This document shows positions 1 through 34,510 of a stretch of DNA of 34,510 bases, piece after piece. The notes beneath the pieces were generated by a model that saw only the letters and a list, made by a program, of their open reading frames with translations, was not told where the DNA came from and made no database searches. Numbering within the stretch: position 1 is the stretch's first letter; each line of letters begins with the position of its first letter. The stretch spans positions 1-34,510 of the forward strand of contig DATDTY010000001.1 in NCBI GenBank assembly GCA_035290625.1, in the 5' to 3' direction. This DNA comes from Candidatus Nanoarchaeia archaeon (GTDB taxonomy: Archaea > Nanobdellota > Nanobdellia > Woesearchaeales > DATDTY01). The translations under genes and the position numbers were made by a program.

Positions 1-16
1 TCTCCCTGCTTTTCAT
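1..16 (-). CDS. 5' end of a gene running off the left edge (MKSRE...)
   Basis: Minus-strand ATG at 16-14, preceded by GAGGTGA (29-23) overlapping the stop of the upstream gene. Confidence 0.5.
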
Positions 17-27
17 ATGCTTTCACC

Positions 28-2097
28 TCATGGATTTCCATTCTGCGTTAACATTCCTTTTAGGAATACATGGCCTGATTCATTCACAACAATCTGCCAT
101 TCTCCATCCTTTCTTATTCTGAAATCAGTATCATCCAAAGAAGAGGATATTGTGGATTGGTTTTCAGAGAGAGTTCCGTCAATATACACATTGCCGTCAT
201 TCTCTATGATTAAAACATCTTCACCGTTGTTTCTTATTACGAAGGCAAAATCAGCGCTTCTTGCATGAGCGGAGTTCTGCTCTAAGGCTCCCTTAATCAC
301 AGCGTTTCCTGAGTCGCCAAACCAGGCGATGCTGCTGCCTGAAGTATTCTTGATTGTGAATTTGTTTACATCAGTCACATTGCCAATGTTGAAAACGTCT
401 GAAATCGAGTCTGAAACAGAGTCAGCAGAGGCGTTAACAGTTACTGTATAGATTCCTGGTGAGCTGTAGTTGTGCTCTGCGAAGATAAAGATGTCTTCAT
501 TTGCGGAAAGATCGAAGTTATAATTGTTTTTGGTTATGTTTCCGTCACCGAAATTCATGTACCACGTTATATTGTTTATACCTATTGTGCCATTATTCAA
601 GATTACTGCTTCAAAAGTAGCCAGGGAGGCAGTGGAAGAGAGCAATTGTAGCGTAGTCATTGAAAGAGCACGTTGACCGGTTAGTATATTGTTTGTTTCG
701 TCGCTCTCATCGACATAGTTTCCAAGGTCAACTATTGCAGTGTATATTGTATCGCTGGCACTATTGCTTATAGAAAAGTTATAGACTACTGATTCGCTTA
801 TATTCAGATAGGATTGGGTTCTGTTATTCGCATAGGTATTATTATCAAATACGTCTGTAAAAACGCCAAATGCAGGCGCTTCTCCGATATTTGAGACAGT
901 AAGCATAAGGTCCGTTACATTTGCAGAAGAGGTGAATACTGTATCCATACTTATTGTTAAGTCCGGCAATGGCGGTCGTTCATAATCTGTATAATACGAG
1001 GCGTTCTGGTCTGTATGAGGCTGGAAGATGTAATCAACCAACCATCCTGAGCTGTTCAACAATTCAATAGAATTAATCATGTAAGGGCCGTTTGCATAGC
1101 TGGAGTAGAACTCTGTTCCGTTAACATTAATCTGAACAAGCTGCGTTCCTGTGGTGTAAGCATCTGTCGTTGAGAAGTTTGCAATGTAGGTATCAAAGAG
1201 ATCATATATCTCCCCTTTAACCTCATACGTTGCATATGCTTTAATCTCCAAAGTTACATTAACCTGATAGAACTCTGAAAGATTATTCTGATTTGTGTCA
1301 ATCTTTCCTGTGCTGAAATTCTTCATGTAAGAAGTTTTTGCAAAATCTTCATAGTTGTAAACTGAGGTTGAATGGTTAGTATCCGTGGTTTTGTCTCCTA
1401 TTGTTACCACATCAACAGTAAGATTATTGTTATAATGCGTTGATTTAATTGTTTCATCGTCAAAATCAATGGAAACTGTTTGAAAGCCTGCTGTCAGTGT
1501 TTCCTGCTCTGAAGCCGAGATATATGAGTGGTTATACTGCAGAAATACAGTTACATTTGTCGTTTGGCTTTCAGTTACGTTTAAGGTTAGGTTTATTCGG
1601 ATAAAATCGTTATTTATATTTTCATCTGTAATTGCGGTTATATTGACTCCTCGTTCATAATTGCTATAGGATGACGTTTCAACATTGTCTTTCCTATAGA
1701 CAAGCAGGCTATTGTTGTCATAGATTCTCACCGTATAATTGTGCTGATCCTGGTTGAATAACTTTGAGTCAAAGGTGATGCTCATGCTGCCTGTACCTAA
1801 ACCTAAGGATTTACTGTCATTGTTTGTTATAACGCCATAGCTTTCTCCCAAATCTACAAAAACATTATAGTTGTTGCTTACGGTCATATTGAAGTTCAGA
1901 GTGATGTTTAGGATGTCGTTCTGCCCATTGCTGTTCGAGTCGAACATTGAATCTGAGAAGCTTGTAGCATTGATGTCTCCTCTGAAATAGTCGAAGTTGG
2001 TTTGGTCGATGAGTTCGTCGATGGTGAGGGCGGAGACCGAGGTTAGACTTATTATTACTAAAAACAAGGTTGGAATCCATTTGAAGGTTTGGTTCAT
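28..2097 (-). CDS. Secreted/surface protein, Asn/Thr-rich, with CARDB-like and PKD-like domains (689 aa)
   Basis: Signal peptide ending SVSA; CARDB-like LPDLTI...VSNIGE...VDESDETNN; PKD-like WYMNFGDG...HNYSSPGIYTVTVNA; many N-x-S/T sequons. Confidence 0.85.
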   Translation of the reverse strand: MNQTFKWIPTLFLVIISLTSVSALTIDELIDQTNFDYFRGDINATSFSDSMFDSNSNGQNDILNITLNFNMTVSNNYNVFVDLGESYGVITNNDSKSLGLGTGSMSITFDSKLFNQDQHNYTVRIYDNNSLLVYRKDNVETSSYSNYERGVNITAITDENINNDFIRINLTLNVTESQTTNVTVFLQYNHSYISASEQETLTAGFQTVSIDFDDETIKSTHYNNNLTVDVVTIGDKTTDTNHSTSVYNYEDFAKTSYMKNFSTGKIDTNQNNLSEFYQVNVTLEIKAYATYEVKGEIYDLFDTYIANFSTTDAYTTGTQLVQINVNGTEFYSSYANGPYMINSIELLNSSGWLVDYIFQPHTDQNASYYTDYERPPLPDLTISMDTVFTSSANVTDLMLTVSNIGEAPAFGVFTDVFDNNTYANNRTQSYLNISESVVYNFSISNSASDTIYTAIVDLGNYVDESDETNNILTGQRALSMTTLQLLSSTASLATFEAVILNNGTIGINNITWYMNFGDGNITKNNYNFDLSANEDIFIFAEHNYSSPGIYTVTVNASADSVSDSISDVFNIGNVTDVNKFTIKNTSGSSIAWFGDSGNAVIKGALEQNSAHARSADFAFVIRNNGEDVLIIENDGNVYIDGTLSENQSTISSSLDDTDFRIRKDGEWQIVVNESGHVFLKGMLTQNGNP

Positions 2098-2173
2098 ATT
2101 TCTAGCCGCCTAGCTGGAACATGATCCTTGTTCTGTTCCGGTATCGGTTGATTTTTGTGTTTCCAGCAACATT

Positions 2174-2798
2174 TTAACCAGGCACCCAAGGAGTTGTAAA
2201 TATGATTATAATCCAATAAAGTATAATCAGTATCCTACTCACTACAAAGAAGGACAATGAAGTTATAACTAAACTTAGTAGCGTAGAGATAATACAAACA
2301 CTTATCTTTAATCTTTGTATTTTTGATAAGTTTGTTATTTGGAAGACAGCAATAGAGATTATAAAAATCATAATGATAAGGAGGGTATATCTTGAATTTA
2401 CCTCTTGTGCTATGGAATTATTAGTAATAAAATCGCTAGATGGTAAAAGAGATAAACTAACTTGATAAATAGATATTATAAAAATTGTGAGGAAGCCTCC
2501 TGCTAAGAAAATTGATGGGAATATGAAACTTCGAAGAATCTTTTTACTTAGATTTAGGTTTTTTCTTGTTAACTTAATTAAAAAAAACGTTGTTAACCTA
2601 ATATGATTTTTAATAAAAGCTAAAGAAATAAAGAAATAAAGAAATAAAGAAATAAAGAGTTCCGTCTCTCAGTGCCAGAAAATCATCGTGGAGTAGGATG
2701 GATATTATGGTAATATATGAAATTGCGATTGAGATGCAGAATGCAATAAATTTTTCGGTTAAAGTGAATTTATGTAGGTAGCCCTTTTTTTTCTCCAT
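2174..2798 (-). pseudogene. Multi-pass membrane protein gene split by a frameshift at an 8-bp tandem repeat
   Basis: The MEKKKGY frame stops at 2610; a second frame is open from the repeat to 2174 (SLAFIKNHIRL...TTPWVPG); removing 2 units or adding 1 gives one ORF of about 202-210 aa. Confidence 0.75.
2621..2658. repeat. Tandem repeat (TAAAGAAA)x4.75
   Basis: Four exact units plus TAAAGA read directly. Confidence 0.95.
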
Positions 2799-2808
2799 TG
2801 GTTTCCTC

Positions 2809-5800
2809 CTACCGTTCACAATCTTGCTGAGTTGAGATAACATAATCGTTAATATACTTCTGAGTAATTAATTGATTATTTGCTAAAAATTCTTTAATTA
2901 CTTTCTGAACTACTGGGCTTTCACCTAAGCTTAATTTAAACGGCCCCATATGCAATTTATTCTCAAAACTCAAATAATTCTTGTTACTCGAAACAACATT
3001 CTGGCAGATTTCTTTTTGATCGCTTGTTGTAACTACTAGATCAGTATCTTCAGCGTTGGCCGCGGGGGGTATTAGAAGCAATCCTACTCCCGCATTTGTT
3101 ACCTTCCCTTCAATAATGGCAAAATTATTAATCTGGACATTTTCTCCTATTTTAGGCCCAACACCATCATTAGCCCATTCATAAAATGAATCGTAAATGC
3201 TCTTTGACATACGATTGTCCCCAAAAGGGATGATATACGCAAGAACATTGATTAGGATATTCTCTTTAATATCGTGAGACAGCAGTATAGGCTTTCTCGA
3301 GAGAACACTTCTTTTTAATTGATCTGTTGTTATATGCTGGAGGTTCTGCCAATTGTATGAATTGTTGATTGATTCCCACGTCGCATTAAATGCATCTAAG
3401 AATATCGTAAGTTTGCTAAAATTCCCAGGGCAAGCAACCGCAACAAACGTGTCCATTGGATTAGCAGCCAGATTAATACTCGTTCCTTCTAATAATGTTG
3501 CAGCGTTTGGCTTTCCTGCTGCGTTATAACTCTCTAAAGATTCCAGTGCTGCCGAACAACCTAAAGAGTATCCTACATAAGAAGCATTTGCAGAGCCAGA
3601 ATAGTATTGCACTCCAGCGATTAAAGCCGGCCAGTAATTGTCTTTCAAATCTGTGAATGTATAATTTGGACAATTATCCCCGCAGTTTTCATCCTGATTT
3701 GGACCGCCAACCATTTCAATAAGCCAGACATCTTTCCTGTCCTTTTCAGCCAAATCTCTGCCAAATGAATCTTCCCAAGTGAAGAGATTGCTGTGAATAC
3801 CTCTTGATAAAATAACTGGATTTTTCCCGGAAGCATTCTTCAAAGCATCTGTATATACAGGACCGATATGCTTTAGTCTCAATGCAGTATTTTGTCCTGG
3901 TTCTTTAACGTAATAAAGCTCCTCTTCAAATAATTCATTATTGAAAATATATTCAACAAAATTTGGAAAATCGGTTCCGTCGTAGGGATAGTCGGCGTTG
4001 TTGGTATTCCGCAAATAATCCCAAATAGAATATGCCTCTACATCATATTTTTCTAAATATGTTTCTTTACTCTTCGCTAGGTTCTTAAAGAATTTGTCCT
4101 TCTCATCAATTAAACGCTTCACACCTGAGATCGTCCCTTCTAACTCATTACCATAGATGAAGATCCTTGTTTTCTTATCAAGGGGGTCGTAGAATGAACC
4201 AACTATGGCATTGTAAGGCTCTTTTCCCAGAACGCCATTATAACTTACTTTTTTCTGTCTTTTATCATACCACCATCTCAAGGACATTAATGTATAATCA
4301 TTGTGCTCGTTTACAAAACTATTCTTTACAGGGTCTCCCACTGCAATTGTGAAGTTAGTATCAGTTTCGGAAACAGAATCAATATGCTTTTTTAGAAAAG
4401 TTTCTATCTTAGTGTCTACTAAAGGGTAGCCGGTAGAGATGTTTAGATACGCCCTAATCTTAGTAGCAGATACTTCTGGATAGTTGTTTGTTTCATCTGT
4501 TTCGGTAACAAGATTGGTTGAATCAACCATTATCCGCATATCATCAAAATTTACAGTCATAACTGCTGACACTACTGCACTTGAATCGGATGGGACAAAG
4601 CTGAGTGTTTTTGAAGTTCTCTGGATATCTATGCCATTTACTAAACCATAAAAGGTTATTACTACATTACTCCTATTAACGTTTAAGGCATGAACAGTTA
4701 CAGTAAAATTAGTTTGAGAACCTTGTTTTAAGACTTGGATATCTTCTTCATTGATATAAAGATCACTTCCTGAAACGCAAGGATTGGGGATGGTTCCGTT
4801 TTGAGCTGCAACCCATTGCTCGTCTAATCCTGAATTGCAGACAGTTCCCGCAGGGCAGGTGAACGTCGTATTATAATTCTCCGTACTTGGAGCAGTAGGA
4901 TATGTGCTATCATACCTGCCCCGGAGGTAGTAAGTAGATGCTGTCTGGCATACTGCCCATTTTCTGTCATAGATTGTGTAGTAGTCCTCTTGACGTCCAG
5001 AATCTGATCTCCTCCCTTCACTATTATCGCAGTCCACATATAAATATAGTGCCACTGCGCTATCTTTTGGGGCCGAAGTATCTATAGAATGGTTCTGCTC
5101 CGTTCCCTGCAAGCAAGGTCCTTGTCCTAACGCGCAATAATTGTAAAATGTTTTTCCAAAAGGATACGATTGGGCTAAAGTCTGGCTATATGCTTCACAC
5201 TGGCTTTTAGCAGTACTATCTTTATAATAACATTCTTCAAAGATATTATCATCATCGTAATCGTAGCACTCTCCTTCTAGATAAGGAGGATATGGGTCTA
5301 TGTATACCGTAGTCAAGTTTCCATTTACCCAAACATTTCCATCATCAGAGGTGGAATCTTTGGTGAAGTCATCATAAAGTCGTAAAGTCCAAAGCAACAG
5401 AACAGTTCCATCTTCCTTAACTTGTAATTTAATCTCAATTACTTCTTCACCTAAATATTTCTTCACCAGATAATATCCTTCAGTAAAAATAACATCATCA
5501 ATCGTTCCAGTCCCGTTCAGCCAGAAGACAATCTCTTCTTCAGGAGTGTTGTAATTCCAGATGTTGAAGATCTCGTAGAAATAACTTTCCTGAGTTGTAT
5601 TATACTCTTGGCTCTCAAGATTCGCCTGAACCAATCCAAATCCGTATTCATCATCCTTTCCAGAGAAGCCTAAATCAAGAGCGTCATTCTGCAATTTTCC
5701 TCTTATCTGAACATTCGTCAGGCTTGTATTATGCGCTTTTATCAAAGCTGCAACACCAGCAACATGCGGAGCAGACATTGAGGTTCCGGAATAGCTATCA

Positions 5801-6822
5801 TATCCATTGCCTAATGCCGTTGATTGAATATCAACTCCCGGAGCAACAAGCTCAAGCTCAGGCCCATACGAACTGAAAGAAGCTTTTTGGTTAGAAGAAT
5901 CAACTGCTCCAACTGCTATGACCTCAGTATATGCGGCAGGGTATACAACTGCCCCTCCATTGTTTCCTGAAGATCCTATCGAGATGATTCCATTGTTGTA
6001 GGCTTCTTCCACAGCTTCTTTGAATATCTGAGAATAGTCATTAAAGCCAAAACTCATGGAAACAATGTCCACATCATTGTCAATTGCCCATTGCAAACCA
6101 GCAATCGCATCAGATAAATCTCCAAGAGAGGTATTCATGATCTTTACTGCGTATATTGAAGCTTCAGGTGCCGCTCCTACAATCCCTTCTTCATTTAACA
6201 AAGCCGAAATAACTCCTGCAACAGAAGTTCCATGCCCAAAAGTATCTGCATAATCCTGCGAAACAACAGCATAGCCTCCTGCAATTTGGAGATCGGTATG
6301 CTGTGCAATTCCTGAATCCAGAACCGCTATCTTTACACCATCTCCTTTTGAACTGTTCCATACAGAAGGAGCCTGAACAGCAGTAATGCCATAGGGAATA
6401 GAATCTTCCAATAAAGAAACCTCCTGATCTAACTCAACATACTCTACATCAGAATCATTTAATAGCTCAACAATATTGTCATAATCTGTCTGAATTCTGG
6501 CTGCCTTGAATGCTGCATATTCTTTGCCGACATTAACTTTATTCAGTTTATTTGTCTTTATTTCATTCTTAAACTTGACAATGTATAGCTTCTCTTCGCT
6601 CCTATTGATGGCAGTTTCTAAGTATTCTTCTGTCTTTGTGTTAAGCTTATTCTTGTTAAACTGAACGATATCGTCTGGCTGAACTTCTCCTTTCAGAGGA
6701 ACAAACCCTTCATCCGTACGGACTCCGAAAATAGGTGGGCTGTTGCTGAGAACGCTTAGTGAGCCTAAGATGAAGATTACGGCAAATATCAGACCTAAAC
6801 TAAGTCCACCTATCTTTACCAC
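2809..6822 (-). CDS. Large secreted S8 subtilase with CARDB-like domain and C-terminal alpha/beta-hydrolase domain (1337 aa)
   Basis: Triad motifs AVLDSG, HGTSVAG, GTSMSAPHVAG; I9-like prodomain (YIVKFK...VEYVELD); Cys-rich middle; VTETDETNN; VILSRGIHS and VGYSLG nucleophile elbow. Confidence 0.9.
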   Translation of the reverse strand: MVKIGGLSLGLIFAVIFILGSLSVLSNSPPIFGVRTDEGFVPLKGEVQPDDIVQFNKNKLNTKTEEYLETAINRSEEKLYIVKFKNEIKTNKLNKVNVGKEYAAFKAARIQTDYDNIVELLNDSDVEYVELDQEVSLLEDSIPYGITAVQAPSVWNSSKGDGVKIAVLDSGIAQHTDLQIAGGYAVVSQDYADTFGHGTSVAGVISALLNEEGIVGAAPEASIYAVKIMNTSLGDLSDAIAGLQWAIDNDVDIVSMSFGFNDYSQIFKEAVEEAYNNGIISIGSSGNNGGAVVYPAAYTEVIAVGAVDSSNQKASFSSYGPELELVAPGVDIQSTALGNGYDSYSGTSMSAPHVAGVAALIKAHNTSLTNVQIRGKLQNDALDLGFSGKDDEYGFGLVQANLESQEYNTTQESYFYEIFNIWNYNTPEEEIVFWLNGTGTIDDVIFTEGYYLVKKYLGEEVIEIKLQVKEDGTVLLLWTLRLYDDFTKDSTSDDGNVWVNGNLTTVYIDPYPPYLEGECYDYDDDNIFEECYYKDSTAKSQCEAYSQTLAQSYPFGKTFYNYCALGQGPCLQGTEQNHSIDTSAPKDSAVALYLYVDCDNSEGRRSDSGRQEDYYTIYDRKWAVCQTASTYYLRGRYDSTYPTAPSTENYNTTFTCPAGTVCNSGLDEQWVAAQNGTIPNPCVSGSDLYINEEDIQVLKQGSQTNFTVTVHALNVNRSNVVITFYGLVNGIDIQRTSKTLSFVPSDSSAVVSAVMTVNFDDMRIMVDSTNLVTETDETNNYPEVSATKIRAYLNISTGYPLVDTKIETFLKKHIDSVSETDTNFTIAVGDPVKNSFVNEHNDYTLMSLRWWYDKRQKKVSYNGVLGKEPYNAIVGSFYDPLDKKTRIFIYGNELEGTISGVKRLIDEKDKFFKNLAKSKETYLEKYDVEAYSIWDYLRNTNNADYPYDGTDFPNFVEYIFNNELFEEELYYVKEPGQNTALRLKHIGPVYTDALKNASGKNPVILSRGIHSNLFTWEDSFGRDLAEKDRKDVWLIEMVGGPNQDENCGDNCPNYTFTDLKDNYWPALIAGVQYYSGSANASYVGYSLGCSAALESLESYNAAGKPNAATLLEGTSINLAANPMDTFVAVACPGNFSKLTIFLDAFNATWESINNSYNWQNLQHITTDQLKRSVLSRKPILLSHDIKENILINVLAYIIPFGDNRMSKSIYDSFYEWANDGVGPKIGENVQINNFAIIEGKVTNAGVGLLLIPPAANAEDTDLVVTTSDQKEICQNVVSSNKNYLSFENKLHMGPFKLSLGESPVVQKVIKEFLANNQLITQKYINDYVISTQQDCER

Positions 6823-7193
6823 ACTCGCCTTTTTAATCGTATTCCCCCAAACTCGATTAACAACCTTTCTAATCCAAAAGCACGGTTCTATTTAAACGTT
6901 TATTACAACCTTTGAGGTGTAAACTGATATAATATCACGTAGAAAGCATTTAAAGTAAAAGAATGTGCTATTTTGACGAAACAAGTGACAGGGATAATAA
7001 AGGGGATAGGACTATCAACTCAAAAATCTCCGCGAAAACTATGTAAACAAGAACTCACATCTTAAAACAAAAACGCAAGAATCAGAGTGAGCATTAAACC
7101 CGAGTTCTAGCCCCCCGGCAGTAGCACTTGAAAATACAAAGAGTAGTTTCATTGGCAACCCGACTGAAAGGAGGTTTTGGATGGAGCCAGCAA

Positions 7194-9158
7194 TCAGCCC
7201 CGAAACCATCTCCCTGCTTTTAGGAAGAAGTGCTGCGCCTTTTCAAGAAGGCTGAGATTCGTAAGGCTCACAACTGCCTGGCCTGTTAAGAGGTATGTTT
7301 TTCCATTCCTGTCCTTATACGTAATGCGTATCCCGGGGCTATTCCTTCCCTGATTAAGGTCTGATCCTGCTAACTGCAGCACAAACCCCTGGGTGTGGTC
7401 AAGCTGTTCGAGCTTCCAAACCTGCTTCCCTCCTGCAAAATCAACTTCCACGTTCATAGCATAGCCAGGAGAACTCTCTGGAACAACCTCAAAGCGAAGC
7501 TCAAAGTTCTGTTTAAAGCTGACCTCCTCCGGTGCTGCAATATTCTGGATACTGAAAGAAGGGACTTCCTGGATATCAAGGTCAACATCTGCAACCTGGC
7601 TGACAGCCTTATTTGACGCAGTAACAGGAAACACGCCCTTTCCTGCTTTTTCTGACAGCACTGTGAGCTGCACGTTCTTCTGCTGGGTGATGCCAAGGTC
7701 AACCTGGTTGCAGGATGATTTGAAGCAGATGCGCACATCCTCCAGGAAAGCATTGCCTGTGTTCTTCACCTCGCATGCAAGTATCATCGTCTCATTGACG
7801 TAATATGCCTCTTTGTCTGCTTTGCATGCCAGGCTAAGGTCCGGTGTTGTCTCCCTATCCTTCTGGGCCTTAACCGGCTCAACATCAGCTAACGTAACTG
7901 CCGATCCTCTTGTGGAAGCAGTGAAATTGATTGTTATCGCTTTGGAATCAACAAGGCCGTTGATTGGGATAGTATAGGTATAGGAAGGATCAAGCTTTGC
8001 ATTGACCTGCACAATCTTCGTCGCATGCCGTGTCTCATAGGGAGCAAGAAGGAGATAGTCTCTTGCATCTCCAAGAATCGCAACCTCAGCTGGAGCAGCA
8101 AACGATACCACCGTGCTCAGATAATACCCCCTCCTGTTCGTAACAGCAACATCAATGAGGTTGTAGGATCCAGCATTTACATTTTCATATACTGCTGAGC
8201 CCTCAGCCAGAAATGGGTTTTCTGCAGCTCCGGAAACCGACTCAAGCGAAACCGGGAAGCTGAGAGGGCTGGTGTTAAGACCCACATTCTCTGACTTCCA
8301 TTCAAACTTTGTTGAAGGCTCATTGGAATCCAAAGACTCCTTGAGCTTGATATGGGAGAGGTCTACAAACCCAAACTGCCTGTAGCTGATATCATACTCC
8401 ATCCATCCATACCCTGGAACATAGACCTCAGCCCATGCATGGGGGCCCCAGTCGTTTTTTCCTCCGTAGTCTGTATAAGCCAGCCCTGAAACAAACCTGC
8501 TTGGGATATTCAGGCTGCGCAGCATCGCGATGAAGAGGGTTGTCAGCTCATCGCACACTCCTACCTTGTTCTGGAGCACCCACGAGGCATTCTGCGAAAT
8601 CTCTGCAGTCAATGTTGAGAGGTCATACTGGATATTCTGCTCAATCCATGAAGCTATCCTGTGCACAGCCTGGAGGTAATCATCCTCTCCCTCAACAAGC
8701 TTTGATGCCTGGAAGACGATCTCGGGGTTGTCAGAATTGATGTTAGGCGAGGGTCTCGTATAGATGAGATATTCAGGAAGAGTCTCCGCAGCAGGGAATC
8801 TGATTCTCTCTGAAATCCGCCTGAACTCATTTTGTGTGGTTACCTCAGATGTGATGCTGTACTCAAGCTTTCCTGGCTTTGGATTCATCCATCGGTACAC
8901 AAGCTCTGCCCCTTGCTCGGCCTTTGGAGTGGCATTAAACTGGGACACGCTCTGCCGGTAATCCTCCCGCGGAAAAAAGCTGAGGTTGACAACAGCATAC
9001 GAGATCCTGCTCGGCTCCTTCTCGCGGATAAGCACGATGGAAGAGCTGATATTCACACGCATCGTTGCCTGTTGCCCGTCAATAAACTGATTTGAAATGT
9101 CAGCAGCAACCGAAACTGCCAGCAGGAGAAGAAACAGGAACGCCATCGGGGCTTTCAT
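7194..9158 (-). CDS. Transglutaminase-like domain protein, exported (654 aa)
   Basis: GVCDE, HAWAEVY, WMEYD give a Cys-His-Asp triad; signal peptide; beta-rich C-terminal region. Confidence 0.88.
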   Translation of the reverse strand: MKAPMAFLFLLLLAVSVAADISNQFIDGQQATMRVNISSSIVLIREKEPSRISYAVVNLSFFPREDYRQSVSQFNATPKAEQGAELVYRWMNPKPGKLEYSITSEVTTQNEFRRISERIRFPAAETLPEYLIYTRPSPNINSDNPEIVFQASKLVEGEDDYLQAVHRIASWIEQNIQYDLSTLTAEISQNASWVLQNKVGVCDELTTLFIAMLRSLNIPSRFVSGLAYTDYGGKNDWGPHAWAEVYVPGYGWMEYDISYRQFGFVDLSHIKLKESLDSNEPSTKFEWKSENVGLNTSPLSFPVSLESVSGAAENPFLAEGSAVYENVNAGSYNLIDVAVTNRRGYYLSTVVSFAAPAEVAILGDARDYLLLAPYETRHATKIVQVNAKLDPSYTYTIPINGLVDSKAITINFTASTRGSAVTLADVEPVKAQKDRETTPDLSLACKADKEAYYVNETMILACEVKNTGNAFLEDVRICFKSSCNQVDLGITQQKNVQLTVLSEKAGKGVFPVTASNKAVSQVADVDLDIQEVPSFSIQNIAAPEEVSFKQNFELRFEVVPESSPGYAMNVEVDFAGGKQVWKLEQLDHTQGFVLQLAGSDLNQGRNSPGIRITYKDRNGKTYLLTGQAVVSLTNLSLLEKAQHFFLKAGRWFRG

Positions 9159-9197
9159 TTCGTGGATTTTGAGAAGGAAGGTATATAATTGTTTCTC

Positions 9198-9461
9198 TTA
9201 AAGGGGCTTCGGCGTAAAACGAAGAGCGTTCTGATTTAAACTATAGGGTGAGCAGGGATCTGTCATACTCCACATTGCAGCTTGTTCACGATGTAAAATC
9301 CTCGATTTGTTGCGGCTTTTTCTTACTATCTCCTCAAGCCATTGCTGCCTTGCCTGTTTATCTCTATCTTCAGCCTTATGTTCCTCTTCGGCCTGCTGCA
9401 CAGAATTCACATACTTCGGCAGCCAGGCAATCGGGTAATACATGATGGCATTATGTTGCAT
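9198..9461 (-). CDS. Hypothetical protein (87 aa)
   Basis: ORF fills the gap, co-oriented with its neighbours; no motif recognised. Confidence 0.45.
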   Translation of the reverse strand: MQHNAIMYYPIAWLPKYVNSVQQAEEEHKAEDRDKQARQQWLEEIVRKSRNKSRILHREQAAMWSMTDPCSPYSLNQNALRFTPKPL

Positions 9462-9537
9462 GTATATCTAATTGTTTCTATTCTCCTCTTCAGCAGCCTG
9501 TTTTCCATCACGAATTTGCAAATGAACGAGAATCAAT

Positions 9538-10107
9538 CTAATGCGAAAGATAATCCTGCATCGTAATCCTCTTTTGGTGTCTAAATACTGCGCCGACTTC
9601 CTTCAGTGGTAGGGTATGCGCCTCCTCCCATTCGTAAATACTCTTTGCATCTGCGGCATCAGGAATAACCAAGATCGGCCGGGTCAGGATAAACAATGTT
9701 TCCTCCGGATTGTCATAGTCATAGGTTTGGAACTGCGCCAGTAAAGAAAATGGATCCTCGCATCTCTCCATACTTTCAATCAAGCCCCAATCTGCCCTCA
9801 GGCTCCTGATCAGGCTGTCTGATGGCATTAATCCAATTGCAGATGCAACAGCTTCATACCTTCTTTTCCATGGTGATACGTAGTGGTCTTGAGCATTTCT
9901 GTTTTGAAATACTCCGCTTAAAGAAAGGTAATGATAACAGAGTGGTTCCTCAAGCAATTGCTGTCTATGCGGCAGACTCTGGTAAAACTCCGATTCTGGA
10001 ACTTCTGCGGAAACCAGGACGTCCAGGAATAAGTCAGGCTGAGGAGCCATAATCCCGGGATGCCTTCCAAGTTCATTGAATAATTTTTCAGCGACTTGCT
10101 TTTCCAT
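9538..10107 (-). CDS. Hypothetical protein (~189 aa)
   Basis: Long ORF; ATG at 10107 lies ~25-30 nt downstream of a TTATAA box. Confidence 0.65.
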   Translation of the reverse strand: MEKQVAEKLFNELGRHPGIMAPQPDLFLDVLVSAEVPESEFYQSLPHRQQLLEEPLCYHYLSLSGVFQNRNAQDHYVSPWKRRYEAVASAIGLMPSDSLIRSLRADWGLIESMERCEDPFSLLAQFQTYDYDNPEETLFILTRPILVIPDAADAKSIYEWEEAHTLPLKEVGAVFRHQKRITMQDYLSH

Positions 10108-10229
10108 AGGCAGGAGAAGGATACCCTTCTTTATAAGTTTTCGCAAATCTCAAAACTGCTTCAGCTGCATCTGCTTTTCAACAATCCTCCAAAGCAAATC
10201 TTAAATACCCATGATCTCTGAAGAGAGCT

Positions 10230-10646
10230 ATGGGAACAAGAGGCCAGGTCAGCATGGAGTATATGTTTGGGTTTGGGTTCATGCTTCTGCTGCTCCTTGT
10301 GCTCCTCGTCTTCATCTTTGACAGGAACCGGGAGCTTGGCGAGGCAAAGGTCTTCCTGGACAAGAAGTCTGAGTGCCTCAAGTTCTCAGCTCTCCTTAAC
10401 TCACTCACAACAGCAGGCGATGGCGCAGAAGCCCATACCTCGACTCCTTACTTTGTCACCATCTTTAACACCAGCTTGATCAATGTACGGGAGATTGCCA
10501 ACATCTCCAGCGAGAACCTCTCGGCAAAGCCTGGCTCTGACGTGACCTGCACCTTCACAGGAATCTCTCCTTACTATCAGTTTACAGGTCCTGTCACCCT
10601 TAGGAATGTTCAGGATCGGATCACAATCAGCAATGAAACAGCATAA
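10230..10646 (+). CDS. Type IV pilin-like protein (class III signal peptide)
   Basis: RG/QVSMEY followed by a hydrophobic stretch; first of four overlapping or closely spaced genes. Confidence 0.8.
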   Translation: MGTRGQVSMEYMFGFGFMLLLLLVLLVFIFDRNRELGEAKVFLDKKSECLKFSALLNSLTTAGDGAEAHTSTPYFVTIFNTSLINVREIANISSENLSAKPGSDVTCTFTGISPYYQFTGPVTLRNVQDRITISNETA

Positions 10647-11115
10647 GGCTCAGATCGGCATCGCAGGCTTCCTGATGGCCATGGCCATATTTTCCGGGCT
10701 CCTGATCATCCTCATATCCACATGGAACCTCTATCTCACCCGTTTTGAAACCACAGCAGCGCTCAAGGAGATGCAGCTCAAGGCATCCCAGGTTACAGAT
10801 ATCCTTATCCAAACACAGGGTTATCCTCCTGACTGGGAAGACTCCCCTTCCACAATGCTCCTCATTGGCCTTGCAGCCTCTGACCACAATCTTTCCAGAC
10901 AAAAGCTCGAAGCTCTCCCTAATATTTCCTACACCTCCTTCAAGAATAGCCTCACCCTTTTCTCCTATGATCTCTTCCTGGATATTGCTTACCTTGACGG
11001 AACCTCAATACTAACCTATGGAAAGCCCTTTAACGGAACCTTATCAGTTCAGTCAAGCCGTATTGTGACGTATGATGGCAAAACAGCCTCCCTTCGTGGA
11101 CTCCTCTGGCACTAA
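10633..11115 (+). CDS. Type IV pilin-like protein
   Basis: KA/QIGIAGF plus hydrophobic helix; G-x-P-x-D-W-E...IGLA segment typical of archaeal pilin-cluster proteins. Confidence 0.8.
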   Translation: MKQHKAQIGIAGFLMAMAIFSGLLIILISTWNLYLTRFETTAALKEMQLKASQVTDILIQTQGYPPDWEDSPSTMLLIGLAASDHNLSRQKLEALPNISYTSFKNSLTLFSYDLFLDIAYLDGTSILTYGKPFNGTLSVQSSRIVTYDGKTASLRGLLWH

Positions 11116-11512
11116 GGCTATGGTCTTTAGCCTCGATGCAGCAATCGCAGTTAGCATCGCAGCTGTCCTGATGGTGTCTGCAGCTGTCGCAATCGCCTCG
11201 TACACCCCTGAAACTGCCTCTGCAGTTCCTATGCTGAAGCTTGGCTATGATGTCGTTGCTGTCCTGGAGCAGCAAGGAGCATTTTCGAAAAGCGAGGAGG
11301 GTATTAAAGATGATCTCCTGCAGCTGCTTCCTGTTAACTATGATATGCGGCTTGCGATCTCCTCGCTCAATCAGTCAAACGCAACACGCTACCGCGTTGT
11401 TGAAAGCACTGGCTCAAATCCCAGCAACCGATTTGTTGGCGCAGGAGAGATGGTTGCCACCACTTCAGGCCTTGAGCACCATCTTGTGAGGTTTTGGATA
11501 TGGGTCAAATAA
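11072..11512 (+). CDS. Type IV pilin-like protein
   Basis: KA/MVFSLDA plus hydrophobic helix; start uncertain. Confidence 0.72.
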   Translation: MMAKQPPFVDSSGTKAMVFSLDAAIAVSIAAVLMVSAAVAIASYTPETASAVPMLKLGYDVVAVLEQQGAFSKSEEGIKDDLLQLLPVNYDMRLAISSLNQSNATRYRVVESTGSNPSNRFVGAGEMVATTSGLEHHLVRFWIWVK

Positions 11513-11517
11513 CCTGC

Positions 11518-12318
11518 ATGCGTTCCAACACTCTGGGCAAAAAGGGGGTTTTCCTTACACTCATCACCACCCTGCTCTCCTTGCTCATCCTTGGCCTTGC
11601 CATCCTTGCCAGAGATCAGGAATCCAAGGAAAGCGAGGCGATCATCCCTACAGTTGCCATCTTTCAGCGCATCCATGCTCTTGAGATGTCCATCGAAAAA
11701 AGCGTGCAGGCAGTCTTCAGCCAGAGTTCAGCAGTCAGTGTTGCAGCCACTCAAAACCAGGTCATCATTACCCAATCCCTTCCAAACAACCTAAATGAGA
11801 CCTACAGGCAGGAGCTTGGCCGCCTCAGTCGCTTTATCACTGAAAACAGGAGCTACCTTAATCTGAGCGCAGATTTCACACTCTCTGCAGGATTCAATTA
11901 CACGCAGGATTCCTTTGGCTCTAGGGTCATTATGATCAGGCACTCGCCTTCTGTTGCATCCTATGAGCTTTATTTCCTCTCCAACCAGAGCAATGCAACC
12001 ATTGACATAGAGCAATGGAGCAGCGGAGCAACCAGCCTTTCAGTCATTGTTGAATCATCAACCGGCTGGCTCAGGTCTGAAAGCCGTGATGTCAACCTCA
12101 GCAATCCTGGAAGCATCGAGCTTGAAAACCTTGCAGGAGACCTTGAGATAAGCTGGGATGACGATAACTTAACAATAGGCTCATCGGCAGAGACCCTGCT
12201 GTTCAGGCTTACAGCCTCCTACTCAGGAAACGCCCCCCCAGTTGTTTTCCCTTCCATGCTCAGGTTCAACTTCTCTCAGTATGGGATAAGCAAGGTGAGT
12301 GATGTGAGGGTTGGTTAA
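11518..12318 (+). CDS. Type IV pilin-like (minor pilin) protein
   Basis: KKG/VFLTL plus hydrophobic helix; beta-rich C-terminus. Confidence 0.75.
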   Translation: MRSNTLGKKGVFLTLITTLLSLLILGLAILARDQESKESEAIIPTVAIFQRIHALEMSIEKSVQAVFSQSSAVSVAATQNQVIITQSLPNNLNETYRQELGRLSRFITENRSYLNLSADFTLSAGFNYTQDSFGSRVIMIRHSPSVASYELYFLSNQSNATIDIEQWSSGATSLSVIVESSTGWLRSESRDVNLSNPGSIELENLAGDLEISWDDDNLTIGSSAETLLFRLTASYSGNAPPVVFPSMLRFNFSQYGISKVSDVRVG

Positions 12319-12381
12319 GTTATTACTTCTAAGTGATTAAAATAGAAAGATTTATAAAGGGACGTTTCTGTGTATATTTGT

Positions 12382-13044
12382 ATGGAAATACGACTATTAG
12401 CTATAGATGAACCTACGTATCCTGATGGATCTGATATAGCATATTTTATGCTAGCAATAGAAGAATCTGTATCTGATTATGATGTTATTGTTGCTCCTGA
12501 AGCCGCATTTTCTACTAAGCCTGTCTTGCCTAAAGAAGGCAAAGACAGACTTGTTGAGAGGATTAGGGGCGCGTCTGAGGGGAGCAGCACTCTTGTACTG
12601 CCCGGAACGTTTCTTTGGAAAGACAATGGACAGCTATACAATTCATCGCCAATTGTGTCAGATGGAAGAGTGCTCAAAGAGTATTTTAAGGAAACTACTG
12701 ATCGCCAGGATCAATACGTTGCTGATACCGAGGGACTTGTTCATATCACTGGGAATAACCAAGGGGGGGCAGATTGGAATGGAATCAATGTTGGAGTAGA
12801 GATTTGCAGAGATCATGGTATGGGAAGATTAAAGAGATGGATTGAGAATTTTGGTATGCGTAAGCCGGTAGACTTACATGTAGTGCTTTCTCGAGGAATA
12901 TATTATCATCCCCCTCACGATATGAGTGGAGAGCAGGGTTCTTTTGTTTTGTGTGATGGGGTAAATGGAAGCAGTGATGTCAGGAGGAATTCTAGATTAC
13001 TCCAAGGGGAACACACCTTCTTTGGAACACGGTATAGACTTTAG
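12382..13044 (+). CDS. Carbon-nitrogen hydrolase (nitrilase superfamily) protein
   Basis: Glu-Lys-Cys triad motifs VAPE, YFK, EICRD; LYNSSPIV; own TTTATAAA box near 12351. Confidence 0.8.
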   Translation: MEIRLLAIDEPTYPDGSDIAYFMLAIEESVSDYDVIVAPEAAFSTKPVLPKEGKDRLVERIRGASEGSSTLVLPGTFLWKDNGQLYNSSPIVSDGRVLKEYFKETTDRQDQYVADTEGLVHITGNNQGGADWNGINVGVEICRDHGMGRLKRWIENFGMRKPVDLHVVLSRGIYYHPPHDMSGEQGSFVLCDGVNGSSDVRRNSRLLQGEHTFFGTRYRL

Positions 13045-13105
13045 CATTATTAAGTAGTCAAATGTTCACAATGTTTAAATAGTCCAGAAAGACCCTCGTA
13101 TATGT

Positions 13106-13405
13106 ATGACCAAAGAGCTTTATTTAGGGTATAACCGATATACACAAGAGGTATTTCTTAATATCCGCGGAAATAAAAATGCTGCAGAAGATATAGGCTT
13201 TCGGAGACTTTTTGACGGAACCGATTTTATCAATCCGTTAATGGATTATTTAGTCAAAGACCACGGAACCAGAAAAAAAACTCTGCTTAAAATTGAGATT
13301 CCAGAGCCTGCTGCATCTGAGTTAGAGGAAAAAGTTAGCGATGCAACTGTGGCAAAACAATTGAATAAGTGGAGAGTAAACAAGCTTCCTTATTCTGATT
13401 CGTAA
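13106..13405 (+). CDS. Hypothetical protein (99 aa)
   Basis: ORF with TTTAAATA ~30 nt upstream (leaderless spacing). Confidence 0.65.
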   Translation: MTKELYLGYNRYTQEVFLNIRGNKNAAEDIGFRRLFDGTDFINPLMDYLVKDHGTRKKTLLKIEIPEPAASELEEKVSDATVAKQLNKWRVNKLPYSDS

Positions 13406-13475
13406 GGTTTCACCCCTCCAAAATTAACACACAAGTTTAAGAATCCTCATTCTGTGAATGTGATTGGGGAATGGA

Positions 13476-14501
13476 ATGAAGTATTTGAAGGCATTGCTGC
13501 CAAGCCATAACCAGCTTCTGATAGAGTTATCGTTCCTGATCGGCATCGTATTCCTTGGGGCATCATTTATCGGCCAGAACACCAGTTCTTTCTTTGTAGG
13601 CCTCGGCATGCTGTTCTACTCCCTTTATGTCTTTGAGATGAGCCTCTTTGGTGAGGAAAAAGCACAGCAAAAAAAAGTCTCTGTTGTCCTCTTTTTTCTT
13701 ATAGCACTTGGTATCCTGCTCTTCCTTATATTCCTCTCCTACCCAAGGATTATTGAGCCTTTGGCAGGAGTGCCCCTCAGCAAAAACTGGCTGATCTACG
13801 TCCTTATCGCCTTTTTTATCATAGACCTTGCATTCCTGGCAGCTCATATCAGGAAATCAAAATCTGCCAATGCTCCAAACTCTGCTCCCAAAGCTCACAC
13901 CCTTAGAACCCTGCCTAAGGCAGCGCCCAAGAAAGAGGCAATGGAGACAAGCAAGCAGTTGCCAAAACCTCCAAGAAAGCACAAAACGCCAAGACAACTG
14001 TTCTATATCTTCTTGTTCTATGTTGGGATCCTCATCTCCATCTTTAGCCTGGTTTCAGCAGAGTGGATCACCTTTGTCATAATCCTTATAGTCATGGCTG
14101 CAAGCCTCTACAGCTACCGCTTAACACTTCCTGTGAGGCTGGCTGAGAAAGCTCCTTCCAAATCCCCTCCAAAAGCCCCCCTCTGGCAAAGGCTTCTGAA
14201 CAGGCTTGGGCTCAGGATAAAAAAGAAAACATTTGCCCCTGTGGAAATCGAGACTCATCAGCCAAGAGACATCATTGTGAAAGGCGTTGCAAGCTATGAG
14301 ACTGATTTTGACAGGCTCTATGCCCTTGTGCAGGCCAAAAAAATAGTTAAGGCGCAGGAGATTGCTCAGAAGTTTGGAATCAACATTAAAAAGGCAGAGG
14401 AATGGGCCAAGATCCTTGAGTCTTCAAATCTCATTGAGATCCTCTATACTCCATTTGGAGAGTTTACTGTGAGAATAAAAGGCAATGACAAAACCCATTG
14501 A
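13476..14501 (+). CDS. Membrane protein with C-terminal winged-helix-like domain, pilus-locus associated
   Basis: About 6 TM segments; ETDFDRLYALV...EIAQKFGINIKKAEEWAKILESSNLI; overlaps the ATPase start. Confidence 0.75.
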   Translation: MKYLKALLPSHNQLLIELSFLIGIVFLGASFIGQNTSSFFVGLGMLFYSLYVFEMSLFGEEKAQQKKVSVVLFFLIALGILLFLIFLSYPRIIEPLAGVPLSKNWLIYVLIAFFIIDLAFLAAHIRKSKSANAPNSAPKAHTLRTLPKAAPKKEAMETSKQLPKPPRKHKTPRQLFYIFLFYVGILISIFSLVSAEWITFVIILIVMAASLYSYRLTLPVRLAEKAPSKSPPKAPLWQRLLNRLGLRIKKKTFAPVEIETHQPRDIIVKGVASYETDFDRLYALVQAKKIVKAQEIAQKFGINIKKAEEWAKILESSNLIEILYTPFGEFTVRIKGNDKTH

Positions 14502-15984
14502 TGAATACGATATTGAAGCTGAGGGGATGCTTGTAAGGGTTGCCATATCCCATGAGCCAGGCGCTGCCCCGCTCTACCATATCGTAATCACGCAATTCAA
14601 GCCTGCGACAATTGCCCTGTTGAATGACATAAAGCAGCAGCTGATTACAGAGCTTCGCCTCACCTCAACTGAAGTCCTTGATGCGAAGATGATTGACAGT
14701 ATCAAGGAAAAGTTCAAGCAGAAGGCATTTGCCTTGTTCAGCGACAGGCTTCCAAAAGCAAAAAGCGGAGAGCTGAATCTCCTTGTTACCTACCTCACGC
14801 ATGAGATGCTTGGCCTTGGAAAGATTGAGTTCCTGCTGCAGGACAGCCAGCTTGAGGAGATTATCGTCAACTCTGCCAGAGAGCCGATACGGGTATACCA
14901 CAAAAAGCATGGCTGGCTTGAGACGAATATCTTTGTAAAGGATGAGGCTCAGATCCAGAACTATTCCAGCATCATCGCAAGGCGCGTTGGAAGGCAGATC
15001 ACAACCCTTCACCCACTCCTTGATGCACACCTTGTTAGCGGAGACAGAGCAAACGCAGTCCTCTACCCCATAGCCACCAAGGGCAACACAATCACCATCC
15101 GAAAGTTTGTGCGCGATCCCTGGACTGTAACCGACTTCATCCAGAACAAAACAGGGGACTCAACACTCTTCAGCCTGATCTGGATTGCCATGCAGTATGA
15201 GATGAACATCCTCATAAGCGGCGGCACAGGCTCAGGAAAAACATCATTGCTCAATGTGATCATGCCCTTTATCCCATTCAACCACAGGATTATCTCGATT
15301 GAGGACACCCGTGAGCTCCAGCTTCCTGAGTATCTCTACTGGGCTCCGCTTGTGACACGACAGCCTAACCCCGAGGGAAAAGGAGAAGTCACTATGCTTG
15401 ACCTTCTCATCAATGCCCTGCGCATGAGGCCAGACCGGATCATCCTCGGCGAGATCAGGAAAGGCAGGGATGCAGAAGTGCTCTTTGAGGCGATGCATAC
15501 AGGTCATAGCGTCTATGCAACCCTGCATGCAGACTCGATTGGAGAAACGATTCAGCGGCTGATCCACCCGCCAATCAACGTTCCTCCAAACCTGCTTTCT
15601 GCAGTCAACCTCAATGTGGTGATGTTCAGGGATAGAAGGAAGGGGATCAGAAGGATATACCAGGTAGGGGAGTTTATTACAGAGACTGAATCCGCAACGC
15701 CGCAGCCTGGGATCCTCTACAGATGGAAGCCGGAATCAGACGCCATGGTTGAGCACAACAAGCCAACCCGCTTCTTTGACAATCTGGCAAGACATACCGG
15801 CATGACATATGCTGAAATCGCAAAAGACCTCAAAATCAAGGAGAAAATCCTGAACTACATGGTCAAGCATAATCTTAGGGATGTCCAGAGCGTCGGTAAA
15901 ATCATGAGGAAATATTATCTGGACGAAAAGGCAGTGGTCAGCCATGTCCTGGCTGCCAAGAGCCCAAAACAGCTATTGGAGTAG
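14485..15984 (+). CDS. Type II/IV secretion (pilus assembly) ATPase, VirB11/TadA/CpaF family
   Basis: Walker A GGTGSGKT, SIEDTREL, LRMRPDRIILGEIR, MHTGH...TLHA. Confidence 0.95.
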   Translation: MTKPIDEYDIEAEGMLVRVAISHEPGAAPLYHIVITQFKPATIALLNDIKQQLITELRLTSTEVLDAKMIDSIKEKFKQKAFALFSDRLPKAKSGELNLLVTYLTHEMLGLGKIEFLLQDSQLEEIIVNSAREPIRVYHKKHGWLETNIFVKDEAQIQNYSSIIARRVGRQITTLHPLLDAHLVSGDRANAVLYPIATKGNTITIRKFVRDPWTVTDFIQNKTGDSTLFSLIWIAMQYEMNILISGGTGSGKTSLLNVIMPFIPFNHRIISIEDTRELQLPEYLYWAPLVTRQPNPEGKGEVTMLDLLINALRMRPDRIILGEIRKGRDAEVLFEAMHTGHSVYATLHADSIGETIQRLIHPPINVPPNLLSAVNLNVVMFRDRRKGIRRIYQVGEFITETESATPQPGILYRWKPESDAMVEHNKPTRFFDNLARHTGMTYAEIAKDLKIKEKILNYMVKHNLRDVQSVGKIMRKYYLDEKAVVSHVLAAKSPKQLLE

Positions 15985-15986
15985 CA

Positions 15987-16883
15987 ATGAACAGCGTCAA
16001 GATTCCCTTTTCCTTGCTCCCTCCTGCAATATTGGAGAAAGGGAGCCGCCGTTTCCTCTGGCTTGGCAGCATGGCTGAGAGGTTCTTTCCGTTTTTGAGA
16101 CTCTCCCTCCTCCAATCTGAGCTTGGAGTAAAACCCAGGGAGTATCTTGCGTTGTGCATCCTCAGCACGCTTTCCTTTTTTTTTGCAGGAACATTTGTCC
16201 TGTCAGGGCTCCTTCTGCTCTTTAGAGTGGATGCTGCAATCCTTGTAGGTCTCAGCATTATGCTCCTCTTTTCTGCATTTATCTTCATTGAGCAGGTGAT
16301 GTATCCAAGAGTCATTTCCAGCCGCAGGATCAAGGACATTGACCAGAACCTGCTTCCCGCCTTACGGACAATGCTGATTCACGTGAATTCAGGCGTTCCT
16401 CTTTTTGAGGCATTGGTGAGTATTGCTAACGAGCAGTATGGCGCAGTTTCCCTTGAGTTCAAAAAAGCAGTGAAAGCCATCAATGCAGGAATCCCCGAAG
16501 TTGAAAGCCTTGAGAAGCTTGCTGAGGAAAATCCATCGTTCTATTTCCGGAGGGCAATCTGGCAGATTGTGAACGGCATCACTGCAGGAAGCCAGGTGGA
16601 CACAGTCCTGAAAGAAGTCACCCACAGCATCAGCCAGGAGCAGACAATCCAGATAGAGACCTATGGCTCACAGCTCAATCCTCTGGCGATGTTCTACATG
16701 ATTATAGCGGTGATTATCCCTGCCCTAGGCATGACCTTCATGGTTATCATCTCCTCATTCATTGCCTTGTCTGAATCAGGCACTAAGATTATGTTTTGGG
16801 GGATGTATGCCTTTGTCATCTTTTTCCAAATCATGTTCCTTGGCCTTATCCGCACCAAGCGGCCAAATCTCATCGGAGGATAG
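15987..16883 (+). CDS. Type II secretion system F / TadC-like pilus platform protein
   Basis: IDQNLLPALRTM...SGVPLFEAL...YGAVSLEF; multiple TMs; follows the ATPase. Confidence 0.9.
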   Translation: MNSVKIPFSLLPPAILEKGSRRFLWLGSMAERFFPFLRLSLLQSELGVKPREYLALCILSTLSFFFAGTFVLSGLLLLFRVDAAILVGLSIMLLFSAFIFIEQVMYPRVISSRRIKDIDQNLLPALRTMLIHVNSGVPLFEALVSIANEQYGAVSLEFKKAVKAINAGIPEVESLEKLAEENPSFYFRRAIWQIVNGITAGSQVDTVLKEVTHSISQEQTIQIETYGSQLNPLAMFYMIIAVIIPALGMTFMVIISSFIALSESGTKIMFWGMYAFVIFFQIMFLGLIRTKRPNLIGG

Positions 16884-16884
16884 C

Positions 16885-17850
16885 ATGTATCAGTATATCG
16901 GAAAGCTCTACCCTGCTCCATTGAAGAAACGCCTTGAGAAACTCTTGTCCTATTCCAAAATCAGGACAGAGCGTGACAGCCTTATCGGATTTACAGCCCT
17001 GACCACCCTTCTCCTTGCCTTGCTTGCAGGCTTTGGCCTTGGATACCTGTTCAGCATTTCAGCGCTGCTTGTCTTCCTCCTGGCTCTGTTCCTGCTCCAG
17101 GCTCTGCTCTTTATCCTGCTCCTCCTCTCTGCCGAGAGGACTGCAAAGCTTGTTGAAAGCGTGCTTCCTGATGCGCTCCAGCTCATGGCCTCCAATCTGA
17201 GGGCTGGAATGACAAATGACCGGGCATTGTTCATGTCCTCAAGGCCTGAGTTCGGGCCTTTGGCCCATGAGATCAATCTGGTCGGGAAGAAGGTGATGCT
17301 TGGAGAGGAGCTTGAAGATAGCCTCCATGAAATGACTCGCCATATCAAGAGCCAGAGATTGGAGAAAGTTGTTGAGCTCATCACCTCAGGCACACGCTCA
17401 GGAGGCCAGCTTGCCATGCTTCTTGAGCATACCGCCGCTGACCTGAGGCGCCAGTCCATTGTAGACAAGAAGGTGAGGGCGAGCGTCAATATGTATGTCA
17501 TCTTTATTTTTATCGCAGCTGGAATCGCTTCTCCTGTGCTCTTTGGCCTGAGCTCTTACCTTGTTGAAGTGCTCTCAGAGAACATCTCTAGCATTGATCT
17601 GCCTCCAACTGTGACAGCATTGCCTATCTCCCTGTCGAAGATCAGCATCTCTCCAGCTTTTGTGATCCAGTTTTCAGTCATATCCTTGATCACCACAAGC
17701 CTGCTTGCAAGCTTTGTCCTCGGCCTTATCAGCAAAGGCAAGGAAAGCGAGGGATTCAAGTTTATGATACCCCTGCTCTTCCTAAGCCTCTCCCTCTTCT
17801 TCGCCTCCAGGTATATTGTCTCGCATGCATTGGGCGGGCTGTTTGGGTAA
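16885..17850 (+). CDS. Type II secretion system F / TadC-like pilus platform protein
   Basis: LPDALQLMASNLRAGM...RPEFGPLAHEI; start reassigned to ATG at 16885. Confidence 0.9.
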   Translation: MYQYIGKLYPAPLKKRLEKLLSYSKIRTERDSLIGFTALTTLLLALLAGFGLGYLFSISALLVFLLALFLLQALLFILLLLSAERTAKLVESVLPDALQLMASNLRAGMTNDRALFMSSRPEFGPLAHEINLVGKKVMLGEELEDSLHEMTRHIKSQRLEKVVELITSGTRSGGQLAMLLEHTAADLRRQSIVDKKVRASVNMYVIFIFIAAGIASPVLFGLSSYLVEVLSENISSIDLPPTVTALPISLSKISISPAFVIQFSVISLITTSLLASFVLGLISKGKESEGFKFMIPLLFLSLSLFFASRYIVSHALGGLFG

Positions 17851-17867
17851 GCTGCAGATAGGCATCC

Positions 17868-18064
17868 GGCTTCCCTGAAAATGTAGTTGCCGTCAATTCG
17901 TGAGGCTCTTATACGCTGAGACGCCAAACCGACAAGGGGGTCGTCCCACCCGGGGAATGTCGGTCCTCCAGAAGATCTTTGCAGCCGAGCCGGTGGCTAG
18001 CGAGCAAGCTCGCATTGCTCGCTTGCAAGCCACAGCAACCTCGAAGAGATTTTCAGGGAAGCCC
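17868..18064 (+). mobile_element. Structured intergenic element, copy E1
   Basis: 15-bp perfect IR GGCTTCCCTGAAAAT (17868-82 / 18049-63); 9-bp direct repeat TAGGCATCC (17859-67, 18065-73); shared core with the other copies. Confidence 0.85.
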
Positions 18065-18079
18065 TAGGCATCCTAAACC

Positions 18080-18087
18080 TTTAAATA
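18080..18087 (+). promoter_or_regulatory. Archaeal BRE/TATA box
   Basis: AAACCTTTAAATA about 27-30 nt before the ATGs at 18107/18110. Confidence 0.6.
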
Positions 18088-18106
18088 GAATATCTTTCTG
18101 TGATTA

Positions 18107-19750
18107 ATGATGAACACGAAGGTTCGACCAAAACTTCTGCTGCTCTGCGCATTCTTGATTCTTGCCCTGTTTGCAGCACAGATTACCTTTCCCGAAGAAA
18201 CATTTGTTGGGAAAGCCGCAGATCTGCCTGAATCAGATGCTTGTGAAGAGGCTGGCATCTTATTTTGCGGACTGATGGTCAGCAGGGATATTGTAAGCTC
18301 GAAGTTCACATCCATGGAACTCAGAGGGATTATTGACGAGACTACTTTGTATCCGCCTCTTGACAACTGGGAAACCGGCGATTGGAATGAGGACGACTAT
18401 ACTCAGGAAATACAGTACCCTGGACCTGACTTCCGCCTTGAGTTTGCTGAAGATCCAGGAGTTCGCGCATGCGGCCTTGAGGATGTTGTTGAAGAATTAA
18501 GAGAAGTAGCAGAAGAGATAGCATTTTTCAGGCTTTTGAAGGAAGGAGGGTATTATGATTCAAGGATCCATCATGTGGATAGAAGGTATCTCAATGAAGA
18601 GGAGCTTCCTGAGTTTGATCCAACATATACAGGGCGCCTTGCAGCAGATTTTTTGGAGCAATGCTCGGAGAATCCGGGGCTGGGAGGCCTGCATCCTCAG
18701 GAAGGAGGGACATTTGCAGACATCTATGGGCGGATTCCAACAGGAAGCTGCGCAATCATTGTTAACCGGGTCATAGACTTGCAGCTTTCAATACTTGAAA
18801 GGAAAAAGGAGGATATCCTGCGGTCTCATGTTCGGGAGGGAAGGTATGCTCCATTCACAGCGGAAGATTTTAATGAAGGGACTGAGGTCAGTGATACAGA
18901 CATATTTGAAGGGGCTAAGAGATTCGCCAGGAATTTTGACAGCGTATTTGATAGATGCAGAGTTTTCTTTAATAGATATAACGGAGATGCATCTGAGGAT
19001 ATCCTCTTTTCTCTCAAGCAAAGGTATTACGGGTATGCGTGTTCTGCATCAAAATCTGTATTTAGGCAATTTAACCCCCCTGAGGACGCACCACCAGTGG
19101 AAAGCCCAATTTATGGAAACGAACAGGGCATTTGTTTAGGCATATCCTCCACAGTCAACAGATTTTTCAGTGATGGAAAGTTCGTGGGAGGCGACTGTAA
19201 GATATCTCAGAGAGAATATGCTGACATGATAAGAGGTGAAGGATGCTTTGAAGTTCCCTGCCAGACCTTTAGCGAATTATTAACAGCAGTATACCCAAGA
19301 GGGAGCCATTCACCCCTCTCAGAGACGACGAGATTCCATCGTGAGCAGAATCAGGAACTGAAGGAATGTATGGCGAGAGAGGGGACCCTAGAAAGGAGAG
19401 GCACGCTGTTTGCGAGATGGTTTGAGTATACTAATCCACAATCTCTGCTGCAAATCGAGGAGCAGGAAATAAATTATTTTGATCTTCTCGATCGAATACT
19501 CGATGGCGAAACGCCTATGATATCAATTGTCGGCACTGCTTTGGGGCCCTCCCATTCAATTTTTGCGCATTCCTGTGATGATGTAGGCCTTATTGAGGTA
19601 TTTGATCCTAACTTCCCCGAAGATACACGTTATCTCAGATACACAGGATCAGGCACGTTTATGGAGCCAACGTTCTTGGAACCCGTCATTATAAGACATG
19701 TTGAGTCTCCTTACACCCCCAGAAACATCTGCCATGAGGAATCTCCTTGA
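18107..19750 (+). CDS. Exported acidic Cys-rich protein with probable C-terminal papain-like peptidase domain
   Basis: Signal/TM segment at N-terminus; GICLGIS (Cys), SHSIFA (His), VFDPN (Asp). Confidence 0.65.
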   Translation: MMNTKVRPKLLLLCAFLILALFAAQITFPEETFVGKAADLPESDACEEAGILFCGLMVSRDIVSSKFTSMELRGIIDETTLYPPLDNWETGDWNEDDYTQEIQYPGPDFRLEFAEDPGVRACGLEDVVEELREVAEEIAFFRLLKEGGYYDSRIHHVDRRYLNEEELPEFDPTYTGRLAADFLEQCSENPGLGGLHPQEGGTFADIYGRIPTGSCAIIVNRVIDLQLSILERKKEDILRSHVREGRYAPFTAEDFNEGTEVSDTDIFEGAKRFARNFDSVFDRCRVFFNRYNGDASEDILFSLKQRYYGYACSASKSVFRQFNPPEDAPPVESPIYGNEQGICLGISSTVNRFFSDGKFVGGDCKISQREYADMIRGEGCFEVPCQTFSELLTAVYPRGSHSPLSETTRFHREQNQELKECMAREGTLERRGTLFARWFEYTNPQSLLQIEEQEINYFDLLDRILDGETPMISIVGTALGPSHSIFAHSCDDVGLIEVFDPNFPEDTRYLRYTGSGTFMEPTFLEPVIIRHVESPYTPRNICHEESP

Positions 19751-19854
19751 TCTGCCACTCGTGTAAGACGTGAAGGCCTCAAACTCTGAACAGAAGATGA
19801 TTATAGTGAAGGTTAGGATGAAGGGCACAAGTGAACCGCTTACCCTGAACTGCG

Positions 19855-20538
19855 TCACTCCACTGTCTTTGACGTGTCAACCTCTATGCCTTCCTTTGTG
19901 ATGTCGAAAGGAAACGTCTTGTCAGGAATTTTTGTTCCCCTCATCTTGATCACTTCGAGCGCCCTGTTTCTTACTCCTTTCTGCTTCCTGTGGTAAAGAA
20001 AGATGATCCCATCCACCTCAAACTCCATCGCTGCAGTCACGCTTTCATCAGTCACATTTCCCTGGCTTGTAAGCACAGCAGTGCAGTCCCATTTGTTGAT
20101 CAGCTCGAATAACGCAAGCGCAGCCTCCTTCTTTGTAAGCTCATCCTCATACAGCAGCACAAATGATGTTATTGAATCAATAACCAGCCTCTTCGCCTTC
20201 ATCTTTTCGATGATATGCTCAATAATGCCCCCCCCTTCAACCAGCACCTTCTTTACCTGCTCAGGAGTATACTCAAGGAATGAGAACTTCCCTTCTTTCT
20301 CGTATTTCGCCAGATCCCAGCCAAATTCCAGCATCGACTCGTATACCTTTTCCTTCTTCTCTTCAAAAGTGATGTAGATCCCAGATTCTCCCTTCTTAAA
20401 TCCCTCTACAAGGAATTGGATGGCAAAGATGCTTTTTCCCGAGCCAGCGGTTCCCGCAACAAGATTGATAGAATTCTTCTGAAACCCGCCTTGCAGCAGC
20501 GTATCAAGCTTGGAAATTCCTGAAGAGACCCGCGGCAT
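19855..20538 (-). CDS. KaiC/RAD55-like RecA-superfamily ATPase (single domain)
   Basis: SSGISKLDTLLQGG, GTAGSGKS, YITFEE, RLVIDS, VIKMRG. Confidence 0.92.
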   Translation of the reverse strand: MPRVSSGISKLDTLLQGGFQKNSINLVAGTAGSGKSIFAIQFLVEGFKKGESGIYITFEEKKEKVYESMLEFGWDLAKYEKEGKFSFLEYTPEQVKKVLVEGGGIIEHIIEKMKAKRLVIDSITSFVLLYEDELTKKEAALALFELINKWDCTAVLTSQGNVTDESVTAAMEFEVDGIIFLYHRKQKGVRNRALEVIKMRGTKIPDKTFPFDITKEGIEVDTSKTVE

Positions 20539-20541
20539 TGC

Positions 20542-21264
20542 CTACCCCTCTTTCTTAAAGTCCTTCTCGAACAAAGAAAAGGGCAGTTGGTCATGGAATA
20601 TCTTGACGCCTTTTCCATCTATGGTAAAGGGGTAGATGTCAAGCATATGGTCCTGGTTCCGCATTTTTGCTATCGTAAGGATGCGCTCAAATGACGAGGA
20701 TCTCCGCACCTTTGAGAGGAGGATCAGCCCATCGAAGAGAAAGTCCTCAGGCTCATACTCAAGCTCATCAAGATGCGTAAAGGGCTTCTCTGCTGTGGCC
20801 ACAAGCGTGACACTCGCTTCTTTCATTCGCAGGATAAAGTCAAGCACTTCCTTCCTGTAGTCCATCTCCCCTGCCACATGGATATAGCCGAAGAGGGTCA
20901 AAGAATCCAGCACGACGCGTTTGATCCGCTTTTTCTTGATGATCTCAAGAGGAGTGACAATCGACATCAGCTTTTTTGACGAGATTGACTGTTTGATGAA
21001 GGTAAGCAGGCCTTTCCGTTCCAGATCATCCAGGCCGGGGTATATCTCCCTGCCCGTCTCGCGGATCGAATCAACTTCTTCCTCTGAGGTTATGTACAGC
21101 CCGGGCTCCCCAAGCTTGGCTCCAGCAATCATGAACTGCATCGTCATCATTGTTTTTCCGGTTCCAGGCGCGCCAGTCACAAGGACACAGTTGCCCTGAA
21201 GAATTCCGCCATAGAGAATCTCATCCAGCCCCGGAATGCCTGTTTTTATCCTTGCATGTTGCAT
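20542..21264 (-). CDS. KaiC/RAD55-like RecA-superfamily ATPase (single domain)
   Basis: KTGIPGLDEILYGG, GAPGTGKT, RVVLDS, IAKMR; start reassigned to 21264. Confidence 0.92.
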   Translation of the reverse strand: MQHARIKTGIPGLDEILYGGILQGNCVLVTGAPGTGKTMMTMQFMIAGAKLGEPGLYITSEEEVDSIRETGREIYPGLDDLERKGLLTFIKQSISSKKLMSIVTPLEIIKKKRIKRVVLDSLTLFGYIHVAGEMDYRKEVLDFILRMKEASVTLVATAEKPFTHLDELEYEPEDFLFDGLILLSKVRRSSSFERILTIAKMRNQDHMLDIYPFTIDGKGVKIFHDQLPFSLFEKDFKKEG

Positions 21265-21298
21265 AGACCAGCTACCAGCACAACTGATATAAAAAGAT

Positions 21299-21661
21299 TT
21301 AGGTCTTTGAGAGCCTGTCAGGCCCATTGAAGAACACAGCAAAAAACCCGGCAGCAAGGGCAAGATCCCTCACCATCACATCATTATATCCAAGATTGAT
21401 GGCAATAAAGAGCACATGGATAAAGGCAATGAAAGCTGCAACCCTCACAATAAATCCTGACAGGAGCAGAAGGCTCAAAGCAATTTCAAATACTCCATTT
21501 GCAGCGACAAGCAGGGTTGTGTTTGCAACAGCATCAGCCCAGCCAGGAACATAGGAAGCCCAGTTGTCCGGAGACGCCACCTGCCACACCCCAAACCAGA
21601 GCAGAAAGATTCCCAGGCTTATCCTGAGGATTACTGGCCCATAGGACGAATCAATCTTCAT
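21299..21661 (-). CDS. DoxX family membrane protein
   Basis: LRISLGIFLLWFG...GVFEI...RDLAL; start chosen by TATA spacing (21682 and 21673 also possible). Confidence 0.8.
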   Translation of the reverse strand: MKIDSSYGPVILRISLGIFLLWFGVWQVASPDNWASYVPGWADAVANTTLLVAANGVFEIALSLLLLSGFIVRVAAFIAFIHVLFIAINLGYNDVMVRDLALAAGFFAVFFNGPDRLSKT

Positions 21662-21704
21662 CCAACCACTCATATTCCTCATCTTTTTAAGGGTTTTTAT
21701 TTTG

Positions 21705-21883
21705 ATGGAGGTTGGTGCGAAATTGAAGGTTGCCATCATTTTGTGAGCAACATCGCTAATGAATAAGCATCGACATCGAGGGGGATGCCCCATGGAGGAC
21801 GAATGTCGATTATCACAGAGATATATGCCATGTGCGAACTCGATGGCAACCCGAGCATTGCGAGAATTTCGCACCAACCCCAT
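21705..21883 (+). mobile_element. Structured intergenic element, copy E2
   Basis: IR GGTTGGTGCGAAATT (21710-24 / 21865-79); inner stem GGTTGCCATC/GATGGCAACC; ATCGACAT...ATGTCGAT arm; flanking direct repeat unclear. Confidence 0.8.
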
Positions 21884-21927
21884 TTTTACACATAAACTTT
21901 TAAACCTGTTGCAGTTTCAGGTACACC

Positions 21928-22218
21928 ATGAATATCATCACTGATGAAAAGCTTGAAAAGTATTTTTCCATCACGCAAAGAGCGCTTCTGAAGGCAAAGG
22001 CAGTAAAAAAGAAAGCAGAGATTGACTTTGAAGAGAAGGCGCTTGAATTCCTTGACATGGCCCAGCGCTACTTTGACGATGCAAAACATTTTGAGAAGAA
22101 AGGGGATATCGTGACTTCCTTTGCCTGCCTGAACTATGCCCACGGCTGGCTTGATGCAGGAGCGCGGCTTGGCCTCTTTGATGTTGGAGGAGACTCAACA
22201 CTTTTTACTGTGGATTAG
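21928..22218 (+). CDS. DUF357 domain protein
   Basis: MAQRYFDDAKHF...FACLNYAHGWLDAGARLGLF. Confidence 0.9.
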   Translation: MNIITDEKLEKYFSITQRALLKAKAVKKKAEIDFEEKALEFLDMAQRYFDDAKHFEKKGDIVTSFACLNYAHGWLDAGARLGLFDVGGDSTLFTVD

Positions 22219-22682
22219 CGCACTCTCTTCACTATGCCCAGCACATCAGCGGCATGGCCTTTCGGCTCCACACTCCTCCAATGCTCTGCAATCCTTCCCT
22301 GAGGATCAATAAGCACAGTGCTTCTGATAACTCCTTCAATCTCCTTGCCGTACATCATCTTCTTCCCCCAGGCGCCATACTGCTTAATCACTCTTTTGTC
22401 AGGATCGCTTAAGAGCCTTACTGTTAAGCCGTGCTTTTCAATGAAGTTACAATGGCTTTTCCCAGAATCCGGGCTGATTCCAAGCACAACTGCATCGCTC
22501 TTGTCAAACTCTTTGCTAAGCCCCGAGAACTCGATTGCCTCGATGGTGCACCCCGGCGTGTCGTCTTTTGGATAGAAATAAACAACAACAAATCTCCCTT
22601 TCAGGTCTTTCAGGCAGACATCTTTCTCATCCTGATCCCTGAGGCAAAAATCAGGCGCTTTCATCCCTTTGGTGATCTCCAT
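22215..22682 (-). CDS. bcp: Peroxiredoxin, BCP/PrxQ type
   Basis: YFYPKDDTPGCTIEA, LGISPDS, RSTVLID. Confidence 0.93.
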   Translation of the reverse strand: MEITKGMKAPDFCLRDQDEKDVCLKDLKGRFVVVYFYPKDDTPGCTIEAIEFSGLSKEFDKSDAVVLGISPDSGKSHCNFIEKHGLTVRLLSDPDKRVIKQYGAWGKKMMYGKEIEGVIRSTVLIDPQGRIAEHWRSVEPKGHAADVLGIVKRVR

Positions 22683-22785
22683 GGCGAACAGTCAGAAACA
22701 GGATATATTTCCATGTTGTGATTTTTGCTGATTCCAAGAGCACAGATTCACAAACTTTATAAACGCCATCACAAGCCTTCACACT

Positions 22786-23493
22786 ATGAAACTCGAAGGT
22801 AAGTTTGAAAGTATAAGCATTGGGCTTGTTGGTGTGCTGGTTCTCCTCGTTGTTGCAAACCAGGCCCAGATATCGAGCATTTCAGGATCTACAACAGGAT
22901 CCAGCATAGGACTGGGTTCAGGCTTGAGGCTCGGCAGAGGCACTGCTGATCTTGCTTCAGTGGACATCAATGAGATCAGGTCAACAGCGCAGGGCATTGC
23001 AACGCTTTTCCCTGTAGAAAAATTATCAACAGCAGAAGGGGCAATGCAAGCCATGTTTCCGACAGGAACTCCAGAGTATGGAGATGCGATGGGAGTGACA
23101 TTTGATGATCCTATCGGAGCCTTGACAAAGCTCTCAAACGCCTATCCTGCATTGGACCAACAGGCAAGAGGAAATCCAGAGGTTTGGCAACGATACATTA
23201 ATCTTGCTTCAGAGCCAAGAGGCGTAAGCTGCGAGTTCTGCTGCGGTGTCGGAGCAGCAGGCATCTCAAAAGATGGCCGCTCACTCTGCGGCTGCCAGCA
23301 TGCTCCTGCTCTTTTAAGCGTCACGCTCTGGCTGCTTATGAACACAGACTACAATGACGCGCAGATACTGCAGGAAGTATACCGCTGGAAAACCCTTTTC
23401 TTCCCGAGGAATATGATTGAGCTTGCAGGCAAGGTTGCAGGCGGAGACAGTTCAGTGTTAAATGATTTGCCAGGAATGGTAGGAGGATGTTAG
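22786..23493 (+). CDS. Membrane-anchored Cys-rich putative metal-binding protein ending MVGGC
   Basis: N-terminal TM; CEFCC and CGCQH motifs; C-terminus LNDLPGMVGGC. Confidence 0.75.
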   Translation: MKLEGKFESISIGLVGVLVLLVVANQAQISSISGSTTGSSIGLGSGLRLGRGTADLASVDINEIRSTAQGIATLFPVEKLSTAEGAMQAMFPTGTPEYGDAMGVTFDDPIGALTKLSNAYPALDQQARGNPEVWQRYINLASEPRGVSCEFCCGVGAAGISKDGRSLCGCQHAPALLSVTLWLLMNTDYNDAQILQEVYRWKTLFFPRNMIELAGKVAGGDSSVLNDLPGMVGGC

Positions 23494-23494
23494 C

Positions 23495-23713
23495 ATGAAA
23501 AAGGAAGTATTGATAACCATTGTCTTGGCTGTCTTGGTATTGGTATCTTTGGTTCAGGCTCTCCAGCTGAGAAGCCTTAAAAGCCAGATTGAGACAGGTA
23601 GCTTTTCTGTGCAGACAAAGGCTGCTGCTACGCCAGTGGCGTCAGGAAGCGCCGGAAGCCCAGCATTGCCGCAGAGCCTGGATAACCTTCCGCAGATGGT
23701 CGGAGGATGTTAA
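23495..23713 (+). CDS. Small membrane-anchored protein ending MVGGC
   Basis: N-terminal TM, low-complexity linker, LDNLPQMVGGC. Confidence 0.75.
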   Translation: MKKEVLITIVLAVLVLVSLVQALQLRSLKSQIETGSFSVQTKAAATPVASGSAGSPALPQSLDNLPQMVGGC

Positions 23714-23786
23714 TCTTTTGTGAAGGGGCAGATTCTTTGTTCTTTTCTGCTTCTCATCTCTCAAGCATTGCTGCATTTGGGGATGG

Positions 23787-24248
23787 ATGATGAATGGTTT
23801 AATTCTTGGGATGTTATCTATGGTCATGCTTCAGGCTTGTGCTCAGGCCAGTGAGGATAACCCTGATATGCTGGCCATCAACCTAATGGACTATAAGACC
23901 TTAGCATTCCATATGCATCCTCATCTTGAGATTGAGATTCTTGGGGAGCAGTATGTCATCCCAGCAAATATAGGCGCATCGCGCCAGGCGATTCGCGTGA
24001 TCCACACCCATGAGCCTGACGGAACACTGCATGTTGAGTCTCCTTATCCTCATCAGTTTGTACTGGCAGACTTTTTTACAATCTGGGGAGAACGTTTTGA
24101 TAAAACGTGTATCTTTAATTACTGCATTGATGAAGAGCATGAACTCCTTGTGTTTGTCAATGGAGGGCAGAGCGATTTGTATGAGAATACCCCCCTCAGG
24201 GAAGACGATGAGATAAAGATAGTTTATAGGAAGTCTATAGGAGAGTAA
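23787..24248 (+). CDS. Exported His-motif putative metal-binding protein
   Basis: HMHPHL, IHTHEPDGTLHVES, LADFFTIWG. Confidence 0.75.
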   Translation: MMNGLILGMLSMVMLQACAQASEDNPDMLAINLMDYKTLAFHMHPHLEIEILGEQYVIPANIGASRQAIRVIHTHEPDGTLHVESPYPHQFVLADFFTIWGERFDKTCIFNYCIDEEHELLVFVNGGQSDLYENTPLREDDEIKIVYRKSIGE

Positions 24249-24275
24249 AGAACAAGAACCAAGAAGGGAATAGAC

Positions 24276-25271
24276 ATGAAGCTGCGATATCGTCTCATCC
24301 AAAGTGCAGGCGCTTTAAGCATAGCTTTAGCACTCCTCATAACCCTCTTTGCGCAGTCTGCAACAGCCCAGGATCTGCCTGTCGGCCTGCAGAAGATCAA
24401 TGAATACAACCAAAAGCAGGCAGAGGATATAGCTCTCAAAGTATCATTTGTTGTCGCCTTTATTGCAGGAATCCTCGGCATCTTCTCTCCATGCATCCTG
24501 CCGTTCCTTCCTGCCTACTTTTCTTACACATTCAAGGAAAAGCGGAATATAACTTTTATGACACTGGTGTTCTTTCTCGGATTCTCAGTCTCCTTTGTTA
24601 GTATGGGAGTGATCGCTGGCACGCTTGGCTATACAGCATTAAGCGTGATCCAGCCTGCGTGGCTTGTCAGGATAGCTGCTGTTGCAATCATTATCTTTGG
24701 CATCATGACCTTATTGGGAAAAGGGATATCCTCGTTCGTGAAGTTCAGGGTTCATTCCCGGAACGATATCCCAGGAACGTTCTTATTAGGCATATTCTTT
24801 GCTGTCGGATGGTCTGCCTGCTTAGGGCCTATATTAGCAGGAATACTCGGAATCGGAGCCGTATTGGGAAATCCTGTGCTGAGCGGATTCCTTCTGTTTG
24901 CATATTCGCTTGGAAATCTGCTGCCATTATTCGTATTATCTGTCTTTTATGATAGATTCAACTTAGGGAAGAGCAGGCTTATCAGAGGAAGGATCCTTCA
25001 TTTTTCATTGATGGGAGAAGGATATGAGGTTCATTCAACAAACCTGATCTCAGGAGTCTTGTTCTTGGTTTTGGGAGGGGTCATGCTGGCGTATAATGGA
25101 ACAGCTGCCTTGAATGCATTGGATCCTCTGAGGCTGTCAGAGTTCTTCTATTCAGGCCAGAATGCTCTGATTAGCTGGAAGTACAGCCAGATTGCCGGGA
25201 TTATGGCTTTGGCGGTGTTTGCGATAGGTGTTGGCTGGTTTTTGTGGAAGAGAAAAAAGGATTCTGAATAG
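24276..25271 (+). CDS. ccdA: CcdA/DsbD-type thiol-disulfide membrane transporter
   Basis: AGILGIFSPCILPFLP and WSACLGPIL conserved Cys motifs; multi-TM. Confidence 0.88.
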   Translation: MKLRYRLIQSAGALSIALALLITLFAQSATAQDLPVGLQKINEYNQKQAEDIALKVSFVVAFIAGILGIFSPCILPFLPAYFSYTFKEKRNITFMTLVFFLGFSVSFVSMGVIAGTLGYTALSVIQPAWLVRIAAVAIIIFGIMTLLGKGISSFVKFRVHSRNDIPGTFLLGIFFAVGWSACLGPILAGILGIGAVLGNPVLSGFLLFAYSLGNLLPLFVLSVFYDRFNLGKSRLIRGRILHFSLMGEGYEVHSTNLISGVLFLVLGGVMLAYNGTAALNALDPLRLSEFFYSGQNALISWKYSQIAGIMALAVFAIGVGWFLWKRKKDSE

Positions 25272-25302
25272 ATTTAAATATGGTCTGTGCTTTGCAATAT
25301 GA

Positions 25303-26121
25303 ATGAAAGAAGAAGTGCTAGAGCTTCTGAGAAAGCATACCAGACATGAATTTGTTGCGTTAACCCCTAAGGGAAATGCTTCGGTGTATGCTGCATTTGA
25401 GACAGTCAGGCAATTAAGCCAGCAGAATGTTGTGCTGATTCCAGACCAGGGCGGCTGGGTAACCTACCGCCAGATTCCCAGGAAGATGAAGATGCTTGCC
25501 TTTGAATATAAAACAGATTACGGTGTCCTGGACGCTAAAGGCCTGCCTTTGCACCTCCAAAATGTGAACTCCCTCATCTATTCCAACCCTGCAGGCTACT
25601 ATGCCGATCAGCCAAGCCAGGAAATCTATAAGGAATGCTCCCAGCGTTTTCCTGTCATCATGGAAGTGTCAGGCTGTCTTGGCTCAGAGACCTGCGATGG
25701 AAGGCATGCTGATATCATGATAGGAAGCTTTGGCAAATGGAAGCCGATCAGCATAGGGACAGGAGGCTTCATCTCCTTCAAGGCTGAGGAAGCCTATAAG
25801 GCCTTCCTGGAGAGAAAAGAGCATAAAGAGCCAAGCATAGAGGAGACAAAGCTCCATGACCTCTATGCCAAGCTTGAGGCAGCTCCTTCAATCTACAAGA
25901 GGTATTACGAAGCTGTCCAGCAGATAAAAAAGGATTTGGGGAATTTTGAGGTCCTCCATCCGAAAAGCCAGGGTATCAATGTCATTGTGAAGTTCAATAC
26001 TGAAGATGAGAAGAAGCTTTTGGTCCAGTATTGCGAAAAGAATAAATATGAATACAAACTCTGCCCAAGGTATATCAGGGTGAATGAGAACGCATTGAGC
26101 ATTGAGGTGAAGCATACATGA
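25303..26121 (+). CDS. PLP-dependent aminotransferase-like protein (DegT/DnrJ/EryC1/StrS-like, short)
   Basis: GSFGKWKPISIGTGG; VLIPDQGGW. Confidence 0.75.
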   Translation: MKEEVLELLRKHTRHEFVALTPKGNASVYAAFETVRQLSQQNVVLIPDQGGWVTYRQIPRKMKMLAFEYKTDYGVLDAKGLPLHLQNVNSLIYSNPAGYYADQPSQEIYKECSQRFPVIMEVSGCLGSETCDGRHADIMIGSFGKWKPISIGTGGFISFKAEEAYKAFLERKEHKEPSIEETKLHDLYAKLEAAPSIYKRYYEAVQQIKKDLGNFEVLHPKSQGINVIVKFNTEDEKKLLVQYCEKNKYEYKLCPRYIRVNENALSIEVKHT

Positions 26122-26363
26122 AGAGGGTTATGTTCCTGGTGGTCATTTTCTTACTGATAGGCTCTTTGATGATCCTAGGGGCGAGAGACATCTCCCTATC
26201 CAACTCAACAGGCAGAAAAACCTTTTTCCTCAGCTTTCTTGAGTGGATGGGAGTTGTGGGAAAGAGCAGCTATGATACTGCCGGCTATGCAATAAAGCAG
26301 GATTGGCTTCCGAACGTGAGCCAGAACAGCAGCAACAGCTCAATCCGGAAGTTGCTCCGATGA
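26118..26363 (+). CDS. Small membrane protein
   Basis: ATGA overlaps at both ends; N-terminal TM. Confidence 0.65.
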   Translation: MKRVMFLVVIFLLIGSLMILGARDISLSNSTGRKTFFLSFLEWMGVVGKSSYDTAGYAIKQDWLPNVSQNSSNSSIRKLLR

Positions 26364-26764
26364 ATGAGCCAGAGTCCATGGACACTCTTGTGTACTTTAC
26401 CAACAGAACCATTGGCAATGGCCATATCAAGGCGTGGGTATATAAGCAGCAGTGCTCCCAGTGCAAAGGAATGATGGGTAAGCCGAAGGGCGCAAAGGGG
26501 AAGGTAAAGATCAGGGCGCAGAATTATGTCTGCAATGAATGCGGATTTTCAGTTCCCAATGAAGAATATGAGGGCGGGCTCAAAGTTCAGGTCAAGTACA
26601 CCTGCCCTTCCTGTAGCAACAGGGGGGAGGCAGAGGTTCCTTTTAGGAGGAAGCGCATCAATGGTGTTGAAACCGTGCGCATCGAATGCAGCCACTGCCA
26701 CGCATCCGTTGACATTACAAAGAAGATGAAGGAGAAGAACGCAGGCGAGCAGGAAAAGCAGTGA
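26360..26764 (+). CDS. Double zinc-ribbon protein
   Basis: Four CxxC pairs (CSQC, CNEC, CPSC, CSHC); ATGA coupling at 26360. Confidence 0.8.
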   Translation: MNEPESMDTLVYFTNRTIGNGHIKAWVYKQQCSQCKGMMGKPKGAKGKVKIRAQNYVCNECGFSVPNEEYEGGLKVQVKYTCPSCSNRGEAEVPFRRKRINGVETVRIECSHCHASVDITKKMKEKNAGEQEKQ

Positions 26765-26788
26765 GGCCGAAAGCTTTGTGGATATAAC

Positions 26789-27592
26789 ATGCCAAAAGAC
26801 TGGAGCGACGAGTTTGTGCACCACTGGAATTATTTCATAGGTCCTGCCAGAGCATCTCCTTCTGACTTAAGGTTCATAAAAAAGAAGATTCTCGAGAAAG
26901 ACAGGGATGCAAAGGTGCTTGTTTTGGGAGCAACACCTGGATACAGGAACCTGTGCGGAGAGTTGGACATTCCTGTAACACTTATTGACTTCAAACGATA
27001 CAATTATGAGTACCTCTCAGATGAAGTCAAGAATAAACCAAAAGAGAGGTTTGTGGAAGGTAATTGGATGGATACAGTGCTGCCTGAGAAGTTTGATATA
27101 ATCCTCGCAGACAATGTTCTGAATGTTGTTCCAACTAAAGAGAATATACGGATTGTCCTTAAAAACGTAGCCAGTATGCTAAAGAAAGATGGGCTGTTCA
27201 TGCCGAGAACTTATGTAAGGGGAAAAAATGAAAGGATTGATCCTGAAAAGGTCATTAAGGAGTACAGGAAAAAGCGGGACGGAAGTGACCTTTACACATG
27301 GCTCTCAAGGGATTTATATCTGGCTGCATATGATTTTAAAGAGGATGTTGTCAGATTTAAGGATATCTGGAAGGTTATAAAGAAGATGCATGACAATGGC
27401 CTTTTTACTGATGAAGAGCTCAAAGAGTGGAGGAACAACTCGTTTGAGAATAGGGAATTCCATTTTATAATCCCTGTAAAAGAAGAGATTGAGGAGATTC
27501 TTTCAGAATTCTTCAATATTAAGCAGGTGTTCTGCGGAACCGAAGAATATATACACGAAACACTTCCGTTGTATGTACTTACATTGAAATGA
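26789..27592 (+). CDS. Class I SAM-dependent methyltransferase
   Basis: VLVLGATPG, LIDF, FDIILAD, MLKKDGLF. Confidence 0.82.
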   Translation: MPKDWSDEFVHHWNYFIGPARASPSDLRFIKKKILEKDRDAKVLVLGATPGYRNLCGELDIPVTLIDFKRYNYEYLSDEVKNKPKERFVEGNWMDTVLPEKFDIILADNVLNVVPTKENIRIVLKNVASMLKKDGLFMPRTYVRGKNERIDPEKVIKEYRKKRDGSDLYTWLSRDLYLAAYDFKEDVVRFKDIWKVIKKMHDNGLFTDEELKEWRNNSFENREFHFIIPVKEEIEEILSEFFNIKQVFCGTEEYIHETLPLYVLTLK

Positions 27593-27634
27593 ACCTAATA
27601 GCCCAGGTGGCAGAGGCAGAGTTGTTCCGGCTCA

Positions 27635-27859
27635 CTTTATGTTAAGCATGATCTTCGTGAAAAAGGTATTGGAACAAAGCCGTTGCAGTATGTTGAGAAA
27701 TATGCTAAAAAGAAAGGATTGAAAGAATTGAAATTAGGTTCAACTATAACCGCTTTAGATTTTTACAGAAATAGAGGTTACAAAACCATAAAGAAAAAAT
27801 ATTATGTGGTCCTTCAAAGTGTTAGAATACCTTGCATCCTGATGTCAAAAAGATTGTAA
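27635..27859 (+). pseudogene. GNAT acetyltransferase C-terminal fragment (not in the ORF track)
   Basis: LYVKHDLREKGIGTKPLQYVEKYAKKKG...ALDFYRNRGY; no start codon; in-frame TAG at 27599. Confidence 0.75.
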
Positions 27860-27891
27860 AGGCACCAAAACTCAATTGAAAGTAACAACCC

Positions 27892-28482
27892 TTAGATAAA
27901 CTCCTCTTTCTTCCGCTTTCTAAGCAGCAAGCCTATACCAAAGGCTGCTGCAAGCGCTGCAAGCAGGATAAGGGGGCCGGTAAGAGAGCCTTGATCAGCA
28001 GCGTTCTGTCTGCACTTGTAGAATCTTGTGTCACAAGCTCCGTTCTTACAGTCGCTGTCCTCCTCGCATTCTATCTTTGAAAGAGGCAGGACAGTCATGC
28101 TTCTCTTTGCATCAGGGCAGATCATTGCCGGATCATCAATCTTGTCTGTTATGATAACTGCTTCAATGCAGGTAAGGTAGTCAAATGTTCTCACACCTGC
28201 AATGGGGGGCCTGATTTTCCATGGAAACACTGCCTTGCCGGTTGCATTAGGCCCAAGCTGGAGGTTGGGATGGTAGGAAGCAAATATTGTCTTGGTCTCT
28301 GCCTCCTGGAGAAGGACAGAAGCGACATGCGTTGTAGCATTGATATTATTCCATATCAGGAAGGTTATGTTTGCTTCAGTCCCTTCCCTGCAGTGGGGAT
28401 CGCTGCACTGTATAGTCGAGGAAAAAGCCGCAGATACACTCTGGCTTGCAAGAACCAATAAAACGATGGCAAGGAAACGCAT
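27892..28482 (-). CDS. Exported protein with C-terminal membrane anchor
   Basis: Signal peptide, Cys-rich CEEDSDC...C...C, TM followed by RKRKK. Confidence 0.8.
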   Translation of the reverse strand: MRFLAIVLLVLASQSVSAAFSSTIQCSDPHCREGTEANITFLIWNNINATTHVASVLLQEAETKTIFASYHPNLQLGPNATGKAVFPWKIRPPIAGVRTFDYLTCIEAVIITDKIDDPAMICPDAKRSMTVLPLSKIECEEDSDCKNGACDTRFYKCRQNAADQGSLTGPLILLAALAAAFGIGLLLRKRKKEEFI

Positions 28483-28539
28483 TCCAGCGGAGTTAACAGA
28501 GGGGATATTTAAGTCTTTTGAACCTGCCTGAAATCAATC

Positions 28540-28701
28540 GGCGCCATTGAAAGGCAATGCAATGCCTCATCATGAGCCATTGAAGCAAGGTAGGAGCAGC
28601 GACAAAGGGGTTGCTCCACACGGGAAATGTCGCCTAGCAGCAGAATCTGTGATTGGCGAATCTGGCATTGCCGAGCGAAGCGAGAGCTTTTCAATGGCGC
28701 C
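28540..28701 (+). mobile_element. Structured intergenic element, copy E3
   Basis: IR GGCGCCATTGAAA (28540-52 / 28689-701); GGCAATGC/GCATTGCC; GCGACA...TGTCGC; CAATCG at 28535-40 and 28705-10. Confidence 0.8.
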
Positions 28702-28710
28702 CGCCAATCG

Positions 28711-28910
28711 GCTCAGTAGAAAGTCAGCCGGCATCAGGCTCGCTTGCGCTTGTATTCGTGTATGCTGACACCCCCGAAGGTGCTAAAAAGAGCTACGCTC
28801 TTTTGGCACACCAAAACGCCCGACGGCGTTTTGATTGGGGCAACCCTCTGTCAGCAGCGGTTATGATTGCGAAGAAGCTCGCAGAAAGGATGCCGGACTT
28901 TCTACAGAGC
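28711..28910 (-). mobile_element. Structured intergenic element, copy E4 (inverted, with apical insert)
   Basis: IR GCTC(A/T)GTAGAAAGT; 11-bp direct repeat CCCGCCAATCG (28700-10, 28911-21); closely similar to E6. Confidence 0.88.
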
Positions 28911-28968
28911 CCCGCCAATCGTTAAATTTAAATATTCAGAAAAGCCCAGCCCCTTCGGGGATGGAAAG

Positions 28969-29097
28969 ATGAAAAAGCAGAAATCAGCCCAAGTTCCAGA
29001 AACTGAGGAGAGGAAGTGTCCAGAGTGCGGAAGCAGGGATATTGGCACTGATGAGACTGAGATGTACTGCAAAAAGTGCGGCTATGTCTTTGAGTGA
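28969..29097 (+). CDS. Small TFIIB-type zinc-ribbon protein (42 aa)
   Basis: CPECGS...MYCKKCGYV; TATA at 28927. Confidence 0.75.
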   Translation: MKKQKSAQVPETEERKCPECGSRDIGTDETEMYCKKCGYVFE

Positions 29098-29218
29098 TGG
29101 CTGCTTCTTGATGGATAAATTCTACAAAACCTGCCCTAGTATACTTTTTTCACCATCAGCCCGCACAAAATTTATAAAGGATGATTGCTCAGAATAAGTA
29201 AGGGGGGTGGGTAAGATT

Positions 29219-29344
29219 ATGAACCAATCTAAAATCCATGACATCGTTGTGGTTGAAGATGGTTCGCTTATCCATAAGCAGGTCGAGCAAAGGCATGGGT
29301 TGCTCTTTATGCGAATAAAGAAGCGGCATGTCTTTGTGACCTGA
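29219..29344 (+). CDS. Possible small protein (41 aa, MNQSKIHDIVVVEDG...), not in the ORF track
   Basis: TTTATAAA at 29171 and G-rich SD-like GGGGGTG upstream of the ATG. Confidence 0.4.
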   Translation: MNQSKIHDIVVVEDGSLIHKQVEQRHGLLFMRIKKRHVFVT

Positions 29345-29466
29345 CTTGTTCTGCAGTTAAGAGTGGCTAAGAGTGGCTCTTGGGAGAACAGCACCTGTTT
29401 GTAAGCTTCCTTACAGAATAATCTACTGCCCCAAGATATGCCAAAGAAAGATTCTAAGATGAGATC

Positions 29467-29709
29467 CTAATGATACCGTAGAACACGTATCTCTTCATGC
29501 TGTTTCTGCTCTAAAGGCAGGTTTGCCTGCACTGCAACTTCAAAGGGATCTCCTTTATGATGCAGCAGAACAAGGTTTGCCTGCGTCTCAAAATAGACAA
29601 AATGCCTTTGCCATCCGTGCTTGTCAGGCTGGTAGAAGAGCTTTTCAGTATTCAGCTGCTCCGCAAGCCTAATGAACTCTTTCATTCCGTTGATTTGCAG
29701 AATAGGCAT
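29467..29709 (-). CDS. Hypothetical protein (80 aa)
   Basis: ORF with TATATAAA 30 nt upstream. Confidence 0.65.
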   Translation of the reverse strand: MPILQINGMKEFIRLAEQLNTEKLFYQPDKHGWQRHFVYFETQANLVLLHHKGDPFEVAVQANLPLEQKQHEEIRVLRYH

Positions 29710-29753
29710 AGCCCTCTTTGGGCGTGCATCATTTATATAGTTTCTTGTTTTAG

Positions 29754-29967
29754 GCAGCGTTCAAAATTTGGGTTGCCGCCTGCTTGTGAGCAACCTACCT
29801 AGAGTAGGCGCATCGACAAGGGAGTTGCCCCAGCCAAAACGCCATCGGGCGTTTTGGTGTGCCAAAAGAGCGTAGCTCTTTTTAGCACCTTCGGGACATG
29901 TCGATATACACAGATATGCAGAGATTGCGAACTTGGCGGCAACCGCTGAATGAGATTTTGAACACAG
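29754..29967 (+). mobile_element. Structured intergenic element, copy E5 (with apical insert)
   Basis: IR GTTCAAAAT (29759-67 / 29955-63); GGTTGCCGCC/GGCGGCAACC; 10-bp direct repeat CTTGTTTTAG (29744-53, 29968-77). Confidence 0.85.
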
Positions 29968-30141
29968 CTTGTTTTAGAGCCGAGATCATGATTACGAATT
30001 TCAAAATGAACCTCAGATTGCCTATAAGCACAAAATTTTCAGGTTGCAAAGCCCAGGGTATCAGCTTTTATCCTGATTTCCAAAAAGTTTATATACTAAC
30101 CACAAGTAGTTCACAGTAAATCCTAATACCGAGGTGAAAAA

Positions 30142-30288
30142 ATGGTGCAAGGGAGATGTATGAAATGCAAGAAGCAGGTTGATATCAAGAACGGTAAGGA
30201 GACGACCATGAAGAATGGGATGAAGGCAGTAAAGGGAGAGTGCCCATCTTGCGGCACAAAGGTTTTCAGGATTCTTGGAAAGGCTTAG
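30142..30288 (+). CDS. DUF5679-like small basic zinc-binding protein (48 aa), not in the ORF track
   Basis: MVQGRCMKCKKQVDIKNGKETTMKNGMKAVKGECPSCGTKVFRILGKA; SD GAGGTGA at 30131. Confidence 0.88.
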   Translation: MVQGRCMKCKKQVDIKNGKETTMKNGMKAVKGECPSCGTKVFRILGKA

Positions 30289-30295
30289 GCCTTTT

Positions 30296-31060
30296 ATGAT
30301 TGACTGCCATTGCCACCTTGACCACCCTCTCTTTGATAAGGACAGAGACCAGGTGGTTGAGGCAGCAAAAACATCTGGGATTTCTGTTATCATTACCAAT
30401 GGCATAGACCCTGGAACAAATAGGAAATCCCTGGAGCTTGCCAGGAGGTATAGCATTGTAAAAGCTGGCCTTGGCGTCTATCCCAGAAGCGCAATCAAGC
30501 ATGAGACTGAGCAAGAGGGAAAAAAGTACACCTCCTTTGATATTGGTGAGGAGCTTGGGTTTATCACAGATCATAAGAAGGAGGTTATTGCTATAGGGGA
30601 GGTTGGCCTGGATGGTGTCCGGGGCATCGATACTCCCCAAAAAAAGGACTTTGAACTCATGATTGAGCTGGCAGAAAAGCTCAAAAAACCCATCATTGTG
30701 CATTCGCGCAAGGCTGAAGCTGAAGTGCTTGCCTTGCTTGAGACCTCAAAGCTAAAAGTAATCCTGCACGCCTTTCATGGCAAAAGGAGGCTCGTCCAGA
30801 AGGCAATTGACAATGGCTGGTATTTCTCAGTCTCTACCCATATAGCCAGGAGCCAGGAGATGCAGTACATAGCTAAGGAAGCTCCCTTGTCAAAGCTGTT
30901 TCCAGAGACAGATGCTCCGTTCCTCAGCCCATTTCCAGGAAAGCGCAATGAGCCTGCTTTTGTTATTGAAGCAATTAAGAAGATTGCCGAAATAAAAGGC
31001 CTGGATATGGAGGAAACATCCAAGAATATCTGGAAAAATTACCAGAAGGTGTTTGTGTAG
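30296..31060 (+). CDS. tatD: TatD family hydrolase/DNase
   Basis: IDCHCHL, AIGEVGLD, IVHSRKAE, ILHAF, ETDAPFL. Confidence 0.93.
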   Translation: MIDCHCHLDHPLFDKDRDQVVEAAKTSGISVIITNGIDPGTNRKSLELARRYSIVKAGLGVYPRSAIKHETEQEGKKYTSFDIGEELGFITDHKKEVIAIGEVGLDGVRGIDTPQKKDFELMIELAEKLKKPIIVHSRKAEAEVLALLETSKLKVILHAFHGKRRLVQKAIDNGWYFSVSTHIARSQEMQYIAKEAPLSKLFPETDAPFLSPFPGKRNEPAFVIEAIKKIAEIKGLDMEETSKNIWKNYQKVFV

Positions 31061-31103
31061 GGAGCAAGCAACCTTAATATAGAAGGCTTCATTCCCCCTC
31101 TTT

Positions 31104-31931
31104 ATGCACAGGAGAGCTTTTCTGAGCCTAACCCTCACAGCAGCGGCTGCTGCCTGCACCAAGATGCAGGGATTAGAAATGACCATTGCTGATGCATCGA
31201 AAGACCACAGCAGAGCATTGCAGCTTGGCCGCCAGTGGATGGCTGAAGGGAAATTCGGCGAAGCCAGGGCTGCACTAGAGGTTGGTGTGCAGGGATATAC
31301 GCTCCGGCAAGACTTGAACCTGAATCTCTACATGTATAACGAGGGCCAATTTCAGCCCCTAACCCAAGAACAAAAGGACGTGCTCATGCAGTTCTATGAT
31401 GCCTTGGGCCATGCCTGCGCAGCAGCGCAGCAATTCTCCATTGCTTTGGGGTATTTCCAGCAGACAGTCTTCATCGATCCCAGCAACCCGGAGCATTTTA
31501 TGGCATTTGCAAAAACCAGCGCTGAGATATTTAATGATGAAGCAGCAGAGGGATTAAGGCTTCCTTATGAAACCCTCTTAAAGCGTCATGTTCGAGTCAT
31601 CCGATACCCTCCAATGGTTGTGATGAATGCAAGCGTAGCTGCATATTTAGAATGTGACTCCCGGCCTGGCCAATGGCAACTTGCGAATCAGGTATTCCAG
31701 GAATACACGAGATATCTAAAGGATGTTGCCATGGAGCTGTCACGAAGGGACATAGCATGTAGCATCCAAATCCCTAATGAAGAGAGCAACCAGGAAAAAT
31801 GGGATATCGCAAGGCAGATGTACCAGCAAGACCCTTATTTTACAGTCCGATATCAGAATTATCTCCCAGGGATGATCCATTTTGCAATCCCCCTGCAAGA
31901 AAAAAGGCCTAATACTTCAAACAGCCTGTAA
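31104..31931 (+). CDS. TPR-like helical protein with Tat/lipoprotein-like signal
   Basis: MHRRAFLSLTLTAAAAAC; ALGHAC...ALGYFQQTVFIDPSN. Confidence 0.7.
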   Translation: MHRRAFLSLTLTAAAAACTKMQGLEMTIADASKDHSRALQLGRQWMAEGKFGEARAALEVGVQGYTLRQDLNLNLYMYNEGQFQPLTQEQKDVLMQFYDALGHACAAAQQFSIALGYFQQTVFIDPSNPEHFMAFAKTSAEIFNDEAAEGLRLPYETLLKRHVRVIRYPPMVVMNASVAAYLECDSRPGQWQLANQVFQEYTRYLKDVAMELSRRDIACSIQIPNEESNQEKWDIARQMYQQDPYFTVRYQNYLPGMIHFAIPLQEKRPNTSNSL

Positions 31932-31947
31932 GATGCCAGGAATAACT

Positions 31948-32144
31948 GGCTTCCCTGAAAATGGCGTTGCCGTCAATCTGCGAGGCTCTTGACCTTAAAG
32001 ACTGAAAACCGACAAGGGAGTTGCCCCCATGGAGGAATGTCGGTCCCCCCGTCATATGCGCGGCCGAACCGACGTGCTCCGAAGGAGCGCCCGGAAATGT
32101 TTGGCATTTCCGACGGCAACCTCGAAGAGATTTTCAGGGAAGCC
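31948..32144 (+). mobile_element. Structured intergenic element, copy E7
   Basis: Same 15-bp IR as E1 (31948-62 / 32130-44); 8-bp direct repeat GGAATAAC (31939-46, 32145-52). Confidence 0.88.
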
Positions 32145-32189
32145 GGAATAACGCAAAGCCTTTTATACCTGTTTTGCCTATAAGCCTCT

Positions 32190-32498
32190 ATGAAACTGAC
32201 TCTGGACACCAAAGAGGACTCGCATGAGCATTTGAGGCACGTGATTGCGATGCTTCAGAGTATTATCGGAGGTAGTGAGCAGGACGTCCATGAACCTGGA
32301 CAGCAGCCTGTAAGTCAGGACCAAGGCTTTGTCAATCTGTTTGGTGATGCTGCAATCAGCCCATCGCCTCCTGAGCAGAAAAAGGATTCCGGCCTTGATG
32401 TTGACCCTGCAAAGATCCAGGACATCCTGCAGAAGGCAAGCTTAGAAAAGGCGCGCCTGTCTGAGACCAAAGAGTTCAAGATGGAGGAATATCTTTAG
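32190..32498 (+). CDS. Hypothetical protein (102 aa)
   Basis: MKLTLDTKEDSHE...; TTTTATA at 32161. Confidence 0.75.
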   Translation: MKLTLDTKEDSHEHLRHVIAMLQSIIGGSEQDVHEPGQQPVSQDQGFVNLFGDAAISPSPPEQKKDSGLDVDPAKIQDILQKASLEKARLSETKEFKMEEYL

Positions 32499-32546
32499 GA
32501 TGCATTTCATCTAACGCTTCTCGCCTTGCAGAACGAATTTAGAAAT

Positions 32547-32993
32547 CTAAAATCTCCACACCCTCTTCCCGTTTCTATGTATCGCTCTCACCCTGTGGAT
32601 AGGAATAAAAATCTCCTTGCCACGCTCATGGATATGGATGATATTCTTCTCGATGCGCCGTATCTGGGCTGCCTTGAACTCTATCTCCTTTTTTCTCACC
32701 TTATCCAGATACCTGATCCTGAACTCGTTCCTTTGCGGATGCGCCTGAACAGAATTGAGAATCTTCAGAGTGCCCTGCTCCAATCCTCCCAAAGGATCAA
32801 ACTCCTTGAGGATAATCCCTGAGAACGTAAGTATCGCCAAGCCAATAAACAGGCTGACAAAAGGCTCTTCAAGTATAGGCAACGCTCCAAACCCTTCCCA
32901 TATCCCACGCCAGAAGAAGATGATTCCTGTCGCTCCAAGAAGTGACCAGAGAAAATGCTTGTCTGACTCACGCAACTGATAGATACTACTCAC
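32547..32993 (-). CDS. Membrane protein with C-terminal MJ1316/DUF504-like domain
   Basis: Two TMs; IRYLDKV...FIPIHRVRAIHRNGKRVW resembles the IPxHR motif. Confidence 0.7.
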   Translation of the reverse strand: MSSIYQLRESDKHFLWSLLGATGIIFFWRGIWEGFGALPILEEPFVSLFIGLAILTFSGIILKEFDPLGGLEQGTLKILNSVQAHPQRNEFRIRYLDKVRKKEIEFKAAQIRRIEKNIIHIHERGKEIFIPIHRVRAIHRNGKRVWRF

Positions 32994-33044
32994 CTCTTTT
33001 GGATGCTTTCAGGCATTCGGGTATAAATACGTTATGGTTTTGTG

Positions 33045-33187
33045 GCTCAGTAGCAAGTCCGGCATCATTCCTGCGAGCTTCTTCAGCTCCATAAGCAGTG
33101 CTGACAGAGGGTAGGCCCCTTCGGGGGTGTCAGCATACACGAATACAGGCGCAAGCGAGCCTGATGCCGGCTGACTTGCTACTGAGC
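33045..33187 (+). mobile_element. Structured intergenic element, copy E6 (shortest, no insert)
   Basis: 14-bp IR GCTCAGTAGCAAGT; CCGGCATCA/TGATGCCGG; GCTGACA...TGTCAGC; direct repeat GGTTTTG (33036-42, 33189-95). Confidence 0.88.
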
Positions 33188-33272
33188 AGGTTTTGAGCTG
33201 CCGCCCAGGTATGGAAAGTTTTAATAACCCTCCATGAACCTTTCAAAAAATAATTATAGGGAGGTGCGCAGC

Positions 33273-33677
33273 ATGGCTTATTTTGAAACAAAGTATAGGG
33301 ATTATCTGTACGTTATTTTCCGTATAGGCATAGGTGCATTATTTTTCATGTATGGTGTGCAGAAATTGTTCGGACTTTGGGGTATGCCCGGAGGTCCTGC
33401 TGCCTTTGGGACTCTGGTCTGGTATGCTGGCGCAGCCGAGCTCCTGATAGGATTAGCTCTCATTGCTGGTGTCCTGACGCGGCTTGCATCCTTCTTCGGG
33501 GTAATTGAGATGATTGTGGCCTACAGCATCGGGCACGCTTTACCCGGAGGATGGAATCCTGCAGTAAACCAGGGAGCGCCTGCTCTGCTGTTCATGTTGG
33601 CGTTCCTCGTTACTTTGGCGTATGGAGCCAGAAAAGCCAGTTTCGAGCAAGCAGTCCTTGGAAAAGAACTCTTTTGA
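33273..33677 (+). CDS. DoxX family membrane protein
   Basis: FRIGIGALFFMYGVQKLFG...AELLIGL...GVLTRLAS; SD GGAGGTG. Confidence 0.88.
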   Translation: MAYFETKYRDYLYVIFRIGIGALFFMYGVQKLFGLWGMPGGPAAFGTLVWYAGAAELLIGLALIAGVLTRLASFFGVIEMIVAYSIGHALPGGWNPAVNQGAPALLFMLAFLVTLAYGARKASFEQAVLGKELF

Positions 33678-33747
33678 GCTTCCGCAAAGGATTTACAGAA
33701 CCCAGGCTCCAGCAACCTATAAATAGTCCTGCCTCTTACTGCATCTC

Positions 33748-34158
33748 ATGGGCTACCGTATGCTTGATGACCTGACCTCAGATGTCATGTTTGAGGCAAC
33801 AGGAAAAGACTTGAAGGAATTGTTCAGCAGCGCTGCCCAGGGACTGTTCTCCATCATCTGCGACAGGAAGAATGTGAGGCCAGCTTCCAAACGGGGCATT
33901 CATGTTGCAGGAAAGGATCTCAGGGAGACCATGATCAATTTTCTCCAGGCCCTCATCGCTTTAGTTGATACCGAAGAGATGTTCTTCTCCAAGTTTGTCA
34001 TTACGAGTGCTGAAGAGACAGAGATTGTTGCAGAGGCCTATGGCGAGCCTTTCAGGCCTGACCTTGCAGGAACTGTTGTCAAGGCAGTTACTTATTACAA
34101 TTTCTCTGTTGAAAAGACTCAGAAAGGATGGCGGTGCAAGGTTGTTGTGGATGTGTAA
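33748..34158 (+). CDS. Archease (RtcB tRNA-ligase cofactor family)
   Basis: LDDLTSDVMFEATG...VKAVTYY...VVVDV. Confidence 0.9.
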   Translation: MGYRMLDDLTSDVMFEATGKDLKELFSSAAQGLFSIICDRKNVRPASKRGIHVAGKDLRETMINFLQALIALVDTEEMFFSKFVITSAEETEIVAEAYGEPFRPDLAGTVVKAVTYYNFSVEKTQKGWRCKVVVDV

Positions 34159-34375
34159 ATATAAAAATCACAGCTTTAACCCAACCACTGCTGCAACCTC
34201 ACTTGGGCTTGACTCAAAGCTGTCAAAGCCTGTTAAGAATTTGCATCTCCGGCTGATCTCTTCCAGATTTGGATCTACAAGAACCAAGTGGCGCACCCAA
34301 CATTTATAAGTAAGAGTCCATTTCTATATATTTATCAGACCAAAACTATACTCATTTAAATGGCAAAAAAGGGTT

Positions 34376-34399
34376 AAGTCAACACGCGTGTGTTGACTT
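34376..34399. repeat. 10-bp perfect hairpin overlapping the transposase stop codon
   Basis: AAGTCAACAC-GCGT-GTGTTGACTT. Confidence 0.8.
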
Positions 34400-34510
34400 T
34401 CTTTGATTGTAGTGGTAGAACCATAGCCCAAAGAATGCTTGAGCGCCTCCCAAACTCTGGAATGTGCTGAACCACTTAACCCTTCGTTTAATCTCTCTAT
34501 TCAGCCTCTC
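34379..34510 (-). CDS. C-terminus of a DDE-type transposase/integrase (IS6/IS256-like), truncated by the window edge; not in the ORF track
   Basis: ERLNREIKRRVKWFSTFQSLGGAQAFFGLWFYHYNQRKSTHAC*; catalytic-Glu helix ERxNxxxKxR and YN motif. Confidence 0.75.
   Translation of the reverse strand, partial: ERLNREIKRRVKWFSTFQSLGGAQAFFGLWFYHYNQRKSTHAC

What the first reader, a model, noticed from the sequence alone, without database searches (positions are those of the whole stretch)
17859..33197. Variable-length target-site duplications indicate the elements are mobile
Seen: each copy has its own flanking direct repeat: TAGGCATCC (9 bp, E1), CCCGCCAATCG (11, E4), CTTGTTTTAG (10, E5), GGAATAAC (8, E7), GGTTTTG (7, E6), CAATCG (6, E3). 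These are often offset by one to a few nt from the inverted-repeat ends; E2 is ambiguous. Known: most DDE transposases make near-fixed-length TSDs flush with the TIR, HUH (IS200/605) elements make none, and variable TSDs with ragged ends typify target-primed reverse transcription. Inference: insertion at staggered cuts, possibly through an RNA intermediate (SINE-like), which would be unusual in archaea. No RT is present in this window, and post-insertion decay could also explain the length spread.
Basis: partly seen in the sequence, partly recalled or inferred. Interest (0 to 1): 0.85.

Follow-up and report, generated by a model that had tools for sequence, protein, structure and literature searches.

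The report
Promoter-targeted IS5-type mini-transposons, fixed duplications
The repeats are small non-coding DNA transposons that leave fixed 8- or 9-base duplications, as IS5-type insertion sequences do, so they are not RNA-copied elements; the unusual parts are that they land just upstream of gene promoters and share a conserved folded interior of unknown role.

Summary
The seven elements are real and mobile, but the duplications are not ragged or continuously variable. With ends set at the 15-bp GG…CC terminal inverted repeats, flush duplications (≤1 mismatch) are 9 bp in 28 and 8 bp in 20 of 102 well-defined genomic copies; 7, 10 and 11 bp total 4. Length follows subfamily. One empty site with a single 9-bp target copy exists in the assembly. 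The genome holds a multi-copy 967-bp IS5-family element. Its relatives carry near-identical ends and 8- or 9-bp duplications. The only reverse transcriptase found belongs to a diversity-generating retroelement. Verdict: IS5-type MITEs, not SINE-like. Two features remain unusual. Elements and autonomous IS5 copies sit 15–18 bp upstream of TATA boxes. The interior is a covarying fold found in 43 of 149 order-level relatives, with a mirror covariation suggesting a purine triplex. Against: no resident IS5 matches any subfamily's ends exactly, and co-occurrence is not significant. This scan reported the family and its promoter placement before, on other contigs of this genome.

The parts
17868..18063 (+). 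E1, MITE subfamily A (TIR GGCTTCCCTGAAAAT, 15/15), with an extra hairpin near the 3' end; flush repeat 10 bp (9/10) at 17858-17867 and 18064-18073; TATA-like box starts 17 nt to the right
21708..21881 (+). E2, MITE with TIR GAGGTTGGTGCGAAATT; decayed 9-bp flush repeat (6/9; 7/9 with the variant at 21887)
28540..28701 (+). E3, MITE subfamily C (TIR GGCGCCATTGAAAGG); decayed 8-bp flush repeat (5/8), in the register typical of this subfamily
28710..28911 (-). E4, MITE subfamily B (TIR GGCTCAGTAGAAAGT), core on the minus strand, with a ~77-nt double-hairpin insert in the apical loop; perfect 9-bp flush duplication at 28701-28709 and 28912-28920, overlapping E3's last base
29753..29969 (+). E5, MITE subfamily D (TIR GGCAGCGTTCAAAAT, right end degenerate, 12/15), same ~77-nt insert as E4; 7-bp flush repeat, 8-9 bp if the right TIR lost 1-2 bases
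31948..32144 (+). E7, MITE subfamily A with an accessory double hairpin; 9-bp flush duplication (8/9); TATA-like box starts 17 nt to the right
33044..33188 (+). E6, MITE subfamily B (TIR GGCTCAGTAGCAAGT); 8-bp flush repeat (7/8); TATA-like box 17 nt to the left, on the minus strand
7115..7188 (+). 3' remnant of an eighth copy (subfamily E right TIR), outside the finding's range

Best explanation
[quoted passage not shown] SHOWN: 15-bp GG...CC terminal inverted repeats; flush duplications of 9 bp (most subfamilies) or 8 bp (subfamily C); one empty site; IS5-family elements with near-identical ends and the same duplication lengths in the same order; insertion points 15-18 bp upstream of TATA-like boxes for MITEs and autonomous IS5 alike. 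INFERRED: a transposase dimer binds the two ends, cuts the target with an 8- or 9-nt stagger, and gap repair makes the duplication. Different IS5 variants, several not found in this assembly, moved different subfamilies. The target is the DNA just upstream of the BRE of a promoter occupied by TBP/TFB, which spares both neighbouring genes. The conserved interior fold is under selection but its role is not shown; my best guess is a single-strand (more likely DNA) fold that helps bring the ends together or insulates against read-through.
For: Duplication lengths. Empty site: C81:20858-20937 aligns at 94% across the junction of the element at C44:3382-3547, within 765 + 170 bp of 95-98% identity, with one target copy. 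Resident IS: C49:19040-20006, 967 bp, perfect 16-bp TIR, 284-aa protein hitting NF033579 (IS5 family) at E 3.6e-28; invariant D114, D187, Y238, R241, E245, K252 in an alignment of 14 homologues, one N-terminally truncated; 4 left and 3 right ends at 99-100% identity, two cross-contig end pairs sharing 8-bp flanks. Of 14 autonomous elements with both flanks, 7 have 9-bp (6 exact), 2 have exact 8-bp, 1 has 6/8 and 4 have no duplication. Best TIR matches to IS5 in relatives: subfamily B 14/15, C, D and F 13/15, A and G 12/15. In G083 an IS5 and the resident MITE share the first 11 TIR bases. Promoter spacing. PMC3119063 (passages read) states that archaeal MITEs share the ITR and duplication length with their helper transposon and are otherwise unrelated to it.
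Against: The resident IS5 matches subfamily consensus TIRs at only 8-11 of 15. It makes 8-bp duplications while its closest subfamily (B) mostly has 9. The NF033579 score (98.9 bits) is under the curated cut-off of 140, and Pfam and PDB sequence searches found nothing. MITE-positive genomes are not significantly richer in IS5: 17 of 42 versus 35 of 106, p=0.45; high-copy genomes 7 of 12, p=0.11 (G131 left out). About half the well-defined copies lack a clean duplication, and duplication decay does not correlate with TIR mismatch (rho 0.07). No empty allele of any window element was found. A strongly conserved interior is not expected if only the ends matter.
Confidence: 0.88

Rival explanations
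1. SINE-like retroelements copied through RNA by target-primed reverse transcription.
For: Strongly structured interior (z -3.1 and -7.0; covariation); the apical loop usually ends in a UNCG-like tetrad; the genome has one RT; a few copies have 7- or 10-12-bp repeats.
Against: Discrete flush 8/9-bp duplications tied to TIR type; paired inverted ends matching IS5; no tail seen in the copies printed; the RT has a DGR template/variable repeat pair, and the nearest element on its contig is about 9 kb away; element orientation is unrelated to the adjacent promoter side (34 versus 33); mismatches are not significantly enriched at junction positions (p 0.23 and 0.40).
Confidence: 0.03
2. REP/PATE-like elements moved as single-stranded DNA by a Y1 (HUH) transposase.
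For: Six Y1_Tnp matches in the genome; interior stems are almost purely Watson-Crick (1342 of 1426 cells, 28 G-T), with tandem G-A pairs and GNA-triloop hairpins that favour ssDNA folding (recalled knowledge).
Against: The Y1 genes carry their own IS200-type ends and R1 finds no copy in their loci; PATEs and IS605-type elements have no TIR and make no duplication (PMC3119063 passages), whereas these have both.
Confidence: 0.03
3. Two-layer element: the folded core is an independent functional module (ssDNA or RNA) that hitch-hikes on whichever transposon ends it acquires; the IS5 ends are only its current vehicle.
For: The same core occurs inside a second, TG...CA-type outer inverted repeat with 5-bp duplications in about five copies, an end type that also bounds other small elements in G076 and G080; chimeras between subfamilies keep their helices; the fold is conserved across 43 of 149 genomes of the order.
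Against: This is compatible with the best explanation and does not replace it; no function of the core was tested; no partner transposase for the 5-bp type was found; no RNA data were available.
Confidence: 0.3

Closest known systems
MITEs mobilised by IS5-family insertion sequences (IS903/ISH1-like groups; group assignment recalled, not tested)
   Same: Short, non-coding, GG...CC TIRs shared with a 0.9-1.3-kb single-ORF DDE element; flush 8-9-bp duplications; intergenic, high copy number.
   Different: At least seven TIR subfamilies share one covarying interior; fixed spacing upstream of TATA boxes; no exact partner in the same assembly.
Haloquadratum MITEs, PATEs and SMRs (PMC3119063, passages read)
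   Same: Archaeal transposase-free repeats; MITEs take ITR and duplication length from a helper transposon.
   Different: The passages read describe no conserved interior fold and no promoter spacing; PATEs and SMR-A make no duplication.
SINEs and other target-primed retroelements (recalled)
   Same: Short, structured, non-coding, flanked by direct repeats.
   Different: Here the ends are paired inverted repeats, the duplication is fixed, there is no tail, and the only RT found is a DGR enzyme.
Ty3/Tf1-type targeting to transcription-initiation complexes in yeasts (recalled analogy)
   Same: Insertion at a fixed distance from a promoter, sparing genes.
   Different: DNA transposon in an archaeon; no tether shown.

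Membership tests
IS5-family MITE | Short, non-coding, with terminal inverted repeats | tested here: met
   102 of 177 loci have >=12/15 complementary ends at 130-270 bp
IS5-family MITE | Fixed-length duplication flush with the TIR | tested here: met
   8 bp in 15 of 22 subfamily C copies, 9 bp in 28 of 80 others; 9 bp in 28 of 68 foreign copies
IS5-family MITE | Autonomous IS with matching TIR and duplication length exists | tested here: met
   12-14 of 15 matches for six subfamilies in same-order genomes, with 8/9-bp duplications
IS5-family MITE | Exactly matching helper in the same genome | tested here: inconclusive
   Resident IS5 matches 8-11 of 15; assembly is in 84 contigs; co-occurrence p=0.45
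IS5 family (helper) | DDE triad with Y-x2-R-x3-E-x6-K motif | tested here: met
   D114, D187, Y238, R241, E245, K252 invariant; NF033579 E 3.6e-28 but under the cut-off
IS5-family MITE | Mobilised in trans by the transposase | not testable with these tools
   Needs a transposition assay
SINE / target-primed retroelement | Variable-length duplication with ragged ends | tested here: not met
SINE / target-primed retroelement | Partner RT-endonuclease sharing the 3' end | tested here: not met
   One RVT_1 match, DGR-type; no R1 match in its locus. RTs too divergent for PF00078 are not excluded
REP / PATE (HUH-moved) | No TIR, no target duplication | tested here: not met
   definition from PMC3119063 passages
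Any Rfam family | Match to a covariance model | tested here: not met
   No match over the elements at E<=5

The most novel reading that the evidence does not exclude
An order-wide lineage of IS5 transposons and MITEs is steered to the upstream edge of archaeal pre-initiation complexes (TBP/TFB contact). The MITE carries a selected single-strand fold, including an intramolecular purine-motif triplex (G·G-C and A·A-T), that acts in transposition or insulation and can move between different transposon-end types.
Probability: 0.25. Interest if true: 0.78.

Novelty: new variant of a known kind. Interest (0 to 1): 0.42.

Why it matters
The headline claim, SINE-like retrotransposition in an archaeon, falls. 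What remains matters moderately. A DDE transposon family that inserts at a fixed distance upstream of archaeal TATA boxes would be a prokaryotic parallel to promoter-targeted yeast elements, and would explain how roughly 130 loci per Mb fit into a compact genome. The elements also mark promoters in uncultured lineages. A MITE interior with covarying helices and a possible triplex, conserved across many families, is a concrete, testable structure where MITE interiors are usually thought dispensable.

Tried and rejected
Rfam: no match on the elements. BLAST-type search of E7 in 40 relatives: none; only the covariance model reached them. Empty alleles of window elements: none among the joints listed for four contig sets (10 joints were not shown, and contigs drop rare variants). 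None in 33 metagenome loci: two are the same organism and carry the elements, the rest are <=50% identical in TatD apart from one 21-residue fragment. No RNA holder listed, which says nothing on expression. Y1/IS200 genes, the IS1634 element (C61) and IS481/IS6-like elements: their ends differ from the MITE ends on reading. IS1182 (PF13751) not found. An autonomous element holding the core plus an ORF: not found among TIR pairs 300-5000 bp apart, and R1 found no match in 22 IS5 loci. Bridge-RNA-like guide loops: on inspection the large internal loop is shared between copies with different targets; not tested further. A P2-only element with its own duplication: none seen on reading. K-turn: two extra base pairs separate the bulge from the G-A pairs, so rejected by inspection. 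TIR search around 20 further IS5-like genes gave clear ends in 2. No partner transposase for the 5-bp-duplication type. Co-occurrence of MITE and IS5: not significant. PDB sequence search of the transposase: no hit. Literature searches for archaeal promoter targeting or this family found nothing relevant; the library lacks most subscription journals.
Full report
Observation. All seven elements and their flanking repeats are in the window. They belong to one genome-wide family: iterated BLAST gave 177 merged loci in 1.37 Mb (some are halves at contig ends or merged neighbours). An end profile refined on the copies starts GG-C-T and has GAAA at positions 10-13. 102 of the 177 loci have at least 12 of 15 complementary end bases, a length of 130-270 bp and both flanks; the other 75 were left out of the duplication counts.

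Duplication length. With ends fixed, flush repeats with at most one mismatch number 1 at 7 bp, 20 at 8 bp, 28 at 9 bp, 3 at 10 bp and 0 at 11 bp. Shuffled pairs give 0.1, 0.05, 0.04, 0 and 0. Length follows the end type: subfamily C has 15 of 22 at 8 bp and none at 9, and the other 80 have 28 at 9, 5 at 8, 2 at 10 and 1 at 7. About 50 copies show no clean repeat. In the window: E1 10 (9/10), E2 9 (6/9; 7/9 with a variant seen in other data), E3 8 (5/8), E4 9 (9/9), E5 7 (degenerate right end), E7 9 (8/9), E6 8 (7/8). Taking the longest exact repeat with free offsets gives 2-13 bp on the same copies. In 68 copies from 28 other genomes, 28 have 9 bp (23 exact), 2 have 8, 2 have 10, and 1 each has 7, 11 and 12.

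Mobility. In-silico empty sites were searched against the genome and the loci held. Of 13 rows that passed the filter, one site spans fully: C81:20858-20937 lacks the element at C44:3382-3547 and holds one copy of its 9-bp target. It lies within 765 and 170 bp of 95% and 98% identity, so it is a paralogue or a co-assembled strain. No empty allele of a window element was found in four contig sets or 33 metagenome loci.

The helper. A scan for long TIR pairs found C49:19040-20006, 967 bp with a perfect 16-bp repeat starting GGCTCG. Its 284-aa ORF hits the IS5 model NF033579 over its length at E 3.6e-28, below the curated cut-off; Pfam and PDB gave nothing. D114, D187, Y238, R241, E245 and K252 are invariant in an alignment of 14 homologues, which is the DDE and YREK pattern (motif name recalled). 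The element has 4 left and 3 right ends at 99-100% identity, and two cross-contig pairs share 8-bp flanks. Homologues occur in 39 of 300 other genomes of the order. Of 14 autonomous elements with both flanks, 7 have 9-bp and 2 have exact 8-bp flush duplications, 1 has 6/8 and 4 have none. Their ends match the MITE subfamilies at 14/15 (B), 13/15 (C, D, F), 12/15 (A, G), 11/15 (E) and 9/15 (E2 type and others). Against this, the resident IS matches only 8-11 of 15, and MITE-positive genomes are not significantly richer in IS5 (17 of 42 versus 35 of 106, p=0.45). Passages of PMC3119063 state that archaeal MITEs share ends and duplication length with a helper that may be missing or broken in the same genome.

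Retro and HUH routes. The one RVT_1 match (C68:38030-38677) has an upstream 72-nt repeat whose copy on C11 differs at 11 positions, 10 of them adenines. That is a diversity-generating retroelement. Six Y1 matches have their own IS200-type ends. R1 found no copy of the element in the RT, Y1, IS1634 or IS5 loci.

Target choice. Read outward from the ends, TATA-like motifs start at 15-18 nt (77 motif starts; overlapping motifs are counted), with none at 1-11 or 26-31. 62 of 102 copies have one at 10-30 nt on either side and only 5 on both. The peak shifts by one base between 8- and 9-bp copies. 52 of 82 outward ORF starts within 120 nt lie at 43-49 nt, consistent with a genome-wide TATA-to-start distance of 28-31. 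Foreign copies (42 of 68 at 13-20 nt) and autonomous IS5 elements show the same spacing. Free space on the far side is often tens to hundreds of bases, and uniform placement would put about 6 of 41 in a 5-nt band (those 41 were chosen for having a TATA at 12-21 nt, so the unselected histogram is the fairer test). Selection explains the gap at 1-11 nt but not the sharp peak. Tethering to TBP/TFB is an inference.

Interior. A covariance model from 43 copies matched 43 of 149 other genomes of the order (one is unpublished G131). In a phylum sample all 18 other matching genomes were of the same order. On 76 aligned matches, 94.9% of cells pair, 32 of 34 pairs show two-sided changes, and slid controls pair at 28-45% (the alignment was fitted to the structure and sequences are related). 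The fold is a rod: TIR stem, a 6-9-bp stem, tandem G-A pairs, a short stem, a large variable internal loop, a stem, a purine tract and a 3-bp hairpin. Interior stems are nearly all Watson-Crick (1342 of 1426; 28 G-T, 16 A-C), which hints at DNA more than RNA. In 82 distinct genome-plus-motif combinations, every T-A pair in the apical stem had an A at the mirror position of the purine tract (15 of 15 and 6 of 6). The reverse is incomplete: 4 and 6 cases have A with a C-G pair (178 copies examined, those not fitting the pattern dropped, not phylogeny-corrected). No single antiparallel register explains both positions; a purine-motif triplex does. This is an inference, untested. The same core also sits inside a second outer TG...CA repeat with 5-bp duplications in about five copies. 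So duplication length does vary in this genome, but in steps of 5, 8 and 9 set by end type.

Comparison and novelty. It works like, and is, an IS5-type MITE family. It fails the tests for SINE-like and for REP/PATE elements. PMC11602168 (passages) reports a Woesearchaea genome with 105 MITEs per Mb; its supplements were not read and may list these sequences. PMC13343696 (passages) has no text on promoters or duplications. PMC11708052 (passages) places IS903 in the IS5 family. Searches found no paper on archaeal promoter-spaced IS5 insertion or on this fold, in a library that lacks most subscription journals. Four earlier notes of this scan reached the same MITE reading on other contigs, two with promoter spacing; I formed my reading before seeing them and tested the spacing afterwards. 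The lineage (DPANN, Woesearchaeota-like) comes from those notes and from archaeal-type promoters, not from a named record.

Verdict. Mobile: yes. Variable duplications and an RNA intermediate: no. Interest 0.42, carried by promoter targeting and the conserved interior.

Noticed in passing
window 34372-34510: Right end of a multi-copy insertion sequence with a GG-starting 12-bp TIR; a full copy lies at C49:1-915 with a zinc-ribbon plus rve-type transposase (IS6-like by recall). The contig ends inside it.
   Followed up: partly
window 28773-28849 and 29819-29895: A 77-nt double-hairpin module (94% alike) is inserted in the apical loop of E4 and E5 and of many other copies across subfamilies. Other accessory hairpins sit at other fixed points, suggesting modular exchange.
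   Followed up: partly
L091 versus window after 28830: A second assembly of the same organism has a 32-nt deletion inside E4 between short repeats; strain variant or assembly effect.
   Followed up: no
G000 C24:6609-6824, C59:7562-7773, C80:3045-3261, C69:7944, C18:20568: MITE core nested in an outer TG...CA inverted repeat with 5-bp duplications; the same end type bounds different small elements in G076 and G080. Helper not found.
   Followed up: partly
G000 C68:38030-39274 and C11:446-517: Diversity-generating retroelement: RT, template repeat and variable repeat with adenine-specific changes.
   Followed up: partly
L061-L089, 5' ends: The ~95-nt leaders of these IS5 elements fold into one or two hairpins that cover the ribosome-binding site, with a G-tract/C-tract pattern loosely like the MITE apex.
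   Followed up: no
G000 C25 and C50 contig ends: An IS5 copy sits directly beside a MITE, sharing part of its flank, as E4 does beside E3; successive insertions reuse the same promoter-edge site.
   Followed up: partly
window 21887 and 26125: Two positions where L092 and three read sets differ from the window (T>G, G>T); possibly assembly errors.
   Followed up: no
window 18107-19750: 547-aa ORF right of E1 with no Pfam match.
   Followed up: no

What the first reader, a model, noticed from the sequence alone, without database searches (positions are those of the whole stretch)
17868..33187. Family of at least 7 intergenic elements conserved in fold rather than in terminal sequence
Seen: E1 17868-18064, E2 21705-21883, E3 28540-28701, E4 28711-28910 (minus), E5 29754-29967, E7 31948-32144 and E6 33045-33187 share one nested architecture. 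It runs: outer 9-15 bp inverted repeat (five largely dissimilar sequence types), an 8-10 bp second stem (GTTGCC/GGCAAC, GGCAATGC/GCATTGCC or CCGGCATC/GATGCCGG), a GA/GA motif, a variable ~20-nt segment, and an apical arm YGACA-R-rich-GGG..TTGC-CCC..GG..TGTCR. Stems change sequence but keep pairing. Known: classical MITEs conserve TIR sequence because the transposase reads it. Inference: this family is recognised as a folded single strand (RNA or ssDNA). It is dense here (7 copies in 15 kb), and I do not recognise it as any named ncRNA or repeat family.
Basis: partly seen in the sequence, partly recalled or inferred. Interest (0 to 1): 0.92.

Follow-up and report, generated by a model that had tools for sequence, protein, structure and literature searches.

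The report
Hairpin-shaped mini-transposons hugging archaeal promoters
The seven look-alike intergenic elements are copies of a small non-coding jumping gene (a MITE) that litters this tiny archaeon's genome, lands just upstream of gene promoters and keeps an unusually well-preserved hairpin fold; it is a known kind of element, not a new RNA gene.

Summary
Observation confirmed. All 7 elements exist, share one branched hairpin architecture and belong to a genome-wide family: 166 nhmmer hits, and at least 147 covariance-model hits in 1.37 Mb. Stem covariation is strong (86% of cells paired, against 67% shuffled and 35-42% slid).

The elements are MITEs.
- They carry 9-bp target-site duplications: 46/114 copies match at 8/9 or better, against 0.09% in a control; 5 of the 7 here do.
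- Their ends share a consensus (GGCT....TGAAAAT-like) resembling the inverted repeats of ~960-bp IS5-family insertion sequences. One intact copy lies in this genome (C49). One metagenomic clade's repeat is within 1-2 bases of the commonest MITE type.

So the ends are most likely read as sequence by DDE transposases.

The conserved core is absent from 73 IS loci. It folds equally well on both strands and shows no clear G·T-over-A·C excess. It sits in either orientation about 45 nt upstream of start codons, at the edge of TATA boxes. This argues against a strand-specific RNA.

Unexplained: a tandem G·A pair kept in 92/100 copies, and GAA/GGA-triloop mini-hairpins. There is no Rfam match.

This scan found the same family before, on other pieces of this genome and in other genomes.

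The parts
17868..18064 (+). E1, MITE copy (197 bp), end type GGCTTCCCTGAAAAT
   Evidence: Perfect 9-bp duplication TAGGCATCC at 17859-17867 and 18065-18073. R1 match. Carries a 51-nt extra hairpin module at 17986-18036 that recurs at 84-96% identity in 9 other places. Ends 42 nt before the ATG at 18107.
21708..21881 (+). E2, MITE copy (174 bp), end type GAGGTTGGTGCGAAATT
   Evidence: R1 110.7 bits. Flanks match 6/9. Sister copies on C68 and C15 have 9/9 and 8/9 duplications. Lies between divergent starts: 46 nt to the ATG at 21928 and 34 nt to the DoxX start at 21673 (coordinates, which used 21709 and printed 35).
28540..28701 (+). E3, MITE copy (162 bp), end type GGCGCCATTGAAA
   Evidence: R1 118.6 bits. 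Flanks match only 5/9. Its right flank is the duplicated target of E4, which inserted right beside it.
28710..28911 (-). E4, MITE copy (202 bp), end type GGCTC(A/T)GTAGAAAGTC
   Evidence: Perfect 9-bp duplication CCGCCAATC at 28701-28709 and 28912-28920. It equals E6 plus a 53-nt double-hairpin insert at 28784-28836 in the apical loop, which is shared at 94% with E5 (pairs I1-I3).
29754..29968 (+). E5, MITE copy (215 bp), end type GC(A/T)G(C/T)GTTCAAAAT
   Evidence: Perfect 9-bp duplication TTGTTTTAG at 29745-29753 and 29969-29977. R1 105.5 bits. Its left end lies 44 nt from the start of the minus-strand gene at 29709.
31948..32144 (+). E7, MITE copy (197 bp), same end type as E1
   Evidence: Flanks GGAATAACT / GGAATAACG match 8/9. 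R1 match. Ends 45 nt before the ATG at 32190.
33045..33187 (+). E6, shortest MITE copy (143 bp), end type GCTCAGTAGCAAGTC
   Evidence: Flanks GGTTTTGTG / GGTTTTGAG match 8/9 with a 1-nt offset. Sub-parts: P1 33045-33059 with 33173-33187; P2 33060-33066 with 33163-33169; P3 with tandem G.A 33073-33080 with 33153-33160; P4 33100-33106 with 33128-33134; P5 33116-33126. RNA z-score -5.67.

Best explanation
The elements are non-autonomous miniature transposons (MITEs) of an IS5-family lineage that makes 9-bp target duplications, like the IS903 group.

Shown:
- Each copy is 143-215 bp, has no open reading frame and is bounded by ~15-bp inverted repeats.
- The repeats follow a shared consensus, GG(C)(T)nnnn(T)GAAA(A)(T).
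- Copies are flanked by a 9-bp duplication of the target.
- The family has more than 140 copies in this 1.37-Mb genome and occurs patchily in other families of the same archaeal order.
- Autonomous ~960-bp insertion sequences have related repeats and the same 9-bp duplication, and encode a ~284-aa DDE transposase. They occur in this genome (intact copy on contig C49) and in groundwater metagenomes.

Inferred:
- These transposases bind the terminal repeats as double-stranded sequence and move the MITEs in trans.
- The several end 'types' are sub-families matched to different transposase clades.

Shown: insertion is aimed at the upstream edge of archaeal promoters. An A/T-rich TATA-like box starts about 15-18 nt outside an element end. 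The start codon of the gene pointing away lies about 43-47 nt from the end. The element can lie in either orientation.

Shown: the branched hairpin core is not IS-derived, is shared by all sub-families and is kept by compensatory changes.

My best guess for why the fold is kept (inferred, about even odds among the options): it works at the DNA level in a strand-symmetric way. One version is a hairpin or cruciform that brings the two ends together or is tolerated next to promoters. Another is that pairing is renewed by repair within the hairpin. I do not think it acts as a strand-specific RNA.

The confidence given is for the MITE / DDE-transposase identity, not for the role of the fold.
For: Target duplications. 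In 46 of 114 full copies the two 9-bp flanks agree at 8 or 9 positions, against 0.09% of mismatched-pair controls. In the window: E1, E4 and E5 9/9; E7 and E6 8/9.

End consensus.

Parent IS.
- L034 (G015) is 957 bp, with repeat GGCTCGTTTGCAAGTT and a perfect duplication GGAGAACTA.
- Of 60 metagenomic IS copies examined, 50 gave repeat pairs, 933-1011 bp long, and 10 of those 50 had duplications of 8/9 or better.
- The transposase matches PF01609 at E 3.8e-9. It matches NCBIfam IS5-family model NF033579 over 24-288 of 289 positions at E 3.6e-28, which is below that model's cut-off.
- The own genome has an intact 284-aa gene inside a 967-bp IS at C49:19040-20006, plus fragments at five contig ends.

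MITE ends against IS ends. 24 of 114 MITE repeats are within 2 of 16 bases of an IS repeat, and 62 of 114 within 5. Only 4 of 5000 random 16-mers come within 5. The clade-2 IS repeat GGCTCTGTAGAAAGTT is the commonest MITE end.

Promoter edge.
- An A/T-rich 10-mer at +15..+24 occurs in 104 of 226 flanks, against 16-35 of 226 further out.
- 88 of 113 elements have one on at least one side.
- 42 of 95 distances to a start codon fall in 40-49 nt.
- IS flanks show the same trend more weakly: 56 of 95 against 38 of 95.

No strand specificity.
- G.T 180 against A.C 144, of 3732 cells.
- Equal z-scores on both strands.
- Orientation relative to tandem genes: 29 same, 20 opposite, p 0.25.
- Neighbouring copies: 61 same, 50 opposite.

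Print. A census paper names 'a Woesearchaea genome' among the archaeal genomes richest in MITEs, at 105 per Mb (PMC11602168, passage read). IS903-group elements are ~1050 bp with 9-bp repeats (PMC3281130, table rows read).
Against: - Co-occurrence is weak. Of 12 MITE-bearing relatives only 3 (G015, G030, G038) have a detectable IS5-type transposase. It was found in 4 of the 28 relatives without MITEs. The high-copy genomes G026 (at least 37 copies) and G035 (at least 26) show none. These are draft assemblies, and in G000 most IS copies sit at contig ends.
- For end types A (E1, E7), B (E2) and C (E3), no IS with a closely matching repeat was found. The best are about 5-6 of 16 bases away.
- The IS on C49 itself has no target duplication.
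- No empty-site or presence/absence evidence of recent movement was obtained. Nearest-neighbour identity is mostly 85-95%.
- The MITE model alone does not explain three things. The core is absent from all 73 IS5-type loci searched. The core is more conserved than the repeat middle. An asymmetric tandem G.A is kept in 92 of 100 copies.
- No transposition has been demonstrated.
Confidence: 0.85

Rival explanations
1. A functional structured RNA rides inside the transposon ends. In this reading the core (P2-P6) is a non-coding RNA, or a cis-acting RNA motif that stabilises or terminates transcripts. It would be read from the strand carrying the tandem G.A, the GAA/GGA triloop and the UUCG-like loop.
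For: - Strong covariation in P2-P4.
- Tandem G.A kept in 92/100 copies.
- A local mini-hairpin with a GAA or GGA loop in 48/100 copies, with covarying 2-4-bp stems.
- Extra hairpins inserted only in loops, as in expansion segments of RNAs.
- The core is absent from the IS.
- E1 and E7 begin 17-18 nt after the stop codon of a co-directional gene.
Against: - G.T is barely commoner than A.C: 180 against 144 overall, and 48 against 38 in P3-P5. From general knowledge, not tested here, functional RNAs usually show a large excess.
- Both strands fold equally well.
- Elements lie upstream of promoters, and in either orientation relative to neighbouring genes (29 against 20).
- No Rfam family matches.
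- With 4-bp stems, GNA triloops (35) are no commoner than TNC triloops (32).
Confidence: 0.1
2. The element is recognised and moved as a folded single strand. The mover would be a Y1/HUH transposase of the IS200/IS605 or REP-RAYT kind acting on ssDNA hairpins, or a reverse transcriptase acting on an RNA copy.
For: - The genome does encode Y1 transposases: 6 matches, 3 of them full length. It also encodes one reverse transcriptase.
- Y1 genes occur in 5 of the 12 MITE-bearing relatives, against 5 of the 28 without.
- The GCGAAGC-type mini-hairpin is extraordinarily stable as DNA (Tm 76.5 C), and the related r(GCGAAAGC) is far less stable as RNA (Tm 39.0 C) (PMC13037366, passages read).
- The fold is conserved.
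Against: - Fixed 9-bp target duplications and terminal inverted repeats with a sequence consensus are the signature of DDE cut-and-paste or copy-paste. From general knowledge, IS200/IS605 and REP elements have neither.
- The ends resemble those of DDE insertion sequences with the same duplication length and the same promoter-edge sites.
- The Y1 genes are solitary IS200-like units unrelated in sequence to the elements.
- The co-occurrence is not significant by my own Fisher estimate (about p 0.1) from the counts. G035 has at least 26 copies and no Y1 match.
Confidence: 0.04
3. The family is kept by the host as a promoter-edge device. It could be an insulator or bidirectional terminator that shields BRE/TATA promoters from read-through, or a binding platform for a chromatin or transcription factor. 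Transposition would then be only the means by which it spreads.
For: - The position is fixed: the start codon lies 43-47 nt from the element end in a large share of copies, and a TATA-like box lies at +15..+24.
- The core is conserved across sub-families and across families of the order.
- Copy ages are spread widely, which suggests long retention.
Against: - The autonomous IS shows the same site preference, so the position is explained by target choice.
- The distribution among relatives is patchy (12 of 40), which is typical of selfish elements.
- There is no T-run terminator longer than T4 in the consensus.
- No expression data exist.
Confidence: 0.08

Closest known systems
MITEs derived from IS5-family insertion sequences, IS903 group (9-bp duplication)
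   Same: Short and non-coding, with ~15-bp terminal inverted repeats starting GG and a 9-bp target duplication. Many copies. A ~1-kb single-ORF DDE parent has related repeats. IS903-group elements are listed as ~1050 bp with 9-bp repeats in PMC3281130.
   Different: The interior is not a deletion derivative of the parent: 0 of 73 IS loci match the core. The core is more conserved than the middle of the repeats. The transposase is only a sub-threshold match to the IS5 model (98.9 against 140 bits). The parent is shorter, at 933-1011 bp. Targets are promoter edges.
Correia elements of Neisseria and similar bacterial rod-like MITEs (recalled, not tested)
   Same: Small IS-related inverted-repeat elements, abundant near genes, that fold into long hairpins.
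   Different: Bacterial, with a TA duplication and a different IS family. Correia transcripts are known to be processed and can carry promoters. Nothing of the kind is shown here.
REP/BIME elements with RAYT, and IS200/IS605 with their palindromic derivatives (recalled properties)
   Same: Repeats conserved as hairpins and read as folded ssDNA by Y1/HUH enzymes, with mosaic combinations of hairpin modules. Y1 genes are present in this genome.
   Different: Those elements have no terminal inverted repeats and no target duplication. These have both.
Promoter-targeted integration such as yeast Ty3 at Pol III promoters (recalled analogy)
   Same: Insertion at a fixed distance from a TBP-bound promoter, which avoids gene disruption.
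   Different: Ty3 is a retrotransposon guided by transcription factors. Here a DDE element is involved, and it is unknown whether TBP/TFB or plain A/T-rich sequence is what the enzyme senses.
DNA mini-hairpins d(GCGAAGC)/GNA triloops (PMC13037366; PMC3201870, abstract start seen in a listing only)
   Same: The small hairpin between P2 and P1 reads GCGAAGC, CCGAAGG, GCGGAGC and variants with covarying stems. The review names such sequences as stable DNA mini-hairpins at ssDNA priming sites and a phage promoter.
   Different: The match is by sequence pattern only. No folding or function was tested. With longer stems, GNA loops are not enriched over their complement.

Membership tests
MITE (miniature inverted-repeat transposable element) | Terminal inverted repeats | tested here: met
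   Inverted ends of ~14-16 bp in the 7 copies. They share a consensus over 114 copies.
MITE | Target-site duplication of fixed length | tested here: met
   9 bp. 46/114 copies agree at 8/9 or better, against 0.09% of the control. 5 of the 7 in the window do.
MITE | Small, non-coding, multi-copy | tested here: met
   143-215 bp here. 166 nhmmer hits. 147 model matches among 150 scored candidates, out of 512 first-look candidates. No element-long ORF conserved.
MITE | An autonomous element with matching ends that can supply the transposase | tested here: inconclusive
   Met for the GGCTC(A/T)GTAGAAAGT type, which is 1-2 of 16 bases from the clade-2 IS repeat, found in metagenomes only. An intact related IS is in this genome. 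For types A, B and C the best IS repeat is about 5-6 bases away. No mobilisation was tested.
IS5 family, IS903-like group (parent) | DDE transposase of the DDE_Tnp_1 / IS5 type | tested here: inconclusive
   PF01609 at E 3.8e-9 for the G015 copy, but no Pfam hit at 1e-3 for L036. NF033579 matches full length at E 1e-23 to 1e-28, below the curated cut-off.
IS5 family, IS903-like group (parent) | About 1 kb, single ORF, 9-bp duplication | tested here: met
   933-1011 bp with one 282-285-aa ORF. 9/9 duplications in L034, L050, L059, L075, L084, L095, L099 and L102. Compare PMC3281130 Table 2.
Any Rfam RNA family | Match at the family's gathering score | tested here: not met
   0 matches in the whole window. 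At E<=1 there are two weak hits, neither inside an element.
Kink-turn (L7Ae-binding) motif | 3-nt bulge directly followed by G.A, A.G pairs (definition recalled) | tested here: not met
   The tandem G.A sits inside a continuous helix, with two Watson-Crick pairs between it and the internal loop (alignments; columns).
IS200/IS605-type or REP/RAYT elements | No terminal inverted repeats and no target duplication; sub-terminal hairpins read by a Y1 enzyme (recalled) | tested here: not met
   The elements have inverted ends and 9-bp duplications. The Y1 genes of the genome are separate IS200-like units.

The most novel reading that the evidence does not exclude
The IS-independent core is a purpose-built folded single-strand module. 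It has a tandem sheared G.A, GAA/GGA-triloop mini-hairpins, and a G-run/C-run/G-run apex. In this reading it is read as a fold by the transposase or by a host factor: as extruded or replicating ssDNA, or as RNA from one strand. This would explain why sub-families with different ends, served by different transposase clades, all keep the same core. IS5-type transposition in these archaea would then include a structure-recognition step, or the element would be a domesticated promoter-edge device.
Probability: 0.15. Interest if true: 0.7.

Novelty: new member of a known kind. Interest (0 to 1): 0.33.

Why it matters
For annotation: at least 140 structured repeats per 1.4 Mb (about 2% of a very small genome) should be labelled as MITEs. 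They should not be taken for RNA genes, riboswitch-like leaders or CRISPR-like repeats. They also break assemblies, since many contigs here end inside one.

For biology, the family is a clean natural marker of archaeal promoters. Element ends sit about 45 nt from start codons, which implies leaderless mRNAs with a TATA box near -27. It also shows a transposon lineage that avoids harm by landing at promoter edges.

The open point worth an experiment is why a passenger core unrelated to the parent IS is kept, fold and tandem G.A included, across sub-families. If the fold is required for movement, that would be unusual for a DDE element.

Tried and rejected
- **RNA evidence.** No RNA holder was listed among 20 public runs that hold the stretch, so nothing can be said on expression.
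- **Presence/absence of copies.** Contigs of four DNA runs were laid on 17500-33500. They break at the repeats, and no joint skips exactly one element. No empty sites were seen, which is uninformative.
- **Parent IS in the own genome by end pattern.** A scan for pairs of MITE-type ends 320-4000 bp apart with a duplication found none.
- **Parent IS by Pfam in the own genome.** PF01609 found only an unrelated 516-aa IS4-like gene on C61. That search missed the real IS on C49, which tblastn and a profile found later. PF01609 in 5 MITE-rich relatives found the IS only in G015.
- **IS interior as the source of the core.** The model search with filters off gave a best E of 0.12, and 0 of 68 loci matched. 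Rejected.
- **Kink-turn reading of the GA/GA motif.** Rejected on geometry.
- **General excess of GNA triloops as a strand marker.** Rejected: 35 GNA against 32 TNC.
- **Orientation bias.** None relative to genes or to neighbouring copies.
- **Phylogenetic co-occurrence with DDE or Y1 genes.** Both are weak.
- **Solved structures.** No PDB relative of the transposase by sequence.
- **First MFE folds.** Elements cut to 150 nt were misleading and were redone full length.

Full report
**What is there.** The seven elements are at the coordinates given. They align over their whole length, with a common core and variable inserts. Refined ends are:
- E1 17868-18064
- E2 21708-21881
- E3 28540-28701
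- E4 28710-28911 (minus strand)
- E5 29754-29968
- E7 31948-32144
- E6 33045-33187

An nhmmer profile of the seven finds 166 places in the 1.37-Mb, 84-contig genome. A covariance model (R1) built on 33 diverse copies matches 147 of the 150 candidates it scored, out of 512 first-look candidates, so 147 is a lower bound. Both methods find exactly seven copies in the window. Many contigs end inside a copy. Rfam has no match at gathering score in the window. At E<=1 there are only two weak hits, outside the elements. There are no tRNAs.

**The fold.** It has these parts:
- an outer inverted repeat (P1);
- a second stem (P2);
- a helix containing a tandem G.A/A.G (P3);
- a variable stretch of about 20 nt;
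- an apical arm CGACA...TGTCG (P4) enclosing a G-run, a C-run and a second G-run (P5);
- in most sub-families, a tiny hairpin between P2 and P1 on the 3' side (P6).

All seven fold much better than dinucleotide shuffles: z -3.5 to -8.7 with 100 shuffles each. This holds equally on both strands and with both RNA and DNA parameters.

On 100 copies aligned to R1 from 801 kb (window plus contigs C2-C45):
- 86.3% of 3732 pair cells are standard pairs, against 67.4% in shuffles (0 of 500 reach it) and 35.5-42.4% when partners are slid by 1-3 columns.
- 37 of 40 pairs show changes on both sides.
- 710 cells have double changes, against 223 expected.

The alignment was fitted to the model and the copies are kin, so these figures lean towards the structure. 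The gap to the slid controls is nonetheless large. R-scape was not available.

**They are transposons with target duplications.** E1, E4 and E5 are bracketed by perfect 9-bp direct repeats (TAGGCATCC, CCGCCAATC, TTGTTTTAG). E7 and E6 match 8/9, E2 6/9 and E3 5/9.

Genome-wide, I called ends from the inverted repeat alone. In 46 of 114 full copies the two 9-bp flanks then agree at 8 or 9 positions. Only 0.09% agree that well when left and right flanks of different copies are paired.

The ends are not unrelated either. Base 1 is G in 77 of 114 copies, base 2 is G in 80, bases 11-13 are A in 74-91, and 39 begin GGCT. What varies is mainly bases 5-9, with mean column identity 0.54. This compares with 0.79 for bases 1-4 and 12-17, and 0.79-0.81 for P3 and the apex. 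It is not correct for its tips.

**The parent.**
- A Pfam search of the own genome found only an unrelated IS4-like gene on C61.
- In G015, a same-order relative with at least 20 copies, a DDE_Tnp_1 match led to a 957-bp insertion sequence. It has 16-bp repeats GGCTCGTTTGCAAGTT and a perfect 9-bp duplication. It has one 282-codon frame, broken there by one in-frame TGA.
- With that protein I found four full relatives in species genomes and 68 loci in metagenomes.
- Of 60 copies examined, 50 gave repeat pairs, 933-1011 bp long, and ten of those had duplications of 8/9 or better.
- tblastn then showed that this genome does hold the IS. There is an intact 967-bp copy at C49:19040-20006 with a 284-aa gene, plus ends or gene fragments at the tips of contigs C25, C41, C42, C50 and C74.
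- The protein matches NCBIfam's IS5-family model over nearly its full length (E 3.6e-28), but below the curated cut-off. One copy matches PF01609. L036 gives no Pfam hit at 1e-3.
- IS903-group IS5 elements are listed in print as about 1050 bp with 9-bp repeats (PMC3281130, Table 2 rows read).

**Ends of MITEs against ends of IS.** The IS repeats themselves come in types:
- ...TTGCAAGTT
- ...GTTCAAAGTT
- ...GTCCTAAGTT
- in a clade only 40% identical in protein, GGCTCTGTAGAAAGTT

The last of these is the end of the commonest MITE type here (E4, E6 and about 26 others). In all, 24 of 114 MITE ends are within 2 of 16 bases of an IS end and 62 within 5, against 4 of 5000 random 16-mers within 5.

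The diversity of ends therefore mirrors the diversity of autonomous elements. That is what one expects if each transposase reads its own repeat as sequence. For types A (E1, E7), B (E2) and C (E3), no closely matching IS turned up.

**The core is not IS sequence.** R1 finds nothing in five IS5-type loci with filters off (best E 0.12). It finds nothing in the 68 metagenomic loci, nor at the C49 IS. The IS has its own covarying hairpin just before the start codon, and it is unrelated to the core. So the core is a passenger shared by sub-families whose ends differ. This is the part of the finding that remains interesting.

**Which strand, if any?**
- G.T pairs (180) are barely commoner than A.C (144) among 3732 cells. 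In the best-aligned helices P3-P5 the count is 48 against 38.
- Both strands fold alike.
- Among copies between co-directional genes, 29 point with the genes and 20 against (p 0.25).
- Neighbouring copies share orientation 61 times and differ 50 times.

These results argue against an RNA selected on one strand. They fit a constraint that acts on the DNA palindrome.

Against that, two asymmetric features are conserved. The tandem G.A/A.G in P3 is present in 92 of 100 copies. The P6 mini-hairpin has a GAA (41) or GGA (7) triloop in 100 copies, and its short stems covary: GC/GC, AC/GT, TGC/GCA, CTC/GAG and others. GCGAAGC-type hairpins are extraordinarily stable as DNA (Tm 76.5 C) and much less so as RNA, judged from the related r(GCGAAAGC) at Tm 39.0 C (PMC13037366, passages read). 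With stems of 4 bp or more, GNA triloops (35) are no commoner than TNC triloops (32), so this is not a general rule of the element. The tandem G.A is not a kink-turn, because two Watson-Crick pairs separate it from the internal loop.

**Where they land.** Reading outward from either end, A/T content peaks at +15 to +24.
- 104 of 226 flanks have at least 8 A/T in that 10-mer. The figure is 16-35 of 226 in windows further out, and 8.7% of random genome 10-mers.
- The box is on the 5' side only in 43 elements, on the 3' side only in 29, on both sides in 16 and on neither in 25, of 113.
- With simple ORF calls, the distance from an element end to the start codon of the gene pointing away falls in 40-49 nt in 42 of 95 cases, with many at 44-46. 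In the window the distances are 42, 46, 34, 57, 57, 44, 45, 51 and 46 nt. These come; the third is recomputed with E2 starting at 21708, where one search used 21709 and printed 35.
- Divergent gene pairs are over-represented around copies: 23 of 83, against 153 of 919 of all neighbouring pairs.
- IS flanks show the same box more weakly: 56 of 95, against 38 of 95 further out. The C49 copy has one on each side.

The 9-bp target thus lies just upstream of the BRE/TATA region of promoters of apparently leaderless genes. The neighbours are ordinary archaeal genes: KaiC-like ATPases, DUF357, a TFIIB-type zinc ribbon, TatD, MJ1316, DoxX and archease. Whether the enzyme senses TBP/TFB-bent DNA or just A/T-rich flanks is open. 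I recall, but did not check, that IS903 has a flank-dependent target preference.

**Distribution and age.** R1 matches 12 of 40 genomes of the same order, each from a different family. Counts are high in G015 (at least 20), G026 (at least 37) and G035 (at least 26).

The IS5-type transposase was found in 7 of the 40, and only 3 of those carry MITEs. G026 and G035 have none detectable. Y1/HUH transposases occur in 10 of 40, of which 5 carry MITEs. Neither association is convincing. Drafts often lose IS copies, as this genome nearly did.

Nearest-neighbour identity among 107 copies is mostly 85-95%, and six copies reach 97.5% or more while having different flanks. So the family is old, with some fairly recent movement.

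A published census already names 'a Woesearchaea genome' among the archaeal genomes densest in MITEs, at 105 per Mb (PMC11602168, passage read). Its supplements were not opened. My literature searches found no description of this family's fold or of promoter-edge targeting. Earlier agents of this scan reached the same MITE / IS5-IS903 / TATA-box reading on other pieces of this genome and on other genomes. I re-derived each of those points here. I add four things: the intact IS in this genome, the absence of the core from the IS, the strand tests, and the conserved G.A and triloop features.

**Mosaic inserts.** E4 equals E6 plus a 53-nt double hairpin in the apical loop (28784-28836). The same insert sits at 94% identity in E5, whose backbone is a different type, and in other copies. 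A 51-nt stretch of E1 (17986-18036) holding a hairpin recurs at 84-96% identity in nine other places. In the four copies of the E4/E6 end type that I inspected, it sits in the same loop, between P3 and P2 on the 3' side. Either sub-families recombine or small hairpin modules are inserted at loops. I did not resolve which.

**Verdict.** The interpretation over-reached. These are MITEs of an IS5-family lineage, an ordinary kind of element. They have an unusually well-kept, IS-independent hairpin core and a precise preference for promoter edges. The role of the fold is unknown. My leading guess is a strand-symmetric DNA-level constraint. I give a structure-reading step about 15%.

Noticed in passing
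G000 contig C49:19040-20006 (locus L169:341-1307): An intact 967-bp IS5-type insertion sequence with a 284-aa transposase gene lies in the window's own genome. The Pfam-based own-genome search missed it. Gene or end fragments sit at the tips of C25, C41, C42, C50 and C74, so several copies are collapsed in the assembly. This copy has no target duplication, and it has a TATA-like box outside each end.
   Followed up: yes
window 28784-28836 (in E4), 29819-29895 (in E5), 17986-18036 (in E1): Extra hairpin modules are inserted in loops of the scaffold and shared at 84-97% identity between sub-families whose backbones differ. This gives a mosaic build reminiscent of bacterial BIMEs. It is not resolved whether recombination or module insertion produces it.
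   Followed up: partly
G000 C15:2072-2290 and C30:15139-15357 (loci L170, L171): A second, unrelated ~219-bp element carries exactly the terminal repeats of the C49 IS (first ~19-21 bases at each end) but lacks the structured core. The C30 copy has an 8/9 duplication with a 1-nt offset. It looks like a direct MITE derivative of that IS.
   Followed up: partly
G000 C49:16170-16517, C46:22216-22563, C18:70-417; fragments on C72, C39, C41: IS200-like solitary Y1/HUH transposase genes: 6 Pfam matches, 3 of them full length. They are unrelated in sequence to the MITE family.
   Followed up: partly
G000 C68:38030-38677: One reverse-transcriptase (RVT_1) gene with a 375-aa open frame. Its type (group II intron, retron or DGR) was not examined.
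   Followed up: no
G000 C61:271-1821 (L001): A 516-aa DDE_Tnp_1 transposase of an IS4-like element, with its own ~20-bp inverted repeats unlike the MITE ends.
   Followed up: partly
L034:1126-1181, L036 about 1138-1185, L038 about 1135-1186, L169 (minus strand) about 1268-1216: Each IS copy has a long G/C-rich hairpin ending just before the transposase start codon. Its sequence differs between clades while its pairing is kept. It is probably a translation or transcription control of the transposase.
   Followed up: no
genome-wide; window examples at 18064->18107, 32144->32190, 29754->29709: Start codons sit a near-constant 43-47 nt from element ends, with a TATA-like box at +15..+24. This implies that most of these genes are leaderless, with the TATA box about 27 nt upstream of the start.
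   Followed up: partly
L034:1576-1578 (G015:C16): The G015 copy of the IS has a single in-frame TGA in an otherwise full-length transposase frame. It could be a fresh nonsense mutation or a recoding site; this was not examined.
   Followed up: no
window 27600-27860: An A/T-rich stretch without a long ORF reads, by eye only, like the tail of an acetyltransferase-type gene. It is possibly a gene remnant of foreign origin.
   Followed up: no

What the first reader, a model, noticed from the sequence alone, without database searches (positions are those of the whole stretch)
18064..33045. Elements end a near-constant 15-18 bp upstream of TATA boxes
Seen, as distance from element edge to first T of the nearest TATA-like box: E1 18064 to 18080 (16); E2 21705 to 21690 (15) and 21883 to 21898 (15); E4 28910 to 28927 (17); E3 about 15 once E4 is removed; E5 29754 to 29739 (15); E7 32144 to 32161 (17); E6 33045 to 33027 (18). 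The duplicated target lies at the upstream edge of the BRE. Known: yeast Ty3 is positioned by TBP/Brf1 (TFIIIB), and archaeal TBP/TFB are homologues. Inference: integration may be guided by the TBP-TFB complex into a safe site. Alternatively, selection in short intergenic regions leaves only this position.
Basis: partly seen in the sequence, partly recalled or inferred. Interest (0 to 1): 0.82.

Follow-up and report, generated by a model that had tools for sequence, protein, structure and literature searches.

The report
Archaeal transposons cut beside TATA boxes
In this small archaeon, jumping DNA elements of several unrelated kinds mostly land at one exact spot just upstream of gene promoters, as if the cell's own transcription-start proteins marked a safe landing site.

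Summary
Real, and sharper than reported. The elements are MITEs of a family with 120 catalogued copies in this archaeal genome; 77 of 120 end 15-17 bp from a TATA box. Random insertion into their own gaps predicts 9.2 such cases among 106; 67 are seen. The spread of 15-18 is explained: distance = length of target duplication (TSD) + 7. That holds for TSDs of 5 to 16 bp, in MITEs and in autonomous IS5-like and IS481-like elements; IS6 sits one base closer (53 of 66 insertions leave exactly 6 bp between TSD and TATA). So the promoter-side cut is fixed at the upstream edge of the BRE, which selection on surviving copies cannot produce. The signal is one-sided and blind to orientation. It recurs in relatives (19 of 56 ends at 16 in G126). 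Targeting is leaky: 7 copies lie in promoterless convergent gaps. A site marked by bound TBP-TFB is the best explanation (0.7) but is inferred; direct reading of BRE/TATA DNA is the main rival. Like bacterial TnGBS/ISLre2 and yeast Ty3, a member of neither. This scan noted the habit before, in this and other archaeal genomes; my literature searches found no archaeal report.

The parts
17868..18063 (.). E1, 196-bp MITE, 14-bp terminal inverted repeats; TSD 10 at 17858-17867 and 18064-18073
18073..18088 (+). BRE + TATA (first T 18080) of the 547-aa ORF starting 18107/18110; 17 from E1
21708..21881 (.). E2, older MITE between divergent promoters (TATA 21691 on -, DoxX gene from 21661; TATA 21897/21898 on +, DUF357 gene from 21928)
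   Evidence: not in the 120-copy catalogue
28540..28701 (.). E3, MITE of the 8-bp-TSD subfamily; 15 from TATA 28927 in the reconstructed earlier state
28710..28911 (.). E4, MITE with perfect 9-bp TSD (28701-28709, 28912-28920); same promoter-side target boundary as E3
28920..28935 (+). BRE + TATA (first T 28927) hit twice (E3, then E4); drives a 42-aa TFIIB-type zinc-ribbon ORF at 28969-29097
29754..29968 (.). E5, MITE, perfect 9-bp TSD; 15 from TATA 29739 (- strand, ORF from 29709)
   Evidence: not in the 120-copy catalogue
31948..32144 (.). E7, MITE of the E1 subfamily, TSD 9 (8/9); 16 from TATA 32160 (+ strand, ORF from 32190)
33044..33188 (.). E6, MITE, TSD 8 (7/8); 15 from TATA 33029 (- strand); a second promoter 32 away on the right
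34372..34510 (-). End of an autonomous IS6-family element cut by the contig end; its other end (C62:140) shares a 9-bp TSD and lies 15 from a TATA box

Best explanation
Promoter-anchored transposition. The elements are non-autonomous MITEs, most likely moved by IS5-family transposases. The transposase complex is placed against the upstream face of the promoter-bound TBP-TFB complex, so that the cut nearest the promoter falls six bases upstream of the TATA box, at the border of the BRE; the far cut lies one stagger length (5-16 bp, a property of each transposase) further away. Repair duplicates the target and leaves BRE, TATA and gene intact: a safe landing site in a gene-dense genome. Shown: the fixed promoter-side boundary, its sharing by IS5-like, IS481-like and (one base closer) IS6 elements, one-sidedness, no orientation bias. 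Inferred: that bound TBP-TFB, or chromatin phased by it, marks the site; that the fixed nick is on the template strand (from general DDE chemistry, recalled); that an IS5 enzyme moved these MITEs. Open: protein tether or an exposed, bent stretch of DNA. Three families with different N-terminal domains sharing one boundary favour a host-made DNA feature.
For: 77 of 120 MITEs at 15-17, 93 at 12-19, 1 at 8-11. Own-gap null 67 observed, 9.2 expected of 106. Without any promoter matrix, 63 of 112 edges that face a start codon within 100 bp lie 43-48 bp from it, while edge-to-stop distances are broad. TSD 8 gives 15 in 16 of 24, TSD 9 gives 16 in 21 of 30, TSD 10 gives 17 in 4 of 4 (8 vs 9, p = 8e-10). 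IS481-like element: 9 of 16 ends with flank at 21-23, 7 TSD pairs of 14-16 bp, each with one such end. IS6: 5 of 9 ends with flank at exactly 15, TSD 9. IS5-like element: both 8-bp TSD pairs at 15. A TGT-ended MITE: 3 of 4 paired copies with TSD 5 at 12. Over 66 insertions slope 1.0, intercept 7. No mirror motif on the far flank (49 vs 182, p = 0.77); orientation 19 vs 22, 42 unscored. G126: 19 of 56 ends at 16, 8 of 9 TSD-paired insertions. G157 IS903-like: 4 of 4 at 16 after aligning the termini by eye. One TFB and one TBP gene in the genome.
Against: Nothing here shows a protein contact or factor occupancy. Targeted promoters are no stronger than untargeted ones (83 vs 337, p = 0.81), where an occupancy model might predict stronger. 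17 of 120 copies have no promoter within 60 bp. Convergent gaps hold 10 of 110 copies against 13.9 expected (p = 0.32); 7 lack a promoter. IS6 is one base closer than the others. A distant IS481-like element in G157 lies at 32 in 2 of 4 copies and near no promoter in 2. G115: 2 of 15 pattern ends at 16. Euryarchaeal and Thermoplasmata relatives score weakly with this genome's matrix (8 of 45 ends at 23-24).
Confidence: 0.7

Rival explanations
1. Direct DNA readout: the transposases themselves recognise the A-tract of the BRE and the flexible TATA box on naked DNA next to the cut; no host protein is needed.
For: It gives the same fixed boundary. Promoter strength does not matter. In a Methanoregula genome A fills positions 18-21 in 68-72% of 29 ends, more than the half expected for one side, although background A may cover the excess. 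ISH6 duplicates an AT-rich motif (PMC3942029).
Against: Symmetric transposase complexes usually prefer symmetric targets (recalled); here the far flank shows no mirror motif (0.65 vs 0.77 A of 3; IS481-like far flanks). Three families would have had to converge on the same 5-6 bp spacing.
Confidence: 0.2
2. Selection only: insertion is random and only copies just upstream of the BRE survive in short gaps.
For: About 85% of the genome is coding; a quarter of tandem promoters have 6 bp or less between upstream stop and TATA; the off-register copies do sit in harmless gaps, so selection filters that minority.
Against: The null that allows only harmless positions expects 9.2, not 67. Selection sees the element edge, not the end of a duplicated target, yet the edge moves from 12 to 23 with TSD length while the TSD end stays put. 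Distances 12 and 22 are evidently tolerated, yet 9-bp-TSD elements avoid them.
Confidence: 0.04
3. The distance arose after insertion (adjacent deletions trimmed up to the promoter), or the TATA box travels with the element.
For: Many copies lack a readable TSD (59 of 120 have one at 0-1 mismatch); adjacent deletion is known for IS elements (recalled).
Against: The register is sharpest in copies with intact TSDs, which deletion would destroy. Flanks differ among copies and match ordinary host promoters position by position.
Confidence: 0.02

Closest known systems
TnGBS ICEs, ISLre2 family and ISKra4 group (bacterial Mutator-like p-MULT 3/4; PMC3942029, passages and Discussion read)
   Same: DDE elements inserted at a fixed distance upstream of the promoter's upstream element (15-17 bp from the sigma-A -35 box), promoter left intact; contact with the initiation complex proposed, by analogy to Ty3.
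   Different: Archaeal BRE/TATA instead of -35; IS5-like, IS6 and IS481-like enzymes (no PF00872 match in the genome); shared by several families through a fixed cut site; no orientation bias, where most p-MULT 3 elements are oriented.
Yeast Ty3 targeting by TFIIIB (bioRxiv 10.1101/2021.07.27.453949, passages read)
   Same: Base-precise integration relative to a TBP plus TFIIB-family factor.
   Different: Ty3 is an LTR retrotransposon that lands 2-3 bp upstream of the start site, downstream of TATA, at Pol III genes only, through a chromodomain. These are DNA elements landing upstream of the BRE at ordinary protein-gene promoters; 2 of 32 tRNA genes have a catalogued copy within 150 bp upstream.
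MITEs of IS5-family (IS903-like) elements
   Same: 100-275 bp, no ORF, 14-bp inverted repeats starting GG, TSD 8-10; the same end type flanks an IS5 transposase in G141 (NF033579, 143 bits, cut-off 140).
   Different: No cognate transposase found in this assembly (searches find only a different IS5-like element and an IS1634); fixed promoter targeting is not mentioned in the passages read of the MITE survey PMC11602168.
Archaeal IS6-family and IS481-family insertion sequences
   Same: IS6: NF033587 above cut-off, zinc ribbon, GG ends. IS481-like: TGT ends, rve core, best match NF033577.
   Different: No promoter targeting in the passages read of two IS6 reviews (PMC7986276, PMC6807381). The IS481 match is below its cut-off.

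Membership tests
MITE | Short, non-coding, terminal inverted repeats, many dispersed copies | tested here: met
   122 calls of 101-299 bp with at least 10 of 14 matching end bases, 120 kept
MITE | Target site duplication | tested here: met
   Perfect 8 bp in 17 and 9 bp in 17 of 122; at most 2 at any other length from 4 to 12
IS5-family derivation of the window MITEs | Ends shared with an autonomous IS5 element | tested here: inconclusive
   Same end type on an IS5 element in G141; exact partner not found in G000
p-MULT 3/4 (TnGBS, ISLre2, ISKra4) | Mutator-like transposase | tested here: not met
   PF00872 has no match in G000; the autonomous elements are IS6, IS481-like and IS5-like. The ISLre2-type family itself was not searched.
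p-MULT 3/4 (TnGBS, ISLre2, ISKra4) | Fixed distance upstream of the promoter | tested here: met
p-MULT 3/4 (TnGBS, ISLre2, ISKra4) | Oriented insertion | tested here: not met
   MITEs 19 vs 22; IS481-like 5 vs 4; all 4 G157 IS903-like copies have the promoter on one side
Ty3-type TFIIIB targeting | Integration at the start site, downstream of TATA | tested here: not met
   Edges lie 43-48 bp before start codons, upstream of the BRE
Ty3-type TFIIIB targeting | Direct contact of the integrase with TBP and the TFIIB-family factor | not testable with these tools
   Needs biochemistry or a structure
IS6 family (element at C49:1-915, end in window) | Transposase above the NF033587 cut-off; GG ends; TSD about 8 | tested here: met
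   126.7 bits vs 125; TSD here is 9; PMC6807381 doubts that archaeal members belong in the family
IS481 family (element at C24:15370-16323) | Transposase above the NF033577 cut-off | tested here: not met
   119 bits vs 224, best of four matches: called IS481-like

The most novel reading that the evidence does not exclude
Archaeal promoters carry a general, host-made landing site: the TBP-TFB complex exposes one phosphodiester at the upstream border of the BRE, and unrelated DDE transposases (IS5, IS6, IS481-like, with staggers from 5 to 16 bp) use it as their promoter-side cut, without a shared targeting domain. Insertion sites would then map active promoters to the base in uncultured archaea.
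Probability: 0.45. Interest if true: 0.9.

Novelty: new variant of a known kind. Interest (0 to 1): 0.8.

Why it matters
Known promoter-targeting elements are single lineages with a dedicated tether. Here several unrelated transposase families share one cut position relative to the TATA box, which points to a property of the archaeal initiation complex. It explains how a genome of 1.4 Mb carries well over a hundred mobile copies without losing promoters, gives a simple rule (distance = TSD + 7) that can be tested in vitro with TBP and TFB, marks promoters in uncultured archaea, and could bias or serve transposon tools in archaea.

Tried and rejected
Rfam: no match in the window. No IS1595, Mutator or IS903-type Pfam match in G000. 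E4 as DNA query found nothing in 30 relatives; the end pattern stood out in 2 of 200 others, G126 and G115. Complex prediction of the TFB core with the IS481-like transposase: no verdict. Sequencing runs: no RNA holder listed; four contig-only runs showed no empty allele. Automatic end calling on distant loci often failed and those rows were not counted; the ends of a second G157 element were not resolved. Cryptic promoters beside the 26 off-register copies: not significant (p = 0.06). Other repeats in the genome show no such register: 0 of 22 pattern ends of one AT-rich repeat family at 12-23; none within 50 bp for 3 copies of a TA-flanked MITE; IS200/IS605-like ends (label recalled) at 10, 23 or none. 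Literature: ten searches; some searches looked for an archaeal report and found none; subscription papers, ISfinder notes and all supplements were not seen.
Full report
Setting. The window is contig C1 of a 1.37-Mb, 84-contig archaeal assembly listed as 100% complete. It has one TFB and one TBP gene.

Elements. Self-comparison showed some 300 repeated regions. A search for paired terminal repeats gave 122 elements with 14-bp ends of the form GG-N7-(G/C)AAA; target duplications are 8 bp (17 perfect) or 9 bp (17 perfect), at most 2 at any other length. I dropped two poor calls, leaving 120. About 80 further repeated regions, many cut by contig ends or of other families, are outside this catalogue, among them E2 and E5; 12 of 22 uncatalogued single ends have a promoter at 14-18.

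Promoters. With my own gene calls (1373 genes) a TATA motif peaks 28-31 bp before start codons. A BRE+TATA matrix was trained on 296 sites from 638 upstream regions free of repeats, so it is independent of the elements.

The observation. Of 239 element edges, outward-facing promoters lie at distance 15 (22), 16 (43) and 17 (17), and once at 8-11. Per element, 103 of 120 have a promoter within 60 bp, 93 at 12-19, 77 at 15-17. Without the matrix, 63 of 112 edges that face a start codon within 100 bp lie 43-48 bp from it, and distances to stop codons are broad. The seven window elements all fit, with small corrections to the edges.

Selection tested. For 106 elements with genes on both sides and an allowed interval, I rebuilt the empty gap and let insertion fall anywhere that spares coding sequence and promoter cores. 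The median gap offers 48 positions; 9.2 elements are expected at 15-17, 67 are seen, and 100,000 simulations never exceeded 25.

The rule. Distance depends on duplication length: TSD 8 gives 15 in 16 of 24, TSD 9 gives 16 in 21 of 30, TSD 10 gives 17 in 4 of 4. Other elements of the same genome extend this. An IS481-like element (C24) has 16 ends with flank; 9 lie at 21-23, and 7 pairs share TSDs of 14-16 bp, six at TSD + 7 and one at TSD + 8. An IS5-like element (C49:19040-20006; below the family cut-off) has two 8-bp pairs, both at 15; of 15 ends listed with its MITE derivatives, 6 are at 15-17. A TGT-ended MITE has TSD 5 and distance 12 in 3 of 4 paired copies. The IS6 element, one end of which closes this window, has 5 of 9 flanked ends at exactly 15 with TSD 9, paired by eye: one base closer. 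Pooling 66 insertions with a called TSD and a promoter within 25 bp (8 MITEs with a TSD but no near promoter were left out), the slope is 1.0, the intercept 7, and 53 leave exactly 6 bp before the TATA box (values typed from earlier calls). E3 and E4 are two successive insertions, TSD 8 and 9, ending at the same base. Since the target is duplicated, selection cannot see where it ends; a fixed end points to a fixed cut.

What marks the site. The far flank shows no mirror of the promoter, orientation is random, and targeted promoters have ordinary strength and composition. The transposases share the DDE core but differ in their N-terminal parts. A one-sided signal, common to three families and sitting at the BRE border that TFB binds (recalled), is best explained by the bound TBP-TFB complex or chromatin phased by it (0.7). 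One-sided readout of naked BRE/TATA DNA remains possible (0.2).

Leaks. 17 of 120 copies have no promoter nearby; 10 of 110 lie in gaps called convergent against 13.9 expected, 7 of them without a promoter. Off-target insertions into genes are removed by selection, so the share of targeted events is lower than the share of targeted survivors. Per base, the 15-17 window is still roughly 100 times richer than other intergenic DNA (127-fold on an assumed 600 promoters).

Other genomes. G126, another family of the same order, has the same end type (91 matches); of 56 distinct ends from 55 fetched loci, 19 lie at 16 and 28 near no promoter, as expected for far ends; 8 of 9 paired insertions have TSD 9 and distance 16. 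G157 has four IS903-like copies at 16. IS6 relatives in 68 metagenome loci: 8 of 34 ends at 15, one of them this genome's own, 22 with none. IS481-like relatives: 27 of 54 ends at 22-23 in same-order or Nanoarchaeota-labelled loci, 8 of 45 at 23-24 in Euryarchaeota and Thermoplasmata, 8 of 25 at 22-23 in the rest; in a Methanoregula genome (16 of 39 matches examined) a BRE-like A-tract fills positions 18-21 in about 70% of 29 ends. Against: G115 2 of 15; G141 17, 18 and none; a distant IS481-like element at 32 in 2 of 4 copies.

Known systems. Bacterial TnGBS, ISLre2 and ISKra4 insert 15-17 bp upstream of sigma-A -35 boxes (PMC3942029: passages and Discussion). Ty3 is tethered by TBP and Brf1 and lands just before the start site (preprint passages). 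This works like both and belongs to neither. Passages of two IS6 reviews, a MITE survey and a Pyrococcus paper do not mention it; searches found no archaeal report. Subscription papers, ISfinder notes and supplements, such as the flank tables of PMC3942029, were not seen and may bear on this. Earlier notes of this scan describe the habit in this genome and in other archaea, one with the same six-base spacer; they gave me the IS5 lead. The TSD rule across families and the null test were computed here.

Verdict. Real; targeted; a new variant of promoter-directed transposition, with the guiding factor still to be shown. Interest 0.8.

Noticed in passing
window 28969-29097 (+): A 42-aa stand-alone TFIIB-type zinc ribbon (PF08271), driven by the promoter that E3 and E4 both hit.
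   Followed up: no
window 28710-28911: E4 folds as a long rod with two inner hairpins, z = -6.0 against shuffles; E3 to E7 share inner motifs across different end types, and some copies elsewhere have chimeric ends.
   Followed up: partly
G000 C24:15370-16323 and 16 contig-end pieces: Recently active IS481-like element with unusually long, variable 14-16-bp target duplications; it broke the assembly at several places.
   Followed up: yes
G000 C67:39801-39832: A 32-bp palindrome made of two IS6 ends, 15 bp from a TATA box: minimal MITE or assembly artefact.
   Followed up: no
L176, L178 (G157): A distant IS481-like element with 15-bp TSD lies 32 from a TATA box, about one helical turn beyond the usual 22.
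   Followed up: partly
G000 C33:72974-73300; L130; L331: Tandem stacks of elements at one target, as E3/E4.
   Followed up: partly
window 13464-17850: Type II/IV secretion ATPase and two membrane platform genes (PF00437, PF00482 for the one scanned): a pilus-type operon ending 17 bp before E1.
   Followed up: no
window 11-366 and G000 C37:11-366: A 356-bp repeat shared by two contig starts, within large surface-protein genes.
   Followed up: no
L002 (G000 C61): An IS1634-family transposase on a 2.3-kb contig; ends not resolved.
   Followed up: partly
positions -10 and -9 before the TATA box, genome-wide: A is enriched (42-52%) in targeted and untargeted promoters alike, upstream of the 7-bp BRE.
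   Followed up: no
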